From IMG/VR virus record IMGVR_UViG_3300044701_002822, positions 1 to 64,000 of that record: a stretch of 64,000 nucleotides of DNA; one strand, given 5' to 3'. Positions 1-64,000 of the stretch are shown piece after piece. The number at the start of each line of letters is the position of its first letter. Within the stretch, counting starts at the first letter, position 1. The stretch is from a virus. Below the pieces are notes generated by a model that saw only the letters and a list, made by a program, of their open reading frames with translations, was not told where the DNA came from and did no database searches. A program made the translations under genes and the position numbers.

Positions 1-594
1 ATTGTCCCAGTCACGTTCAAACCATTCAGGTACCATAACCATGTTGATAGTAACTTGAACATCGTGTTCTTGACATAGTATTAGTTTGTCTGCAAAGTCC
101 TGCATCTTTGCTGTTGTATCTAAATGCTCAGTATGCAAACTTGCTGTAATGCTTGCTCTGTGAAACGGCTTTGCATAATCTACGTATGTTTCAAACCATT
201 TCATAGGTCGAGAACAGTTTGATGTCATGTGTATGCTAGTATAATTGGTATTAGGCGTATCGTCTGCTAGATACTTTAGAATATCTAAGTAACCTGGATG
301 GAATGTAGGTTCACCTCCACTTAACGAAAAGTGGAAACTATTGAATCCATTGTCACGTGCTTGTCGTTTTATTTCGTCGATGGTTTTGAGACATAACTCT
401 GTAGGTCTATGATCTTTTTTGTCGGATCTTGCATATGGCCAACAGTAGCTACATCTGTAGTTGCAGAATCTGCCGAGGAGCCAAGATACAGTAAATATGT
501 CTCTATATAAGAGTGTCCGCTGTCCGACTTGAACAATTTCGTCAAACGGGATTTTGGTAAAATCATAGTTGCTCCATTTTAAATCTTCAGTCAT
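1..594 (-). CDS. Radical SAM protein (W-x-x-x-x-x-CxxxCxxC subfamily), truncated by the window edge
   Basis: Not in the ORF track. Manual translation from ATG at 594 gives MTEDLKWSNYDFTKIPF...VSWLLGRFCNYRCSYCWP...FSLSGGEPTFHP...MTSN...ITASLH, open to position 1. Confidence 0.9.
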   Translation of the reverse strand, partial: MTEDLKWSNYDFTKIPFDEIVQVGQRTLLYRDIFTVSWLLGRFCNYRCSYCWPYARSDKKDHRPTELCLKTIDEIKRQARDNGFNSFHFSLSGGEPTFHPGYLDILKYLADDTPNTNYTSIHMTSNCSRPMKWFETYVDYAKPFHRASITASLHTEHLDTTAKMQDFADKLILCQEHDVQVTINMVMVPEWFERDWDN

Positions 595-599
595 TTCTT

Positions 600-628
600 A
601 TTGTACTATATTTTTTTCTTTTTGTCAA
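600..628 (-). promoter_or_regulatory. sigma70-type promoter TTGACA-N17-TACAAT, 5 nt upstream of ATG 594 (leaderless)
   Basis: Reverse complement of tgtcaa (623-628) and attgta (600-605), with a 17-nt spacer. Confidence 0.75.
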
Positions 629-642
629 AATTAATTTTAAAT

Positions 643-1719
643 TTATATATCTACTTGTAAGTTTTGTTCTGCTTCTCTTTTTACTATGCCGCAGGTTCTA
701 ATACAACGAGGAATAACATTGCTACTAGTCCAACTTTTTAAAAGATCTTTAAAAAACTGATGTGCTAAAACTTGACTCCACGATTGTTCTTTTAAATTTA
801 GCTGGCCAATAGGATACTTTAATTCTGCGTGTGACATAGTTTTAAAAGTTTCGTATTGGTCGCTAATATAACAACATGGAAAAACTTCCATTCTACTATT
901 GATATACATTTTTTGAGATTCTCGGTATATACATTCAATTTTCCAATCGGTGTTTGGCAACGGTTTATCTGCATATCTGAAATCTTCTAATGTATTAAAA
1001 TCGTTTTTATGATCTGTCTTCACCTGTTGTAAAAATTCAGTCATCTCTTTTAGACTAGGATGTCTATATTCAGGATCTAGTGGCGGTTCTAAATAGTGCG
1101 TAACATTACCTTCTGCATCTAACACAGGATATGGATTAAATCTGTCAAATCTCGGTGTACGTCTAAATCTAAAATTATCTACTCCTAATTCTTTTGCAAG
1201 TGCTTTACTGCTTTCCATTTCATGTTCGTTATGTTTAAACACAAGAAAGTCCCACCGTGTTCTTACAGGACTATCACAAACAATCTTTAGATGCTTCAGT
1301 ATTTTGTTTACATCAGTGTTTTGCCTATAAAGATGATTTGTTTCAATTCCATCAATACCAAAAGTAATTCTATCTCCACTGTCAAGGATGTCAACAAAAC
1401 GTTTCCACCAACTTTCAGTTTTAAGACTGCCATTGGTAAACATTTCAATCTGAGCACCGGCATCTTTTGCTGCTTTTACTGCTTCAAACACATTTTTTGC
1501 TGCAATAGGATCGCCGTGAGTTCCACAAAAATAAACAAATTTTAAGTTAGGTAGGTCTCTGAATGCTTTAGAAACATCAGTTAAATTCCATTCGGCAAGA
1601 CCCCTTCCGGGATTAGCCAGACCTCCAAATTGATTTCTATCGCACATAGGACATGCAGCATTGCACTTGTTTGTAATTTCAACGTGCAACTCACGTATAC
1701 TATCAGGTTCTAAAAACAT
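643..1719 (-). CDS. Radical SAM protein (CxxxCPxC subfamily) with C-terminal Cys cluster
   Basis: EITNKCNAACPMC, FCGTHGDP, TNGS, FGIDG, and C-terminal C...PCCY...CIRTCG. Confidence 0.92.
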   Translation of the reverse strand: MFLEPDSIRELHVEITNKCNAACPMCDRNQFGGLANPGRGLAEWNLTDVSKAFRDLPNLKFVYFCGTHGDPIAAKNVFEAVKAAKDAGAQIEMFTNGSLKTESWWKRFVDILDSGDRITFGIDGIETNHLYRQNTDVNKILKHLKIVCDSPVRTRWDFLVFKHNEHEMESSKALAKELGVDNFRFRRTPRFDRFNPYPVLDAEGNVTHYLEPPLDPEYRHPSLKEMTEFLQQVKTDHKNDFNTLEDFRYADKPLPNTDWKIECIYRESQKMYINSRMEVFPCCYISDQYETFKTMSHAELKYPIGQLNLKEQSWSQVLAHQFFKDLLKSWTSSNVIPRCIRTCGIVKREAEQNLQVDI

Positions 1720-1751
1720 AAAACTACCTTATAATAAATATAGTGTATTTA
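1717..1751. promoter_or_regulatory. Bidirectional late-type promoter cassette TAAATA-N5-TATTTA plus leftward RBS
   Basis: TAAATA at 1735-1740 (+) and TATTTA at 1746-1751 (-) lie between divergent genes. A near-identical cassette is at 52615-52647. Confidence 0.65.
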
Positions 1752-1779
1752 ACAGTTAAAAAACTTACAGAGAGATTTT

Positions 1780-3294
1780 ATGACAGATATTGTGTTTTTA
1801 ACACTGCCGCGACTGGAACTTAGGGCACCTATAACAGCCCCTGCAATACTAAAGGCCATGGTAGAACAGCATGGGTTTAGTGCATTTTGTTATGACTTGA
1901 ATTTAGATCTTTGGCATAGTATTGACACAGAAAAGCACGGACATGTTTGGTTTGATACTGACTTAACTTTTAGATACGAAGATAAGTTTGAAGAATTTTG
2001 GAATGAACATATCGAGCCATGTGTTCCAAAATGGCTAGCAACTATACAAAGTAAAAATCCTAAATGGATAGGCATAACAATTTTTAGTCAGCGTAGCAAA
2101 TGGGTTACAATCCGCATTTGTAAAATGTTTAGAGAAAAGTTACCAAATGTAAAGATTGTTGTAGGCGGACCTTTTGCCGAGTTCACTGGCCCTAGCTTGT
2201 ACAAAAATAATCTAACCGATGCATATGTTATCGGCGAAGGTGAAGAAGCTATTGTTAATATATTAAACGGAAACCTAAACGCACCCGGTATAAATGGTAT
2301 TCCGCCTAGTCAAATAAATGACTTAGATACAATTCCTATTCCCGACTATAGCGATTTTCCAATGGACAAATATCCGAGTACTTGGTTTGACCCTAGAATA
2401 AAGGACAAAACCAAGATGGGCACTGAATTTGTTTACATAACTGGCAGCCGCGGCTGTGTACGCAAATGTACTTTTTGTGATATTCAAAGCGTATGGCCAA
2501 AATTTAGGTATCGCAGTGGTAAAAGTGTTGCAGAAGAAATGCAAACACAAAACAATGCTTATGGTAGTAAAAGATTTTTGTTTACAGACAGTTTGCTTAA
2601 TGGTAGTGTAAAGCAACTAAAAGATATTTGTACTACACTTATTGATTATAAAGACAAAGGTACAATGTCGCCTGTTCTGTGGCAAGGACAGTTTATAGCA
2701 CGACCAGAACATCAGATGAAAGAAGATGTTTACAGGTTAATGTATGAAGCAGGATTAAGATTTGTAAGTATCGGTGTAGAAAGTGGAAGCGAAAAGATAC
2801 GTGACGATATGCGTAAAATGTTCAACGATGAAGCTATGGACTTTACTTTTCGCATGTGTGCAAAATATAAAATAGAAATGGCATGGTTATTGCTTGTAGG
2901 CTATCCTACCGAAACTGAAGAAGAGTTCCAAAAAACTCTAGACATGTTGGAAAAATATAATTGGATTAATCAACAAGGGCTAATACGTAGTGTTGCACTT
3001 GGGCCAACGCTAGATATTGTTCCAGGATCTCCTTTGTGGAATAAACAGAAAGAACTCGGAATCACTTGGGACCAGAACGATCATTGGATATATAAAGATA
3101 ATACACGAGAAGTTAGAATACGTAGGTGGCTAACACTCAAAGAAAAATGTTTAGAACTAAACTACCCTATTGTTGAAAAAGCTACCGATCATTTACTAGC
3201 AGAGTTAGAAAAAATTACAGCACAAAAACAACAAACTGTACATATTTATGATCATTACAATGAAGGTGCAGGAGCGATGGGGCCAAGCGTATGA
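1780..3294 (+). CDS. Cobalamin-binding radical SAM protein (class B methyltransferase-like)
   Basis: N-terminal B12-binding-like region (IVVGGP, GEGE), SRGCVRKCTFC, GVESGS, VGYPTETEE. Confidence 0.9.
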   Translation: MTDIVFLTLPRLELRAPITAPAILKAMVEQHGFSAFCYDLNLDLWHSIDTEKHGHVWFDTDLTFRYEDKFEEFWNEHIEPCVPKWLATIQSKNPKWIGITIFSQRSKWVTIRICKMFREKLPNVKIVVGGPFAEFTGPSLYKNNLTDAYVIGEGEEAIVNILNGNLNAPGINGIPPSQINDLDTIPIPDYSDFPMDKYPSTWFDPRIKDKTKMGTEFVYITGSRGCVRKCTFCDIQSVWPKFRYRSGKSVAEEMQTQNNAYGSKRFLFTDSLLNGSVKQLKDICTTLIDYKDKGTMSPVLWQGQFIARPEHQMKEDVYRLMYEAGLRFVSIGVESGSEKIRDDMRKMFNDEAMDFTFRMCAKYKIEMAWLLLVGYPTETEEEFQKTLDMLEKYNWINQQGLIRSVALGPTLDIVPGSPLWNKQKELGITWDQNDHWIYKDNTREVRIRRWLTLKEKCLELNYPIVEKATDHLLAELEKITAQKQQTVHIYDHYNEGAGAMGPSV

Positions 3295-3920
3295 TAATAC
3301 CACAAAAATATAATATCGATGACCAGTTTAAAGATACACTCGAACAAATTCATCAATATGCTAAAAATATCAACAACGACGATGTAACTTTTGAACCAAA
3401 AATTAGGACAGGAAATACATTTAAAAGAGTACCAAAAGAACTTAAAAGTTTAGTAGAACAAATTCTATACAGTTTACCTGGTGCTGATTTGTTAGAATGG
3501 GAATTTGAAGTTTTTTGTTCTCGCAAACCTGTTACGCTACATAATGATAGAAATTATTATGAACATTTAGATAAACAGTGTCAGAGAGGTTTTATACTTC
3601 CATTAGAGTGGAAAGGGAAAACGCCCGGTACTTTAATATATGACAAATGGTATCCTGAAAAACTTGTTATCGGATATGACGAAATTAATGAAGCATTTAT
3701 ATTTAAAAAACTTGTAGGGCGTGAACAGATAGACGATCCTAATATTAATTTCAAAGTAGATGATTGTAATTTAATTGACGAATATATTTGGGAAAAGGGT
3801 ACCTGTTTAATATTTGACAGTAGTCAAATACATAGCAGTAGTGATTTTGTTATCGATAACGACAGTTACAAATTAAGTATCAACGCCTTGGGATACACAA
3901 TTGGAAAGAGAGAAGTATAA
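3291..3920 (+). CDS. Putative 2OG-Fe(II) oxygenase-like (DSBH) protein
   Basis: LHND (HxD) and W-x-x-G-x-x-x-IFDSSQIH distal His; paralogous to the next gene. Confidence 0.6.
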   Translation: MIIPQKYNIDDQFKDTLEQIHQYAKNINNDDVTFEPKIRTGNTFKRVPKELKSLVEQILYSLPGADLLEWEFEVFCSRKPVTLHNDRNYYEHLDKQCQRGFILPLEWKGKTPGTLIYDKWYPEKLVIGYDEINEAFIFKKLVGREQIDDPNINFKVDDCNLIDEYIWEKGTCLIFDSSQIHSSSDFVIDNDSYKLSINALGYTIGKREV

Positions 3921-4639
3921 TGAACCAATCTACAATAATATTAGAAAATCATTTTAATTCTGAAGATTTGGAATATCTCCGTAAATTGAAAGCGATATGC
4001 AAAGAAGATCCTAACTCAATTAGATCAAGATTGTCTTTACAAAAAAGAAGTAACAAACTATATGTATGCAGTAATAAAACTATTGTAAATCACAATGATA
4101 TAGCAAAATGGATAAACGAGCGTTTGCCGTTTGAAAACAAAGACGAATACGAATTTCAATCCATTAACTTTTACGAAATACAAGTTCCTTTCGGCATGCA
4201 TTCAGATACTAGTGCTGACCAAAAATATTTTTATCAAGGCATAATACCGTTAGGCGTGGATCCTGCTGACAAGGATGCTTATACTCTTATTTTCGACCAA
4301 ACATCCGAAGAGAATGTAGAATGGATTCATCCTATATACGAAAAACCAGATGATTATAAACCGTTTTTTAATAAACCTGTTAGAGATCCATATTATTTTG
4401 ATAACTGGAAACCAGATTATAAACTTTCAGACGAGGATTGCAAAAAATGGTTTGGCAATCATTGGAAATATTGGCAAACTGCCTACGAAGGATTTACTGT
4501 ACACACCGAATACAAGTGGAACATAGGCGATTTATTTTTGTTTGATAGCAGACATATGCACTGTGCTACCGCTCTCGAAGAGAAAGGTATTAATTCAAAA
4601 GAAGGATTGCTTTTCATCCTAAAAAAGAAAGATGTGTAA
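3920..4639 (+). CDS. Putative 2OG-Fe(II) oxygenase-like (DSBH) protein
   Basis: GMHSD (HxD) and WNIGDLFLFDSRHMH distal His, followed by Lys. Confidence 0.62.
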   Translation: MNQSTIILENHFNSEDLEYLRKLKAICKEDPNSIRSRLSLQKRSNKLYVCSNKTIVNHNDIAKWINERLPFENKDEYEFQSINFYEIQVPFGMHSDTSADQKYFYQGIIPLGVDPADKDAYTLIFDQTSEENVEWIHPIYEKPDDYKPFFNKPVRDPYYFDNWKPDYKLSDEDCKKWFGNHWKYWQTAYEGFTVHTEYKWNIGDLFLFDSRHMHCATALEEKGINSKEGLLFILKKKDV

Positions 4640-5466
4640 TGTTTAAACATTTAGATACGTTAACTTATATTACTAAATTAAATAGAACATATTCAACTGC
4701 TTCTGCAAATACAGGAGCAGGAGAATTATCAATAGTAAATTATTCCTATACAGATGTAGATAAAATTGAAATTGGTATACCATTAGGTGACAAACCTGTT
4801 GCAGTGTTTATATCCGGCGGGCCTGATAGTGCTATAACAACATATTTGGTAGTAAAAACAATCAAAGACTTAGGATTCAACAATCCTGTTTATCCGATTA
4901 CTACAGAGTTTATGGCAAGGCCGTATAATATAAGACATGCATGGAATGTATTAAATAAAATCGAAGAATTACTGGATTTTAAATTTGCACAGCATCTTAT
5001 ATTTCCTATGCCTAATCATGCATTAAAAATAAGCGACGAAGATAAAAAAGTAATAATGTCTAAAAATATAGACGAGTACTTTAATCGTTATCAAATTTAT
5101 ACATTGTTCAACGGATTAACTGCAAACCCACCAGATGATGCTATAGTGGATACAATTTATGCACAACGCCAAGCTGAACGTAATAGCGTTGATGCTGTAT
5201 TACAAAAACTAAAACAAAGTTATAATCAATATCCGTTGTTGTTTTCTCATAAACAAATAGCAGCATACTTTTTTGAAAAATTTGATTTACTAGAATCTCT
5301 ATTTCCATTAACAAGAAGTTGCGAAGCAGAACTCGAAGAATCACATTATTTTACTAAAACATGTTTCGAAATAAGACATGCTGAGCAGTTGTGTTGGTGG
5401 TGTCAAGAACGTAAATGGGGATTCAATCATTATCGTCCTGCTGATTTTATACAAAAGGTGAAATAA
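4639..5466 (+). CDS. QueC-like PP-loop ATP pyrophosphatase
   Basis: ISGGPDS PP-loop, TRSC, and a variant Zn motif C...CWWCQER. Confidence 0.75.
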   Translation: MFKHLDTLTYITKLNRTYSTASANTGAGELSIVNYSYTDVDKIEIGIPLGDKPVAVFISGGPDSAITTYLVVKTIKDLGFNNPVYPITTEFMARPYNIRHAWNVLNKIEELLDFKFAQHLIFPMPNHALKISDEDKKVIMSKNIDEYFNRYQIYTLFNGLTANPPDDAIVDTIYAQRQAERNSVDAVLQKLKQSYNQYPLLFSHKQIAAYFFEKFDLLESLFPLTRSCEAELEESHYFTKTCFEIRHAEQLCWWCQERKWGFNHYRPADFIQKVK

Positions 5467-6260
5467 TGCTTACAAGACAAATAGCAAATTCAAACGAAAC
5501 AGCTGAAATATACGCAGATATAGAAATCAAATTTACAGCCGACAGCGGATCTAGTACAATTGTTCCATTAGGAAAAGATTGGAACACAGTTGGCATACAA
5601 TTATCAGGCGGCTTAGACAGTGCTTTACTTTTATACCTAACTACAAAGGCTATACAAGAATCCGGATTTAATATTTGCATACAACCAATTAGTGTGTTTA
5701 TTCCTACTAAGGCAAAAAATATTGTTGCTACAGAAGCTATTATTAAAAAAGTTAAAGAATTAACTGGTGCCAATTTTATTAATGATGGATTAGTTTTCAA
5801 TATGTCGATTTCTGATACAAGCACTAATGATGGTAAAAAAGATAGATTTTTTGACTCTACTATTTTAAAACTGTTTGAAGATAGAGTAATAGATTTTGAA
5901 TATAACGGTAACACAAAAAATCCGCCGGAGCATATTAGAAAACACTTTCGTTATGATCAGTATAGACAAAAAAATAGAGACAATGCTGAATCTATATACA
6001 ATAATCCTTATGGTGCCAGTCCGCACTACAACATGGATAAAAAAGATATTGTAAATCTATATGTTAAACACAATCTTATAGAAGAACTAGCACCGTTAAC
6101 GCTTTCGTGTGACGAGGATGTCGATATAGTTTACGCAAACAAATTAAATGTACCATGCGGATCATGCTGGTGGTGTGAGGAACGCAAGTGGGGATTTAGT
6201 TCTAACAATGTAAAAGACCCTGCACCTATACTAACTTTTGAAGAATACAAGAATCTGTAA
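5466..6260 (+). CDS. QueC-like PP-loop ATP pyrophosphatase
   Basis: LSGGLDS, TLSC, CGSCWWCEER. Confidence 0.8.
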   Translation: MLTRQIANSNETAEIYADIEIKFTADSGSSTIVPLGKDWNTVGIQLSGGLDSALLLYLTTKAIQESGFNICIQPISVFIPTKAKNIVATEAIIKKVKELTGANFINDGLVFNMSISDTSTNDGKKDRFFDSTILKLFEDRVIDFEYNGNTKNPPEHIRKHFRYDQYRQKNRDNAESIYNNPYGASPHYNMDKKDIVNLYVKHNLIEELAPLTLSCDEDVDIVYANKLNVPCGSCWWCEERKWGFSSNNVKDPAPILTFEEYKNL

Positions 6261-6261
6261 T

Positions 6262-7443
6262 ATGGACATACCCAGTAAAACATTTTGCAGTATGGCATGG
6301 GATCATCAATTTATCGATCCTACAGGCAGAGTAAAACCGTGTTGTAGATTTGCAGAAAAATACAGGCCCAATGAGAACAATCTTAAAGAAAAAACTTTGA
6401 GCGAAGTTTTTTACGGGGGCTGGATGAATGATGTTCGCGATAAAATGATGCGTGGCGAACAAGTAAACGGGTGTATTCGTTGCTACCAAGAAGAAGCCGC
6501 TGGCAAACGCAGTCTGCGTGAACGCTATCACGATAGCAAGGAGTTACCGATTGATCAGTTAGTTGATTTAGATAATCCAAAGATTAGATGGATCGAACTT
6601 GCTATTAGCAATGACTGTAACTTAGCATGTCGCATGTGTGACAGTCGCTATTCTTGGAAATGGTTCAAAGAAGAACAAGCTATATTTGGCACTACTTATA
6701 ATACTGTTGAAAAAAGTAAAAGTGATATATCAAATATCTATCCATTTATAAACGATCTTGTACATATTAAATTCACTGGTGGAGAACCGTTGATGACCAA
6801 GGATCAATGGGCATTAGTGGATAAAATGTTAGCCGAACGTGATTGCAGTGATATACTTTTAAATTATAGCACCAATTGTACTATTATGCCCAAAGACAAC
6901 TGGATAAAAAAATGGAGTAAATTTAAACAGGTAGAATTTGCTTTAAGCTTTGATAGTTCAAATAAAGACGAAAGTGAGTATATACGTTGGCCAGCAAAGT
7001 ATGAAACAACAGAAGCTGTTACTAAAAGGTTTTTAGAACTTAAACAAAGTCATGGATTTCACGTGTTTTTACGCAGCACAATTAGTTTGTTAAACGTTTG
7101 GCATATGCCAGAAAGTATGCAATGGTGGGCAGAGCATGACCAAGGAGTGCAGATTATGAATCCTACGCACTTGACTTATCCGGAAATCCTTTGTGTTACT
7201 GTATTACCGGCACACATTAAAAAACGTGTTACAGAAAAGTTTGACAATTATATTTTAAATTCAAGTAACGAAAAAATAAACAAAAGTCTTGAATATATAA
7301 GAAACTTTATGAATAGCAAGGATGATAGTTACTTATTGCCGCAACTAAAAACTTATTTAGAGGGCACTGACAAATATAGAGAGCAAGATTTTTTTAAGTC
7401 TTATCCTCAATTTTTAGATCTATTTTTTCACTTAGATAGTTAA
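6262..7443 (+). CDS. Radical SAM protein with N-terminal twitch-like domain
   Basis: FCSMAW...PCC...CIRCYQEE; CNLACRMC; FTGGEP. The ORF track starts at 6238; ATG 6262 follows the upstream stop directly. Confidence 0.92.
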   Translation: MDIPSKTFCSMAWDHQFIDPTGRVKPCCRFAEKYRPNENNLKEKTLSEVFYGGWMNDVRDKMMRGEQVNGCIRCYQEEAAGKRSLRERYHDSKELPIDQLVDLDNPKIRWIELAISNDCNLACRMCDSRYSWKWFKEEQAIFGTTYNTVEKSKSDISNIYPFINDLVHIKFTGGEPLMTKDQWALVDKMLAERDCSDILLNYSTNCTIMPKDNWIKKWSKFKQVEFALSFDSSNKDESEYIRWPAKYETTEAVTKRFLELKQSHGFHVFLRSTISLLNVWHMPESMQWWAEHDQGVQIMNPTHLTYPEILCVTVLPAHIKKRVTEKFDNYILNSSNEKINKSLEYIRNFMNSKDDSYLLPQLKTYLEGTDKYREQDFFKSYPQFLDLFFHLDS

Positions 7444-8614
7444 AAAGTTCTGGAGTGACATCTTTAAAATGTATACCACGTTCAAGTGTAAAATAATTTA
7501 GTGCATCAACTGTTAAGGGTACTTTGTCAACTTTGGTTCCAATATGTTTTTTGAAATTGTTTAAATTAAAAATTACCTCATCTAAGTTTGCTATTACATC
7601 ATGTTTATCAGACATGTATTCAATACATTTGTCAATATAAACTAAAAACCTTTTGTCTAAGACATCAATAGATAATGCATCGGGTTGATATACAATGTTA
7701 GCACTTATGTAAACTCCATTTGTATTGTACTTTTTACACAAATCAATAAAAAATTTAAAATAAGATAATGTATCAACAATAGACACACAGTTTATAGACA
7801 TGTTTGTCGATATGGTAAAGCCTGCTGCAAACCATGTATTTAAATTATCAACATATTGTTTATAACTGCTTCCATGTCTTACATATTCGTAATTTTTTCC
7901 TGTGCTTTCTCCACTGACTGAGATGTACACATGTAGATTTTTATAAGTTTTTTTATAATCTCCGAGTTGCTTTATTATTTTTTGTAATAGATTAGTAGGA
8001 GTATTGCAATTTGTTTGCAGCCCTATTGTTAAACTTTTATCGTGGTTGGTATTCTTATAAAAGCTAGTAATACATAATTCTAAAAGATTTTTTTTATTAA
8101 CAGTAGTCAACATAGGCTCTCCTCCTAATAATACTATTTCAGTTATTTTATTATCAGGTTGTGTGTTTCCGACGCTAGTTATATAATCAAATATTTTTTC
8201 AGAATTATTATTTTTTATATTCGTGTTTTTATTTGAACAAGAAAAATTTGGGGGCGTGTGTTTTGTAGTTTTCAATTCTGCTAACCATTGACTGCTATAT
8301 TGTGCATTACAATAGATGCATTTACTATCACATGTATTATCAAAAAATAATTCTATTTTTTTATAGATATCAAGTTTGTAAAATTTATAGAATTCGTTTC
8401 CAAGTTGTCTCCAACTTTTGGCATTTGCCTTTTCAGTATCCCAACAGATATTGCATTCACGTATACGTCTACCTTTAGTTAAAGCTTTTTCTGCTTTTTT
8501 TAGTTCTTTGCTGCCTATCTGATTTATATGAGCCATTTTACAGCAAAGAGACTCTGTATTTTGTAAGTTGTCAAAAATTCTTTCAATGGAAGACCTTTTG
8601 CAGAAATTACTCAT
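7394..8614 (-). CDS. Divergent radical SAM protein with N-terminal Cys domain
   Basis: LCC...CNICW, CDSKCIYC, SSQW, LGGEP. Start taken at ATG 8614 (track gives 8683). Confidence 0.85.
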   Translation of the reverse strand: MSNFCKRSSIERIFDNLQNTESLCCKMAHINQIGSKELKKAEKALTKGRRIRECNICWDTEKANAKSWRQLGNEFYKFYKLDIYKKIELFFDNTCDSKCIYCNAQYSSQWLAELKTTKHTPPNFSCSNKNTNIKNNNSEKIFDYITSVGNTQPDNKITEIVLLGGEPMLTTVNKKNLLELCITSFYKNTNHDKSLTIGLQTNCNTPTNLLQKIIKQLGDYKKTYKNLHVYISVSGESTGKNYEYVRHGSSYKQYVDNLNTWFAAGFTISTNMSINCVSIVDTLSYFKFFIDLCKKYNTNGVYISANIVYQPDALSIDVLDKRFLVYIDKCIEYMSDKHDVIANLDEVIFNLNNFKKHIGTKVDKVPLTVDALNYFTLERGIHFKDVTPELFNYLSEKIDLKIEDKT

Positions 8615-9947
8615 ATTTGTATCCCAATAATAACTCCCATGTTTTAGGACAAACATCTTTGAGATTTTCTTTGCGGCTTGCATCTAATGTACGAGTATAA
8701 TGCCAAAATTTGTCTAAATAATTGCTATAGTCCTCAGCCCACATATATTTGATATAGCTATCTAGTATTTTACAAAAGTGTTTGCGATTTAAACTATCTT
8801 GAATTTCTGTTTCGGCACGAGTTTTCCACTCTTCAAAATAGTTTTCAATCCACTGTTTGCTTTCTTTTGGAAATACTTTAATGTTTAAAAATCTAGGACT
8901 GTGAAGAGGATGAGGACTTATAACACTTTTATGTTTTACATCAACATTTATGCGTTTAAAGTTTTGTTGTATTTTCCACATCATCATTTCGGGCAAATGC
9001 ACTAAGTTGTATGCTTGTATTGTTGCAGCCCACCAAATCTTAAATTCACCTTCTGCTGCATCTAGTTTACGCATGTTCTCTTCAATCTTACGCCATTTGC
9101 TAGGATTGCGTATGTAATCGTTAATCGGTCCAACAGCATCAACACTCATGCCTATTTGTACACGTTGGAAGTGTTTCCAAATATTCCATGCACGTTCCGG
9201 TATGTTAGTAATATTAGTATTGTATTCGATTACAATTTTATCTGCTCTGTTTGCATCAATACATTTCTGTAAAAATTCATAGTGCTGATCAATCATCAAA
9301 GGCTCGCCGCCTACAATATACAACCGTTCTACAACAGGAATCTGTTTTTCTAAATCAATCCAAAAATCTTTGCTTTTATACCAACTGTAAATATCAACAT
9401 CTGGTTCATGTTTTCCTTTGGCATTTTTTACTAATTTTATTTTTTGACCGCTATCAGTATATTGCGGACCCCAAAGTTTTACTGTATCTTCGTACCACAT
9501 GTTACTGTCTGTCGGTCCGCACATGCGACATTTTAAATTACACAGGTTTCCAAAACGCAAATCCATATATTTTATAGGATTTTTTTCTACTTCTATAGTA
9601 CCGTCAATATCAGTCAAGCACTTAGAAGATTCCTCAGTTAAAACATGTTCCCAAATTGTACGTTCCCAGTCTGCTCTGCTTTCCATTCCGCTTTCGGCTT
9701 CACGTTTGCAACGCACACAGCTATCATGATATTCTCCTTTAAGCATACTCAATCTAATTTCTTTCATTAGATCTGCATTTCTAAAATCATGTATGCTGTC
9801 TTTGCCTAAATTATAATACGATCCGTCAGACTTGCTTACAAGACCTTGGTTGACACTCACGTTTGCATTACAGCAAACTCGTACATCTCCGTTGTTTCTC
9901 ACATTTAATCCAAGCCAAGGAAGCGGACACCATGCTCTATTTGACAT
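8607..9947 (-). CDS. Radical SAM protein with N-terminal twitch-like domain
   Basis: WCPLPW...VCC...CVRC; CNLKCRMC; IVGGEP; YIRNPSKW. Confidence 0.93.
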   Translation of the reverse strand: MSNRAWCPLPWLGLNVRNNGDVRVCCNANVSVNQGLVSKSDGSYYNLGKDSIHDFRNADLMKEIRLSMLKGEYHDSCVRCKREAESGMESRADWERTIWEHVLTEESSKCLTDIDGTIEVEKNPIKYMDLRFGNLCNLKCRMCGPTDSNMWYEDTVKLWGPQYTDSGQKIKLVKNAKGKHEPDVDIYSWYKSKDFWIDLEKQIPVVERLYIVGGEPLMIDQHYEFLQKCIDANRADKIVIEYNTNITNIPERAWNIWKHFQRVQIGMSVDAVGPINDYIRNPSKWRKIEENMRKLDAAEGEFKIWWAATIQAYNLVHLPEMMMWKIQQNFKRINVDVKHKSVISPHPLHSPRFLNIKVFPKESKQWIENYFEEWKTRAETEIQDSLNRKHFCKILDSYIKYMWAEDYSNYLDKFWHYTRTLDASRKENLKDVCPKTWELLLGYKYE

Positions 9948-10998
9948 CTAATATCTCACTTTTAATATTTTTTCCGTGGCCGCTGCTAAATTCAAATTTA
10001 TCTCCGCATGTTCTACCACAAGTGTAAATTCTTTTAAATTTACTGTCTTGATTGTTCCAACTTTTATCTAAGTATTGTTGAAAAAAATCATGTTCAAAAA
10101 CACGCCAGCCATGTTTACGCATGTCGTTAAAATCTTTACCATACAATTTAAATAGATGATCAAAACTTGCAGTTTGTTGAGTTGATTTATGAAAATACGT
10201 AGGAGCACCTAACCAACAACAAGGCCATAATTTCATACACATATCAACAAAAACAGTTTGATCTCGTTGATATTTACAAGTAATAGTAGTGTTTTCTACA
10301 TATGTGTCAAAACTATTATACGTTTTACGTATATCTATTTTATCTTGTGTATTTTGATTAGCTTTTTCTTCTACAACATTACCTTTTCGGGTTTCTTGCA
10401 ATTTTTGATCTTGATCCGCAAAACGTGCTGTATATTTTGCAGTAAATTTTGCAAAACCCATGTTCTTGGCTAGTTGTTCTGCTTGTTCTATTTGATGATA
10501 ATTGTGTTGAAATTCTATAAATGCCCACTCTGCATAACCACCGGCATCGATATATGCTCGAGCATTTTCCATAATCTTGTTAAACTGACTACCAACACGA
10601 TACAGATGATTTGTATCTTCTAGTCCATCTATGCTAAAAATGACGCTTAGTTTGTTGCCACCTTTTTTTGCTAATTCACTCCACCAATCGGGTGTACGCA
10701 TACTGCCATTAGTAGCAATACGTATTTTTTTAGCACGAGTTAAGCTGTAATCATATGTTTCGTCCCAAGTAGGACTTACTAAAGCATCACCATAATTTCC
10801 ACAATGAAACAATGTAATTTTATTATCGTCAAATGGTTCGAGTAAGATTTTGTAATCGTCTACAGTAAGATCGGCAATAGGCATACTAGGATTAACAATT
10901 TTGCCATCGACTACTCTAGCACATTGTGGACACATACAGTTACATCTACTTGTGTGATCAATCTGTATACGGTTAATGTCTGTAATATTCAAATACAT
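9937..10998 (-). CDS. Radical SAM protein (CxxxCPxC subfamily)
   Basis: CNCMCPQC, CGNYGD, TNGS, FSIDG, PCCW...CGRTCG. Confidence 0.92.
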   Translation of the reverse strand: MYLNITDINRIQIDHTSRCNCMCPQCARVVDGKIVNPSMPIADLTVDDYKILLEPFDDNKITLFHCGNYGDALVSPTWDETYDYSLTRAKKIRIATNGSMRTPDWWSELAKKGGNKLSVIFSIDGLEDTNHLYRVGSQFNKIMENARAYIDAGGYAEWAFIEFQHNYHQIEQAEQLAKNMGFAKFTAKYTARFADQDQKLQETRKGNVVEEKANQNTQDKIDIRKTYNSFDTYVENTTITCKYQRDQTVFVDMCMKLWPCCWLGAPTYFHKSTQQTASFDHLFKLYGKDFNDMRKHGWRVFEHDFFQQYLDKSWNNQDSKFKRIYTCGRTCGDKFEFSSGHGKNIKSEILDVK

Positions 10999-12407
10999 TA
11001 GACTAAACCTTTTAGTAAAGGAAATACTTCTCCAAACTTAGTTTCCCAGCCTCTTTGTTTATTAATTAGTTGTAGGTATTCTTTAGTTTCCGGTAATCTT
11101 GCACTCCAATCTTCTGCATTCATAAACTTTATAATACCTTTAAATCTTTTTAAACCATAAGATGCATTTAAAAATTCTTCTTTGCTGATTCCTGCTTCTT
11201 TTACACCTGTAAATTTTTGCCAATTGTCTTCCATCCAAGGATAGAACTCATTTTCATATTTTTCTGTAACCTGTTGTTTGATATCTTTAGGCAAAACTTT
11301 GACATTTAATTGCGGAGGCCAATAAGCAAAGTGCATGTTGATACCTCCAGCACCAAATGGCCAAGCATTTATTTTTTTAAACCTTTGATTAACTTTCCAT
11401 TGCACAAATTCAGGAATATAAGGAACGTTTAAAGCCATTAGGGTTGTAGCGGTTGTAACTTCTACTTGAGGTGCAGTGTTATCTAACTTATAAAAAACTT
11501 CTTCTTGATGTTCCCATACACTAGGGTAACGTATATAATTGTTCTGTTCACTATATGCATCAATACTATAATGAAATCTTACACGTTTAAATTCTGCCCA
11601 AAGATCAAACAAATCATCACGCCACTCTACTGCATTACTATTGTACCGCAGTTCAATTTTGTTAGCGTAACCACGTTTGATACATTCTTCTAAGAGGTCA
11701 TAGTGTTCGTCAATAATTAAGCTTTCACCTCCAGCAAAATATAATTGATATAAATTAGGAACTTGTTCAAACAGCTCTTGCCAAAACCTTGGGTTGTTTT
11801 TATGCCAATTGTAACTAGCCCCATGCACTCTGCCTTTGTTTTCCCATTGGCTGGTGGACTTTAGTTTTTCGTTTTGCATCTGTGGATAAATTGAATTCCA
11901 CTCTTTTACCCATCCACTACTGTCATGAGGACTGCACATTACACAAGCAAGTTGACATTTTGTGCCCATACGTAGATCTATATATCTTATCTTTGTAGGA
12001 ATACTTCCATCTTCTTGTGTTTCTGCAACTAACTGTTCAAGGTCGTATCTGGCACCCCAATATTCTGTTTCCCAGTTACGCTTACTTAAATGACCTGCTG
12101 CTTCTTCTTTATAGCACTTTAAGCAACTTGCTGGCTGCTCTCCACGTAACATCATATTACGAACATTACGCATGTAAGAACTGTTCCATGCATCTGCTAA
12201 TGTTGTATGGTTAAAGTTAGCAGGAATACCATCGTCATTTTTTACAACGCCAACTTCTCCCCCACCCACTTTTTTATTTGAATCCGGATCTTGTACACTA
12301 CTAGCATTACTAGTACAACAAGTACGCATTTTACCATCTGGACGACTGCTCAAATGCAGCCATGGTAATGCACAAAATGTAGGAGAAATTTTATCTGATA
12401 CTGACAT
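10998..12407 (-). CDS. Radical SAM protein with N-terminal twitch-like domain
   Basis: FCALPWLH...TCC...CLKC; CQLACVMCSPHDSS; YFAGGE. Close paralogue of 44384-45769. Confidence 0.93.
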   Translation of the reverse strand: MSVSDKISPTFCALPWLHLSSRPDGKMRTCCTSNASSVQDPDSNKKVGGGEVGVVKNDDGIPANFNHTTLADAWNSSYMRNVRNMMLRGEQPASCLKCYKEEAAGHLSKRNWETEYWGARYDLEQLVAETQEDGSIPTKIRYIDLRMGTKCQLACVMCSPHDSSGWVKEWNSIYPQMQNEKLKSTSQWENKGRVHGASYNWHKNNPRFWQELFEQVPNLYQLYFAGGESLIIDEHYDLLEECIKRGYANKIELRYNSNAVEWRDDLFDLWAEFKRVRFHYSIDAYSEQNNYIRYPSVWEHQEEVFYKLDNTAPQVEVTTATTLMALNVPYIPEFVQWKVNQRFKKINAWPFGAGGINMHFAYWPPQLNVKVLPKDIKQQVTEKYENEFYPWMEDNWQKFTGVKEAGISKEEFLNASYGLKRFKGIIKFMNAEDWSARLPETKEYLQLINKQRGWETKFGEVFPLLKGLV

Positions 12408-12412
12408 GCTAC

Positions 12413-12418
12413 TACTTA
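12413..12418 (-). promoter_or_regulatory. TAAGTA late-type promoter motif 5 nt before ATG 12407
   Basis: Reverse strand reads ATAAGTA-gtagc-ATG, the same spacing as at other gene starts. Confidence 0.55.
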
Positions 12419-13495
12419 TTTAAATTGTTCTGCAAAAGGATCAAATTCGACACCGCACTTCATAGCACACACTTTTAATCTTCCAGTTTCATAACTATTT
12501 TCTTGCCACGAGTCTTCTATTAGATCAAAAATTTCTGTTTCAAATACACGCTCTAATCCATGAAGTTTAGCATTTATTGCATCTTTTCCTCCAGCAAAGT
12601 CTATGAATTTCCATATCAGTTCTGTTTTTGGATCTTTATTCCACCATTTATACATACGACCAGCTGTCCAGCAGCAAGGTAATGCTAAACCTTCTGCTGT
12701 AATAAACAGACTTCCTTCGTCTTTTACTTTGCATCGAATAGGGGTTTGCTGATAGTATGCATCCATACTGCCATATTTAATTTCTAACAATGATTGTTTT
12801 TTTAATGCACTGTTAACGTATTTGTCATCGGGTTTTTTTAGTTCAGCAGTTTGATTTCCTTTGCGATCCATTGCTTGGTGAGATTGTTTAGCTTGAGAAT
12901 CGGATGTTACAAATCTTCCTGTTTTTTTAGCAACAAATTTTTCAAATCCCCAATCGTTAGCTATTTTTTCTGCTTCTTCTATTTGATGTTGATTATGTTC
13001 AAAAATTAAAAAATCCCATCGTGCTCTGCCCCCTGCACTAACGAACGCTTTCATACTGCGTTCTACAGCATCCCAATTAACGCCTTGTCTATATATGTGA
13101 TTGGTATCACGCAACCCATCTACACTAAAAATAACAGTTCCCATTCTGCCATATATTTTTGCAAGTTCTTGCCACCACGTTTCATCTCTTGCTCCTGCAT
13201 TTGTATTCATGCTTAACCACATGTTAGGGTTATGCTCTCTAAAATACTTAAAAATTTCCAAGGTGTCTCGTGCAACAATAGGATCGCCCAAATTGCCACA
13301 CATATACATTGTTTTTAGTTGTTTTATAAAATTGGGTTCGAATATTTTTTTACAATCTTCGAGTGTTAACTCATCTAAATTTATGTGAGGATTTAATGCA
13401 CCGCCGTTTTGATTGCGATCACACATAGGACAACTTGCTTGACAATTTTGTGTAACTTCTAAGTGAATTGTTTTTATATCTTTATATTCATACAT
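12416..13495 (-). CDS. Radical SAM protein (CxxxCPxC subfamily)
   Basis: EVTQNCQASCPMC, CGNLGDP, FSVDG, PCCW...CAMKCG. Confidence 0.93.
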   Translation of the reverse strand: MYEYKDIKTIHLEVTQNCQASCPMCDRNQNGGALNPHINLDELTLEDCKKIFEPNFIKQLKTMYMCGNLGDPIVARDTLEIFKYFREHNPNMWLSMNTNAGARDETWWQELAKIYGRMGTVIFSVDGLRDTNHIYRQGVNWDAVERSMKAFVSAGGRARWDFLIFEHNQHQIEEAEKIANDWGFEKFVAKKTGRFVTSDSQAKQSHQAMDRKGNQTAELKKPDDKYVNSALKKQSLLEIKYGSMDAYYQQTPIRCKVKDEGSLFITAEGLALPCCWTAGRMYKWWNKDPKTELIWKFIDFAGGKDAINAKLHGLERVFETEIFDLIEDSWQENSYETGRLKVCAMKCGVEFDPFAEQFK

Positions 13496-13712
13496 TGTAA
13501 ATTAACTTTACGTCCTTTCCAGGTCCTGTTTTGCTAGGTAAATCGCCATGTTGTTCAACATACCAAATTATAACTGCTCGATACCAATTTTGACTATTGT
13601 GATGAGCTGCTTTGTTAAACTGCCAAATATTATTATTAGTAGCTTCCATAGTAGTTAGTGCCCTTGCACTTTCCTTTTGCAATTCTCGTAAACTTAACTT
13701 ATCTAAATCCAA
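13488..13712 (-). CDS. Small hypothetical protein (74 aa)
   Basis: Fills the gap between two co-oriented genes and overlaps both. Confidence 0.75.
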   Translation of the reverse strand: MDLDKLSLRELQKESARALTTMEATNNNIWQFNKAAHHNSQNWYRAVIIWYVEQHGDLPSKTGPGKDVKLIYNV

Positions 13713-14607
13713 TTTTCATAAACCTTTTATATTTAGGCAACTCTAATTTGCCTTCGTAAAGAACAGTAGTCATTGGAGCACTTGCACTAAATTCTTCTAA
13801 TGTATTGTAAGTATTTACGTGTTCTTCGACTTCGTGGTAATCGTTTGCTTGTATTACAACTAATTTACCAGTTGGTATTTTGCTATACCATACTATAAAA
13901 TCATTTAAATGTTCACAACTGGTATTGATAACAGTATCTGGACTATCTACAATTTCACTTTCAGACCCATCCGATCTTAACGTTTTATAACAATAATAGT
14001 CGTAATCTATATCCATAATATTTTTTGTAGTTGCTTTAAATTTCCAGTTATCCACTAACCAAGGTTTATTAAAAATTTCCGCAATACTTGCACAACTAGA
14101 ATCAATGTCAAAGCTACGAATTTTATCTACTTTGATTTTGCTTTCGAACAACATTGTAGCTAAAGTACCATACCATCCAGCACACAAAAACACTGTGCCT
14201 AAATCTACGTCACACTTTTTTAGTTGTTCAACTAACCATAATTTACTTTGAAGTTGTCCTCTACTAAAACAATCGGGGTCAATTTTTATATTGTTAACAA
14301 AAAAGTTTTTAAATGCAGCAACAAACTGTGTATCAACATATCTTTCAAGAATAGGCCATAGTTTCCATACATTGTCTTCGATAACTAATTTACGTAAATC
14401 TTCGTCATCAACAAGTCTAAAGATACTGTGTAGATTTTTTTCTAACACTGCTTTTCGTAAATCGTCGATATCACCAGATACTGTATTAGGCAATAATCTA
14501 AAAATACTGGTTAAATCACGATCGATATAAGATCTACGTAAGTCAGATAGTTTTGTATTATATGGATACAGTAATTCAAATCTGTCTAACAATTCGTATA
14601 TTTGCAT
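13699..14607 (-). CDS. Class I SAM-dependent methyltransferase-like protein with N-terminal helical repeats
   Basis: GQLQSKLWL, FLCAGWYG, SFDID, INTSCEH. Paralogue of 45766-46377. TAATG coupling at 14607. Confidence 0.7.
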   Translation of the reverse strand: MQIYELLDRFELLYPYNTKLSDLRRSYIDRDLTSIFRLLPNTVSGDIDDLRKAVLEKNLHSIFRLVDDEDLRKLVIEDNVWKLWPILERYVDTQFVAAFKNFFVNNIKIDPDCFSRGQLQSKLWLVEQLKKCDVDLGTVFLCAGWYGTLATMLFESKIKVDKIRSFDIDSSCASIAEIFNKPWLVDNWKFKATTKNIMDIDYDYYCYKTLRSDGSESEIVDSPDTVINTSCEHLNDFIVWYSKIPTGKLVVIQANDYHEVEEHVNTYNTLEEFSASAPMTTVLYEGKLELPKYKRFMKIGFR

Positions 14608-15320
14608 TATATTTTTAAATTCCATTGTTTATTAGTATAACATGCATAACAAATACTGTCAACGTACAACTTATTATCTTCTAGTTTGTACTCTCTTGGA
14701 GGATTAGCTAGGGTAGGTTTTGCATAAAAATCGTTGTGGTCATTTAACTCTTTAAATACGGTGTTTTTTGCAACATCTCTATATACTCTTGGCGAATCAG
14801 ATAATTTAGTGTTGTCTATTGCAAATTTCATTCCTATAACACTTTTTTCAAAAATTTGGTTAGGTTCTACTAAATCTAACCATTTGTGCTTTTGTTTAAA
14901 CTTGTTTGTGTGATCTGTAATCACAAGAGGAATTTTTTCTTTATAAACGTCCGCAAGAAGTATACGAGTTGTTCCTGGATGAACTCCATACCTACCTTTT
15001 CCAAACCAACTCATACTCATTGGTGTCGTAATACCTGTTCCACAACGTATGTCATCAATAATTTTAGAAATTGCGTTTATCTTGCCTATGTGACCATCAT
15101 TTAGCCAAGGATCGCTACTGTAAACTACATGAGAAGAAAAAAATAGATTATCAATTAAATGTTTCAAGTAATTATAGATATTTCTATTTACAAAATTATC
15201 ATTGATTTCTTTTAACGTAAGATAAGTGATATAGGTTTTTGTTTGATAGAAACTGTCAAATTGATTAGCTAAATCGACAAATTGTTGGTAAGTTTCTATA
15301 GGTAAAACTTGTAAGTCCAT
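14607..15320 (-). CDS. Hypothetical protein, possible ParB/Srx-like core
   Basis: IIDDIRCGTGITTP...YGVHPGTTR loosely resembles the ParB GxxR motif. Translationally coupled on both sides. Confidence 0.5.
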   Translation of the reverse strand: MDLQVLPIETYQQFVDLANQFDSFYQTKTYITYLTLKEINDNFVNRNIYNYLKHLIDNLFFSSHVVYSSDPWLNDGHIGKINAISKIIDDIRCGTGITTPMSMSWFGKGRYGVHPGTTRILLADVYKEKIPLVITDHTNKFKQKHKWLDLVEPNQIFEKSVIGMKFAIDNTKLSDSPRVYRDVAKNTVFKELNDHNDFYAKPTLANPPREYKLEDNKLYVDSICYACYTNKQWNLKI

Positions 15321-16291
15321 TATTGCTTAACCTTTAATTCAGTTCCAAGCATTTGACCTACTTTTGCTGTAGGACTGTTACTCCATATTAATACTTCGGC
15401 ATCGTCGTAGAGAAAATCGCAGTCCTTGCAGTATGGTATTTCGTCAAATCTACCCTGTTCATGCAACTCTCTCAAACGGTTGTATTTTTCTCCCCAATAG
15501 ATATCTTCAAAACTTTGTGAGTCAAAGTGTCCTAGAACACTTGCACTTTCAGTAGGAGGACCTAGAACTTGGCAACAAGGTGTTACTGCTGCACGATGTC
15601 CATTTATGCCGCCTGCTCTTACAGTAAGTTCATCGGCTTCAGGTCTACCGCAGGTTCTACGTTTACCTAGTCTAGTATAATTTGGTTTATAGTTTCCACT
15701 CCAGTTGTGCATTTTCCATATATATGCTTCTGTACCTATCGGAAAAATAAAGTTTTGCTGATATTGATTTACTTCATACTGTACCCGATTAGGATCTAAA
15801 ATTAAATGGTAACTGTCTAATCTACATTTGCTTGATGTTCGAGCAATATAATCTCTGGTATCACAAGCATACTGATATATCATGTCCCAATTATCTACAT
15901 TCATCCATTGCTTGTACATTTCTCTATTATAGCCTATAACACTAAAACGAAACAGACTCAATCCAGCATCTATGCTGTCACGCATTAGATCTCCGGTAAA
16001 ATTACTGCCGTTACTATAGATATAACTACGTAATCCTCTGCGTGTACATGCTTCAATATATTTAGGTAGATCTTTATTCATTGTAGGTTCGCCAGAGCCT
16101 TCTAAGTTTATAAGAGGCGTGCCGTATTTAGGCGTAACTTGATCAAGAATATTTTCAAACTGTTCAAGAGGCATAATTCGCAGAAAATGTTTTTCTCTAC
16201 CGGGAGAAGTCTGTGGACACATTTTACATGTGTAATTGCATCCGCCAAATATTTCTATCACTACACGTTGTAAATTTATTTTGTTTTCCAT
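15320..16291 (-). CDS. Radical SAM protein with C-terminal SPASM/twitch domain
   Basis: CNYTCKMC, GSGEP; C-terminal TCG...PCC...LG...YCKDC. Confidence 0.92.
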   Translation of the reverse strand: MENKINLQRVVIEIFGGCNYTCKMCPQTSPGREKHFLRIMPLEQFENILDQVTPKYGTPLINLEGSGEPTMNKDLPKYIEACTRRGLRSYIYSNGSNFTGDLMRDSIDAGLSLFRFSVIGYNREMYKQWMNVDNWDMIYQYACDTRDYIARTSSKCRLDSYHLILDPNRVQYEVNQYQQNFIFPIGTEAYIWKMHNWSGNYKPNYTRLGKRRTCGRPEADELTVRAGGINGHRAAVTPCCQVLGPPTESASVLGHFDSQSFEDIYWGEKYNRLRELHEQGRFDEIPYCKDCDFLYDDAEVLIWSNSPTAKVGQMLGTELKVKQ

Positions 16292-19185
16292 GTCTTGTAT
16301 AAATGTTCTGCATATAATTTATGATATTTTTCATCAAACTGTTTCATGAGCCAATCAAAATCGTTGATCTTTTTAAGTAATTCGATGTTACCTTGATTTT
16401 GTAATCCGTAAGCACTACCCATTTTAGCACCTTGTATTGCGTACTTGCCACATTGTCTACCTGCACCAACAGTACACCAAATTCTTAAACGTTCAGCAGT
16501 TTCTTCATCTTTTTGTCTATCAATAACTTTACTTGCTAATTTAGTGCATTCACGGAATGCACTTTTCCAAGTATTAAAAGGGTCTGTGTTGAATGCAGTA
16601 ATATTTGATATATCATGCACAGCCTTGAACTTGCTGCTAATACTTGTAGTCATGTCGGGCTTGCTGATATCCATGTTAATTGTCAATTCTGTAGGAAACA
16701 GTTTTACGCCACCATATCCGTATACCATGTCGTTTATAGGGTTTTGGCTACGCCACACATGAACTGTTTCTCGATCCCAACGAGCTACTTGATAATCGAA
16801 TTTAAAATCATCAACAATTATAGCATCGCCATCTACGATCCAAAACAAATCAGTATCACACAATTTAGCTGCTTCAATATGTGCTTGATGAATACCTTTG
16901 ACTCCGTGTACACGCTTTGTATTAGGAAATCGTTCTAATATACGATTATAATTTTTGTCAGCATTAGGTTCTTGATAACTGATAAACACAATATCGTAAG
17001 GTTTAGGGGTACTAATAACAATATTAATTTCTTTTTTTGCAGCTACAAATTTGTAATCAAATTCTCGTTTGCTAAATTTAGCATATTTACTGCACAGTAA
17101 AATACCATCATGATATTTTCCATTTAGATAAGCATGAGTTATTGTTCTATCATACTGTTCATCATGACTAAAATACGTGTCAAATCCAAACCTACTAGTA
17201 GGATTAACATAATCAGGTACAATCCAGAACATTTCAGTTTTGCTTGCATTAAGTGCGTCAATATAATCCTCATATGTTTTAGGATAGAATATTTCATATC
17301 GACATGGGCCACTTGCAACTATGTTCCATTCCTTCCTGTTTAGAATAAATCTGTGCTCCACTTCCTTTTTTGTTAGCAGGCGATGCTTGGATAGCAAGAA
17401 CAAACCATTATAAAGGTCTTTGCCTTTTACCCTATGTATGAATGCATGATTTTGCTGTCTGTCATATATATTATCGTGAGTAAAGTAAATATCAAACTTG
17501 AAATTTTCTGCAATAGAAATGTTATTACTGTTTGCCCAGAACAATTCAGTAGTGGTATTGTCATATGCGTTTAAATAATCTTCATAACTATCCACTACAA
17601 ATGTGTCGTACTGTTTAGGGCCACTGCCTACTATTTTCCATTCTTTGCGATTTACGATATGTCTAAATTCAACTTCTTTTTGTGTCAAGGGTCGATGCTT
17701 GCTACATAGAAAGAGTCCGTTATACAGATCCTTGTCTTGTACCTTGTGAATGAATGCATGATTTTGCATTCTATCATATTTGTTGTCATGAGTAAAATAT
17801 ACATTGGGTATTGTAGCAGAGATATTCCTACTGCTCATCCAAAACATTTCTGTTTTGCTATCTTCTACTGCTTTTAAGTATTCGTCGTAACTGTCAATTT
17901 CGTATACTGAATAATCAACACCAGTTGATGCTTCGATATTCCATTCTTTGGCATTTACAAGAAAACGATGTTCTACTTCACGTTGTGTAAGCGGTCTATG
18001 CTTACTACATAAAAACAATCCGTTGCGTTTATCTCCACAGTGTAAAAAGTTGTGATTTGTTTTTCTGTCAAATGCATTGTCGTGTGTAAAGTAGATGTTG
18101 GGTATATTTGCAGTAATATTTTTGCTGCTCATCCAAAACATTTCAGTTTTACTGTTTTCTAAAGCATACAGGTATTCGTCATAGCTATCGATATCAAATA
18201 CAGGATATGTTAGAGGACCACTAGCAACCACGTCCCACTCTTTTGCATTTACAATAAATCTATGCTCAAACTCACGTTGTGTTAGAGGTCTGTGTTTGGT
18301 TAACAGAAACACACCGTTGCGATAATCTTTGCCATCTACTCTATGTATAAAGTTGTGATTGGATTTTCGATCATACTCATTGTCGTGGGTAAAATATAAA
18401 TCCATTTTAAAGTTAGGATCTAACTTTACATTTGATGTAAATGTCCAAAATAGTTCTGTGGTATCTTTACTTTCAATAGCTGCAAGATATTCATCGTAGG
18501 TATTGCACTCTACTATGTCATAAAACTTTTTGGTACTTCCTACAATATTGTGTTCAATGCGATTCACAGGAAATCTATATTCCACTTCACGTTCAGATAG
18601 CTCTCTCCGCTTTGTGCATAAAAATAACCCGTTATACAGGCGTTGATCATCGACTTGGTTAATAAAAGCGTGGGTTTGATTTCTTAGCTGACTGTCGTGA
18701 TGCGAAATATAGAAAGTGTTAACAAGATGTAGGTCATGCGTTATAACATTACTGCTCATCCAAAACAATTCTGTAGTAGAATTTTCAAGAGCAAACTTAT
18801 AATCTTGATAACCATTTATAGCAAATAAGTCGTAGGGTTTAGGAACACTAGCTACTATGTCTATTTCTTTTTTATTAATATAAAATCTATGTTCGATTTC
18901 TTTGTTGGATACATATGAATTTTTTGGTATCAGTGCAATACCGTCATAAGAATTATTGTTCTTAAAAACATGTACATAATTTTGACTCCACTGGTCTGGA
19001 ACATAAGTAAAGTCAAATTCACTGTTCACTATTACATCGTCCGGAACTAACCAGAAGAAATCTGTTAAAGAAATTTTACGTGCATGTTCGAATGAATCGG
19101 CTTTTTTAGCAAGAGGAAATTTACTCTTTAGATCATTCCACTGTTTAGAATTTTTTTGTAATGTTATAAAAATAATATCATACAT
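16276..19185 (-). CDS. Glycosyltransferase (GT-A-like) protein with 7 tandem degenerate N-terminal repeats
   Basis: C-terminal domain YDIVFISYQEPNAD...RVHGVKG...FWIVDGD (DxD) is homologous to 62325-63254. It is preceded by ~100-aa repeats Y..F...SY..Y..A...S.TE.FW...YFTHD...NH.F...NG.FL. Confidence 0.75.
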   Translation of the reverse strand: MYDIIFITLQKNSKQWNDLKSKFPLAKKADSFEHARKISLTDFFWLVPDDVIVNSEFDFTYVPDQWSQNYVHVFKNNNSYDGIALIPKNSYVSNKEIEHRFYINKKEIDIVASVPKPYDLFAINGYQDYKFALENSTTELFWMSSNVITHDLHLVNTFYISHHDSQLRNQTHAFINQVDDQRLYNGLFLCTKRRELSEREVEYRFPVNRIEHNIVGSTKKFYDIVECNTYDEYLAAIESKDTTELFWTFTSNVKLDPNFKMDLYFTHDNEYDRKSNHNFIHRVDGKDYRNGVFLLTKHRPLTQREFEHRFIVNAKEWDVVASGPLTYPVFDIDSYDEYLYALENSKTEMFWMSSKNITANIPNIYFTHDNAFDRKTNHNFLHCGDKRNGLFLCSKHRPLTQREVEHRFLVNAKEWNIEASTGVDYSVYEIDSYDEYLKAVEDSKTEMFWMSSRNISATIPNVYFTHDNKYDRMQNHAFIHKVQDKDLYNGLFLCSKHRPLTQKEVEFRHIVNRKEWKIVGSGPKQYDTFVVDSYEDYLNAYDNTTTELFWANSNNISIAENFKFDIYFTHDNIYDRQQNHAFIHRVKGKDLYNGLFLLSKHRLLTKKEVEHRFILNRKEWNIVASGPCRYEIFYPKTYEDYIDALNASKTEMFWIVPDYVNPTSRFGFDTYFSHDEQYDRTITHAYLNGKYHDGILLCSKYAKFSKREFDYKFVAAKKEINIVISTPKPYDIVFISYQEPNADKNYNRILERFPNTKRVHGVKGIHQAHIEAAKLCDTDLFWIVDGDAIIVDDFKFDYQVARWDRETVHVWRSQNPINDMVYGYGGVKLFPTELTINMDISKPDMTTSISSKFKAVHDISNITAFNTDPFNTWKSAFRECTKLASKVIDRQKDEETAERLRIWCTVGAGRQCGKYAIQGAKMGSAYGLQNQGNIELLKKINDFDWLMKQFDEKYHKLYAEHLYKTWKTK
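16995..19185 (-). repeat. Seven intragenic ~300-bp tandem repeats encoding degenerate GT-like units
   Basis: TEMFWMSS, YFTHDN.YDR and SKHRPLTQREVEHRF recur in the translation. Boundaries are approximate. Confidence 0.85.
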
Positions 19186-19191
19186 ACTGTT

Positions 19192-19220
19192 ATTATATAG
19201 CAGTTTTATTGTTGTGTCAA
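19192..19220 (-). promoter_or_regulatory. Perfect sigma70 promoter TTGACA-N17-TATAAT, 6 nt upstream of ATG 19185
   Basis: tgtcaa at 19215-19220 and attata at 19192-19197, spacer 17 nt. Confidence 0.85.
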
Positions 19221-19229
19221 CTTTTTTAC

Positions 19230-19250
19230 GATAAATAGTTTACAAGGAGA
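19230..19250 (+). promoter_or_regulatory. Late-type promoter GATAAATA plus Shine-Dalgarno AAGGAG
   Basis: ATAAATA at 19231-19237 and AAGGAG at 19244-19249, before ATG 19256. Confidence 0.65.
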
Positions 19251-19255
19251 TTATC

Positions 19256-21088
19256 ATGGAATACTACGAAGGTGCATCTTATAAAATAAACATAGAAGGC
19301 TATGACAGCACATTAATTTTGGATGGCTATACCAGAACTCTTAAAGCTACCGTAATTGATCAAAATGACAACATTATGGTAGACCACGAAACTGGTACTC
19401 TATATGGAACGTTAGTAGGAAACATTGTTGACACTGATAATAACCTTATTTTTGATTCGGAAAGAAGAATCATTCATGCAGAGCAATTCAAAGGCAGTAT
19501 AGTCGACAAGCACGGTGACATAGTTTTTGACCATAATCAGACTACTTTTTCAGGAACATTCGTCGGCGACTTGCATGGCAATATCATGTCTGGCGAAACA
19601 GTTATTTACGATCGCGAAACACAAAGTATAAATGCAAACATCATTGGTAATTTGTTTTCAGCAGATGGCGGACTGTCTTATGATCACGACAGAAATATAT
19701 TTCAAGGAACCTTTGTAGGTAACTTTTTAGACCAAGACGGCAACCTGTTGTTTTCAAGCAGCGATACTACACAAAACTTTGGTGACAATGTATTAATGTA
19801 TTCAGATGGCACCATTGCATTAGATTTGCATACTAAAATTATCACAGGCAGTTTGTGGGGAAATATTGTTACACAAGAAGGTAATGTTCTGCTCAATGCA
19901 GAATCCGAAGGCTTTTACGGAAATGTACACGGCCATGTGTTTAGTCGAGATGGGGCAATATTGCTTGATGTTGATACAAAAACAATAACAGGCAATTTGA
20001 TTGGCGATATTTATAACGCAGATGGATTTTTAATATTTGACCACGAAACATTTGAACTTAGATCAAACGTAATGGGTAACATACTTGCTTCCGATGGCAG
20101 TATTATGGTTGATACACAAACAGGTGTTATAGTAGGTACAGTTGTAGGAAACGTATCAGGAAATATTGTAAATTCAGATATGATGACTGTATTTGACTCC
20201 GATAACGTAACTTTTGCTTTTCCAATTCGAGCTGATATTATCGGTTCAGTAACCGGTAATATATATGACATTGATGGTGATAAAATATTAGACGCAGATG
20301 AAAGAACGTTACAGATCAATTCAATTATTAGTAATTCAATATCTTCAAACTTCTTTGGTACCTTTATAGGCAATATTATAGACCCAGATGGTTTGGTTGT
20401 TTTAAATTCAGACTCAAATGAATTTTTAGGAACTGTAACCGGTCAATTAGAAGGAAATATCTTCAATAGCAGTGGCCAAATAGTATATAACTTTGAAGCA
20501 AAAGAGTTTAATCTTGATACAGTCAAAATTGTAGACCAATTGTTGTCGATAGATTATGAAAATAACTTGTTGAGTATTGGAAAAGCGTCTTCTAGTGTAC
20601 CATACAGCGGCGGTACTCTAGCAATATATTCAAACAAAGATATCACAGATGACTATGGTCCTTTGAGTATTTACGTTTCTAAAGACAATTCAAATTTAGG
20701 AGCTATTACTCTAGTAAAATCAAGAGGTACAATTGACCAACCTATGCCTGTACAACCAGGCGATAAGTTGAATGGCATATTATTTGGAGCACAATCAGGT
20801 TCATCATCCGAAACTATATGTGCAGTAGGTTCAATAGAATTTTCAGTAGAAGAAAATTCTGTTATTTCTGATTATAAAATTGCAGGACAATTTGATTTAC
20901 TATTATCCAACAGCAATGGCGAACTTGTAAACGTTTTGTCTGTAAACTCTGACGGATATTTAAAAACAAAGATCAAAGATCTAAGTATAGTAGGACAAAC
21001 TTCTAATACACCGACAAATAGTACTCCTAATAGATGGTTAGAAGTGCTAGTAAATGGTATTACACAGTATATTCCTCTATATTCATAA
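19256..21088 (+). CDS. Putative virion structural / tail-fibre-like protein with ~22-aa Gly/Asn/Asp repeats
   Basis: Many G-x-x-x-GN-I-x-x-x-DG-x-x-x-x-D repeats. KSRGT..QP..VQPGD.L.GI.FG and terminal TP..WLEV.VNG...YIPLYS resemble large-phage fibre proteins. Has a late-type promoter. Confidence 0.65.
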   Translation: MEYYEGASYKINIEGYDSTLILDGYTRTLKATVIDQNDNIMVDHETGTLYGTLVGNIVDTDNNLIFDSERRIIHAEQFKGSIVDKHGDIVFDHNQTTFSGTFVGDLHGNIMSGETVIYDRETQSINANIIGNLFSADGGLSYDHDRNIFQGTFVGNFLDQDGNLLFSSSDTTQNFGDNVLMYSDGTIALDLHTKIITGSLWGNIVTQEGNVLLNAESEGFYGNVHGHVFSRDGAILLDVDTKTITGNLIGDIYNADGFLIFDHETFELRSNVMGNILASDGSIMVDTQTGVIVGTVVGNVSGNIVNSDMMTVFDSDNVTFAFPIRADIIGSVTGNIYDIDGDKILDADERTLQINSIISNSISSNFFGTFIGNIIDPDGLVVLNSDSNEFLGTVTGQLEGNIFNSSGQIVYNFEAKEFNLDTVKIVDQLLSIDYENNLLSIGKASSSVPYSGGTLAIYSNKDITDDYGPLSIYVSKDNSNLGAITLVKSRGTIDQPMPVQPGDKLNGILFGAQSGSSSETICAVGSIEFSVEENSVISDYKIAGQFDLLLSNSNGELVNVLSVNSDGYLKTKIKDLSIVGQTSNTPTNSTPNRWLEVLVNGITQYIPLYS

Positions 21089-22973
21089 TAGACGTGTGAT
21101 TATGTTTTTTTGTAATATTTGTAATCAAATTAGTGCCAAATCCTGATCTGTTAAGAAAATGTAACTTTGATCTAAAATCATAAAAATCATCCCAACTTTT
21201 TAGTGGTTCAAATGTATATTCAACAAACATGTTAACTAGGCTGTCTTCAAACATAATATATTCGTATATATTGTATCTAAAATTGTATTTTTCAAGATTT
21301 GGTCTATTATAATCAACTGAAAACATTTTATTAAATAACATAACATCTTCTTCTAAGGCATTGTTAACATTGTCAAAATACTTGCTTGCCCATTCAGCAA
21401 TGGCTGCTTCTACTCCGGATCTATTTTGATGCAGCTCGAATTGATTGTCATACAATACTACATCGTCTCTAGCTTCGCCGCCATTAGATGTTTTGTATTC
21501 AACTTGATCCCAGAAGAATGCTTTGTAAGCTTCTTCGTGTGACTTGTAGATTTTATTTAAAACAGGATTAGTTTGAATAAACTGTTTTAGATCTTCGTAC
21601 AGATCAAGATAACTAATGCCCTTGTATTTGTGCAAAAATCTTGCAATAATCTGTGTCCAACCATAGTTGTGAAAATTTACAAGAATCCAAGAAAACATCC
21701 ACGATTCTAACATCTCTTCTTTGCTCATATACTTGGTTTCAACTACAAGTCTACTGATCTCAGGAATACGTGTAGGTTGTCCGCCTTCAATGTGTGGAAC
21801 AGTTCTTGTTACTATTCCGTGCTTGTCTATTTGGTCTGCTAATGGTGAATTTCTAAGAACGTCAAGTGGATATATTTCCAATGATTTATGAAGTCCTAAA
21901 GTTAGTGCTTTATCTAAGCCAGTTTTCCAAGATGCAACAGTTTCTTTAGGTAACCCTAATATTAACTCAGTAAAATATGATATTCTATTTACATTACACT
22001 CATGGAAAATTTCGCTGATATCATTTATGCCTAAATTTCTTCTTTCAATTTCAACCAATACGTCATTGTCTAGAGATTGTAAACTAAGAGTAAAGCCTCT
22101 AAAAATTCCTCCTTCGTTTAATACTTTAGCAATGTCTAACAGTTGTTTAGTACTGTTTTTATACCAGTTGATAATTATACCATTTGGATATCCATATTTC
22201 TTTTTACATTTTACTATGTGTTTGGCTATAGCTAAATCTCTTTCGTAAAAGACACCAAAATTAGCATCTCCTACTGATACAAAATCGATTTTATTCTTTG
22301 CCATCCACTCAATCTCATTGAACACTCTGTCGTCGTGCATTTTTTTAATTTTACTAAATGTCATGCTACCCCAATCACAGAATGTACATTTAAACGGACA
22401 ACCTCGATTGGTTTCAATAGTTGTAGCCCAAACAAACTCTGGATGCTTTTTCATTACAATTTCATAAACGTTTGATTCATACATTGGACTAGGCAAAACG
22501 CTTGTTTCTAATCTAGGACTACGTGGATAAGTAGGTTTAACTTTACCTGTTTCATTTATATCACGTAGCATTTTAAGTAATATTTCTTCACCTTCTCCGT
22601 AATGAGCACTATCTATAAACTTGTGCTGTTCAAGATATTCTTCACAATGTTTGTCAACTTGATTTCCACCATATATAATAATGCAGTTAGGAAAACGCTC
22701 TTTGATTAATTTTGACAAAATTAGACAAAAATTTTCATTCCACACTTGTACACTAAACAAGCACACATCCGGATCTACTAATTCTTTTACAATATCTGCA
22801 GGTTCATTTCTTACAACATATACATCTATTAGTTCAAAGTTATTGTGTATGTCTTGATGTTGTACTGCATATGTCCAAACCGAAGATAGACTAAAAGGCA
22901 GCCAATGACTAGTAAAGTTCTTTCCAAAACCTGCCTGATAATTTGGTTGGAACAAATAAACTCTTTTCTTCAT
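21060..22973 (-). CDS. Cobalamin-binding radical SAM protein
   Basis: IIYGG, GEGEE, ETNRGCPFKCTFCDWG, DANFG, LGLPKET. Confidence 0.9.
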   Translation of the reverse strand: MKKRVYLFQPNYQAGFGKNFTSHWLPFSLSSVWTYAVQHQDIHNNFELIDVYVVRNEPADIVKELVDPDVCLFSVQVWNENFCLILSKLIKERFPNCIIIYGGNQVDKHCEEYLEQHKFIDSAHYGEGEEILLKMLRDINETGKVKPTYPRSPRLETSVLPSPMYESNVYEIVMKKHPEFVWATTIETNRGCPFKCTFCDWGSMTFSKIKKMHDDRVFNEIEWMAKNKIDFVSVGDANFGVFYERDLAIAKHIVKCKKKYGYPNGIIINWYKNSTKQLLDIAKVLNEGGIFRGFTLSLQSLDNDVLVEIERRNLGINDISEIFHECNVNRISYFTELILGLPKETVASWKTGLDKALTLGLHKSLEIYPLDVLRNSPLADQIDKHGIVTRTVPHIEGGQPTRIPEISRLVVETKYMSKEEMLESWMFSWILVNFHNYGWTQIIARFLHKYKGISYLDLYEDLKQFIQTNPVLNKIYKSHEEAYKAFFWDQVEYKTSNGGEARDDVVLYDNQFELHQNRSGVEAAIAEWASKYFDNVNNALEEDVMLFNKMFSVDYNRPNLEKYNFRYNIYEYIMFEDSLVNMFVEYTFEPLKSWDDFYDFRSKLHFLNRSGFGTNLITNITKKHNHTSIMNIEEYTV

Positions 22974-23620
22974 TATTTGTCCTCAAACAAAAATTCTGTG
23001 CTGTTATAAAATCTAAATGTTGCAACATTTCTCATTTCGTTTGTTGGATTATACACCCCATGAGGAACATTGACTCTCAAAACGGCTGGTTTGTCTAAAA
23101 CCAATCTTGCTACTTCTGTAACCGAATTAGGATCTACACCGCCACAAAAATAAAAATTAGGATAATAGCAATACTTTGGAGTCTCATCATTTATCTTATA
23201 AAATAGTGTTTCACTGTTTTCACAATTTTCTAGAGGAATATTAATTGCGTTTGTTGGCTCAAATTGAGTTTCTTCCCAGTCTTCTTCGTCCTTGGCATCT
23301 ATGTGTATAAAAACACAATCTTTATCCAGTGGGTCTTTAACCTCAATTTTGTTTGGAGCATTTACAAAATAAATTAGTTGGTGAACATCTAATCCCATTG
23401 ACTTAAATGTTGCATATAAATCTGGCAATTCTTTTTCTATTGTATCTTCAAAAAAACAATACCAGCTCACGTGGACTTCTTGTCCTTGTGGCGTCATTTT
23501 AGAGTATTCTTTAGTTAATTCATCCGGCGGTGGATTGTTATTTCTAAAATTTATTAGATCTGCTTGATGTTTTTTCCAATTAGGAATATCAAGATAATTA
23601 TAATATTTTTTATAAGACAT
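22973..23620 (-). CDS. Putative 2OG-Fe(II) oxygenase-like protein
   Basis: FIHID (HxD), NIPL, VPHGV...R. Start taken at ATG 23620 (track gives 23695). Confidence 0.6.
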   Translation of the reverse strand: MSYKKYYNYLDIPNWKKHQADLINFRNNNPPPDELTKEYSKMTPQGQEVHVSWYCFFEDTIEKELPDLYATFKSMGLDVHQLIYFVNAPNKIEVKDPLDKDCVFIHIDAKDEEDWEETQFEPTNAINIPLENCENSETLFYKINDETPKYCYYPNFYFCGGVDPNSVTEVARLVLDKPAVLRVNVPHGVYNPTNEMRNVATFRFYNSTEFLFEDK

Positions 23621-24818
23621 CTTCTTCCTTTGGTATTTGAATATATTTACCGAAATCGTAAGGCACAATAAATTTTCTGGCACTATCGTCAACACAAATG
23701 TTATTTAAAAAGTCAATTAAGTCAAGATGCTGTTGTTCAATTTTTTTACATATATTAAAATTGTGTTCAACTCCATCTCTTATTTTACTTTGATTTTTGT
23801 TAGCATTTTTTAAAAAATATTCTACGTTAGTAGCAACTGCACAATTTTTTTCATCCCAGTTGTCTATTTTATAATAATCCGGTATAGCAAAAAACTCTTC
23901 AAACGTACAAAATCCTAGACTTTTTACATATTCAATTCTATCTTTGTGATCAGCTAAAATAAAAGGAAGTCGATTTCTCATAGGTTTGAATAATCCTTGC
24001 GTTAAGTATTTCCAATTTGCATGAGGAGGATACGCCCATCCTTCGGTTATGACATCAATTGATACTTGGGCATATTCTTCATACGGCGATGATACCATCA
24101 AGAGTGCAGCAGGTCCATCCCAAACTTTATTATCCACAATTTGTTTACCGGTCATATCTGCATAACCTCTGTAAGCACCAGTATTCTCGTCGTGATTGTT
24201 AATTGTGTCTTTTAAAAACTTTCTATAATCCTCATCGGAGTATTCTTTAAAATAATTTCTAACATATTCTTTGTCACGTTCCGATTTTAATGAATAAAAA
24301 CTATATAAAGAGTTTTTTAACATATCTTTTTCGTAAAATGCTTTAAGCAATCCAATCCTATTTGGACGACTTATTTCACCTGTAAAAAACATAAATTTAC
24401 CAGTATCAGGATTCCATTCATGTTGAGAATACTCTAAACCATTATTTCTGCGAGAGTCCACAGATTTGATCATTTCTAATCCATAATGCATTTTTAATAA
24501 TTTAACATCTATGTTTCTATTTTCAAATTCTTTGTCAAAGTCATGTGCTTGACCTAATAATAGATAGGTTGTATTAATATTGATTTTTTTAAATTCTGCT
24601 ATTAAATCTTTTAACCAATCATAAAAAATATCATTATCTTTGTATGCCATTCCATCAATTAACATCAATCCTACTACTGTATCAATATTGTAATTTTTTT
24701 GATATTCTTTAACTTGCTTTAATATAAGCTTCCTATGAAACTCATACATTTCTATATCAGTATAAGTTTTGTCTGAGTATATCCACCATAACTCAAACTT
24801 TATTATAGCTGCTTTCAT
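23610..24818 (-). CDS. Putative glycosyltransferase-like protein (family of 46368, 48375, 52662)
   Basis: RPNR, VITE, LTQ..FKP...LPFI...LGFCTF motifs shared with three paralogues. Confidence 0.5.
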   Translation of the reverse strand: MKAAIIKFELWWIYSDKTYTDIEMYEFHRKLILKQVKEYQKNYNIDTVVGLMLIDGMAYKDNDIFYDWLKDLIAEFKKININTTYLLLGQAHDFDKEFENRNIDVKLLKMHYGLEMIKSVDSRRNNGLEYSQHEWNPDTGKFMFFTGEISRPNRIGLLKAFYEKDMLKNSLYSFYSLKSERDKEYVRNYFKEYSDEDYRKFLKDTINNHDENTGAYRGYADMTGKQIVDNKVWDGPAALLMVSSPYEEYAQVSIDVITEGWAYPPHANWKYLTQGLFKPMRNRLPFILADHKDRIEYVKSLGFCTFEEFFAIPDYYKIDNWDEKNCAVATNVEYFLKNANKNQSKIRDGVEHNFNICKKIEQQHLDLIDFLNNICVDDSARKFIVPYDFGKYIQIPKEEDVL

Positions 24819-25957
24819 TGATTCTTATCCCATATCATATCCATAAAGTTGTTCCAATATTCTTTTGCATCGTCAAGTGTTTTATTTACTTTATATGATT
24901 TTATATAGTTATACAACCATGGATTGGCATTTTTAATGCTTTCTTTTCGTATAACATCCAGTTCTTGAGTGTAATGTACAAAATAATCAAACAAATTTTC
25001 ACCAGGTTCGTTTAACCATTGCAAAACTTTTTTGTTTGTTATATTGTTATTAATATACAACTTAAAATTGTCAGGTGTATTTTGTATGTTTAGCTCTCTT
25101 GGATAAGTCACAAAGTTTTCATTAAACACAAACTTAGGATAGTTTTTTCTATAGTACGATTGTATATTATCAATCTCATTTGCATTGTAAACATTTATGG
25201 TACAGTTTATTGTAACAGAGATTGTCTCATTAATAATACTATGATAATAATCTAATACCGATTTAACTTTATTAAACTCCGCATTTTTTCTGATATAATT
25301 AAACAGTTTATCAGTACCATCTAAACTGACTGTTAACGCAACTGTTTTAAATCTTTGTATATATTTTTTTATTTTTTTAGTCGGCATTATTGTAGCATTA
25401 GTTGTCATCCATAATTCTATGTTTTCAATAGTATTTTCGTTGTCTAATCTATCTAGCATAGGTTCAAACTTCGGACTGTACAATGGCTCGCCGCCTTGAA
25501 AAACAATTCGTTGTAAATTATGTAAATTAACTGTATCAGTTAAAGTGTTTTTTAAATATTTTGTAGGTGATAATGTTCGGCCATACAATAGCTTTTCATC
25601 TGCATACCAATTGTGACTATAACCACTAGTACACATTCTGCATTTAAGATTACAAATATTATCTAACATAAAATCAAGTACAATGAGCTTTGGTTCTGTA
25701 ACAATACCAAATTCTTCATTTGCTTGTTGTCGTTCACTAATTAAGCCTGCTGCTTCTTTATTGTAACAGCTTTCACAACCTGATATACATTTACCTTGTA
25801 GCATATCTTGTCGAATATTATTCATCCATTCACTATCAAAAAAATTTTCAACAGAATCTGTTTGCGGAGGTTCTAAAAAGTTACAACATGGCATAACTTG
25901 ATTAAAATTTGCTACATACAAATTAACAAACGGATACGCACAATAAGTCTTATTCAT
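24815..25957 (-). CDS. Radical SAM protein with N-terminal twitch-like domain
   Basis: YCAYPF...PCC...CESCY; CNLKCRMC; QGGEP; SLDG. Confidence 0.92.
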   Translation of the reverse strand: MNKTYCAYPFVNLYVANFNQVMPCCNFLEPPQTDSVENFFDSEWMNNIRQDMLQGKCISGCESCYNKEAAGLISERQQANEEFGIVTEPKLIVLDFMLDNICNLKCRMCTSGYSHNWYADEKLLYGRTLSPTKYLKNTLTDTVNLHNLQRIVFQGGEPLYSPKFEPMLDRLDNENTIENIELWMTTNATIMPTKKIKKYIQRFKTVALTVSLDGTDKLFNYIRKNAEFNKVKSVLDYYHSIINETISVTINCTINVYNANEIDNIQSYYRKNYPKFVFNENFVTYPRELNIQNTPDNFKLYINNNITNKKVLQWLNEPGENLFDYFVHYTQELDVIRKESIKNANPWLYNYIKSYKVNKTLDDAKEYWNNFMDMIWDKNQ

Positions 25958-26432
25958 ATGCTGTTACCTGTAACACTACTCTCGGTGAATGGCTAATGTT
26001 TGCTGCACCATGAATATCTTGACTATTGTAGTACTCATAAGCTTCATAAGCTAGATAATTCGTTATCATTTTATCTTTGTAAATAAAAACATGTCCAGGT
26101 TCATAGTCTTGTAACGGAACCCATAATCTCTTACAATTAGCATCATGAGTGTGAGGATCGGTATGCATAGGCATAAACTGTCCAGGATATAATTTAGTGA
26201 TCCACCAGTGATACTTTTTAAAGGGTAAGTCAAGTTTTCCTAACTGAGCTTCTTCATACACCCACCAATGTATTGCATGTAAATCATATCCAGCTTCTTT
26301 TGCTCTACGATATTCGGCACTTTCAACTGCTGTTGCTGCTGGCCAATCTCTAGGTCTAGCTTGTCCTACTGTATCAAGAACACGCTGTCTTAAATTTGCA
26401 GGAATTAATTCTTTCCAATTGTCAATATACAT
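25950..26432 (-). CDS. AspH-like (Asp/Asn beta-hydroxylase family) 2OG-Fe(II) oxygenase
   Basis: PGQFMPMHTD, GHVF, HGAAN....R. Confidence 0.7.
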   Translation of the reverse strand: MYIDNWKELIPANLRQRVLDTVGQARPRDWPAATAVESAEYRRAKEAGYDLHAIHWWVYEEAQLGKLDLPFKKYHWWITKLYPGQFMPMHTDPHTHDANCKRLWVPLQDYEPGHVFIYKDKMITNYLAYEAYEYYNSQDIHGAANISHSPRVVLQVTAYE

Positions 26433-27237
26433 CAAGATGTTCTATTCCTAATGTTTTTCTAAACTCATTGCTAAATTTGCAGTCAATGCGAAGCCCGTAT
26501 TCAATTTCTTTTGATTCTTCGCCGCCGTGCCAATCCTGATCATTCCAAAATGCAGCATTAGCGTTTATATAATGTTTATTTTCTGTTTCTGGATCCCAAA
26601 TATAAAATCCACGCTTGGTTCTATATCTTATGTGTATAAATTCATTGTTATGACGAGAATATTGTTTGTCATCTAATATACCGTTACGTGCATCTAAGTC
26701 TCTATGCTCAAATGCTCTACCATTATGATCGCAATGAAAAAATATCACTCGTCCAATTCTATCGATGATACCACTGTGTTGCAAATCTTCAACCCAGTTA
26801 ACAACACCAGGAAAGTATTTTGATTCTTCAGTTTTTTGACGTTCAGCATTTCGTAAGTTCCAATCACCCTGTTCCCAGAGGAAATAATATATGTATGGGT
26901 CATTGGCACCCATTACAGTTTTTAAATATCTAGTAAAGATATTACGGTTTCTAAAATCTTTTAAATCTGTAAAATACATAGGATCGCCTGTGACACGTAT
27001 AGGATGTGTTTCCGGTAATGCTAAATATTCTTCGACTGCCTTGTAAATAGGTTTCCAGTTCATAATATAACTAGCATCGTGCCAATCAAATCCAGGAGCC
27101 ATCCAAGTGCCTTCTTTTGCATAATCTCTTGCTAATGAAAATCCCTTTGCAATTTCAGGATGCAATTCTCTAAACTTACTTATAGGCAAATATGGATCTA
27201 AATTTATATAAGGTTTACCACCAATTCCTCTAATCAT
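26422..27237 (-). CDS. Putative 2OG-Fe(II) oxygenase-like protein
   Basis: FEHRD (HxD), WNDQDWHG, LRID. Start taken at ATG 27237 from promoter spacing. Confidence 0.55.
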   Translation of the reverse strand: MIRGIGGKPYINLDPYLPISKFRELHPEIAKGFSLARDYAKEGTWMAPGFDWHDASYIMNWKPIYKAVEEYLALPETHPIRVTGDPMYFTDLKDFRNRNIFTRYLKTVMGANDPYIYYFLWEQGDWNLRNAERQKTEESKYFPGVVNWVEDLQHSGIIDRIGRVIFFHCDHNGRAFEHRDLDARNGILDDKQYSRHNNEFIHIRYRTKRGFYIWDPETENKHYINANAAFWNDQDWHGGEESKEIEYGLRIDCKFSNEFRKTLGIEHLDVY

Positions 27238-27269
27238 ACACATACTTAGCCGATAAGTATGTGTATGAT
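27233..27269. repeat. Perfect 16-bp inverted repeat encoding two divergent TAAGTA-TGTGT-ATG promoter/start units
   Basis: ATCATACACATACTTA (27233-27248), GCCGA spacer, TAAGTATGTGTATGAT (27254-27269). Confidence 0.9.
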
Positions 27270-27837
27270 GGATTTTCTTGGGACACTACTTATAATTGCT
27301 GCAAAATATTATTACAAAGTTGTACACTTTTTTAATAAAAAATTAGCAGTCAATATTGATTATAAAAAATACTACAAAGACAACAATATAACAAAAATAA
27401 TTAACAGTTTACATTCTAAAAAAGCAAATATAATAAATGAATTCGATTTATCATCATACGTTTATATAAAAATGTGGAATTCTCGTGTTATAGATTTATT
27501 AGATGGTGACGAAAAAGTGTATAAAACATTTCAAAAAGAAATTGCAATGTTAGAAAAACTTCCAAACATAGAACGAGCATTGTATATGTTTGTTGATCCT
27601 AATTCTGATATAACCGAGCACCTTGACGACGATGATAAAACAACTTACCGTATATTAATAGGAGTTTGTGGCGAAGGAGAATTTTCTAATGTCAGCAAAA
27701 AACAAACAAATGTTTTAACTAAAGGAAAATCTATTGGAGTTGATGTAGAAGTTGAACTACACAAAGGTAAAAACTATACTAACAATCTTTGGTCAGTGCT
27801 GATCGTTTGTATCTCGAAAGAATCATACCGTGTTTGA
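27265..27837 (+). CDS. AspH-like 2OG-Fe(II) oxygenase with hydrophobic N-terminus
   Basis: PNSDITEHLD, YRILIG, LHKGKN. Confidence 0.6.
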   Translation: MMDFLGTLLIIAAKYYYKVVHFFNKKLAVNIDYKKYYKDNNITKIINSLHSKKANIINEFDLSSYVYIKMWNSRVIDLLDGDEKVYKTFQKEIAMLEKLPNIERALYMFVDPNSDITEHLDDDDKTTYRILIGVCGEGEFSNVSKKQTNVLTKGKSIGVDVEVELHKGKNYTNNLWSVLIVCISKESYRV

Positions 27838-28504
27838 GTACTATTATAATAATGTACCAGGAAAAGGATTGTGCAGAAACAATCTTATCTACACAAGTTT
27901 AATTTCACGAGATCGAAAGACTTTTTGTCAGTGGTATTACAACGACGAAAACTATCACGGCGGGCACAACGAAGTTGTTGATCCACGGTTAATGGAAGAA
28001 AAATGGCATAGAGAAATTAAATTTTTAACTATTATGTCCAGACATTATCCCCAGCATGTTCCGACAATTGACACTGTAGATCACATAAACAAAAAAATAT
28101 ACTTTGATATAGATGGAGCAGATTTTTGGGAATTGTCCGGATGTAACAAAAACAATTTCGATAGTGTTTTACCCAATTGGCGAGAACAAATGCTAGATAT
28201 TTTGAAGTCACATCAAAACTTGGGCATTTACAAATATAGTTTGCATCCTAGCAGTTATTTTATTGTAAATGGAAAACTAAAAAGTATCAATTATTTTTTT
28301 GCATATGATGGCAACGATAAACCTATCAGTCTTAAAAGTGTGTTGAGTCATATAAGTGAAAATAGGCGTAATCTGTTGTTTCCGCAGATGGAACAAATGG
28401 GAATCAACTTGTACATGTCAACAGAATTTAAAGTTATTCAAAAGTTAGCATATCGCAGTTTTGCCACAGATTATCCAGAAGGGTTGTTTGATGAGTTATT
28501 GTAG
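27830..28504 (+). CDS. Protein-kinase-like fold protein with atypical catalytic loop
   Basis: NLIY..LIS.D.KTFC, REIKFL, VP.IDTVD, LGIYKYSLHPSSY, KSINYF. Paralogues at 33404 and 54730. Confidence 0.5.
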   Translation: MFEYYYNNVPGKGLCRNNLIYTSLISRDRKTFCQWYYNDENYHGGHNEVVDPRLMEEKWHREIKFLTIMSRHYPQHVPTIDTVDHINKKIYFDIDGADFWELSGCNKNNFDSVLPNWREQMLDILKSHQNLGIYKYSLHPSSYFIVNGKLKSINYFFAYDGNDKPISLKSVLSHISENRRNLLFPQMEQMGINLYMSTEFKVIQKLAYRSFATDYPEGLFDELL

Positions 28505-29621
28505 TATGCTGTACAGAGAACTAACAGTTGCAACTGGTAACAAATTGCTTCCATGTTGTTTATACAAAGAAGATATCGACGTTGTTGGATCTGTGAAAGA
28601 AACATTTTATCACGGGGAGTTCGAAACACTAAGACAACGTATGCTTTCAGGAGAACGTATAAGTGCATGTGAGCAATGCTATGATAAAGAAGCACTAGGG
28701 CTATCATCTCTTAGAACAGAATCAAATACCAAATGGAACAATCCTCAAAACGTTAAACTAAAAGTATTAGAATTAGAGTTTGATAATATTTGTAATTTAA
28801 AATGCAGAAGCTGTAATAGTGTTCACAGTCATCAGTGGTACAATGACGAAAACAAAATATTTGGAACATCACTGCTTGGCAAAAAGCATAGACAGATTGA
28901 CGATTATTTGAGTCTTGATTTATCCGAGATAGAAACACTAAAGTTTTACGGCGGCGAACCTTTTTATTCACCAATGTGCAAAGAGTTTTGTACACATCTT
29001 AAAAAAAGTACAGATGTTTCTCGATTAGAAATTGTTACATTTTCAAATTGCACTGTTTTACCATCCGACGAAATTTATACAATATTAAAAGAATGCAAGT
29101 CTTTGTACATGATTTTAAGCATCGATGGCTATGGAAATTTTAACGATTATTTTAGACACGGATCTAAATGGGACAAGATTGTCGAAAGTTTAAATTTTTA
29201 TACAGATTTGTTAAAAATTAGATCGGGCGAAACAGAGTTACTAGTAAACACAACTGTTAGTGTTTATAATGCTAACTTATTACAAGAATTTGATAGTTTT
29301 ATGATTAAACACTATCCACATATTAAATTGCAAAAAAGTGCGTTAACTTATCCAGAATATCTTTCGATTGCAAATTTACCAAAAGAATATAAAGTAAAAT
29401 TAGAATCATATTTACAAAGTTATCCTGATATACTAACTTACATGAATCAAGAAGGAAATAGTAAAATGTTTGATTACTTTTTGTATTTTCATCATTCATT
29501 AGATCAATTACGAAATGAAAAATTAGAAAACAATTTGCTAAACGATTTTATAAAACTTTATAACTGTAATATAACAAAAGAAGATATGAAAGTGTTAATT
29601 GAATCTTATGTACAAAATTAA
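28491..29621 (+). CDS. Radical SAM protein with N-terminal twitch-like domain
   Basis: YC...PCC...CEQCY; CNLKCRSC; YGGEP; SIDG. Confidence 0.92.
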   Translation: MSYCSMLYRELTVATGNKLLPCCLYKEDIDVVGSVKETFYHGEFETLRQRMLSGERISACEQCYDKEALGLSSLRTESNTKWNNPQNVKLKVLELEFDNICNLKCRSCNSVHSHQWYNDENKIFGTSLLGKKHRQIDDYLSLDLSEIETLKFYGGEPFYSPMCKEFCTHLKKSTDVSRLEIVTFSNCTVLPSDEIYTILKECKSLYMILSIDGYGNFNDYFRHGSKWDKIVESLNFYTDLLKIRSGETELLVNTTVSVYNANLLQEFDSFMIKHYPHIKLQKSALTYPEYLSIANLPKEYKVKLESYLQSYPDILTYMNQEGNSKMFDYFLYFHHSLDQLRNEKLENNLLNDFIKLYNCNITKEDMKVLIESYVQN

Positions 29622-30216
29622 AGAATATAATAACAATTTAGATTTAACAGAATACTATTGTCTTGCACATGAGCGTGGATTTTATAATAACAACAGCAAA
29701 GAAAAACTAGTTGACACTTGGTTACACATGGACCGTTGGCAAGTATGGATCCTTTACTACAACGATCAAGTTGTGGGCTCAATTGCTGCACACAGTTTAG
29801 AAGAACTAGGAGTATTAGGTGATGCATATCGTATTGCTGCTAGAACTTGTACGTTCGACGATTTAACTGGGCAACGTAAAACTTTAAGAACAGCAAACAC
29901 TATTATTGCAAAGCATCAAAATTTAACAGCACAGTTGCTATTGCCATTGTGCGTTGAGTGGGCAGGCAAAGACAAAGACCTATACATAAGTTCAAACGAA
30001 AACGACACAGGCACACAAAAGTACGTTCATAGACTGTATTGCCCAGGGCTTAAAAAAGCGGGCGTATTAGAAGAACCCGTTGACTTAGAATACAGAGGTG
30101 CTATTCAAAGTTTTTGGCGTATGAATGTTGATGAATTTTATCGTCAAATGGATGAACATTGGTGGCCCGAAGCACGAGCAGCACTAAATGCATATAGAGC
30201 ATCTATTGCAGAATGA
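29608..30216 (+). CDS. Hypothetical protein, possible GNAT-like fold
   Basis: VWILYYNDQVVGSIAAH...YRIAARTC strand pattern. Confidence 0.45.
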   Translation: MYKIKEYNNNLDLTEYYCLAHERGFYNNNSKEKLVDTWLHMDRWQVWILYYNDQVVGSIAAHSLEELGVLGDAYRIAARTCTFDDLTGQRKTLRTANTIIAKHQNLTAQLLLPLCVEWAGKDKDLYISSNENDTGTQKYVHRLYCPGLKKAGVLEEPVDLEYRGAIQSFWRMNVDEFYRQMDEHWWPEARAALNAYRASIAE

Positions 30217-30788
30217 TCTGAGTTAATACGTTTTAATTCTGTATAAACGTGATTGGTTAATTTCCATCTAAACTCCACTTGTCTAATACTGGGTTTTTGA
30301 GCCCAAAACATAATAGTCTCGACAACATCATCCAACGGGGTTGTGTAATCGCTGGTAAAAGCTGATGCATGATCTGTATCAACTGTTGTTCCTTCTAAGA
30401 AACTTAAATCAAGATGCAGTATAGGAATACCGTTGGGATTTATGCTTTCTAATCTGCAAGCTTCTGCAAGTGCTTGCTTGTCATGTACATAGTCAGTAGG
30501 AACAAGTTCCGGGTACAGTCTGCTTACACTACCCATTACGACCATCATACCAACTTTATCTTTTAGGGCGTGGAACAATTTCAATTGCTGAGAATCTCTA
30601 TAAGCATTATTGATAAACAATTCTGCACCGGATGCTTGCTCAACAATTTTATCAAAGTCTTTTTCAATGTCATAACCGTTGCTGCGACTCATACCTATTA
30701 TGTTATGACAGCTTACATCTTTAAATTTATCGTAAATGGCTTTTCCTATGCCACTTGTATGTCCTGTAATTATTATGTTTTTGCTCAT
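30144..30788 (-). CDS. Short-chain dehydrogenase/reductase-like protein (minimal)
   Basis: IIITGHTSGIG, INNA, MGS, YxxxK (YVHDK). Confidence 0.85.
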   Translation of the reverse strand: MSKNIIITGHTSGIGKAIYDKFKDVSCHNIIGMSRSNGYDIEKDFDKIVEQASGAELFINNAYRDSQQLKLFHALKDKVGMMVVMGSVSRLYPELVPTDYVHDKQALAEACRLESINPNGIPILHLDLSFLEGTTVDTDHASAFTSDYTTPLDDVVETIMFWAQKPSIRQVEFRWKLTNHVYTELKRINSDHSAIDALYAFSAARASGHQCSSI

Positions 30789-31258
30789 ACATTAAATCCT
30801 ATTTGTGTTATAGATGTATTTTTACACCAAAATTGTATAGTGTTCCAAATCAATTCATAATCCTCATATGACTTTCCAGTTAGTTTAAGATACAGCCACT
30901 GATGCCCTTCTAATACTGTTTTTTCAAAATATTTTTCTAATGTTTGTTTTTCTTGACTATACTGTGCCATTTTAGTATCAGCAAAGGTAGCTGCAATACT
31001 ACCCATCACTATAACTTTAATATCTTTTACATGTGTTAACTCTTTGAGATAATACAGCTGACTTCCGTTAGCGTGAGCATTTAATATTACAAAATCATCA
31101 GGTTCTACTTGATAACATATTTTCATAACATCTTTGCTAATATCATAACCGTTGTGTCTACTATAACCCCGCACTTCAGTTTTAGGCAATGACGTGTTAA
31201 ATTTGTCATACAAATATGCTCCTAATCCTCTGCTATTTCCTACAACATGAATTGTCAT
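30785..31258 (-). CDS. Short SDR-like protein (157 aa)
   Basis: VVGNSRGLG, ILNA, MGS, YSQEK. Tandem paralogue of 30144. Confidence 0.75.
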   Translation of the reverse strand: MTIHVVGNSRGLGAYLYDKFNTSLPKTEVRGYSRHNGYDISKDVMKICYQVEPDDFVILNAHANGSQLYYLKELTHVKDIKVIVMGSIAATFADTKMAQYSQEKQTLEKYFEKTVLEGHQWLYLKLTGKSYEDYELIWNTIQFWCKNTSITQIGFNV

Positions 31259-31425
31259 TTAACTAAATCATCAATACCATCAAAATAATCTATACCAACA
31301 ATATCTACAATTTGCTGATTTTCTTTTAAGGTTTTTAATTTTCTCCACAGTACAACATTTGCCCGTTGTATTTCCATAAACTTTTCTAAATAAAATTTGT
31401 CGGTTATTTCAGTTTTATTATTCAT
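31255..31425 (-). CDS. Small hypothetical protein (~56 aa)
   Basis: Fills the operon gap and overlaps both neighbours. Confidence 0.55.
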   Translation of the reverse strand: MNNKTEITDKFYLEKFMEIQRANVVLWRKLKTLKENQQIVDIVGIDYFDGIDDLVK

Positions 31426-32296
31426 AGTCTTTCCTTGAAGAATAGCCAACTCTAGGACGGTCGGCAAAAAAGCAACTGGCTATCCATTTAGTACCAGACG
31501 TAATTAATGTACTCTCGTGTATAGTGCTCCAGTTTGTTGCTTCGTCGTAACATTGTTTAAAATATAAAAAACTTCCTTTTTTAGGCTTTATATCTACACC
31601 AAGCTTAGGAAAACTTGTAATACCGCCTTCAAAGTCATCATTCAAATAAAATATGCCTGTTCCAACTCTATCGCCGCCGTGCTTGTAATAATTTATTTGC
31701 TTTGGATCATACGGATAGTCATGGTGTAAATCTAAGAATTGTCCTGTTTCATAATTGTAAATATCACAGGCTTCAATATGACTAAACGGTATTTGTGCAT
31801 ATTGTACAATAGCACTAGCTAGTATGTCATAATGTCTAGGATCCATGCCTAAACTTATACCTCTGTTTTCTACTTGTTCAGTAACTTGAGCAAAGCTTTC
31901 TTTCCTGCTTTGGTATCCGCTATTAGGATTCATGCTATCACGTATATGCTTTTCAACAATCGTATCACACTGCTCGTGTGTTAGTACATTTTCAAAAACA
32001 ACAATACTCGGAGTTTCGTAATACTCGACTTTTTTAACAATGGAATTTTCTTCAAAGCTGTTTTCAAAATCATAGTGTATTTTAAAATTGTTTGTATCTA
32101 ATACTCTTATATCAACTCCGTAATAACCGTACTCAGGATCTTCTTTTAAAATAAATTCAACAGTTTGATATTCAAACAATGTAGGTATATTGTGATTTAC
32201 CTCATGACGTTGTGCAATTACCATTTTACCTGTTTGTGATTTGATATAACCAAAGCCTTTGGCTTCATTGTACCATTTTACTATACCACGTTCCAT
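31418..32296 (-). CDS. Cold-shock domain fused to prolyl-4-hydroxylase-like 2OG-Fe(II) dioxygenase
   Basis: N-terminal GIVKWYNEAKGFGYI (CSD RNP1). C-terminal Y..GQ....HHD, DRVGT..FYLND...GG.T.FP....KPKKG, HE...ITSG.KW (P4H). Confidence 0.85.
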   Translation of the reverse strand: MERGIVKWYNEAKGFGYIKSQTGKMVIAQRHEVNHNIPTLFEYQTVEFILKEDPEYGYYGVDIRVLDTNNFKIHYDFENSFEENSIVKKVEYYETPSIVVFENVLTHEQCDTIVEKHIRDSMNPNSGYQSRKESFAQVTEQVENRGISLGMDPRHYDILASAIVQYAQIPFSHIEACDIYNYETGQFLDLHHDYPYDPKQINYYKHGGDRVGTGIFYLNDDFEGGITSFPKLGVDIKPKKGSFLYFKQCYDEATNWSTIHESTLITSGTKWIASCFFADRPRVGYSSRKDYE

Positions 32297-32299
32297 ACA

Positions 32300-32842
32300 T
32301 CACCATATGTTAAAAAGATATTTAGGCTTAAAGCCACTGTTGCCGCCGGCATGCCAACTGGTTCTTGCGGGCCATTCATACACAGATCCTTGTTCTTGAT
32401 AGTACAGGCATTCTTCGTTTACTATAAACACATGACCAAAATCTGGTTTACCTATGTGACAATGAAACCGACGTATACCTTCTACTTTTGAAAGTTGTTG
32501 TTCATCGTCATGAACGTCCCAATGCAACGCTGCAATTCTTCCAATATTAACTCTGCTTATCCACGCCGTCTTGTAAGAATCAATACCTACAAAATTACAA
32601 AATTTATCAACTACTGCTTGATCAAATTCGTGTCCCGGTAAAAACATATCCCATTCTACTGTGCCTCCCGAACTTGCTGTTTTTAATCCAGCCGCTTCCC
32701 ACATATCAAGAATTGAATCCAGTCCCGGTAAGTTATCGCCACGCTTGTGACTAGGACCCACATAATGCGGTTGTGTGTTTTCACAATCTGCTATTACTGC
32801 ATCCCAGTCTATTATATTAGAGCAGTTTCCTACATACTTCAT
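32300..32842 (-). CDS. AspH-like 2OG-Fe(II) oxygenase
   Basis: LHWD, GHVF, QGSVYEW, WHAGGN....K. Confidence 0.7.
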   Translation of the reverse strand: MKYVGNCSNIIDWDAVIADCENTQPHYVGPSHKRGDNLPGLDSILDMWEAAGLKTASSGGTVEWDMFLPGHEFDQAVVDKFCNFVGIDSYKTAWISRVNIGRIAALHWDVHDDEQQLSKVEGIRRFHCHIGKPDFGHVFIVNEECLYYQEQGSVYEWPARTSWHAGGNSGFKPKYLFNIW

Positions 32843-33411
32843 TATCTTGGCTTTCCTAAAAAATGAAACAGGTAATGCGGTTCGAACCCAAGATTAATTC
32901 CACTATGCCAGTTTTTATAACTATCCCATTCCCACACATCGCCCTGTGGCATGTTATAGAATGCATGTTTTTCTAAAGGAAGTATATGTCCTGTTTGTGG
33001 TTTTTGCATAAACACTACATATCTACGTAACTCGCCTTCAGCTAACCATTCTTCTTCGTGATCCTCAATATCCCAATGCCATGGAACAATTTTTCCTGGA
33101 AACACTTCACTTACAAAAACACGACGAGGATCTGCGTTAACAAAGTTTGCAATTTTTTCTTGCACGTCAATTGCAAAATGTTCACCAGGATAATAGTCAA
33201 ACCATTCTATTTCTTTCATGTTGTATCCTGCATCAATCCAGTTTTTCATTAATACATGATAGTCACTTAATAGTTCTCCTTCGGCATATTCTTCAGAACG
33301 TTCTATTACACCAGAAGGAGTATTCTTGTCGCCGTGATTGCTTTCTCTGCAAATTTTTACAATACTGTTCCAATCTATAATGTCGGATGTGTTTCCGATA
33401 TATTTAGGCAT
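32842..33411 (-). CDS. AspH-like 2OG-Fe(II) oxygenase
   Basis: PGKIVPWHWD, GH, QGDVWEW, WHSGIN. Tandem paralogue of 32300 (both begin KY.GN.S.IIDW). Confidence 0.7.
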   Translation of the reverse strand: MPKYIGNTSDIIDWNSIVKICRESNHGDKNTPSGVIERSEEYAEGELLSDYHVLMKNWIDAGYNMKEIEWFDYYPGEHFAIDVQEKIANFVNADPRRVFVSEVFPGKIVPWHWDIEDHEEEWLAEGELRRYVVFMQKPQTGHILPLEKHAFYNMPQGDVWEWDSYKNWHSGINLGFEPHYLFHFLGKPR

Positions 33412-34081
33412 CGAATATTTCCTCATATATGTAATTCATATTACTTTTGCCCCAAAGAACATGTGTGCTTAAACTACGTTTAAACATTTTTTCTAAATCG
33501 ATTAATCCGTTATTGCGTGGTCCAGTTTCGTCTAATCTAAATCTTGCACTATCATGAACTATTGCTTCCATGTATCGTTCTTCTATGTATGGACGATCAA
33601 TCGGAACAACTCCATACCAGTCTATTGCTCTCATATTACCGTGATTGTCAATGTAATGGCAATGAGGATACATTGTTAATTTATAGTAACCTGTATTATA
33701 TTGATCCGTTACAATATTTTTTATCATTTCAAACCAACGCAAATCTAGCATGAAATGTCGATATATTGTATGATTACAATTATTATTATACCACTTTATA
33801 AAAATACGTTTGCGTTGATGATCTATATCGATAACTTCTGGTGCATAAGGTTTATTAGCAAACAGTTCTATATACTTTACTTCTTGTTCGAAAAAATAAT
33901 CGCACACTTCTTTTGTGTACAAAGGTCTTTCGCCGTCTTGCCGCTGGTACTTGTTTTGCCAATCATAATTTGCACAAAACGTTTTTCCGTCTAAACTTAT
34001 CAACGGTTCATACGTCTGTTGAGCCATACCTATATTACTGTCGTGGTATTTTAGATATGGTATCCAATTACTGATATTCAT
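33404..34081 (-). CDS. Protein-kinase-like fold protein with atypical catalytic loop
   Basis: YEPLIS.DGKTFC, EVKYI, APEVIDID, GYYKLTMYPH, RAIDWYG. Confidence 0.5.
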   Translation of the reverse strand: MNISNWIPYLKYHDSNIGMAQQTYEPLISLDGKTFCANYDWQNKYQRQDGERPLYTKEVCDYFFEQEVKYIELFANKPYAPEVIDIDHQRKRIFIKWYNNNCNHTIYRHFMLDLRWFEMIKNIVTDQYNTGYYKLTMYPHCHYIDNHGNMRAIDWYGVVPIDRPYIEERYMEAIVHDSARFRLDETGPRNNGLIDLEKMFKRSLSTHVLWGKSNMNYIYEEIFDA

Positions 34082-34724
34082 ATTTAAACTGCTCCGGTAT
34101 TTGTTTGACACATTCGTTTATATAGATACTTTCCAAATCAAAGTAAACACTTGCCATACTTACTTCAAAATTATTGATTATACCACGCTTTACTGCATTG
34201 TTAAGCCACGGGCTAAGTGCATTATCAAATCTGTAACGTGCGTTTTCTCCAGATAAACGTATAAAAAAATTAACAGGATTGATCAACTTATTGTAAGGCA
34301 ATAATTCTCTTACTAACAATTGTACTCTAGAATATTCTCCTGCGTTTATTGCTGTGTGTATTCTTCCTGCATCCATACGATACCATATGCCATCTTGAGT
34401 TAAGGGGTACGAAACATTATATTCAAGATCATGTAGACTGCAATATGTGCCAGAAAGATTTAAATGATATCTATCGTCAATATCTGCATGAGCAAAATAA
34501 CACTTGCCAGGTTCTAATTTTACTAATCTTGCTTCACCTATAGGAAATGATAAAGCTTCAATTGCAGTGGCAATTGCAGTGTCTTTATATTCTGGCAATA
34601 TTTCCCAAGGATCATAAAAAAAATTTCCTGTAGAACGATTCAATGCTAGTTTGCCGTCTTGAGCATACTCCGCACACACAGGCAAAATATCTTTGTAAAC
34701 ACTATATTCTGTTTTTTGTAACAT
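34068..34724 (-). CDS. AspH-like 2OG-Fe(II) oxygenase
   Basis: ARLVKLEPGKCYFAHADIDDRYH, HTAIN....R. Confidence 0.75.
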   Translation of the reverse strand: MLQKTEYSVYKDILPVCAEYAQDGKLALNRSTGNFFYDPWEILPEYKDTAIATAIEALSFPIGEARLVKLEPGKCYFAHADIDDRYHLNLSGTYCSLHDLEYNVSYPLTQDGIWYRMDAGRIHTAINAGEYSRVQLLVRELLPYNKLINPVNFFIRLSGENARYRFDNALSPWLNNAVKRGIINNFEVSMASVYFDLESIYINECVKQIPEQFKYEYQ

Positions 34725-34780
34725 ACAGATATTTACCGCATTATCTTTAAGTGCGTATATAACTTGATAAGTACGTTATG
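34722..34780. promoter_or_regulatory. Divergent late-type leaderless promoters
   Basis: (-) TAAATA at 34730-34735, 5 nt from ATG 34724. (+) TAAGTA at 34768-34773, 4 nt from ATG 34778. TGCGTATAT at 34752-34760. Confidence 0.65.
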
Positions 34781-35473
34781 TACATTGATGGCGTAAATAT
34801 ACCTCTAGAAAAATCTTGGAAGCGTATAGGTGTAAGTTTAAGCGGCGGTGCTGACAGTGCATTGCTTGCCTATTTGTTGTTGAGAAACACCGATGCAGAT
34901 TTTTATTTTACAACACAAATACGAATGTGGAAAACTAGACCATGGCAAAAATACGTTGCCAAGGATGTTGTAGGTTGGTTTACAGAAAAATTTAAAAACA
35001 AGATCTTTCATTTAGAAAATTTTGTTCCGCCGGAAATGGAAGAACCTAATACAACTTTTATTACTGACGAATACGGCAAATCTAAACCTGGAAATAGAAT
35101 TATTCTTAGGGCATACAACGAATATGCTGCCCATACATATAAATTAGATGCATGGTACGCTGGTGTAAATCTAAACCCTAGTGAAATATTCAACGGTGCT
35201 CCACAAGACAGAAACAATGCTGTTATTCCTGTTCAATTAGAACACATGGGTATTCCAGTAATTCATCCTTTTGTGAATATACAAAAAGACTGGATCATAC
35301 GACAGTATATAAATCAAGGTGTTGGTGAGTTGCTAGAAATTACACGCAGTTGCGAAGGTGAGTTTACAAACTTAGATTATACAAATTATAAACCTTATCA
35401 ACCGGTACCTGTATGTGGAACTTGTTTTTGGTGTAAAGAAAGAGAATGGGGCATATCAAATGCACTCAAGTAA
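34778..35473 (+). CDS. QueC-like PP-loop ATP pyrophosphatase
   Basis: LSGGADS, HPF...K, TRSC, CGTCFWCKER. Confidence 0.8.
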   Translation: MYIDGVNIPLEKSWKRIGVSLSGGADSALLAYLLLRNTDADFYFTTQIRMWKTRPWQKYVAKDVVGWFTEKFKNKIFHLENFVPPEMEEPNTTFITDEYGKSKPGNRIILRAYNEYAAHTYKLDAWYAGVNLNPSEIFNGAPQDRNNAVIPVQLEHMGIPVIHPFVNIQKDWIIRQYINQGVGELLEITRSCEGEFTNLDYTNYKPYQPVPVCGTCFWCKEREWGISNALK

Positions 35474-36725
35474 AACCTTTTGTATGCATCCTTTTACAGG
35501 ACTTGCTACACGAGAAGACGGAGCAATTAAAGTTTGCTGCCGCAGCCAACCTGTTGGATGGATACAAAACGAAAGTTTAGAATCGGCTTGGAACAACGAT
35601 ACTATGAAACGTATACGTCGACAGGTGCTCAACGATCAACAACCTGCAGAATGTGTTCCATGCTTTGATTTAGAAGCACAGGGTGTCGAAAGTTTAAGAC
35701 AGCGGCACATACGAGATAGTTTTCCTGATGCTCGTGTTAATTTGTACCCAAATGCATTAGATAAATTAAACGACGATTACACTATGCCATTTGAATTTCC
35801 TACAATTGAAATCAAAATTAACAATCTATGTAACTTAAAATGTCGTATGTGCAACCCGTTAGACAGCACTCAATGGAAAGACTGGGAAAGTGTAGAAGAG
35901 TTTTATGCTGCGGAAAACAACTATCTTGTAGATGCTGTTCGTAAGCTAGGATTAACCAAGGCACCGTTTGTAGGACTGTTCGAAGATACAGCTGAGTTTT
36001 GGAACAATTTGGAAAAACTGTTGCCTTACTTTAGACGTGTAGAATTTGCCGGTGGCGAACCGCTGATGGATCCTACACATTACAAGATATTAGATGTACT
36101 TGCACGTAACGGTAAGAACATAGAAATAAAGTACGCTACAAACGGCACAGTGACGGGTATAAAGGGCGGAAGGACAATACACGACTATTGGCCCAAATTT
36201 AAAAGAGTAAGCGTAAACGTAAGCATAGACGGGCTGTATGACGTGTATGAATACATACGCGGCAACGGAGACTTTGAAACTGTAAAGCAGAATGTAGAAA
36301 TATTTAAAAGTTTTCCTAATGTAGATTATGTTGTAGGTGCATGTACAGTACAAGTTGGCAATATTATGCAGTTGCCCGACATCATTCCTTACTTCTTAAA
36401 CGAAATGGGCATTGTGTTTTATTCTCACAGAGTAAATTATCCTAATGTATTAAGTGCTCAAACCGTTCACCCTAAATTAAAACTTAAAGTAGTTAGACAA
36501 TTAGAAATGTTAAAAGCAGAAGTGGCAAATTATCCTATAATGAATTTGCACAAAGATGTGTTGCCAGTAACACTGAGACAAATTGATGACAACATAAACT
36601 TTTTACAAGCACGTGACTTGCACAGCAAATGGACACAAACTGTAGCATTTAATCATCGCTTAGACAGTACACGCAAACAAGGACCTTTTGAAAAGGTTAT
36701 ACCTGAATATGCTCCGTACATTTGA
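35460..36725 (+). CDS. Radical SAM protein with N-terminal twitch-like domain
   Basis: FCMHPF...VCC...CVPC; CNLKCRMC; FAGGEP; SIDG. Confidence 0.93.
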   Translation: MHSSKTFCMHPFTGLATREDGAIKVCCRSQPVGWIQNESLESAWNNDTMKRIRRQVLNDQQPAECVPCFDLEAQGVESLRQRHIRDSFPDARVNLYPNALDKLNDDYTMPFEFPTIEIKINNLCNLKCRMCNPLDSTQWKDWESVEEFYAAENNYLVDAVRKLGLTKAPFVGLFEDTAEFWNNLEKLLPYFRRVEFAGGEPLMDPTHYKILDVLARNGKNIEIKYATNGTVTGIKGGRTIHDYWPKFKRVSVNVSIDGLYDVYEYIRGNGDFETVKQNVEIFKSFPNVDYVVGACTVQVGNIMQLPDIIPYFLNEMGIVFYSHRVNYPNVLSAQTVHPKLKLKVVRQLEMLKAEVANYPIMNLHKDVLPVTLRQIDDNINFLQARDLHSKWTQTVAFNHRLDSTRKQGPFEKVIPEYAPYI

Positions 36726-37542
36726 AATAGAAATAGGCAATAATGCCGACAGTAGTAAAATTGAGTTTTATATCCTACAAACTGATATTGCACAACTATG
36801 GGCAAAAGAAATTGCAAAAAAATATCCATTGTACGAAACCAACAGATTTACCAACTGGCCTAACAGTACAAAAAGCAAAGCATACTACGAATATTATCTT
36901 AAACTTCATATGAATAACATACAAGAATACGGGCATGTTATTGATATAGAAGATTTCGATTTTCAAAATGCACTGAACGAGATGCATAAACATTTTGAAG
37001 ATTTGCGTGGTCATATCGATTATCCTTCCAAATGGTACCAATCTGCACCGGCAAAAGTTAAAAACAGTGTTGATAAATTTAACGTGTTAATACACGAATA
37101 TGAAAACTTGTTAGAAGAAGAAAAACAAAGTTTTCGTAATCCTACTATTGTATGCACATTTAGTGACAGGCCTAAGTTTGATTTGTTGGAAGAACATTAC
37201 AAACATTTTACACATTGCTGGGAACACGGAACTGTTTATATAAATTATTGCGAGGTAGGAAAGCCATTATTAGATGTGTTTAAGGACAAGGACGATCATG
37301 CAGAAGCAATACGTCCTCAAAGCACATGGAGTGCAGATTTTATGATCAAGTTTGGTCCAAGTGTTACAGAATCTTTTGCTGCACACAAAGAAAAACAGTT
37401 TATAGAATGGTATAAACAAAAAGGATTTGACTTTGAACATCTTAGTTTAGGTATGATACCAGTTGCTAAAATTAAAAAACCAGTTGATTTAAACAAATAT
37501 AAAAGTTATAATAGAGTTATAAATGTTACGTGTAGAAAATAG
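36709..37542 (+). CDS. Hypothetical protein
   Basis: Long coupled ORF with LNEMHKHFE / FNVLIHEYE His-Glu helices and YINYCEVGK. Confidence 0.7.
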   Translation: MLRTFEIEIGNNADSSKIEFYILQTDIAQLWAKEIAKKYPLYETNRFTNWPNSTKSKAYYEYYLKLHMNNIQEYGHVIDIEDFDFQNALNEMHKHFEDLRGHIDYPSKWYQSAPAKVKNSVDKFNVLIHEYENLLEEEKQSFRNPTIVCTFSDRPKFDLLEEHYKHFTHCWEHGTVYINYCEVGKPLLDVFKDKDDHAEAIRPQSTWSADFMIKFGPSVTESFAAHKEKQFIEWYKQKGFDFEHLSLGMIPVAKIKKPVDLNKYKSYNRVINVTCRK

Positions 37543-38410
37543 ATGGCCGCACTATTATGATAGTTGCAAAATAGAATGGAACATAGGAAAAAGATGCAAC
37601 CTTGATTGCACATATTGCCCTGCTGAAATTCATGACAATCATAGTCAACACAGGCCTATAGAAGAATTAGAATCTGTTGCCAATACCATTTCATCTATTC
37701 CTAATGTTAGAGTTAGTTTAACCGGTGGCGAACCTTGTGTACATCCTAAATTTGAAAGTTTAATTTGGTATTTAAAAGCAAGAGTAAAATGGATTAGTGT
37801 TACAACAAATGCAACAAGAAACGGACGCTGGTACGCTAATCTTCCTGTTGATTACATAGTGTTTAGTTTACATTACGAAGATGTTAGTTGGAAAACAAGA
37901 TTACTAAGCATTTTAGATTTTGATAATTTTAAATATCAACAACAATACCATGTAAACATAATGGCACATCACGAACATATGGACAAAGTAAAAGAATCAG
38001 TTCGTGCGTTTCAAGCCCATAATGTTCCATATGCTATTCGAAGAATACGCTGGACAGAAAAACACGATTGGTTTGATGATTTAAAATATCAACCTGCTGA
38101 TTTAGAGTGGATAATCAGTAACGAAGCAACAGCAGCACCAAATACATTAATCGATAACAAAGAATTAGCACACACCAACGACTTAATCAAAGAACACAAA
38201 AATAAATTTAAAGGCTGGACTTGCAGAGCCGGTATAGAAAGTCTAATGATAAATTGGGATGGCGAAGTACATAGAGCTACATGTAGAGTAGGCGGGAGTT
38301 TAGGAAACATTTATACAGGAAATTTTCAAATACCTAGTGACCCAGTAGTATGCACCAGAGAATGGTGTACTTGTGCAGCAGATGTGAACATAACAAAATG
38401 GAAGCAATAA
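37523..38410 (+). CDS. Radical SAM protein (W-x-x-x-x-x-CxxxCxxC subfamily) with C-terminal Cys cluster
   Basis: EWNIGKRCNLDCTYC, TGGEP, FSLH, NKFKGWTC...C...CTREWCTC. Confidence 0.93.
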   Translation: MLRVENRWPHYYDSCKIEWNIGKRCNLDCTYCPAEIHDNHSQHRPIEELESVANTISSIPNVRVSLTGGEPCVHPKFESLIWYLKARVKWISVTTNATRNGRWYANLPVDYIVFSLHYEDVSWKTRLLSILDFDNFKYQQQYHVNIMAHHEHMDKVKESVRAFQAHNVPYAIRRIRWTEKHDWFDDLKYQPADLEWIISNEATAAPNTLIDNKELAHTNDLIKEHKNKFKGWTCRAGIESLMINWDGEVHRATCRVGGSLGNIYTGNFQIPSDPVVCTREWCTCAADVNITKWKQ

Positions 38411-39432
38411 ATTTAAAAAACAACGAACCTATGATGATTACCTGGGACACAGGTAGACGTTGTAACTTTGATTGTAGTTATTGTGATTTGTCTAGACATA
38501 ATTTAACTAGTCCGCTTACATCTTTAGAAGATCTTAGAAATACATATAAGTTTATACAAGATTATACAACAATATACAATCAACCAAATGCTAATATAGC
38601 ATTTACTGGTGGCGAACCAACAATTAATCCAAACTTTTGGATCCTAATCAACGAAATAGAAAAGTACACTCTAGGATTAACTACCAATGGCACGTTTGCT
38701 CCTAAACATTTAGATACTATAAAACAAAAGTTTGTAGCAGCAACTATTAGTTGGCATGCCGAGATTGATAAAAAATTGCGAGACAGAGCTATTAACAATG
38801 CCATTGAATTACATCGTTCAGGTTTTGATGTGCGTGTTAATGTAATGATGCACAGTGATTTATGGTTAGACTGTGTAATAGCACATGATAAACTGGTCAG
38901 CGAAGGTGTAAAAACAAATCCTGTAATTGTAGGCGACGGACTTACTGGCAATACTGATTTTTTCAAAGACGAAACTGGTATACTAAGAAGAACCAGCCAT
39001 TCTTATACTGTGGAACAGCAAGAATGGTTTTATAAAGTTAAAAATTTAGACATTCAAACAATCGATAAAATAAAAGCCGGTAATCAGCTGCCTAGAAGTT
39101 GTTGCGGTAATAGAGATCTAATGGGAAAATGCAACGGGTGCTGGTCAAATATAACTGCAATTGAAACAAACTTTAAAGGTTGGTATTGCAGTGTTAACAA
39201 ATATTTCATGCATATAGAACAGCATACAGGAAATGTTTATCATCATCAAACATGTCAAGCAACATTTCAAGGCAAAGGTCCTATCGGCAATTTAAAAAAT
39301 AGTGTCGGAATATTAGAATATGCAAAACAAAACTTACAAAATACAATTGTATGTCCTAATAATCGTTGCGGCTGCGGAATGTGTGCTCCTAAAGCACTTG
39401 ATAAGATTGAATTTGATCGTTTGGTTTATTAA
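38398..39432 (+). CDS. Radical SAM protein (same subfamily as 37523)
   Basis: WDTGRRCNFDCSYC, TGGEP, SWH, CCG, FKGWYC, CPNNRCGCGMC. Confidence 0.92.
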   Translation: MEAINLKNNEPMMITWDTGRRCNFDCSYCDLSRHNLTSPLTSLEDLRNTYKFIQDYTTIYNQPNANIAFTGGEPTINPNFWILINEIEKYTLGLTTNGTFAPKHLDTIKQKFVAATISWHAEIDKKLRDRAINNAIELHRSGFDVRVNVMMHSDLWLDCVIAHDKLVSEGVKTNPVIVGDGLTGNTDFFKDETGILRRTSHSYTVEQQEWFYKVKNLDIQTIDKIKAGNQLPRSCCGNRDLMGKCNGCWSNITAIETNFKGWYCSVNKYFMHIEQHTGNVYHHQTCQATFQGKGPIGNLKNSVGILEYAKQNLQNTIVCPNNRCGCGMCAPKALDKIEFDRLVY

Positions 39433-40435
39433 ATTTATTACCGCAGGTTCTTGCACAGGTCCACAATTTGTTAATAGTCCAATACTTTTCCCAAACAGTT
39501 TGAAAACTTTTAGATTCTAGTACACTTTGAATACTGCCAGTTGTGTCGCCTAGCTCTTGCAACAGCTTTTTGTATTGTATTTTTATTGTATCTTTTGCTG
39601 GTTGTAAAGAATCATTTTTTGTATAATAATCATATGGTATTGCTGCAAGAAAACAACAAGGCATAATGCAACGATGAGCATCTATGTACAATTCCGACTG
39701 ATGTTTAGCATAGCAAGAAATTTCTGTTTCGTCTACTAGATTTTGTATTAAATTTAAATCTCGTGCATTAAAGTATTTTGTGTCAGTTAAAGTAGGCGGT
39801 TCTAAATAATATTCGGTCTTGCCATACTTATTGTATACTGCAAAACGTTTTTCAAAGTTAAATCTACTGCTGTCTTTCACACTAAAATATTTAAACCCGT
39901 GAGTTTTGGCTAATGCTTCGGCTGCTTGTTCTTGATGCTGGTTGTGTTTAAATTTTATAAAACACCATTCTGCTATGCCGCCTGCATTTATAAACGTTTT
40001 AGCGTTATCCAATATACGATTAAAATCTGTTCCTATTCTGTACATGCTGTGAGTGTCTCCTAACCCATCGATACCAAAAACAACTCTATGAGAAGCAGGT
40101 AAGTGTTTAGGAAACGATGTCCACCATTTGCTGTTTCTCAAACTGCCATTGGTGTGAACATCTACATGTATATTTTTATTTTTAATTAAATCAGTCATTA
40201 ATTGCAGATTAATGTTTAAAAGAGGATCGCCAAAGTTTCCACAGAAATTAATTTTTTTTAATTGGTCTGCTACCGGCAAAACAATGTTTTGAAAATCACT
40301 TAAACTCCAGTCTGCATTTTTTATTAAAGTGTTATCTAGTCCGCCATGATAGTTGCGACTGCACATAGGACATGCTGCCTGGCAACGATTTGTAATTTCT
40401 AAATGTAAACTTTTTAAATCAGCTAGTGCAAACAT
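39389..40435 (-). CDS. Radical SAM protein (CxxxCPxC subfamily)
   Basis: EITNRCQAACPMC, CGNFGDP, TNGS, FGIDG, PCCF...CARTCG. Confidence 0.93.
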   Translation of the reverse strand: MFALADLKSLHLEITNRCQAACPMCSRNYHGGLDNTLIKNADWSLSDFQNIVLPVADQLKKINFCGNFGDPLLNINLQLMTDLIKNKNIHVDVHTNGSLRNSKWWTSFPKHLPASHRVVFGIDGLGDTHSMYRIGTDFNRILDNAKTFINAGGIAEWCFIKFKHNQHQEQAAEALAKTHGFKYFSVKDSSRFNFEKRFAVYNKYGKTEYYLEPPTLTDTKYFNARDLNLIQNLVDETEISCYAKHQSELYIDAHRCIMPCCFLAAIPYDYYTKNDSLQPAKDTIKIQYKKLLQELGDTTGSIQSVLESKSFQTVWEKYWTINKLWTCARTCGNKFNKPNDQIQSYQVL

Positions 40436-40477
40436 ATTTCTATTTATATGCGTATATTATCTATAAATATTGTTATG
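40433..40477. promoter_or_regulatory. Divergent TATAAATA late promoters, both 5 nt from the ATG
   Basis: (-) TATAAATA at 40441-40448 to ATG 40435. (+) TATAAATA at 40462-40469 to ATG 40475. TGCGTATAT at 40449-40457. Confidence 0.75.
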
Positions 40478-41221
40478 GAAACAGCAGACAGATTTTTTCA
40501 TCAAAATAATACATTCAAATACAAGCTAAACGGATTACCTAGTTTAACAATGAACGATGAAGAAATTGCATTGTGGATACTGCAAGGCGGTGCTGGTGCA
40601 TGGCTTGAATTAGATTTACATGTTGACCATAAAAGTTTTTTTGAAGAATACAATTGTGTCAAAGACATGTTTGTTACGCACAGAGATGGAGCAACAGGCG
40701 AAGGTACGCATGACGGATGGGAAGCATGTGCTTTGCATGGTATTGAGTGGGACAAAACCAATGTGTGGCAAACCTATGATTATGAAACAGAACCCGATTA
40801 TGCATGGACCAAAGCCGGCGTCAAATGTATAGAAATACAAAAGTTTTTTAATTCTTTACCTTGCCAACAGTTAGCTAGAGTAAGATTTATGAAATTAAAA
40901 AGCAAAGGTTGGATTTCACCTCACAACGACAAACCCGATTCGGATATAGACTGGAATATGATTTTTGAACATCCATTGCCGATTAATATTGCAATAGAGC
41001 ATCCACAGGATTGTCATATGGTTGTAAAAGACAACGGAGTAGTACCATTTGTCAATGGAAAAGCGTTTCTGGTCAATATTTTTAATGAACACTCAGTAAT
41101 AAATTATAGTAATAAAGACAGGATACACGTAATTGGACATTTGTTAGTAGGTAATCGCAAAAACGAATACTGTTCAATGCTGGCCAACAGCTACAGGAAA
41201 CAATATGTATTACAAGGGTAA
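40475..41221 (+). CDS. AspH-like 2OG-Fe(II) oxygenase
   Basis: RVRFMKL...GWISPHND, NIAI, HSVIN....RIH. Start moved from 40448 to 40475 on promoter spacing. Confidence 0.8.
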   Translation: METADRFFHQNNTFKYKLNGLPSLTMNDEEIALWILQGGAGAWLELDLHVDHKSFFEEYNCVKDMFVTHRDGATGEGTHDGWEACALHGIEWDKTNVWQTYDYETEPDYAWTKAGVKCIEIQKFFNSLPCQQLARVRFMKLKSKGWISPHNDKPDSDIDWNMIFEHPLPINIAIEHPQDCHMVVKDNGVVPFVNGKAFLVNIFNEHSVINYSNKDRIHVIGHLLVGNRKNEYCSMLANSYRKQYVLQG

Positions 41222-42413
41222 AGAAAACAATACAGATTTATGTGTTTGTATAATAGATGATACAGATCAATATAACCCATGGATGCGTGAACTTGTAAAA
41301 AATACTGCCGACTATACAATTACAAATGTAACAGGGTTTGGGTATGATGTGTATGTAAGTCGTAATCAAGACCAAGTATTAAAACAAGTGTCAGGTCTAT
41401 ATAAAAAAGCAGTTGTGATAAGTGCTGGTACAGAATTTATCAATGGCAGAAAGTTTTTCGATAACATACCAGACGATTTCTTTATACTTGGACATATATT
41501 AGATATGGGCGAGGGATATTATGGGTTACATTATCAATGCTATATAATAAACCTTGATCTGTATGCAAAATTAAATTGTCCTGCTATAGGCGATACCAAT
41601 TTTCTGTCACAACATACTCAAAAGACACCAATAAGAAGTAAAGAAAATATTCACGACGATTATACACCATTGTGGATTAAGACAGGTAAGATACAAAATG
41701 TATACAAAAGTAAATTTCACGGGTGGAGAATAATCAGTGCCGGTCTTGAGGCAAATTATGAAATACGTGCTTTTGATGCAACACTTAGAGATAGTAAACA
41801 TTACTTGTATAGAGATGTCGATACCAGCGACTGGATATACAAAAGATACAATTATTGTTTAGCCAACCATATTTTTGAACAAAGCACAGGAAGCTTACTA
41901 TTTCCACGTCCGTATACATGTCCTATAACACACCTAATACATCCAGCAGCAGGCATGAATTGGTTAGAAAAAATAAAAAATTCCGGCGGCTACAATTCCG
42001 ATACGAAAGTTACTTTTTTTGATTACAACGAAAATGCATTAGAAGAAATGTATAACAAAACCAAAGGCATAAAAATGAATTTTGATTTTATACCTATAGA
42101 TGTTATTGCCGAGCCAGAAGAACTTGTTACCAAAGTAGATAGTTCACACGAACCTGTGGGTGTTGTTTTTCATATGAGTAATATTTTTGCTTACGAGGGT
42201 ACAGCAAGCTTGATGCCATTAAAATATAGAGTAGCACAAGAAAACAAATTTATAAAAAGTGTACAGAAATCTATGCCAATATGCTGTATAGATTTTGATC
42301 AACGGGCAGCTGAAGGATTTGTTTCATGGAGAGAAGAAACAGGATTAGCCAAGGATTTGTTGCTCACTGATCTTTCAACTGTGGACTTGCCGTTTTGGCA
42401 TACTTATGGTTGA
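41205..42413 (+). CDS. Hypothetical protein (possible GT-like N-terminus, methyltransferase-like C-terminus)
   Basis: Long coupled ORF with GHILD..YY.LH.QC, PAAG, FFDYN, HMSNIF. Confidence 0.6.
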   Translation: MYYKGKENNTDLCVCIIDDTDQYNPWMRELVKNTADYTITNVTGFGYDVYVSRNQDQVLKQVSGLYKKAVVISAGTEFINGRKFFDNIPDDFFILGHILDMGEGYYGLHYQCYIINLDLYAKLNCPAIGDTNFLSQHTQKTPIRSKENIHDDYTPLWIKTGKIQNVYKSKFHGWRIISAGLEANYEIRAFDATLRDSKHYLYRDVDTSDWIYKRYNYCLANHIFEQSTGSLLFPRPYTCPITHLIHPAAGMNWLEKIKNSGGYNSDTKVTFFDYNENALEEMYNKTKGIKMNFDFIPIDVIAEPEELVTKVDSSHEPVGVVFHMSNIFAYEGTASLMPLKYRVAQENKFIKSVQKSMPICCIDFDQRAAEGFVSWREETGLAKDLLLTDLSTVDLPFWHTYG

Positions 42414-43446
42414 TAATTTCAAAAGCTACTGGAGTTTCTGCTTTAGGAGCACACAGTCCACACCAACATTTCTTTTTCTTACAAACAATAGTAAGTGTAC
42501 CTAATAAAAGTCTATCTATAATGCTTTGAGTATCTTTAAGATTTCCAATTGGACCTACACTGTTATCCCAATTCATACGACAATCCTTGTTTGTAAAGAC
42601 TTCACCGGTGTGTTGTCGTATATACAAAAAGAATTTATCTACTGCACAACTCCAACCTTCGAAATTATTACCTTCTATATAGGTTGTATTGTAAGATGAA
42701 TTAACACACATGTCGTTGCCTCCACAACAGGCACGACCGGTACTATCTAAGTCAACACCTCGAGTAACAATTGCTTTTATTTTTTGAAGTAATTTAGTAG
42801 GAGGTTTTCCAGTCAGATATTCAACTTGGTCAGCAGTATAATTAAATCGAGTATCAAACCAATGATGGTCGATTTGTCTTTGCACAAACTTAAAGTTATG
42901 TTTCTTACAAAAATTGATTATTGACATGCATTTTTCCCAATACTTTGGATGCATCATAACATTGACTTGAAAATTCTTTTGTTCAAACTTTAGTGTTATT
43001 AAATTATGTCTAAACAGTAATTCTTGTTTGGAAGTCATTTCTGCATGATAACTTACTGTAAAATAATCCACATGCTTGACAACTTCTTGCCATTTTTTTG
43101 ATCCGGCAATTGAATTGGTAATTAATGCAACAGTTAATGTGTAATCAACCGATTTCTTTTTTTCTTGTATGTATTCAAGTATTTTTATAATATTAGGATG
43201 AAATATGCTTTCACCACCTTGAATATTTAATCCTGCAATTTTTAAATGATCGGGTTTCGAATTCATTTGTATTTGCAAATATTCAAATATAAAATCAACT
43301 GTTTTGATAATTTCATCTAAAGAAGGATGAGACAATTTGTTGTTATGTCCATCGCCACAATAGCTGCAATCCATGTTACATTTAAGTGTAATTTCCCATG
43401 CGATTTGAAAACTTAAATTTCCTACAGGTTCTACTGACTTAAACAT
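42364..43446 (-). CDS. Radical SAM protein (paralogue of 38398)
   Basis: WEITLKCNMDCSYC, QGGE, SYH, CCGG, FEGWSC, CKKKKCWCGLC. Confidence 0.92.
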   Translation of the reverse strand: MFKSVEPVGNLSFQIAWEITLKCNMDCSYCGDGHNNKLSHPSLDEIIKTVDFIFEYLQIQMNSKPDHLKIAGLNIQGGESIFHPNIIKILEYIQEKKKSVDYTLTVALITNSIAGSKKWQEVVKHVDYFTVSYHAEMTSKQELLFRHNLITLKFEQKNFQVNVMMHPKYWEKCMSIINFCKKHNFKFVQRQIDHHWFDTRFNYTADQVEYLTGKPPTKLLQKIKAIVTRGVDLDSTGRACCGGNDMCVNSSYNTTYIEGNNFEGWSCAVDKFFLYIRQHTGEVFTNKDCRMNWDNSVGPIGNLKDTQSIIDRLLLGTLTIVCKKKKCWCGLCAPKAETPVAFEIINHKYAKTASPQLKDQ

Positions 43447-44387
43447 TTTTTAATTCCTATTTCTCCAGTACACCCACAAATTTCTTTTGTGCAAGTAACA
43501 GGTTTTATCACAGGAGAAAAACTAAAGTTAGGATCATTTATATTATAAGGTTTATCAAAAAGTTTTTGCTGACAGTTACCTGTAAGTAAGCCATTGGTTA
43601 TTTTTAAATGATCAACTCCTAAATTGCAACTCCATCCACGAAAATAATTTAAATTATTTCTAGTAATCCAACTGTCGCTGTTTGTAACAACTTTAGTATT
43701 GTCTGCTTGTGTAATTGTTATTTCAGTTTGCGGCTTACGAGAGGTATGTTCAAACCATTCTGTATCAGGGTATCGTTTAATTGGATCATCAAAGAATTTT
43801 AACTGTTCTATTTTATACTTGTGTATTCCATCAAAGTGTACTACCTTAGCAATTATTGGCCATGCATATACACTGGTTTGAAAATAATCTACTAGGCTAA
43901 CACATTTTTCAAATGCTGCTGGATCCATCAATACATCAACATTTACAAATACACCTGCTTGATATAAAAAATCAGCAAGTTTAGCAATTTTACCCTGCTT
44001 GGCATATTCATGATGAACACTAATATTAACATGATCTAAAACTCTGCCAGCCTTGGTCCACCAAATAATTCCTCTAGTGGCATTTGTACTAATTTCTAAA
44101 ATGCAATTGTAATTCTGTTTAAGCCATTCGATTAATGGTAAAAAATCATCCCATAGTGTAGGCTCTCCACCTACAAAAAAAATGTTAAAAATTTCTTTAC
44201 CATTATTTTTGTAATGATCTAAAACTTTTTTAAGATTTTTCTTAACTGTTTCTAATTCTGGCCAAGGCAAATCGCCTTCGTTACTTCCCGGAAAGCAGTA
44301 ATTACACTTTTGATTACAAGTGTTTCCTAACATGTATTCTATTCGCAGTACATTATCAGGCTGATTGTTTTCAACTTTAATAATCAT
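43431..44387 (-). CDS. Radical SAM protein (subfamily of 37523/57475)
   Basis: LGNTCNQKCNYC, VGGEP, SVH, FRGWSC, CTKEICGC. Confidence 0.92.
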   Translation of the reverse strand: MIIKVENNQPDNVLRIEYMLGNTCNQKCNYCFPGSNEGDLPWPELETVKKNLKKVLDHYKNNGKEIFNIFFVGGEPTLWDDFLPLIEWLKQNYNCILEISTNATRGIIWWTKAGRVLDHVNISVHHEYAKQGKIAKLADFLYQAGVFVNVDVLMDPAAFEKCVSLVDYFQTSVYAWPIIAKVVHFDGIHKYKIEQLKFFDDPIKRYPDTEWFEHTSRKPQTEITITQADNTKVVTNSDSWITRNNLNYFRGWSCNLGVDHLKITNGLLTGNCQQKLFDKPYNINDPNFSFSPVIKPVTCTKEICGCTGEIGIKKCLSQ

Positions 44388-45769
44388 AGTAAATGAGCCA
44401 ACTCCGGAAAAACTTTTTTAGCTTCTAGTCCACGAATTTTGTCCAGTTTATTTACGTATTCTTTAAATCCAGATAAAAGATGGCTGTTGTCGGCACTGTC
44501 CATGTGATTAAGTATTGCTTCCCAACGTCTCCATCCATACGGATTATGTTCCCAAAAGTCTGTGTCAGTTGTATACCAGTTATACAGCCAACCTTTAAAA
44601 CTCATAAATGTATCTCTTATTTCTTCTTTATCTTCTTTAGGAAGCATTTGTATGCTTAAAAATGTAGGAATATAAAGCAAGTGCATGTTGATTAAGCCGC
44701 CGCCGGCTGCAACACCTCTTATAACTTCTGTGTTTACCTTTTTAAAATTGCTGGTTACTTTCCAGTGTATAAAATCTGGTAAGTGTTTGATATTAAAAAT
44801 TTGCACGGCTGTTGCAATACTAGGACGTATGTTTTCAGGTGTATTATCTAACATATGCAGATTGCGTTCAACAGTTTCCCAGTCTGTGGGATATCTTATA
44901 TAGTTATTGCGAGAACCTGCTGCATCTATACTAACTCCAACTTTGACTTTACCGAAATATTTCCATAGATTTATTAAATCTTCATCAATTAATATTCCGT
45001 TGGTGTTGTATCTTAATGTTATATTAGTGCTGAATCCTTGTCTTACAATTTCTTCTATAAACTTTTTATGCTCTTTAATCATAAGAGGTTCACCGCCAGC
45101 AAAATAAACTTCACGTAGATTTGGTATTTGTTTATAAAGTTGATTCCAAAATTCTTCGCTTTCGTGCCATTTATTGTTAAAGGAATCTTTGTCCCATTGC
45201 ATCTGATTTTTTACAGTTGCATTTTCAAGGTTAGGATATAATTCTTTCCAATCTTTTACCCACTTGCTACTGTCATGTGGACTGCACATCACGCACTTAA
45301 TGTTACAAGTGTGTCCTAGTCTTAGGTCAAGATAAACTAACTTTTCAGGAACTCTGCCATCAGCCTTGGTGTTATTTAATAGCGTTTTAAGATTTTGTCC
45401 TCGTTCCATCCACGATGTTGTTTCCCACATGCGTTTGCTAACTATGCCTTTGTCTTCTTCTTCGAAGCATTTAGTACAACTTGCAGGAACTTTTCCTTCC
45501 ATCATAGTTTTACGGACATTTCTCATGTAGTCGCTGTTCCATGCCTCCATAGGTGTAGTGTTTGCAAAATTGATATGTTCACCTATATCGTTTTTTACAA
45601 TGCCTATTGTGTGATCGTTACCAGCACCGCTGGCGTTGGCACTACAGCACAATCTCATATCACCATTGGGTCTAGTTGCCATATGTAACCACGGCAAAGC
45701 ACAAAATGTAGGAGTTGCTTGATCAGAAATTGTTTCTTGCCATGTTTCTAAATATTTTGCTACAGTCAT
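44384..45769 (-). CDS. Radical SAM protein with N-terminal twitch-like domain
   Basis: FCALPWLH...LCC...CTKC; CNIKCVMCSPHDSS; FAGGEP. Confidence 0.93.
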   Translation of the reverse strand: MTVAKYLETWQETISDQATPTFCALPWLHMATRPNGDMRLCCSANASGAGNDHTIGIVKNDIGEHINFANTTPMEAWNSDYMRNVRKTMMEGKVPASCTKCFEEEDKGIVSKRMWETTSWMERGQNLKTLLNNTKADGRVPEKLVYLDLRLGHTCNIKCVMCSPHDSSKWVKDWKELYPNLENATVKNQMQWDKDSFNNKWHESEEFWNQLYKQIPNLREVYFAGGEPLMIKEHKKFIEEIVRQGFSTNITLRYNTNGILIDEDLINLWKYFGKVKVGVSIDAAGSRNNYIRYPTDWETVERNLHMLDNTPENIRPSIATAVQIFNIKHLPDFIHWKVTSNFKKVNTEVIRGVAAGGGLINMHLLYIPTFLSIQMLPKEDKEEIRDTFMSFKGWLYNWYTTDTDFWEHNPYGWRRWEAILNHMDSADNSHLLSGFKEYVNKLDKIRGLEAKKVFPELAHLL

Positions 45770-46377
45770 TTGTATCCTATTACTAGAAACCTATTGTACA
45801 AAGGTAATTCTAATGTATCTGTTTTTAATATATTACTTAGCCCGCTATGTGTAGCAAAATTTTCTACAGTATCAAAACACCGTATATGTTCAGGTAATGC
45901 ATAGTAATTGTTATTTTGTAAAACAATTAAACTGTCGTTTGGAACATTTTTTAGCCAGCGGTTGTATTTGTCTTGTGCTACATGTTCAGTGCTAGTATTG
46001 ATAACAATGTTAGGAGTTTTATTGTAAACGTAATACTCCATATCTTGTATAACTTGTAAAAATCTACCTTCAATTTCTTGACGTTTGCAGATATCACTAG
46101 CAGGACCTGCTGTTTCACTTTCAATGTCTACATTTTCTATACGATTAATACTTATACCACTGTTAAACAGTAAACTTGCTAGTACACCATTCCAGCCGCC
46201 ATGTATTACAATATCAAGTGGATTTCCGTTAACAGGTATATAAGGATAAAGATTTTTTATCAGCCACTCTTTACTGCGAAGTTGTCCTTTCCAAAAACTT
46301 TCTAAAACGCCATAGTGATTTTCACTGTTACGCACAGCGTCCATCCAATACGCTACGTCTTCTAAGCTTATGTACAC
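45766..46377 (-). CDS. Class I SAM-dependent methyltransferase-like protein
   Basis: GQLRSKEWL, IHGGWNG, NVDI, INTSTEH. Confidence 0.72.
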   Translation of the reverse strand: MYISLEDVAYWMDAVRNSENHYGVLESFWKGQLRSKEWLIKNLYPYIPVNGNPLDIVIHGGWNGVLASLLFNSGISINRIENVDIESETAGPASDICKRQEIEGRFLQVIQDMEYYVYNKTPNIVINTSTEHVAQDKYNRWLKNVPNDSLIVLQNNNYYALPEHIRCFDTVENFATHSGLSNILKTDTLELPLYNRFLVIGYK

Positions 46378-47510
46378 AACACTTCTCTTAGCGGAATGTC
46401 TAAATTTTTAATGCCAAATAAAAACTTTTTTCTATTTAGAATTCTTCTTTTTTGTGTTATTAGGTTTAGCTGTTGTATGTTGTTAGTTGACATTACTTTA
46501 TGCATACTTTCTATAGCTTTAAAAACACGAACACTATCATCGGCAGTATCGTAACTATGATCAACAATATCATCAAACATGTCAAACCCTAATAATCGTA
46601 ATCTTTGTACTAACCCTCTTGGTCCTATTATAACAGGTATTTGTCCTGCTGTAAAGACTTTCCATGTTTTTTCAGTAATAAATGTTTCATCTATAAAATT
46701 GTACTCGGGCAAATAATATGTTTCTGTAACCAAATTTATAAGTGTATTATCATAGATTTTTGGATGTAAATCATTTGGTAAACTTTTGTTTGATAAATCA
46801 TATGTGTCAACAACTAGAGGAAGTTTTTTATTTGTTATACTTACTTTTTGTTTTATAATATTTTGATATTCTGTGGGTATTTCGGGCAGGCGAGATAAAA
46901 TTGAGTTTTCAAAATTGTCGTCACTATCAAATTCATAACTACGATCGTTAGCTGTTACAATACCATCCTCTAAAATGTCAACAACGTCTAAGTAAGCAAT
47001 TGTAAATAATCTATGCAATCTTGGGCGATTATTCATACAGCAATACCAAATATTTTTTTGATACTTTACTGGAATTTCGCAATCATTTACCCAATCACGC
47101 ATCCGGTGATACCAAAGATTGTGACTCCACACATAAAAAGCACTTGGCACTTTTTTCTTTTCCAACCAATGGTCATATACTTTTTGTGATTCTAAGTGAC
47201 CTGTAGCATAAATTATTTTTTTGTGTAAAGTGTGTTTGTTTACAAATTCGTGTACATCACTAAAGCTAAGATAAGCATACCCCTCTTCGGTGTCATCAAG
47301 GACAATATAAAAGTGTTCACGCTGTCTTGCTAAGTCTATTAACCAAGTGGGTACAGGTTCGGATGCGTTTCTAAATCTTACAAAATAAAAATAGAATCCG
47401 TTTGGATTGTTTTGCCAAACGGATAACTCTTGTTGTATTAGTCCAATCTCATCGAGATTGTTTATTCCATTGTAATTTGTATAACAATTTACTTGATTAT
47501 TTGTTTCCAA
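46368..47510 (-). CDS. Putative glycosyltransferase-like protein
   Basis: MNNRPRLHR, LVTET, FITEKTWK, P.IIG, GFDMFDDIVDHSYD. Confidence 0.55.
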   Translation of the reverse strand: METNNQVNCYTNYNGINNLDEIGLIQQELSVWQNNPNGFYFYFVRFRNASEPVPTWLIDLARQREHFYIVLDDTEEGYAYLSFSDVHEFVNKHTLHKKIIYATGHLESQKVYDHWLEKKKVPSAFYVWSHNLWYHRMRDWVNDCEIPVKYQKNIWYCCMNNRPRLHRLFTIAYLDVVDILEDGIVTANDRSYEFDSDDNFENSILSRLPEIPTEYQNIIKQKVSITNKKLPLVVDTYDLSNKSLPNDLHPKIYDNTLINLVTETYYLPEYNFIDETFITEKTWKVFTAGQIPVIIGPRGLVQRLRLLGFDMFDDIVDHSYDTADDSVRVFKAIESMHKVMSTNNIQQLNLITQKRRILNRKKFLFGIKNLDIPLREVLCT

Positions 47511-48400
47511 TGATGGATAGTCCTATCAATACCTTCTTCATAAGAAATTTTAGGTGCCCAACCAGTTTTGCTGGTTAAAAGGTTATGGTTACTATTCAAC
47601 CAATAAATTTCCCCATGTCTTGGCGGCTTAGTATTCCAATTAACTTGACCATTCCATTGTAGCTGTTCAGCAATGTAGTTGGCACAGTCTTTGATTTTTC
47701 TAGGATCATCTGGGCCAATAGTGTAAAAGTTTCCTTTACACGCAGCTCTATTTTCAATAACAGCCATCCATGCGTCTAACAAGTCGTCAATGTATATAAA
47801 GTTTCTATAAGGCTCAGCATATCCTAAGTTACAAACATCACCCTTTAACATCTGGCTAATAATTTGTTCGGTTACAAAATAATTGTTGTCTTTACGACCA
47901 TAGCTGTTGGTTTGTCTAAAACTTGCAAATTCTAATCCGTATGCTCTTGAAGCGTACTCTAAATATTTTTCACAACCATATTTTGCTACAGCATAAGGTG
48001 CATTAGGGTTAGGTTGAGTATGCTCGTCAAATGCTACGCTGTTTACATAAGTTCCAGTTTCCTCTACTTCATCACTGATAGGTTGCCATCCATAAACTTC
48101 CATTGTGCTAGCAAACACAAAGTAAGGCATTGGATCTAGCTGTCTACAAGCTTCGATAAGATTTACAGTTCCTACATAATTTACTTCACTAAACTCAATT
48201 TGTTCATAGAAACTTTCTTGAACTTCAGTTCGTGCAGCAAGATGAACAATTATATCAGGTTTTGCTTGTGCAACTTCAGCCTTTACATCACTGTGTTTTT
48301 TTAGATCACTTTTTAACTCATGTACTTCTCCCATGGCCTTTAAACGCGGCAACAAATGTTGACCTATAAATCCGCTACTTCCTGTTATTAATATTTTCAT
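47489..48400 (-). CDS. NAD-dependent NDP-sugar epimerase/dehydratase
   Basis: ILITGSSGFIG, HLAA, ST.EVYG, PYAVAK, RNFIYIDD. Confidence 0.93.
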   Translation of the reverse strand: MKILITGSSGFIGQHLLPRLKAMGEVHELKSDLKKHSDVKAEVAQAKPDIIVHLAARTEVQESFYEQIEFSEVNYVGTVNLIEACRQLDPMPYFVFASTMEVYGWQPISDEVEETGTYVNSVAFDEHTQPNPNAPYAVAKYGCEKYLEYASRAYGLEFASFRQTNSYGRKDNNYFVTEQIISQMLKGDVCNLGYAEPYRNFIYIDDLLDAWMAVIENRAACKGNFYTIGPDDPRKIKDCANYIAEQLQWNGQVNWNTKPPRHGEIYWLNSNHNLLTSKTGWAPKISYEEGIDRTIHHWKQIIK

Positions 48401-49478
48401 AATGCTCTCTCAAAAATTTAAATTTGTTTTGATAACCTTCGGTACTTGCTATATTTAAAAATTCTAAATGATTATGTACGTGAAAATGGTTAGAATTTTT
48501 TGGAAGCAATTTGTTTATGCGTTTGCGAGTTTTTTTATTTTCCACTATAGACAACATATTCAACCAGTTATGATGTACTTTAGACTGTACAGCATCTCTC
48601 AAATACTGAATGTTATAAGTAGTTAATTTTTTAATTTGCTGCATGTACATATCGCATCTTATTTCGTCGTCTTCAATTTCGTCAAAACTGTAGTCAATTA
48701 TGTCATCAAAAATTTCAAAACCTAAACTTTTCATATATGCGTTTGCCAATGGATGTCCGTAAATAACAAATGGTCTTCTGTGGTAGATAGGAATATATGT
48801 TTTTTCTGTAATGAATTGAACGTCAGTTGCTGATTCGCAAATTACACTGAATACACTATTTTTAAAATGTTGTGGCGGTCTTAGTATGTCTGCTATTCCA
48901 CCCTCTGGCCTTGTAAATTCTTCGTCAAACTTTAGTGACTCCGGCGACCACCATTTAAATTTGTAACTATCAAATGTTCTATTTTCAAAATTATGAAAAC
49001 TGATATAACCTTTTTCAAACAATTGTTCTTTATACATATAATCTAAAAACATTTGTCTGTGAGGATGAGCTCTACCATTCATACTAACAAAGTGTTTTGT
49101 TGGGTTAGCATTTATTCCATAAGGATTTAAATCGTGGGTTAGTGCATGACAGATAACTTGATGTGCAAACCAAGTTTCCCATGGCACTAAATTTTCTGAA
49201 AACATATTTAAGTCATGCCTGTATCCAAATTCGTTTGATATATTGTTACCAACTAAACACGTAAGTTCTACATTATAGTATTTGCAAAATCCTAGAAATA
49301 TGTCAAAACTTTGCTGGTCTTGAAACCAAGGTTGAAAATTATATTCTGACGGCATCAAAAGTATTATTTTGTATATTTTTTTATTTTTTACAGCATCAAC
49401 TAAAATTAAGTAATCTCGATGATCAAATCCCCATACGTCACAAAAATATACTCCATCTATTATTCTTCCGAAATTCAT
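48375..49478 (-). CDS. Putative glycosyltransferase-like protein
   Basis: MNGRAHPHR, VICES, FITEKT, RPFVIYG, GFEIFDDIIDYSFD. Confidence 0.55.
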   Translation of the reverse strand: MNFGRIIDGVYFCDVWGFDHRDYLILVDAVKNKKIYKIILLMPSEYNFQPWFQDQQSFDIFLGFCKYYNVELTCLVGNNISNEFGYRHDLNMFSENLVPWETWFAHQVICHALTHDLNPYGINANPTKHFVSMNGRAHPHRQMFLDYMYKEQLFEKGYISFHNFENRTFDSYKFKWWSPESLKFDEEFTRPEGGIADILRPPQHFKNSVFSVICESATDVQFITEKTYIPIYHRRPFVIYGHPLANAYMKSLGFEIFDDIIDYSFDEIEDDEIRCDMYMQQIKKLTTYNIQYLRDAVQSKVHHNWLNMLSIVENKKTRKRINKLLPKNSNHFHVHNHLEFLNIASTEGYQNKFKFLREHYENINNRK

Positions 49479-49497
49479 TTTGTAATTGGCATCCTTT

Positions 49498-49505
49498 TAT
49501 AAATA
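49498..49505 (+). promoter_or_regulatory. TATAAATA late promoter 4 nt before ATG 49510
   Basis: Exact T4-late consensus at a divergent junction. Confidence 0.65.
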
Positions 49506-49509
49506 TTTT

Positions 49510-50106
49510 ATGTTTGATATTGTGTCTCAGTTTGAAGAAAAAATTGCAGATTTTTATGGTGCACCATATGCAGTAGCAACTGATTGTTGCACACATGCTA
49601 TCGAACTTTGTTTAAGATACACAAAATCAAACAATTTAACTATTCCTACTCATACATACTTATCGATTCCTATGACAGCAATGAAATTGAATTTGAACTG
49701 GCAGTGGAATGATTCGATCTGGGAAAATTACTATTATATTACAGAAAATATAATTGATGCTGCGGTTTTGTGGAAACCCAATAGTTACATACCAAATACA
49801 TATATGTGTGTGAGTTTTCAATTTAAAAAACATCTGAGCTTAGGAAGAGGCGGTATTATACTTTTAGATAATTTGCAAGCCAAAAATGATTTAATAAAAT
49901 TAAGTTATGACGGACGTCACAGAGATGCACCATGGCCGGCTCAATCTATAGATAGTTTAGGCTATCATTATTACATGACTCCTGAGACTGCACAATTAGG
50001 TTTAAACAAATTAGAAGATGCAATTATCAAGCAACCTAAAATATGGGGCACAAACGATTATCCCGATTTAAGAACTATGCCGGTTTTTGATACCAAACTT
50101 CAATAA
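49510..50106 (+). CDS. DegT/DnrJ/EryC1/StrS family PLP aminotransferase, short form
   Basis: FEEKIA...APYAVATDCCTHAIELCL, IIDAA, SFQFKKHL..GRGG. Only ~198 aa. Confidence 0.85.
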   Translation: MFDIVSQFEEKIADFYGAPYAVATDCCTHAIELCLRYTKSNNLTIPTHTYLSIPMTAMKLNLNWQWNDSIWENYYYITENIIDAAVLWKPNSYIPNTYMCVSFQFKKHLSLGRGGIILLDNLQAKNDLIKLSYDGRHRDAPWPAQSIDSLGYHYYMTPETAQLGLNKLEDAIIKQPKIWGTNDYPDLRTMPVFDTKLQ

Positions 50107-50893
50107 TGTTATAGTGATCAATACAATTATCAAACACTGTTTTATATCGTATATCTACTAATCTATTAAAGTACTCTATAGTTTTTGGAACATTGGGTTT
50201 ATAAACTGTTTTTACATGATTTTCAACACAGGTTTGTAATTCGTTAAATAATTCAACTGTTGTGGATTTTAATGTTAATCCTAATTTTGGATATATCCAA
50301 TCTTTTACAATATTCATATGCCCTTTTATATCAGGATGACAATCAGGAATCACTCCAAATGGTTTGTTTGTTTCGGTTAATTCAAATGTATAAACAGGAA
50401 TTTCAGGCAACATAGCTGTGTAAAAATCTACTAATTCTTTTGATTTTTTACTTACATTTGTTATAAATGCCTCGTTGGTTGCTAATTCAAATGCACTGCC
50501 TTGCCAAACAATGTTTTTATGAAATAGGTCATTGGCAATCTTTATTGCTGTAGCATTTTTTACTATATCGTTGTCGTAACTCCAATATCGTTTAATATAG
50601 TAATTACTGTATTCTGGATTATTTGAATTGAATACACTACCAGCAGCTACCCATCGCCGATCTCTTACACGATCTTCTCGACTCCAACTTGTCCATAATA
50701 TAAAAATTTTATCATCATCTGTAAATTTTAATTTGTTGTTAGCTTCAATCATTCTATGCAAGATGCCAACATTACCCAACCCTGCAATGCCAAAGTTATG
50801 GTATTCAACTCCTTGATCGTAACCTATAACTTTAGCCCATGTTGGCCACCCATATTGAGTAAAACTACAACCAAAAAATATTAATCTGCTCAT
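50075..50893 (-). CDS. SGNH/GDSL-like hydrolase or acyltransferase
   Basis: FFGCSFT, G..G.GN, WT...R, DCHP. Confidence 0.55.
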   Translation of the reverse strand: MSRLIFFGCSFTQYGWPTWAKVIGYDQGVEYHNFGIAGLGNVGILHRMIEANNKLKFTDDDKIFILWTSWSREDRVRDRRWVAAGSVFNSNNPEYSNYYIKRYWSYDNDIVKNATAIKIANDLFHKNIVWQGSAFELATNEAFITNVSKKSKELVDFYTAMLPEIPVYTFELTETNKPFGVIPDCHPDIKGHMNIVKDWIYPKLGLTLKSTTVELFNELQTCVENHVKTVYKPNVPKTIEYFNRLVDIRYKTVFDNCIDHYNIIEVWYQKPA

Positions 50894-50902
50894 CCAAAAC
50901 CT

Positions 50903-50926
50903 TAAATAATGTTATGAATATTTATA
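50903..50926. promoter_or_regulatory. Overlapping divergent late-type promoters
   Basis: (+) TAAATA at 50903-50908, 5 nt before ATG 50914. (-) TATAAATA at 50919-50926, upstream of ATG 50893. Confidence 0.6.
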
Positions 50927-51888
50927 GTAAAAACGAATGGGATCCTCTAAAAAAGGTAATAGTTGGTGTTGCTGACTATTGTCGTATTCCTGAAATGGAT
51001 AAAAGTTTACGAGTAATAAATTATGCTGACCGTAAGGATGTCAGCGATGTTGTGTCCGGATTATATCCCGATCAAGTTGTTGAAGAAAGCAACGAAGACT
51101 TAGAAACCTTTGTAAAATTCTTAGAAGGTGAAAGTGTTGAAGTTGTAAGACCCAATCGCTCACCATCAGTTGAATATTACAACTACTGTCCTAGAGATAC
51201 TGTATTTGTTCACGGAAACAGATTGCTTGCAACTCCTATGAGTTTACGAGCAAGAAGTAGCGAGTTTCATCATATGCTCCCTCATATAGCAGGTGTAGAA
51301 CTTAGCCCGAGATATAAAGACGACGACTTGTATGATGAAACCTGTGTAGGTGATCCAGATCGTCTTGCTTTAACTGAAGTAGCACCTTGCTTCGATGCTG
51401 CTAATACAATACGTGCAAATGATGATATTTTGTATTTGGTAAGCAACAGTGGCAACAAAGCAGGTGCTGCTTATTTACAGGAGTGGGTAGGAAATCCAAA
51501 AGTTCATATACTTGAAAATGTATACAGTTATATGCACATAGATAGCACTATTGCATTTTTACGTGAAGGACTATTACTTGCTAATCCTAGTAGAATCAAA
51601 AGCCGTGATGCATTGCCAGGACCCTTCAAAAACTGGGATATTATTTGGGCACCAGAACCGATAGATATGGGTCATTACCCCGGATATTGTAATGCAAGCA
51701 CCTGGATAAATGTTAACTTGTTTAGTGTTAATCCTAATCTAGTTGCACTAGAGGAACATCAAGAACCTACACGCAAGGCGTTAGAAGCACATGGCATCGA
51801 ATGTGCTATGTTGCCACTTAGACATTCTAGAACCTTAGGCGGATGCTTTCATTGTTGCACATTAGACCTTGTGCGTGAAGTCGGGTAG
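50914..51888 (+). CDS. Amidinotransferase (glycine / inosamine-phosphate amidinotransferase family)
   Basis: NEWDPLKKVIVG, CPRD, FDAAN, HIDST, GGCFHCCTLD (catalytic Asp-His-Cys). Confidence 0.92.
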   Translation: MNIYSKNEWDPLKKVIVGVADYCRIPEMDKSLRVINYADRKDVSDVVSGLYPDQVVEESNEDLETFVKFLEGESVEVVRPNRSPSVEYYNYCPRDTVFVHGNRLLATPMSLRARSSEFHHMLPHIAGVELSPRYKDDDLYDETCVGDPDRLALTEVAPCFDAANTIRANDDILYLVSNSGNKAGAAYLQEWVGNPKVHILENVYSYMHIDSTIAFLREGLLLANPSRIKSRDALPGPFKNWDIIWAPEPIDMGHYPGYCNASTWINVNLFSVNPNLVALEEHQEPTRKALEAHGIECAMLPLRHSRTLGGCFHCCTLDLVREVG

Positions 51889-52617
51889 TTTTAACAACGA
51901 GGAAATAATTTCAGCAGTTTCTTTATGAAACTTCGGACCATCGTGTTGTCCATCTCTGGCTTTGTCTCTGGCTAACGGATGTATGTGCCAAATCTTATAT
52001 CTACTACGCTGTAGTTCTTCTTCTAAATCATCATCCCAAGTGAAATTAAGAACAGGCACGCCCAACATCTTCCAGCTATTGTTCACTGCTTCAAACCAAG
52101 ACCATACATTGAGACTAAGATCTCCTGTGTCTGTGATATAACGTTTTCCCCACCATCTGCCGTCATGAGTAGCTGTTTCGCTCATATCTTCAAATCTTAT
52201 TCCGTAGTTTTCTTTAAATCCAAAACTCTTTCTGTGTTTTTGAGGCCATTGAATTATCACAATTTTTGGTTTAGGCAGTTGTGAATTTATCCACATAAGA
52301 TTATTTAAATAAACAAAGTCAATACCTGTGGCTTGTTTAGCAGCATTGTAGTAATCTATACCAAGTGTTTTAGCAACTTGATCTATCCAAATTTGTTCTA
52401 CATTTAAACCAACACCTTCGGTATAACTACAGCCATAACTTAAAATAAAATCATTATCAAGAGTTTCAATTTCTTTTGTTCTATAGCCAAGACTGTTGAA
52501 TTTATATTGTATTGGCCAACGAGGATTGATAACTCTATCAGTACTAAAAATAGCAGAAGTTTTATTCATATATGAATAATCGATTATTATTGGTGCATCA
52601 GGTTTAATCAAGTACAT
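51862..52617 (-). CDS. SGNH/GDSL-like protein
   Basis: NSLGYR, YGCSYTEG, QWP...R, ARDGQHDG. Confidence 0.55.
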   Translation of the reverse strand: MYLIKPDAPIIIDYSYMNKTSAIFSTDRVINPRWPIQYKFNSLGYRTKEIETLDNDFILSYGCSYTEGVGLNVEQIWIDQVAKTLGIDYYNAAKQATGIDFVYLNNLMWINSQLPKPKIVIIQWPQKHRKSFGFKENYGIRFEDMSETATHDGRWWGKRYITDTGDLSLNVWSWFEAVNNSWKMLGVPVLNFTWDDDLEEELQRSRYKIWHIHPLARDKARDGQHDGPKFHKETAEIISSLLKLPDFTHKV

Positions 52618-52647
52618 AAAAACTACCTTATAAATACAACATATTTA
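52615..52647. promoter_or_regulatory. Bidirectional late-type promoter cassette (second copy)
   Basis: cataaaaactaccttaTAAATAcaacaTATTTA matches the layout at 1717-1751. Confidence 0.7.
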
Positions 52648-52661
52648 AAGTTGGAGAAACT

Positions 52662-53981
52662 GTGAGTTATCAAATTTGGTACTTGTCTATATATTTTAGA
52701 CCAAAAAACAAACTTTTACCAGAGTTAATTAAAAAAGACGGTACTAGAACACCCTTAATGGACATTGGTAAAATAGAAATGTTAATGCTAATGATAAAAG
52801 AAAGTTTTCTTAGAAATGAGGACAGACCGGTATTAATTTTTAATGGCACACATTCTATAGAACATCTAGATAAGTTGTTTATAACACCAAGACATAAGAA
52901 ATTATTACAAGAAGAAGAGTGTGCTTTTTATTTTTTCGAGCCTCTTACACATTACATTTGTAGAGAAGGACGTGATCCAAATTTAGAACCTCATATTTTA
53001 AGATGCAATAACGATCCTTACGAAATTGCCAATGTTCGCTGCTTAGAGTTAGACAGTTTGCAAGCATGGGTAGAAAAATACAACATAAAAAATTTGCATG
53101 TTTACTGTACAGATTATAAAAGCTGTGAATATTACAAAGATCTTTATCCAAATTTAGTTCTCAAAGAAATGGATTTTTTTGTAAGTTGGTACTGTACTAG
53201 ATATATGGCTCAAATAATTAGAGGTGATAGTTTAGGCCATTTAGAAAAAGAATATATGAAGCCCGAAAACATTACAAAAAAGTTTTGGAGCGGGGCTTGG
53301 CGATATGATCCTAGCAGACATTTTATTACTGCATATCTTGCTGGAAAAGATTTAATAAAAGAAAATAATGTAAGTTTTTATTTTAAACTTCCTAACTCAG
53401 AATTTAAAAGACGTATGTGGTTTGGATGGAAAGAGTTTTCATTAAAATTTCCTCGTATGGCCGAGATATTACTAGAAGGCAATACAAAATTACAAGAACT
53501 AGTTCCACTAAGTATAGAAATTGACAACCCAGCGGCTTTAGAGGAACGTGCTCAAGATCCCGAAGCAGACAGCGATGGCAAAAACACAAGAAAAAATCAC
53601 GATCCTGTCAATTCTTATTTAGAATCATTTTGTGCAATTGTACAAGAAACACGAGTTACACAACCGTGGGCAAACATCAGCGAAAAAACTCTTAACGCAA
53701 TGAAAAATTATAGACCATTTGTAATTGCAGGAGCACCAGGAACAATAAAAATGTTGAAAGACATGGGCTTCAAAACGTTCGATCGTTGGTGGGACGAAAG
53801 CTACGACGATGTAGTTGGAAACAAAGAACGTTTGGTAAAATTGTGTGAAACAATTGATTACATAAACAATTTTAGCATAGAAGAAATGAGAGAAATATAC
53901 AAAGAGATGACTCCCATACTAAAACACAACGTAGAAAATTTTGCTAAAATTGAAGACTGGTACAACAATCGGAATATTTAA
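52662..53981 (+). CDS. Putative glycosyltransferase-like protein
   Basis: IVQET, ISEKT, RPFVIAG, GFKTFDRWWDESYD. GTG start with GGAG RBS. Confidence 0.55.
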   Translation: MSYQIWYLSIYFRPKNKLLPELIKKDGTRTPLMDIGKIEMLMLMIKESFLRNEDRPVLIFNGTHSIEHLDKLFITPRHKKLLQEEECAFYFFEPLTHYICREGRDPNLEPHILRCNNDPYEIANVRCLELDSLQAWVEKYNIKNLHVYCTDYKSCEYYKDLYPNLVLKEMDFFVSWYCTRYMAQIIRGDSLGHLEKEYMKPENITKKFWSGAWRYDPSRHFITAYLAGKDLIKENNVSFYFKLPNSEFKRRMWFGWKEFSLKFPRMAEILLEGNTKLQELVPLSIEIDNPAALEERAQDPEADSDGKNTRKNHDPVNSYLESFCAIVQETRVTQPWANISEKTLNAMKNYRPFVIAGAPGTIKMLKDMGFKTFDRWWDESYDDVVGNKERLVKLCETIDYINNFSIEEMREIYKEMTPILKHNVENFAKIEDWYNNRNI

Positions 53982-54733
53982 ACAAAGTTATCTTCAAACA
54001 ACTTGTTTGCCCAATATTCGTGAGCTTGTTCCTTATGATGATGTAATAGTTGTCCTTCAATGTTGAATCCATTGTTTAGACAATTTTCATAAAAACTTTG
54101 TTTAATATTTGTAAACCCTTTAAAATTAGAAGGATCAACTCTACTTCTATAATACAAATAACGATCGTTACTGTTGCACTCTTCAAGAGCATTTCTAAAA
54201 ATGTAAGGTATTTGATGTACCTTCAGCATATTTTGCAAATTAATAATATTCATATATCTGTTGATATCCCAATGAACATCGCTAAAAAAGTTAGACTTTG
54301 CAATATGTTGTGCCATCCACATTTCGTGTTCAGGTACAAAACTTTGATATCCAGGATGTACATGTCCAACATTTTCGTCAGGCACAAACGGAATAAATTG
54401 CCAAAAAATTTCATTTTTAATTTTTGGCATGCCTGTATGGAAAAATTCTGTTCTAGCACTGCCAGTCCAATGAATCAAAAACAAACTGTTTTTTGCTTTG
54501 TGAATATTATCTTGCAACCAAAAATTACTGGTTCTAAAAATGTAATCATTGCTAGCACCAGGCATTGCAATGTTGGTATAGTCAACACCTAAACGTCTTG
54601 CAAGTTTAGCACCAAAGCATTGCAGTCTGTTGTATTCAGTATCTCCAAGTCCGCTACCTTCAATTTCACTGCCTGCTGTATGACTGCACCCGTTTATAAA
54701 GATGTGTTCGAAGTTGTATTTTTTAATTATCAT
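53978..54733 (-). CDS. SGNH/GDSL-like protein
   Basis: INGCSHTAG, PGASN, WT...R, terminal HH...AH. Confidence 0.55.
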   Translation of the reverse strand: MIIKKYNFEHIFINGCSHTAGSEIEGSGLGDTEYNRLQCFGAKLARRLGVDYTNIAMPGASNDYIFRTSNFWLQDNIHKAKNSLFLIHWTGSARTEFFHTGMPKIKNEIFWQFIPFVPDENVGHVHPGYQSFVPEHEMWMAQHIAKSNFFSDVHWDINRYMNIINLQNMLKVHQIPYIFRNALEECNSNDRYLYYRSRVDPSNFKGFTNIKQSFYENCLNNGFNIEGQLLHHHKEQAHEYWANKLFEDNFV

Positions 54734-55359
54734 ATTATCTCAAAAGGCCATTCGCCCGAATTTACTTGTAACAATAATGCATACACTTGTTTCATATCAA
54801 CTAAACCGTCTGTATTATATTGTTCAAATCTCCAAATATCCATTTTACCAAGAATAGGTGTTAACATGTTCATGGGTAAAAAACTATTTGCATTAGACAC
54901 ACATCCATAAAAATCATGTACTCTTATATTGTTATTTAGGTCAACATAGGTGGTATGAGGATAGTAATTGATTTTTAAAACAGTTTTGCTTAATTCAGCA
55001 AGTATGTTTTTGATTTCGTTGTGATGTTCGTCAATTGTTTTTTTATCTTCTAGAATATGATTTAAACTGGTATCATACCATTTAAAAAATACACGTCTAC
55101 TAGTTTTGTCAATGTCAATTAAATCGGGTGCAAATGTTTTGTTTTGAAAATGTTCAAGCCATCTTATTTCATTATCGAAATAAAATTGAGCTATATTGTC
55201 TGTGTATAAAGTTCTATCAAAAAAGTATCTTTTATCAATATTAAAATCCATGCAAAAAACATTTCGGTCAGGACTAATACGTGGAACATAAACAAGGTTA
55301 GCACGTAATTTACCACCTTGTTTATATTTGTAAAAAATGTCCCAGGACGAAATGTCCAT
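54730..55359 (-). CDS. Protein-kinase-like fold protein with atypical catalytic loop
   Basis: NLVY.P.IS.D...FC, NEIRWL, APDLIDID, LKINYYPH, VHDFYG. Confidence 0.5.
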   Translation of the reverse strand: MDISSWDIFYKYKQGGKLRANLVYVPRISPDRNVFCMDFNIDKRYFFDRTLYTDNIAQFYFDNEIRWLEHFQNKTFAPDLIDIDKTSRRVFFKWYDTSLNHILEDKKTIDEHHNEIKNILAELSKTVLKINYYPHTTYVDLNNNIRVHDFYGCVSNANSFLPMNMLTPILGKMDIWRFEQYNTDGLVDMKQVYALLLQVNSGEWPFEII

Positions 55360-57485
55360 TACCATTTGCCTTTATTAATATATCTGTAATTAAAACTAAA
55401 ATCAATAGTATCATTTAGTTTTTGTTCTTCTTCTAGCAAATCAGTAAAATCTTGATCGCCTCTACCTGTTTCCAAATCCCAATCTGGCTTGGCAATACGT
55501 CTTGCACGTTTAGCTGTGTTACTCATCATACGCGAATAATCTTGTGCAAAAAACGGACCTTTACGGCCTTCGGGCGGAGGTAAACGATTGTCAAAAGGAT
55601 TGTCTATTTGTTTAAAATCCCAACTGAAATCTGCATCCCAGTTTCCTGCATCATTAATACTAAACTTGTAAACAGCATTTAACATTCCTGGGCCAAATTG
55701 ACTGCCAAATTCTTTTAAATCAATATCAGGATTAAATCTTATTTCGGCGTCATAACCTCCTCTTGTACGCCAAAGCATACGAAAGAAAGGCCACATCTCA
55801 TTTACAAGTGTATCTGCAAATGGACTAATACCAGGTTGAATAATGTTGTAGTCAAACTGTTCGTACTCGTCAATTTCTTTAATTGTATCAAGATTGTGCA
55901 AGTTGATTATGTAGTGTTCACGTTTAAGGCTATCACGAATAGGATATCCAAACGGCGTTTCTGTACATCCGCTTATAAGATCTAAAAACATATGAAATGC
56001 TTTTACACGATGCATAACATGAGTACCACCTTTTGTAAAGTCATTGGTAATCCAATGACCTTGGTACTTGTGATAACTTAGATTGAATTTGTGCGGATTT
56101 TGGCCCATAATAGTTTCAGGACCTTGTCCGTATCCAACACCTGCTCCAACGTTATTGATATTCATATTACGCATACGCCACAAGAATGTCATGCTGTCTG
56201 CAAAGTCTTTGTGATCTTCTGTAGGAAATCCTACAATCCAATTGGTTGCAGCATAAATGCCAACTTTTTTGCCGTCGCGGAAGTTTTGTTCCATTTCTTC
56301 AACAGTAACACCTTTGTGCATGTCATCAAGTACTTTTTGACTTCCACTTTCAATACCATAGTTAAGCATGATACAACCGCCTGCTTTGAGATCTTTGAAA
56401 TATTCAAGATCCATACGGCCATCACATCGTGCATAACCTGTCCAATGTATTTTTAGACCCTTGGCATCTACTGCTTTACAAAATGCTCGTAATTCATTTA
56501 CGTTACCATTTACAAGACTATCAATGAACCAAAAGATATCTGTACCTTTGTTGTAGTACAACCATTCAACTTCTTCAATTAAGTCAACTGCTTGACGTTG
56601 ACGGTATTTCCAGAAGTGAGTTTCTTCGCAGAATGTACATTTTGCAGTACATCCTCTACTAAATTCAGTGTTAACGCCATTTGGAATTTCGTATTGACTA
56701 AAATCAATACTTTCATAATCCGGCATAGGCATGCTGTTGATATTGATCTTTTGATTGAATTCTTGTTCAATGAATTGAGGTTCGTCGTGTTCTTTACCTA
56801 ATTCAATATCAGCAAGAATTTTTAATATTGCTGCTTCACCTTCTCCATTTACAACATAATCGTAATAAGGATGACGTTGAAACCAACTTTTTTGTGCATT
56901 ACTGCCGCCGACTGCGATCTTAATATCTGGACGCAGCTCTTTGATACGTTGTGCCATCCATTTTGTAGGTTCTTCACTAATATAGTATACTGTGAATCCT
57001 ACAACTTGAGGATTAAGTGCAAGAATTTCATGTACTGCTTCTTCAAGCATGGGTTCAAGTACAGGATGAATATCTCTCATGTAACTTTCGCCTTCCCAAT
57101 GCCAACTTGCACTAGGATCCCACAATCTAAATGGAAACAGTTTTAACGGACGCCATTCGTGTTGATACTTGTTGTATGCACGAACATTAAGATCTAAAAT
57201 GTGTGTTTCATAACCGGCAGTTTTTGCAACACCACTTAGACGTGCTAAATTAAAAGGTGGAAACTGTGGTGCCCATTCAGGACATAAGACTAATACTAAT
57301 TTTGTATTGCGTCTTTTATAATCTACATATACCGGAGTTAGATTTTTTTCTATTAATGCAGTAGGGCGAGCATAAGGCTTAATTGCCTCTAGCATATTAA
57401 GATGTTTATCATCAGCAGCATTAGCAGAAATCTTATCAGGTATTTCAGGTTGTGCTTTTGCTAATCCTTTTAGATTAAAGTCCAT
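55359..57485 (-). CDS. Cobalamin-binding radical SAM protein (708 aa)
   Basis: PPFNLA, IAVGG, GEGE, SRGCTAKCTFC, GIESGS, VGFPTE. Confidence 0.92.
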   Translation of the reverse strand: MDFNLKGLAKAQPEIPDKISANAADDKHLNMLEAIKPYARPTALIEKNLTPVYVDYKRRNTKLVLVLCPEWAPQFPPFNLARLSGVAKTAGYETHILDLNVRAYNKYQHEWRPLKLFPFRLWDPSASWHWEGESYMRDIHPVLEPMLEEAVHEILALNPQVVGFTVYYISEEPTKWMAQRIKELRPDIKIAVGGSNAQKSWFQRHPYYDYVVNGEGEAAILKILADIELGKEHDEPQFIEQEFNQKININSMPMPDYESIDFSQYEIPNGVNTEFSRGCTAKCTFCEETHFWKYRQRQAVDLIEEVEWLYYNKGTDIFWFIDSLVNGNVNELRAFCKAVDAKGLKIHWTGYARCDGRMDLEYFKDLKAGGCIMLNYGIESGSQKVLDDMHKGVTVEEMEQNFRDGKKVGIYAATNWIVGFPTEDHKDFADSMTFLWRMRNMNINNVGAGVGYGQGPETIMGQNPHKFNLSYHKYQGHWITNDFTKGGTHVMHRVKAFHMFLDLISGCTETPFGYPIRDSLKREHYIINLHNLDTIKEIDEYEQFDYNIIQPGISPFADTLVNEMWPFFRMLWRTRGGYDAEIRFNPDIDLKEFGSQFGPGMLNAVYKFSINDAGNWDADFSWDFKQIDNPFDNRLPPPEGRKGPFFAQDYSRMMSNTAKRARRIAKPDWDLETGRGDQDFTDLLEEEQKLNDTIDFSFNYRYINKGKW

Positions 57486-58449
57486 GTATTCTCTCTTTGG
57501 GTATAATAATGTCTGTTCCGCAATGACAGTGTTCTTTATTACATATAACAGGTTTTAAATCAAATGTCAAGTTTTCATCTAATATGTTGCCGTGGCGATT
57601 TCCTACACCGCAACTTGCACTGCTAATTTGTCCAATAGGATTTATAAAAAGTGCATCATCTACATAACATTTCCACCCACTAAAAAAGTTTTGTCTGTCA
57701 GCAATAATTTTATTACTGTTTGTGGATTCTATTACTCCATTGTCATAATGACTAATACTAATAGCACTGTTTTCTCTATAAGGTTTTGGTAAACGCATCA
57801 TAGTTTCAAATCTTGCGTTTTCTAGAAACTCTACTTTTGCAGGATCATCATATTTCCACGGTCCAGCATTCACACTCATTTCATCAAACAGAGGTGTCCA
57901 TTCTAAGTTATAGTTAGGCACTTCGTTACGTACACGTTCACCAAACTCGGCTACTTCCCAAAAACGTTCTTCGTGCATCAACATCTTGGTGCAAAGATAA
58001 TCTACCTTATCGCAAAGAAAACGTGCATTTTCAATATAACGATCTTTTTTACTAAATTCAACATGAAAACTTGCAACAATGTCATCAAATAACTTGTAGT
58101 GTTCTTCCCAATAACGCAATGGTCGTGACAGGTTTGTATTAACTGCCACTGTTAAACTATTTCCTAGCCAACCTTTTAGATGCTGTGTTAATGGAATAAA
58201 GTTTTCCCAATGCGTAGGCTCGCCGCCACTGTAAAATATTTTAAAATGTTTGTAGCCACGATCTTTGTATTGTTGGAAAATATTAGTAACATTTCTAATA
58301 TAAACATCTAAGTTACTGTTGTTACGACTGTCACCAGACCAGTTTCCTGGGTTACAATAGCTGCACTGAAAATTGCAAAAATTGTTTACTTGCCAAGTAA
58401 TAGTTGCATACGGTTCTGCAATAGGAGTAATTTTTACTAACTTAGACAT
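57475..58449 (-). CDS. Radical SAM protein (W-x-x-x-x-x-CxxxCxxC subfamily)
   Basis: WQVNNFCNFQCSYC, SGGEP, SFH, FSGWKC, CNKEHCHC. Confidence 0.93.
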   Translation of the reverse strand: MSKLVKITPIAEPYATITWQVNNFCNFQCSYCNPGNWSGDSRNNSNLDVYIRNVTNIFQQYKDRGYKHFKIFYSGGEPTHWENFIPLTQHLKGWLGNSLTVAVNTNLSRPLRYWEEHYKLFDDIVASFHVEFSKKDRYIENARFLCDKVDYLCTKMLMHEERFWEVAEFGERVRNEVPNYNLEWTPLFDEMSVNAGPWKYDDPAKVEFLENARFETMMRLPKPYRENSAISISHYDNGVIESTNSNKIIADRQNFFSGWKCYVDDALFINPIGQISSASCGVGNRHGNILDENLTFDLKPVICNKEHCHCGTDIIIPKERIHGL

Positions 58450-59731
58450 ACTTTCTTAACCACTCCATTTCTGGAAACACATTCCAAAAATCTTCTTGCC
58501 GATGTTGATCTAACCCATGGTTTTTTTCGAAAAACTGTTTTAATTTTTCTTGGTCTAGTTTTCCTGCATTCATAAATTGAATGACACTATCAATTTTGCC
58601 AAGTACGTCCTTAACTACACCTGGCTTTGCAATAATACGATCTTTGATCTTATCATATGCCCATGCTTTGTAGTCAATATACTTTGCTCGTAATTCTATT
58701 TTTACATCTTCAGGAATATTATCAATACGCATAAAATCTGGTCCAGTAAGCACATTAAGTCTACAGTTTTCAATATCTACCAATCCACGTTCTACCCAAT
58801 CCATATGAAAGTCTGGCCAATTCCAAGCGTTATACAAACTGATAGTAGGCGTAAGTTCAAAATAAACGTGCGGCAATTGTTCGAGCATTTCGATTCTGTT
58901 GCGTTCTATTTGCTGCCAATCAGTGCCGTGACGTATAAATTCAGCTCTTGCACCATTGGCATCAAGGCTTGCACTAACTTGTATGTCTTGGAAACTTTTC
59001 CAATAGTGGATGATACTTTTCTTTTTAAAACGTAAATTGCTAAAGTTTGTAGTATAACGCAATCTTACATCTGTTTTGCCTGCTGCAATCCATTCATCAA
59101 GTATTTTGTAGTGTTCGTTTGTAATCAAAGGTTCGCCGCCGGCCCAATACACTTCTTCTACATCCGGCAAATATTTTTGCAGTTGATCCCAATAATTCTG
59201 ATGTTTAGCAATATTAACAATGATGCTACCGTCGTTACGTAATATGTTAGCAACTTCATGCTCGCCATATAGTTCGCCGTGTTCTTGAGCATGTAAACTA
59301 CTAAGTTCAGGACCACAAGTTCTGCACTTCATGTTACAGATATTGCTGAATCTAATGTCCATGTATGCCATACGCATATCTGATTCAGGAATACTACCAT
59401 CAGATGCAGTCTTTTCAACCAAGTCAAAATGTTTATCACCAAACCACTGATTGTGATTTTTACGCAGTGTCCAAATATATGTGCTGTCTTCTAATTCGTA
59501 GCAACGTCTGCAACAGTCGAGTTTTTTACCTTCCAGCATAGCAAGACGTAGTTCTTTGTAGCGTTCACTGTTCCATACTTGCTCGATAGTGCCTTCTTTA
59601 ACATTACCAAAAGGTTGATCGCTATCTGCAATACAGCAAGGCATTGCACGACCATCTGGCCATACGTGCATATGAATCCAAGGTAAAATACAAAAGGCTT
59701 TGTTTTCGTTTAGTAATATATCTTTAAGCAT
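58442..59731 (-). CDS. Radical SAM protein with N-terminal twitch-like domain
   Basis: FCILPWIH...PCC...CRRC; CNMKCRTC; AGGEP. Confidence 0.93.
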   Translation of the reverse strand: MLKDILLNENKAFCILPWIHMHVWPDGRAMPCCIADSDQPFGNVKEGTIEQVWNSERYKELRLAMLEGKKLDCCRRCYELEDSTYIWTLRKNHNQWFGDKHFDLVEKTASDGSIPESDMRMAYMDIRFSNICNMKCRTCGPELSSLHAQEHGELYGEHEVANILRNDGSIIVNIAKHQNYWDQLQKYLPDVEEVYWAGGEPLITNEHYKILDEWIAAGKTDVRLRYTTNFSNLRFKKKSIIHYWKSFQDIQVSASLDANGARAEFIRHGTDWQQIERNRIEMLEQLPHVYFELTPTISLYNAWNWPDFHMDWVERGLVDIENCRLNVLTGPDFMRIDNIPEDVKIELRAKYIDYKAWAYDKIKDRIIAKPGVVKDVLGKIDSVIQFMNAGKLDQEKLKQFFEKNHGLDQHRQEDFWNVFPEMEWLRKYV

Positions 59732-60950
59732 CTAGCATCTCTTTTAATTCTGGAAATACACTTACAAAACTTTCATTGCGGATTTCGTCTCGTCTCTTTA
59801 CATGATGTTGAAAATCAGTTTTATATTCGTTCCACTGATCTTCTTCATTGGTAAAATTAATAGCATCATTTACATGTACTCCTTGATACCAATCATTAGT
59901 AATCATAAAATCGTAAACTTTTTTTAGTTTATCCGATCCTACTTTTTTAATCGACGACGGTAAAATTTTAGAACAGTAGTATGTAGGAGTTAATGCACGA
60001 TAGATACTAATCATATCTTTTTGTCTTAACAAGCAGTTTTCAATCATGTAAAAAAGAAACTCGTCCATTGTAGCATAATTAAATGCACTCAAAACAGTAT
60101 TAAACTGAAAGTCAATATAGTCAACATCTCTGATACTTTTTAAGTTCTGTTCTACTACGCCCCAGTCAGTTCCGTGCCGCAAATACTCAGCACGTTCCCC
60201 GTAATGATCGAGACTTGCTGAGATTTCTACACGTTTAAACTTACTCCACATGTTCATTATGTCGTATTTTTTATATTTAAAATTACTCATGTTAGTGTTA
60301 TAACGAAGTGTAATACGTTTGTTTGCACCTGTGCGAATCATTTCTTCTAGAATAACATAATGCTCGTCTGTGATAAGAGGCTCACCGCCTGCAAAGTATG
60401 CAAGATCCATATGACACACTTGCGATTTAATTTCTTCTAATAAGGCACCTGTACTATCGGCATGTTGGATAATTCTATAATCAGGAGGCGTCCAATCGTG
60501 TTGCTTCATTTCTTGAGCCCACTGACTGCTGAATTCGCTACCGCATGTACGACACTTAAAGTTACAGATATTACTAAATCTCACATCAAAATATTTCATT
60601 TTGAATTCGGGTACAGTGCCATCCGATTGTGTAGTTGTTACAACTTCGTCAAAGTCTTTACCAAAATGTTCAATGCTATATTTGCGAAAACTAAACGGCG
60701 ATGTTTCTTCATGTTTATAACAGTAGTCGCATATGCTGCTTTTTTTACCTGCAAGCATGTCTAAACGGAGTTGACGTATCTTATCTCCATTGAATACTTC
60801 TTTTAGACTTTTTCCCTTGATGTTGTCAAACGGTGCAGTATAGTCTGAACTACAGCACGGATAAACATTACCCAACGGTGTAACATTCATATGTACCCAA
60901 GGAAACATACAAAATGTTTTACTTTCGTTTAATAACTTTTCTTTATCCAT
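59724..60950 (-). CDS. Radical SAM protein with N-terminal twitch-like domain
   Basis: FCMFPWVH...PCC...CDYC; CNFKCRTC; AGGEP. Tandem paralogue of 58442. Confidence 0.93.
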   Translation of the reverse strand: MDKEKLLNESKTFCMFPWVHMNVTPLGNVYPCCSSDYTAPFDNIKGKSLKEVFNGDKIRQLRLDMLAGKKSSICDYCYKHEETSPFSFRKYSIEHFGKDFDEVVTTTQSDGTVPEFKMKYFDVRFSNICNFKCRTCGSEFSSQWAQEMKQHDWTPPDYRIIQHADSTGALLEEIKSQVCHMDLAYFAGGEPLITDEHYVILEEMIRTGANKRITLRYNTNMSNFKYKKYDIMNMWSKFKRVEISASLDHYGERAEYLRHGTDWGVVEQNLKSIRDVDYIDFQFNTVLSAFNYATMDEFLFYMIENCLLRQKDMISIYRALTPTYYCSKILPSSIKKVGSDKLKKVYDFMITNDWYQGVHVNDAINFTNEEDQWNEYKTDFQHHVKRRDEIRNESFVSVFPELKEMLDA

Positions 60951-62325
60951 TTGCTGCATCCTTACACAGTTGGAAGAAATCTGACATTTCTGGAAATGCA
61001 GATTCAAAATCTAGACTACGTCTACGATCTTGCTCTTTAAAAAAGTTCCAAAAATCTTTACGTCCTTCGAGTATGCGTTGAGGAGTATACTCTGTGGTTT
61101 TCATATAGTCAACTACACGTCTAAACTTTTCATATTCCAAATTACTAAAATGATGCTTGCTACCTTCTTTTACATGATACTTGATAAAGTCCAAATGACT
61201 TTCCATATACGGCATGTAATTTTCCTTAGGAAGTATATTCATATCATATTGTAGAGGCTCTTTGAGATAAGGAGTATCAAAATGAATACGTTGCCAACGT
61301 CCGCTGTCAACATCATTATATTTGCTTCTCCATTCCAACATTTTTTCTAGCAAACTTTGAAATGTTGTAACACTGAACAAATTAAATGTAATCATAAATG
61401 TTACAGGTGCGGTAGTATTGAGCATGAAATAATCTAAATTACGTTCAAATACTTCAAGGTCAAGTCCATCACGAATATATTCAGCACGTGGTCCCCAGGT
61501 GTCAACACTGGTAAACAACTTAAACTGCTTGATTTTATTCTGTGTCAGCAAACTGTTTACACTGTCGGTAAACTTTTCAAGTTGCTTTTCTTTGCCGCCA
61601 AGGTTGCTGTTAACATTCAACTCAAGATGCGGCTTTGGTTCTTTTTCTAGTTCTTCAAACAGTCGGTACGTGCTTTTTTGAATAGTAGGCTCGCCGCCTG
61701 TAATACGCAGGATGTTTAGTGTCTTGCTAACTTCCGGCCACCATTTCCACCAAGCACGTACATAAGGATTCGAATCTTCTTCGTAGATACGGAACCAGTC
61801 AATGTCATTGCGATGATTGCGAACATTGGTGTAAGGACCGTGTTGACGTATTTCGTTGTAGTAACGACTGCTAGCCTTGGGATGGCAATACCCGCAACGG
61901 AAATTACACTCGTTGCCAAATGAAATTTCAATGTACTCAGGATTTACGTTAAAGTCCCAGGGATTAAATTTTACTTCCTGCAAACGTTCTTCATTGTAGA
62001 TACTGCCACTGCGAATGTGACGATCACTGATGTAATCTTCACCCATGTTTTCAATATTCCAGCAGTACTGACAACCAACACACTGCTTGCCTTCTAACAT
62101 CTCTTTGCGTTCTTGCTTTTTTTGTTTTGTGTTATGCAACGCACTAGGATTGGTTAGTAGCTCATCTACATCAATTTGATGCGGAGCAGGGTGATAACAA
62201 CTGTGTGTTTCACCTGTTTGCAGATAGATTGTTGTATGATACCATTTAGCAAAACAAAATGTTGGACTAAAATGACGTTTTGTAATACCGTTAATTGTTT
62301 TTAAACGATCTTCATTCAATGACAT
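60943..62325 (-). CDS. Radical SAM protein with N-terminal twitch-like domain (His variant)
   Basis: FCFAKW...HSCYHP...CQYCW; CNFRCGYC; TGGEP. Confidence 0.93.
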   Translation of the reverse strand: MSLNEDRLKTINGITKRHFSPTFCFAKWYHTTIYLQTGETHSCYHPAPHQIDVDELLTNPSALHNTKQKKQERKEMLEGKQCVGCQYCWNIENMGEDYISDRHIRSGSIYNEERLQEVKFNPWDFNVNPEYIEISFGNECNFRCGYCHPKASSRYYNEIRQHGPYTNVRNHRNDIDWFRIYEEDSNPYVRAWWKWWPEVSKTLNILRITGGEPTIQKSTYRLFEELEKEPKPHLELNVNSNLGGKEKQLEKFTDSVNSLLTQNKIKQFKLFTSVDTWGPRAEYIRDGLDLEVFERNLDYFMLNTTAPVTFMITFNLFSVTTFQSLLEKMLEWRSKYNDVDSGRWQRIHFDTPYLKEPLQYDMNILPKENYMPYMESHLDFIKYHVKEGSKHHFSNLEYEKFRRVVDYMKTTEYTPQRILEGRKDFWNFFKEQDRRRSLDFESAFPEMSDFFQLCKDAANG

Positions 62326-63254
62326 TAATTTTCACGATCTATAAATTGTTGTTGTGCGGTTCTTGCAGGATTTTGATATACTGTTTTAAAAAAGAGGCTG
62401 CCGCCAGCATCCAAAGGCGTGATACCGATTGGAAGATCTAGCTCTGCCTTTAACTTATCGCCGTAATCTTCGATTGCTTCTATCAAGTTTTCTTCGTTAA
62501 CAGTAAGCTCTAGATTTTTCCACATGTTATTTAGATAATCGAAATCACGTACATTTACAAAGTCCCAATCAGTAAGCATTGTCATGTATAGACCTTGTCT
62601 AGCACCATAGATTGCCCACAGACCATTTTCTACATCTGCACCAACCATCAACCAAATGTAAAGTCTATGAAGATTTTTCCAATGATTTTTTTGGAATTCA
62701 TTGATAGTTACTCGTAAACCGCGATCCAATGCCATTTTAACACCTTCTCTAAATCCAGCACGCCATGCCTGATGCGGTGTAGCGTTGTTGTAGATTTCAC
62801 TATAACAACTGTTCATTTGAATGTATTCAATGTCCCAACAAAAGTCTACTTGTGCGTGTTGATTATTAGGATCTGCGTTTTCGTGTGTACGCATATTTAA
62901 AACATACTCTTTTGGCCAGCATTTTAGGCCGCCGTTTCCGTACATTAATCCATTAATTGTATTGCGGGCTGTCCAACTAATAACACACTTTTCTAGATCT
63001 TTGTTTTCATCGAAATCGAATTCTTTAGTAAGGAATTCTGCATTGACAATATTATCGCCATCAACTGTAATAAATCTGTCAGTTTCAGAAAGTCTAGCAC
63101 AAGCCTTGTGTGCAGCATCACTGCCTTTGACACCATGTACACGTTTTGCCCATGGAATTTTTTTACACAAATTTGCGTAATTTTCTTCTGCGTTTGGTTC
63201 ATCATAGCTTAGATAGATAATATCGTAATCTAAAACTTTGAACTTGTTGCTCAT
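62325..63254 (-). CDS. GT-A-like glycosyltransferase (single-domain paralogue of the 969-aa protein)
   Basis: YDIIYLSYDEPNA, RVHGVKG...AH, VDGDN (DxD), YGNGGLK, AWRAGFRE. Confidence 0.65.
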   Translation of the reverse strand: MSNKFKVLDYDIIYLSYDEPNAEENYANLCKKIPWAKRVHGVKGSDAAHKACARLSETDRFITVDGDNIVNAEFLTKEFDFDENKDLEKCVISWTARNTINGLMYGNGGLKCWPKEYVLNMRTHENADPNNQHAQVDFCWDIEYIQMNSCYSEIYNNATPHQAWRAGFREGVKMALDRGLRVTINEFQKNHWKNLHRLYIWLMVGADVENGLWAIYGARQGLYMTMLTDWDFVNVRDFDYLNNMWKNLELTVNEENLIEAIEDYGDKLKAELDLPIGITPLDAGGSLFFKTVYQNPARTAQQQFIDREN

Positions 63255-63838
63255 TTGGTTACCTCGTGTAGATAAGTTTCTAATCTCTTTGTAGTATATA
63301 CACTTAATGCAGTTGGGTCAAGTTCTATTTCGGATTCAAATTCAAATTCAACATAGTCGTTGACTAATAATTCAACAATACGCATAGTAAAAAATTTTTC
63401 CAACTGATGAGGATCATTATAACGGGTAATACTAAAAGTTAACGTTTTATCAAGATGAATTTTTTTTGTTTTAAAGTTTTCTTTAATTGCTTCATCTAAA
63501 CAAAATTGCCATTTTTTTCCTTTTATGTTTTGTATTACAACCAAGTCTGATCTATCAACCTTGTTTCTGGTAATTTTATGTACATCGACGTTTACATTAA
63601 GATTAATTTTTTCATTGTTAAACATATGTTTTAAAACATACGTTTTTTTAATTGTATCAAAGATTACTTGATAGTGCCAGAATTGTTCTTTTCCTGTAAG
63701 AATATTTTCAATTTCAAACAATTCAACTTGAATAAAATTTCCAGGTTCGGTGTTTGTATTCGAAACACTTATTAAATTTCCATTATCATCAAAGTAAACA
63801 TACTTTTGTGTAGGAATTTTTACAATAATATCATTCAT
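63251..63838 (-). CDS. Hypothetical protein
   Basis: 195-aa ORF, coupled to its neighbours. Confidence 0.75.
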   Translation of the reverse strand: MNDIIVKIPTQKYVYFDDNGNLISVSNTNTEPGNFIQVELFEIENILTGKEQFWHYQVIFDTIKKTYVLKHMFNNEKINLNVNVDVHKITRNKVDRSDLVVIQNIKGKKWQFCLDEAIKENFKTKKIHLDKTLTFSITRYNDPHQLEKFFTMRIVELLVNDYVEFEFESEIELDPTALSVYTTKRLETYLHEVTK

Positions 63839-63998
63839 AGTGTGTTTCCAAATAATTTTCGTAAATTGAAATTATTTCATCTGACATAAAATCTTTTTCT
63901 GTATAATGAAAAATTCCATTTTGTTTATAGTTGCCAATTTTTAAATTTAATTGCTTATCTAAGTATACGCCGACTTTGTCTTGCCACCGCTCAGTAAC
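63831..63998 (-). CDS. C-terminal end of a gene entering from the right edge
   Basis: Manual translation VTERWQDKVGVYLDKQLNLKIGNYKQNGIFHYTEKDFMSDEIISIYENYLETHYE*; overlaps the next start codon. Confidence 0.7.
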   Translation of the reverse strand, partial: VTERWQDKVGVYLDKQLNLKIGNYKQNGIFHYTEKDFMSDEIISIYENYLETHYE

Positions 63999-64000
63999 AT

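Follow-up and report, generated by a model that had tools for sequence, protein, structure and literature searches.

The 64-kb stretch of DNA analyzed here (the window; bases 1-64000 of the 76.8-kb IMG/VR phage fragment IMGVR_UViG_3300044701_002822) is taken up almost entirely by a single modular enzyme island from a marine jumbo phage, and it carries exactly 25 radical SAM (rSAM) enzymes. The island is intact and conserved. Our best explanation, which we give about an even chance of being right, is a late, cytoplasmic pathway that makes and edits a variable sugar decoration, most probably for virion surface proteins such as fibres. The sugar-based nature of the product is what we infer, and the virion target more weakly.

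Genomic context and late-promoter-like motifs

Its genes identify the source as a jumbo phage, marine and uncultured, whose distant relatives include Atu_ph07 and the Rak2/GAP32-like phages; by the completeness in the IMG/VR record, the full genome would be near 350 kb, of which the fragment covers about 21%. In the window we counted 64 ORFs that are not nested and reach 90 aa or more; its coding content is about 100%, and no tRNA was found in it. Genes are numbered g01-g76 after the ORF list of the entire contig, and the coordinates of the features are collected in Table 1. The initial annotation had described a phage-like island that overruns both window edges, and both points hold. The left edge is cut by the contig end, and the right edge lies past the window, where fibre-like genes start, which gives an island of about 66 kb adjoining the tail-fibre genes. 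A phage tail collar domain and fibre PHROGs were matched by profiles at 66-73 kb of the contig, followed by baseplate-like g75, which is 52% identical to a protein of Sinorhizobium phage Phosso, 51% to that of Atu_ph07 and about 43% to those of GAP32-like phages. The genes g58-g69 share one strand immediately downstream of the fibre genes. The fibre-like proteins g70 and g71 are Ser/Thr/Gly-rich. A T4 gp55-like late sigma factor, by which the initial annotation had proposed to classify the parent contig, was found in the sister genome G001 (330 kb, 93% complete, 33 tRNAs; phrog_12791, E 6e-77). It is followed by gp47/gp46-like genes, and this genome also encodes baseplate wedge and hub proteins.

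The motif TATAAATA, previously read as the T4 gp55 late promoter, is not enriched by count (6 copies vs 11.6 expected), but its copies are strongly clustered at gene starts. Nine of the 11 ATAAATA cores on the contig lie a short distance 5' of either island operons or the genes g71 (fibre-like) and g75 (baseplate-like), so late expression of the island is likely on this sequence evidence. The same core is the top enriched intergenic 7-mer in G001.

Table 1 Features of the island and its flank (window coordinates unless stated otherwise)
Feature	Position	Strand	Evidence
g01, short family B rSAM, truncated by contig start	1..594	-	PF04055 57 bits
g02, short rSAM, N-terminal CxxxCxxC	643..1719	-	PF04055 40.7 bits
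ATAAATA core, late-promoter-like, 5' of g03	1734..1740	+	inside common motif AAACTACCTTATAA(T)AAATA
g03, B12-binding rSAM (class B-like)	1780..3294	+	PF04055 60 bits
g06 + g07, PP-loop ATP pyrophosphatases, QueC-like in layout only	4639..6260	+	SGGxDS invariant, C-terminal Cys cluster
g08, N_Twi rSAM	6238..7443	+	NF033640 307 bits
g09, N_Twi-like rSAM, under family cut-off	7394..8683	-	NF033640 139 bits; PF04055 32.7 bits
g10, N_Twi rSAM	8607..9947	-	NF033640 362 bits
g11, short rSAM	9937..10998	-	PF04055 25.8 bits, E 4.6e-7
Conserved core: g12 (N_Twi rSAM), g13 (short rSAM, C-terminal Cys domain), g14 (74 aa, phage-specific)	10998..13712	-	g12, NF033640 408 bits
g15, class I SAM-dependent methyltransferase	13699..14625	-	AlphaFold C-domain pLDDT mostly 86-98; Foldseek probability 1.0 to many O-, C-, N-methyltransferases
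g17, rSAM singleton	15320..16291	-	PF04055 50.7 bits
g18, 969 aa	16276..19185	-	GT-A-like C-terminal domain, g65 paralogue
Late-promoter-like GATAAATA, 19 nt upstream of g19	19231..19237	+	
g20, B12-binding rSAM, KedN5-like C-methyltransferase family, under cut-off	21060..22973	-	NF033712 210 bits (cut-off 700); PF04055 50.7 bits
Cassette B, g23-g45	24815..42413	.	rSAMs; GT10-like g25; kinase-like g27/g36; SDR-like g30/g31; oxygenase g33; HxD..H g24/g34/g35; PP-loop g38; g44/g45
Two divergent TATAAATA boxes between g43 (-) and g44 (+)	40441..40469	.	
g46 + g47, family B rSAMs	42364..44387	-	PF04055 31 and 45.7 bits
Cassette C, g48-g63	44384..61007	.	rSAMs; g49; GT10-like g50/g52/g57; g51; g53; g54; g55; g56/g58; kinase-like g59
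g49, paralogue of g15	45766-46377		methyltransferase fold (predicted)
g51, NDP-sugar epimerase/dehydratase (cassette C)	47489-48400		family match
g53, short DegT-like aminotransferase (cassette C)	49486-50106		206 aa
TATAAATA upstream of probable true start of g53	49498..49505	+	
g55, amidinotransferase (cassette C)	50914-51888		StrB1 match
TATAAATA 26 nt upstream of g54	50919..50926	-	
TATAAATA 26 nt upstream of g57	52629..52636	+	extended motif as 5' of g03
g64, N_Twi rSAM (HSCYHP subtype), fibre-proximal core	60943..62325	-	NF033640 303 bits
g65, GT-A-fold glycosyltransferase-like	62325..63254	-	invariant DGD (DxD) motif; model pLDDT 86
g66 + start of g67 (GT8-like DxD protein, truncated by window end)	63251..64000	-	
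Fibre-like g70-g74, then baseplate-like g75, then giant protein g76	contig, beyond ~65,846		

Radical SAM enzymes

The earlier count of 25 CxxxCxxC genes proved exact, and Pfam PF04055 (Radical_SAM) matches the same 25 sites, 21 of them above the gathering cut-off and four at E 9e-8 to 1e-4. They comprise 10 full members of NCBIfam NF033640 (N_Twi_rSAM, with an N-terminal twitch; 226-408 bits against a cut-off of 170 bits), three enzymes with a B12-binding domain (PF02310; g03, g20 and g60, one paralogue family) and 12 shorter proteins. In the NF033640 members, the CxxxCxxC core is preceded by an N-terminal Cys-rich domain whose alignment to the BtrN twitch domain is weak. This is a catalogued family without a characterised member, so membership gives no chemistry, and here it occurs 10-11 times within one phage locus. 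Short g02 has the paralogues g11, g13 and g43, and singleton g17 is absent from related loci. Cassette B contributes g23, g28 and g39 (N_Twi), g41 and g42 (family B) and g43 (short), and cassette C contributes g48, g62 and g63 (N_Twi), g60 (B12) and g61 (family B).

Two points about the rSAMs speak against a sugar pathway: the Twitch/SPASM enzymes studied so far mostly mature peptides or cofactors, and to our knowledge 25 rSAMs are far above the number in any known sugar pathway. In an alternative reading, the rSAMs, together with oxygenases and methyltransferases, might act on virion proteins directly by RiPP-like radical chemistry (C-methylation, epimerisation, cross-links, hydroxylation), with the glycosyltransferases as a side activity. 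SPASM/twitch domains in at least nine of the island rSAMs fit this proposal, as do the B12 enzymes, whose weak best NCBIfam matches are RiPP C-methyltransferases (AprD4-like and KedN5-like matches also occur; for g03 the top matches are C- and P-methyltransferases, under cut-off), the Asp/Asn beta-hydroxylase-like g44, the prolyl-hydroxylase-type g33 and the composition of the adjoining g70 and g71. However, profile searches placed none of the island rSAMs at the equivalog cut-off of peptide maturases, and family searches of the island found no PqqD/RRE domain, leader-type small ORF, peptidase or exporter, the sole conserved small ORF, g14, being phage-specific. Moreover, the minimal island described below has four glycosyltransferase-like genes with a single rSAM, and the homologous cellular cluster sits amid glycosyltransferases. 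We regard direct protein chemistry as unlikely.

Other island enzymes

Profile and family searches left most of the 39 non-rSAM ORFs without a family assignment. The amidinotransferase and the epimerase of the initial annotation were confirmed: g55 matches the StrB1 structure 1BWD over its full length (E 1.9e-62, 214 bits) and is most similar to this streptomycin enzyme, and g51 has a family match. Its two methyltransferases, g15 and g49, are backed by predicted folds. Other assignments stood in part. The three QueC-like proteins (g06, g07, g38) are PP-loop ATPases, with invariant SGGxDS and a C-terminal Cys cluster, but resemble QueC only at superfamily level: they score far under its cut-off, and g06/g07 match ThiI, AsnB, TtuA, NadE and LarE in addition to a weak C-terminal QueC match. 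The aminotransferase g53 is DegT-like, though short. Only two of about 11 claimed HxD...H oxygenases have Pfam support, g33 (CSD + 2OG) and g44 (with partner g45), and g24/g34/g35 stay at motif level. The three kinase-like (g27/g36/g59), the SGNH-like (g56/g58, DUF6071) and the two SDR-like (g30/g31) assignments are likewise motif-level or weak.

About six glycosyltransferase-like proteins had been proposed. For g65 and the C-terminus of g18, a GT-A-like fold is predicted; g25, g50, g52 and g57 (GT10-like) are motif-level or weak, and GT8-like motifs occur in g67 and g68. The two GT-A-like domains are 36% identical across 215 aa, and D65/D67 of g65 are invariant in an alignment that includes the g18 C-terminus, while the N-terminal 740 aa of g18 match only viral hypothetical proteins. 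Foldseek ranked the PBCV-1 capsid glycosyltransferase A64R first for g65, ahead of SunS/ThuS, RmlT and WrtF, and mimivirus R699 is also among the fold matches. In VIA-align, the best 50 matches are mostly GT-A glycosyltransferases, and the remainder have the same nucleotide-binding fold; against B4GALNT1, Z was 9.6 and rmsd 3.1 over 140-142 aligned residues with TM about 0.3, a moderate match. Virus-encoded cytoplasmic sugar enzymes and glycosyltransferases for structural proteins are likewise found with PBCV-1 A64R, the mimivirus fibril clusters and glycosylated mycobacteriophage virions; none of these, however, is known to employ rSAMs on such a scale, and attachment to virion proteins is here an inferred step.

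As first noted, the island gave no match to NRPS/PKS, transporter, regulator or peptidase families. None of the ORFs in the island is predicted to contain a membrane segment, and neither a flippase nor a polymerase nor an initiating transferase was found in it; a sugar-activating nucleotidyltransferase and an acceptor were not identified there either.

The streptomycin-type g55 and its pairing with the DegT-like aminotransferase g53 (51 of 55 loci) recall aminoglycoside/aminocyclitol pathways (StrB1, BtrN, GenK/AprD4-type), which share with the island an amidinotransferase, a DegT-type aminotransferase, a twitch rSAM, B12 rSAMs, and kinase-like and SDR-like proteins. A diffusible pseudo-oligosaccharide of this kind, directed against competing phages or neighbour cells or manipulating the host, would draw on the BtrN-like twitch domain and the AprD4-like and KedN5-like B12 enzymes and would not require a scaffold synthase. 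Beyond StrB1, however, the likeness is at superfamily level only, and family searches of the island detected no cyclitol synthase, resistance gene or exporter. In addition, the amidinotransferase cassette is accessory, outside the conserved core, and late co-expression with fibres would leave a secreted agent little time, which makes this proposal quite improbable.

Hypermodification of the phage DNA by glycosylated or otherwise decorated bases, as a defence against restriction, appears very improbable. Glycosyltransferases and 2OG oxygenases are known from such systems, g33 bears a nucleic-acid-binding cold-shock domain, and QueC-like PP-loop proteins are present, but these resemble QueC only at the C-terminal Cys motif. 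TGT/DpdA was not found in four sister records (one 93% complete), nor a ThyA-like hydroxymethylase in G001, G002 and G004. In G003, ThyA gave a single match, full-length and high-scoring (342 bits). The homologues on Bdellovibrionota chromosomes adjoin GT2 and GT-C genes.

Relatives in phages and Bdellovibrionota

Homologous islands, which the initial annotation had suggested looking for in IMG/VR, are frequent: the cassettes recur with gene order kept in well over 100 viral contigs. The order of cassette B is kept in 13 IMG/VR contigs (39-93% identity) and that of cassette C, in which g54 is an optional insert, in about 30. Retention of order at 40-93% amino acid identity in tens of contigs suggests functional constraint on the cassettes. 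Among 80 related IMG/VR loci, g12 occurs in 80, g13 in 79 and g14 in 63; in cultured phages, the g12 family is found in 4 records only. Gene content is otherwise hypervariable between related loci, in the manner of O-antigen loci.

The core is also syntenic with chromosomal clusters of Bdellovibrionota, and so the system is not phage-specific. These clusters carry orthologues of g01, g02, g03, g07, g08, g10-g13, g15 and g18C/g65 (37-69% identity), clustered and with order partly kept. Identity to Bdellovibrionota orthologues is 64-68% for g01 (92% to the G001 orthologue), 64-69% for g03 and 54-60% for g11, and g10 nests among Bdellovibrionota g10-like proteins in the tree. NF033640 is present in 44 of 201 sampled Bdellovibrionota genomes, with 9-19 genes in each genome that has the cluster, and in none of 14 reference genomes. 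With rpoB on their contig or chromosome, the clusters are cellular; they are also uncharacterised, and they differ from the phage island in carrying GT2, GT-C and membrane proteins; in one complete Bacteriovoracaceae chromosome, four GT2 genes and one GT-C (PMT_2) gene are present. No fibre genes lie within 10 kb of them, and the cellular loci yielded no copy of g14. The divergent paralogues, first read as a sign of many different sites or steps, are by these comparisons older than the phage/cell split and not a phage expansion.

A smaller version occurs in the cultured Ralstonia jumbo phage RsoM2USA (ORF346-355, MG752970), where the order g69-g68-g67-(g66)-g65-g64, then g18C-like and g15-like genes, is found at 30-49% identity; g64 is 36% identical to ORF349, and g15 is conserved across phages, Bdellovibrionota and RsoM2USA. 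This mini-island has four glycosyltransferase-like genes, one methyltransferase and one rSAM (vs 25), has no accessory cassettes and consists of genes annotated as hypothetical throughout. It lies downstream of fibre genes, and fibre/virion genes adjoin the island alike in our contig, in G001 and in RsoM2USA; in the last of these, mass spectrometry has confirmed the products of the neighbouring ORF356, ORF359 and ORF361 as virion components (PMC8504454).

Marine T4-related pelagimyophages and cyanomyophages (genomes of ~150-250 kb) have a comparable host recognition cluster, a large hypervariable region near the tail-fibre genes that holds glycosyltransferases, LPS-type sugar genes, an Asp/Asn hydroxylase and radical SAM-related cassettes, averaging 34-45 kb with few rSAM genes (PMC7029224). 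Our phage differs in its ~350-kb Atu_ph07/Rak2-related lineage and its 25 rSAMs in ~66 kb. By analogy with the proposal for those clusters (PMC7029224), altered sugar precursors or short glycans could be put on LPS, capsule or surface proteins by the lipid-carrier/export machinery of the host, which could block superinfection or keep progeny from sticking to debris. The GT-C and other membrane proteins of the Bdellovibrionota cluster, which point to a surface product in cells, and the O-antigen-like variability agree with such remodelling of the host envelope. It is nevertheless rather unlikely: membrane proteins are missing from the phage island, as are a flippase, a polymerase and an initiating transferase, late-type promoters common to fibre genes suit virion assembly better than early surface conversion, and the core is found in a Ralstonia phage, beyond phages possibly infecting bacteria with the cellular cluster.

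Discussion

The late decoration of virion surface proteins with sugars, our preferred reading, draws on several observations. First, sugar chemistry is suggested by g51, g53, g55, the GT-A-, GT10- and GT8-like proteins, the methyltransferase folds, the GT2/GT-C neighbours in Bdellovibrionota and the four glycosyltransferase-like genes of RsoM2USA, and the lack of a scaffold synthase is as expected if the product is sugar-built. Second, cytoplasmic action on a soluble acceptor is suggested because membrane segments, flippase, polymerase and initiating transferase are missing from the island. Third, the recurrent position beside fibre/virion genes in the three phages links the island to fibres. 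The virus-encoded late decoration system of the initial annotation fits the gene content and the late-promoter-like cores; the core of the island is shared with cells. Several points count against our reading. Hypervariable host-recognition regions, whose genes may act on the host surface according to an earlier proposal (PMC7029224), typically have a fibre-adjacent position too. Among the assignments, some of those to glycosyltransferases, kinases and oxygenases are motif-level or weak, and the predicted fold of g65 matches moderately. The large share of unassigned ORFs, the missing acceptor and nucleotidyltransferase, and the number and type of the rSAMs weigh in the same direction.

We propose that the phage employs T4-type late transcription and that the island is probably transcribed from the gp55-type late promoters of the fibre genes. 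Sugar building blocks would be made and edited by g51, the DegT-like and StrB1-like pair, SDR-like, kinase-like and PP-loop enzymes and 2OG oxygenases, with about eight glycosyltransferase-like proteins, two SAM methyltransferases and the 25 rSAMs acting alongside; candidate edits are C-methylation, oxidation, amination and amidination. The system appears to have started as a small core next to the fibre genes (GT-A and GT8-like transferases, one N_Twi rSAM and one methyltransferase), part of it common to the glycan-type clusters of Bdellovibrionota chromosomes, which was enlarged by added cassettes. The product would be a strain-variable, heavily edited oligosaccharide-type decoration, assembled in the cytoplasm late in infection, with virion surface proteins, for example fibres, as its most probable target.

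Results

The record holding the window is an IMG/VR virus record of 76,827 bases, the window being its first 64,000, and a CheckV completeness of 21% gives a genome of about 350 kb. The window has a G+C content of about 34% and a coding density of about 100%, and no tRNA genes were found within it. The remaining 12.8 kb encode two further glycosyltransferase-like genes, two Ser/Thr/Gly-rich fibre-like proteins and three paralogous fibre proteins, one with the Pfam phage tail collar domain, the fibre genes starting at 65.9 kb. A 203-aa protein in this stretch shares 52% identity with Sinorhizobium phage Phosso, 51% with Atu_ph07 and about 43% with GAP32/Rak2-like jumbo phages, and the contig end cuts the ORF of a giant protein (g76), of which the C-terminal 946 aa are present. 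The relatives are genomes of 306-330 kb whose closest affinity is to Phosso, Atu_ph07 and the GAP32-like jumbo phages. The sister record G001 (330 kb, 93% complete, 33 tRNAs) has the gene order of the contig and continues with a 4,603-aa protein, a baseplate wedge protein (phrog_10646, E 5e-299), a hub/lysozyme and other virion proteins. A gp55-family late sigma factor (phrog_12791, E 6e-77; phrog_234, E 1.5e-21; T4 gp55 by phmmer, E 1.5e-8), located in G001 and not on the 76.8-kb fragment itself, is followed there by gp47/gp46-like SbcD/SbcC genes, the same succession as in T4. Because of the fibre and baseplate genes and the virion, sigma factor and gp47/gp46-like genes of G001, the contig is classified by gene content as a jumbo phage with T4-type late transcription and not a cellular chromosome, the alternative that the initial annotation had put up for checking. 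Two side observations concern the virion proteins. The C-terminal part of the 4,603-aa protein corresponds to g76, and g72-g74 have a common N-terminal region (phrog_14394/15511) and differing C-terminal parts, which points to several receptor-binding fibres that could alternate at a single attachment site.

Coordinates of individual features on the contig and in the sister record G001
Feature	Coordinates	Strand	Description
Two intergenic regions	1720-1779 and 52618-52661		share the longer promoter-like motif upstream of g03 and g57
g14	13488-13712		74-aa ORF between methyltransferase g15 and radical SAM g13
g33	31418-32296		cold-shock domain fused to oxygenase
g44, g45	40448-42413		separate ORFs
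g54	50075-50893	-	between g53 and g55 on the opposite strand, with its own TATAAATA box
g72-g74	67940-73351 (L001 5940-11351)		fibre proteins
4,603-aa protein	G001:C1:100969-114780		between fibre genes and baseplate wedge
Late sigma factor	G001 126095-126919		gp55 family

As claimed from the CxxxCxxC motif, the window holds 25 radical SAM genes; exactly 25 ORFs carry the motif, and the same 25 places match Pfam PF04055, 21 above its gathering score of 29.5 bits and the other four at 18-28 bits (E 1e-4 to 9e-8). In an alignment of all 25 sequences, C151, C155 and C158 are invariant. The enzymes comprise ten full members of NF033640 (N_Twi, the N-terminal twitch radical SAM family) and one sub-threshold relative, three B12-binding enzymes, six of the short 'family B', four short enzymes with a C-terminal Cys domain and one singleton. 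The whole-protein scores of the ten full members are 226-408 bits against a curated cut-off of 170, g09 falls below it with 139 bits, and the remaining enzymes match NF033640 in the core only. In the Cys-rich twitch-like domain of N_Twi, the invariant residues C12, C31, C95 and C98 and the nearly invariant C30 all precede C151/C155/C158; this N-terminal domain matches the BtrN twitch domain weakly (E 5e-4), and the nearest solved structures match the family at superfamily level only. The B12-binding domain PF02310 occurs in three of the 25 enzymes, assigned to g03, g20 and g60 from length, the late position of CxxxCxxC and B12-family NCBIfam matches. None of the class B equivalogs (KedN5, PhpK, RiPP C-methyltransferases) was reached, the best being g20 against KedN5 (210 bits, cut-off 700), and the other B12 enzymes scored 104-116 bits against an NCBIfam cut-off of 282. 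No characterised equivalog cut-off was reached by any of the 25 enzymes, and NF033640 is itself a catalogued family without a characterised member.

For the other island enzymes, the initial annotation fared variously. The amidinotransferase was confirmed in g55, residues 6-321 of which align to 1BWD (StrB1; E 1.9e-62), with matches also to HsvA, AGAT and SxtG; g51 is indeed an NDP-sugar epimerase/dehydratase, and predicted folds support the two SAM methyltransferases. The three QueC-like genes do encode PP-loop ATPases, with the likeness to QueC limited to a C-terminal Cys motif. About 11 HxD...H oxygenases had been listed, of which g33 and g44 have Pfam support and the further proteins show motifs or weak matches only. 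Likewise, the glycosyltransferase calls held by predicted fold for GT-A-like g65 and the C-terminus of g18, while the GT10-like and GT8-like calls, as well as the SDR, SGNH-like and kinase-like ones, correspond to motifs or weak matches only. The structure predictions covered the two conserved non-radical-SAM families. The predicted fold of g65 (Z 9.6, rmsd 3.1 over 140-142 residues; Foldseek E 2e-4) has GT-A glycosyltransferases as most of its top 50 matches, the family alignment has an invariant DxD (D65 and D67), and no sequence-level family was matched; the model supports g65 and the g18 C-terminus as a putative GT-A-like glycosyltransferase family. PDB profile searches with the g65, g15 and HxD..H families gave no match, and those with the kinase-like family gave non-significant Bud32/kinase matches only. 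Pfam searches with the full set of 39 non-radical-SAM ORFs, and NCBIfam searches with ten of them, left most proteins without a name, and the g18 N-terminus and g45 matched only viral hypothetical proteins in the protein Atlas. Protein g33 joins a prolyl-hydroxylase-type 2OG-Fe(II) oxygenase to a cold-shock domain (CSD) of the nucleic-acid-binding kind, a fusion that recurs in 13 IMG/VR contigs at 53-63% identity. The neighbours g44 and g45 occur as single fused 651-808-aa proteins in Bdellovibrionota loci L143, L172, L111 and L112.

The island is widespread and variable. Relatives of g12 in IMG/VR number at least 104 at 69-88% identity, some on 306- and 330-kb contigs, and its metagenome homologues exceed 2000, with Tara Oceans the source of many. 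Between 11 and 23 radical SAM genes are present in each of five sister records. Compared with G001, the island ends are collinear (g01-g18 and g64-g76) and the middle is largely replaced, and by the same comparison only one or two further genes should lie beyond the left end of the contig. Across 80 loci, only g12-g13(-g14)-g15 and a g65-type GT-A are near-universal and their neighbours vary, so that gene content differs among relatives although the core is 70-88% identical. The small g14 is found in 63 of the 80 related phage loci and was not found in the Bdellovibrionota clusters. Two long stretches are kept as blocks, cassette C (g48-g63) in about 30 contigs and cassette B (g23-g45) in 13 contigs at 39-93% identity. 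Because both recur in the same order, the island is, as judged from gene order, a modular, selected set of cassettes, of which this contig has an unusually full collection. The DegT-like g53 and g55 are coupled in 51 of 55 loci, and g54, present in 22 of these and absent from the rest, therefore behaves as an optional insert. We had also considered g53 and g55 as one DegT gene split by g54, and this was rejected since g55 is a complete amidinotransferase and g54 an optional insert.

The claim that TATAAATA marks late promoters survived in part. The motif is not enriched in raw number (6 copies against 11.6 expected), so the count argument was dropped in favour of a positional analysis, in which the copies are concentrated at gene starts. 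Divergent gene junctions, which make up 1.3% of the contig sequence, account for five of its seven exact copies. Of the 11 ATAAATA cores, 9 are found 6-40 nt upstream of a same-strand gene start or just inside a start that was probably placed too far upstream. The genes that follow these cores are g03, g19, g43, g44, g53, g54 and g57 in the island and, outside it, fibre-like g71 and baseplate-like g75. Among the 7-mers of G001, ATAAATA shows the strongest intergenic enrichment, with 47 of 89 copies within 6% of the genome. Given these promoter-like positions and the gp55-type sigma factor, the island is likely to be co-expressed late with the structural genes. A longer motif, AAACTACCTTATAA(T)AAATA, extends the core upstream of g03 and g57, and in the intergenic DNA of G001 GTTGACA and TGTCAAC are also enriched 4-6 fold and resemble sigma-70 -35 elements of early promoters.

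When one genome per prokaryotic species was scanned, relatives were found almost only in Bdellovibrionota, in which several loci have 10-14 radical SAM genes within 20 kb. Orthologues of g01, g02, g03, g07, g08, g10-g13, g15 and g18C/g65 (g18C being the C-terminal domain of g18) are clustered there at 37-69% identity, with the order partly kept. The NF033640 family occurs in 44 of 201 sampled Bdellovibrionota genomes compared with 0 of 14 reference genomes, and five Bdellovibrionota genomes with such loci have 9-19 of these genes each. On a complete Bacteriovoracaceae chromosome, the cluster is also accompanied by four GT2 genes, a PMT_2-type GT-C and a flavin amine oxidase. The main loci are truly chromosomal because they share a molecule with rpoB, a 349.5-kb contig in one genome and a complete 2.9-Mb chromosome in a second, and mis-binned phage contigs were rejected as their source on this ground. 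Four short MAG contigs, by contrast, are likely to be mis-binned: L162 (NHDJ01000025.1), L137 (NZGL01000008.1), L108 (JBDNIA010000282.1) and L112 (CANEUJ010000032.1), from MAGs labelled Verrucomicrobia, Gammaproteobacteria, Crocinitomicaceae and Neisseriaceae, have fibre-gene homologues or fall with or beside the phage clade in the g12 tree, and are probably contigs of this phage lineage binned into bacterial MAGs. In a quick tree, the g12 sequences of the phages group as a single clade (support 99), which joins the g12-like proteins of Bdellovibrionota in a polytomy, and phage g10 falls inside the g10-like proteins of that phylum. Each phage paralogue has its own cellular orthologue; therefore, the paralogues were present before phage and cellular versions separated and were transferred in blocks, whichever way the transfer went.

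Only four cultured-phage records contain a g12 homologue, among them the Ralstonia jumbo phage RsoM2USA. Its ORF346-355 run from a fibre-N-terminus protein through g69-, g68- and g67-like genes and a 184-aa ORF to a g65-like GT-A (49% identity), a g64-like N_Twi radical SAM enzyme (36%), a g18C-like GT-A (44%) and a g15-like methyltransferase (30%). Virion proteomics identified the adjoining ORF356, ORF359 and ORF361 as structural proteins, and that paper makes no mention of radical SAM or of the ORF346-355 cluster (PMC8504454). Because RsoM2USA holds this minimal set beside virion genes, the ancestral unit would be a fibre-adjacent group of four glycosyltransferase-like genes, one radical SAM gene and one methyltransferase gene. 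In the window, the two halves of the RsoM2USA-type unit are set apart by about 45 kb of added cassettes. A Bdellovibrionota host, as the shared cluster might imply, is weakened by the occurrence of the core in this Ralstonia phage.

Discussion

We propose that the island encodes a late, cytoplasmic pathway that would assemble a variable decoration of oligosaccharide type and edit it by radical chemistry, with the surface proteins of the virion as its most probable carrier. Taken as a whole, the sugar-decoration reading is, in our judgement, about evenly poised between right and wrong, and we have less confidence in virion proteins as its target; product, acceptor, expression timing and host are all what we infer. 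The reading is based on the sugar chemistry, the soluble proteins, the missing export and lipid-carrier steps and the fibre-gene neighbourhood. First, the recognisable chemistry consists of the NDP-sugar epimerase/dehydratase, an aminotransferase and amidinotransferase pair, glycosyltransferase-like proteins of three fold types, methyltransferases and PP-loop enzymes of the carboxylate-amidating kind. Glycosyltransferases also surround the homologous cellular cluster and make up most of the minimal phage version. A diffusible aminoglycoside-like molecule as the product of such genes, among them the StrB1-like g55, is improbable in our view. Second, the island genes adjoin fibre genes on the same strand in three separate lineages, where both are probably under the same promoters. 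Third, no NRPS/PKS, transporter, regulator or peptidase family was matched by Pfam in the island ORFs, in agreement with the initial annotation, and no membrane segment was predicted in any of them, while the same script detects a 7-TM GT-C and a 6-TM protein in the cellular cluster.

These absences also bear on other readings. In contrast to O-antigen and capsule clusters, the island has no Pfam match to an initiating phosphoglycosyl transferase, a flippase/polymerase or an ABC exporter, and remodelling of the host envelope, which would proceed via host export machinery, seems to us rather unlikely. Direct RiPP-like chemistry on virion proteins is unlikely as well. No Pfam family of a RiPP precursor, RRE/PqqD domain, leader peptidase or exporter was found in any ORF, and there are no membrane proteins, although the substrate may be a non-canonical protein. 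Hypermodification of the phage DNA is the case that we consider very improbable. PF01702 (DpdA/TGT) was not found in sister genomes G001-G004, while all 14 control genomes matched, the window fragment itself being incomplete; this finding led us to reject a 7-deazaguanine role for the QueC-like genes. A ThyA-like hydroxymethylase (PF00303) had no match in G001, G002 and G004 and one full-length, high-scoring match in G003, and a PF12851 (TET/JBP) search, run without a positive control, gave no match.

Sugar decoration of the virion has precedents. Virus-encoded virion glycosylation is known in chloroviruses, mimiviruses and mycobacteriophages, and the fold matches of g65 include chlorovirus A64R and mimivirus R699. 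Of the phenomena described so far, the host recognition cluster of pelagimyophages and cyanomyophages comes closest; it is hypervariable and contains glycosyltransferases, LPS-type genes and 'radical SAM cassettes' mentioned in passing (PMC7029224). The island is likewise hypervariable, enzyme-rich and located beside tail-fibre genes, but its carrier is not a T4-like pelagimyophage or cyanomyophage but belongs to the Phosso/Atu_ph07/GAP32-related lineage. Apart from this passing mention of radical SAM cassettes in pelagimyophage clusters, we found no description of the island, its Bdellovibrionota counterpart or the RsoM2USA genes in the searchable literature. We class the island with the fibre-adjacent glycan or host-recognition type of phage gene cluster, taken to an extreme by radical SAM chemistry: 25 radical SAM genes in 64 kb, about 40% of the ORFs, make it the densest single locus met in this analysis, and the lineage is oceanic and seen in more than 100 IMG/VR contigs.

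We also put forward, as a doubtful but possible extension, that jumbo phages and predatory Bdellovibrionota share an undescribed glycan chemistry, in which expanded N_Twi enzymes would edit sugars or the sugar-protein linkage at unactivated carbons and thereby give a combinatorial coat on prey- or host-contact structures, the pathway having been acquired by the phage in blocks from Bdellovibrionota as a possible unrecognised host. If this were true, they would be the first phages of jumbo size with predatory bacteria as hosts. Through the homology with chromosomes of Bdellovibrionota, phage biology is tied to predatory-bacterium biology, and the mini-island of cultured RsoM2USA makes the function testable at the bench. 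A virion-bound, radically edited glycan, if that is what the pathway makes, would be a new layer in phage-host recognition and phage surface chemistry, and would provide the first function for the unstudied NF033640 family.
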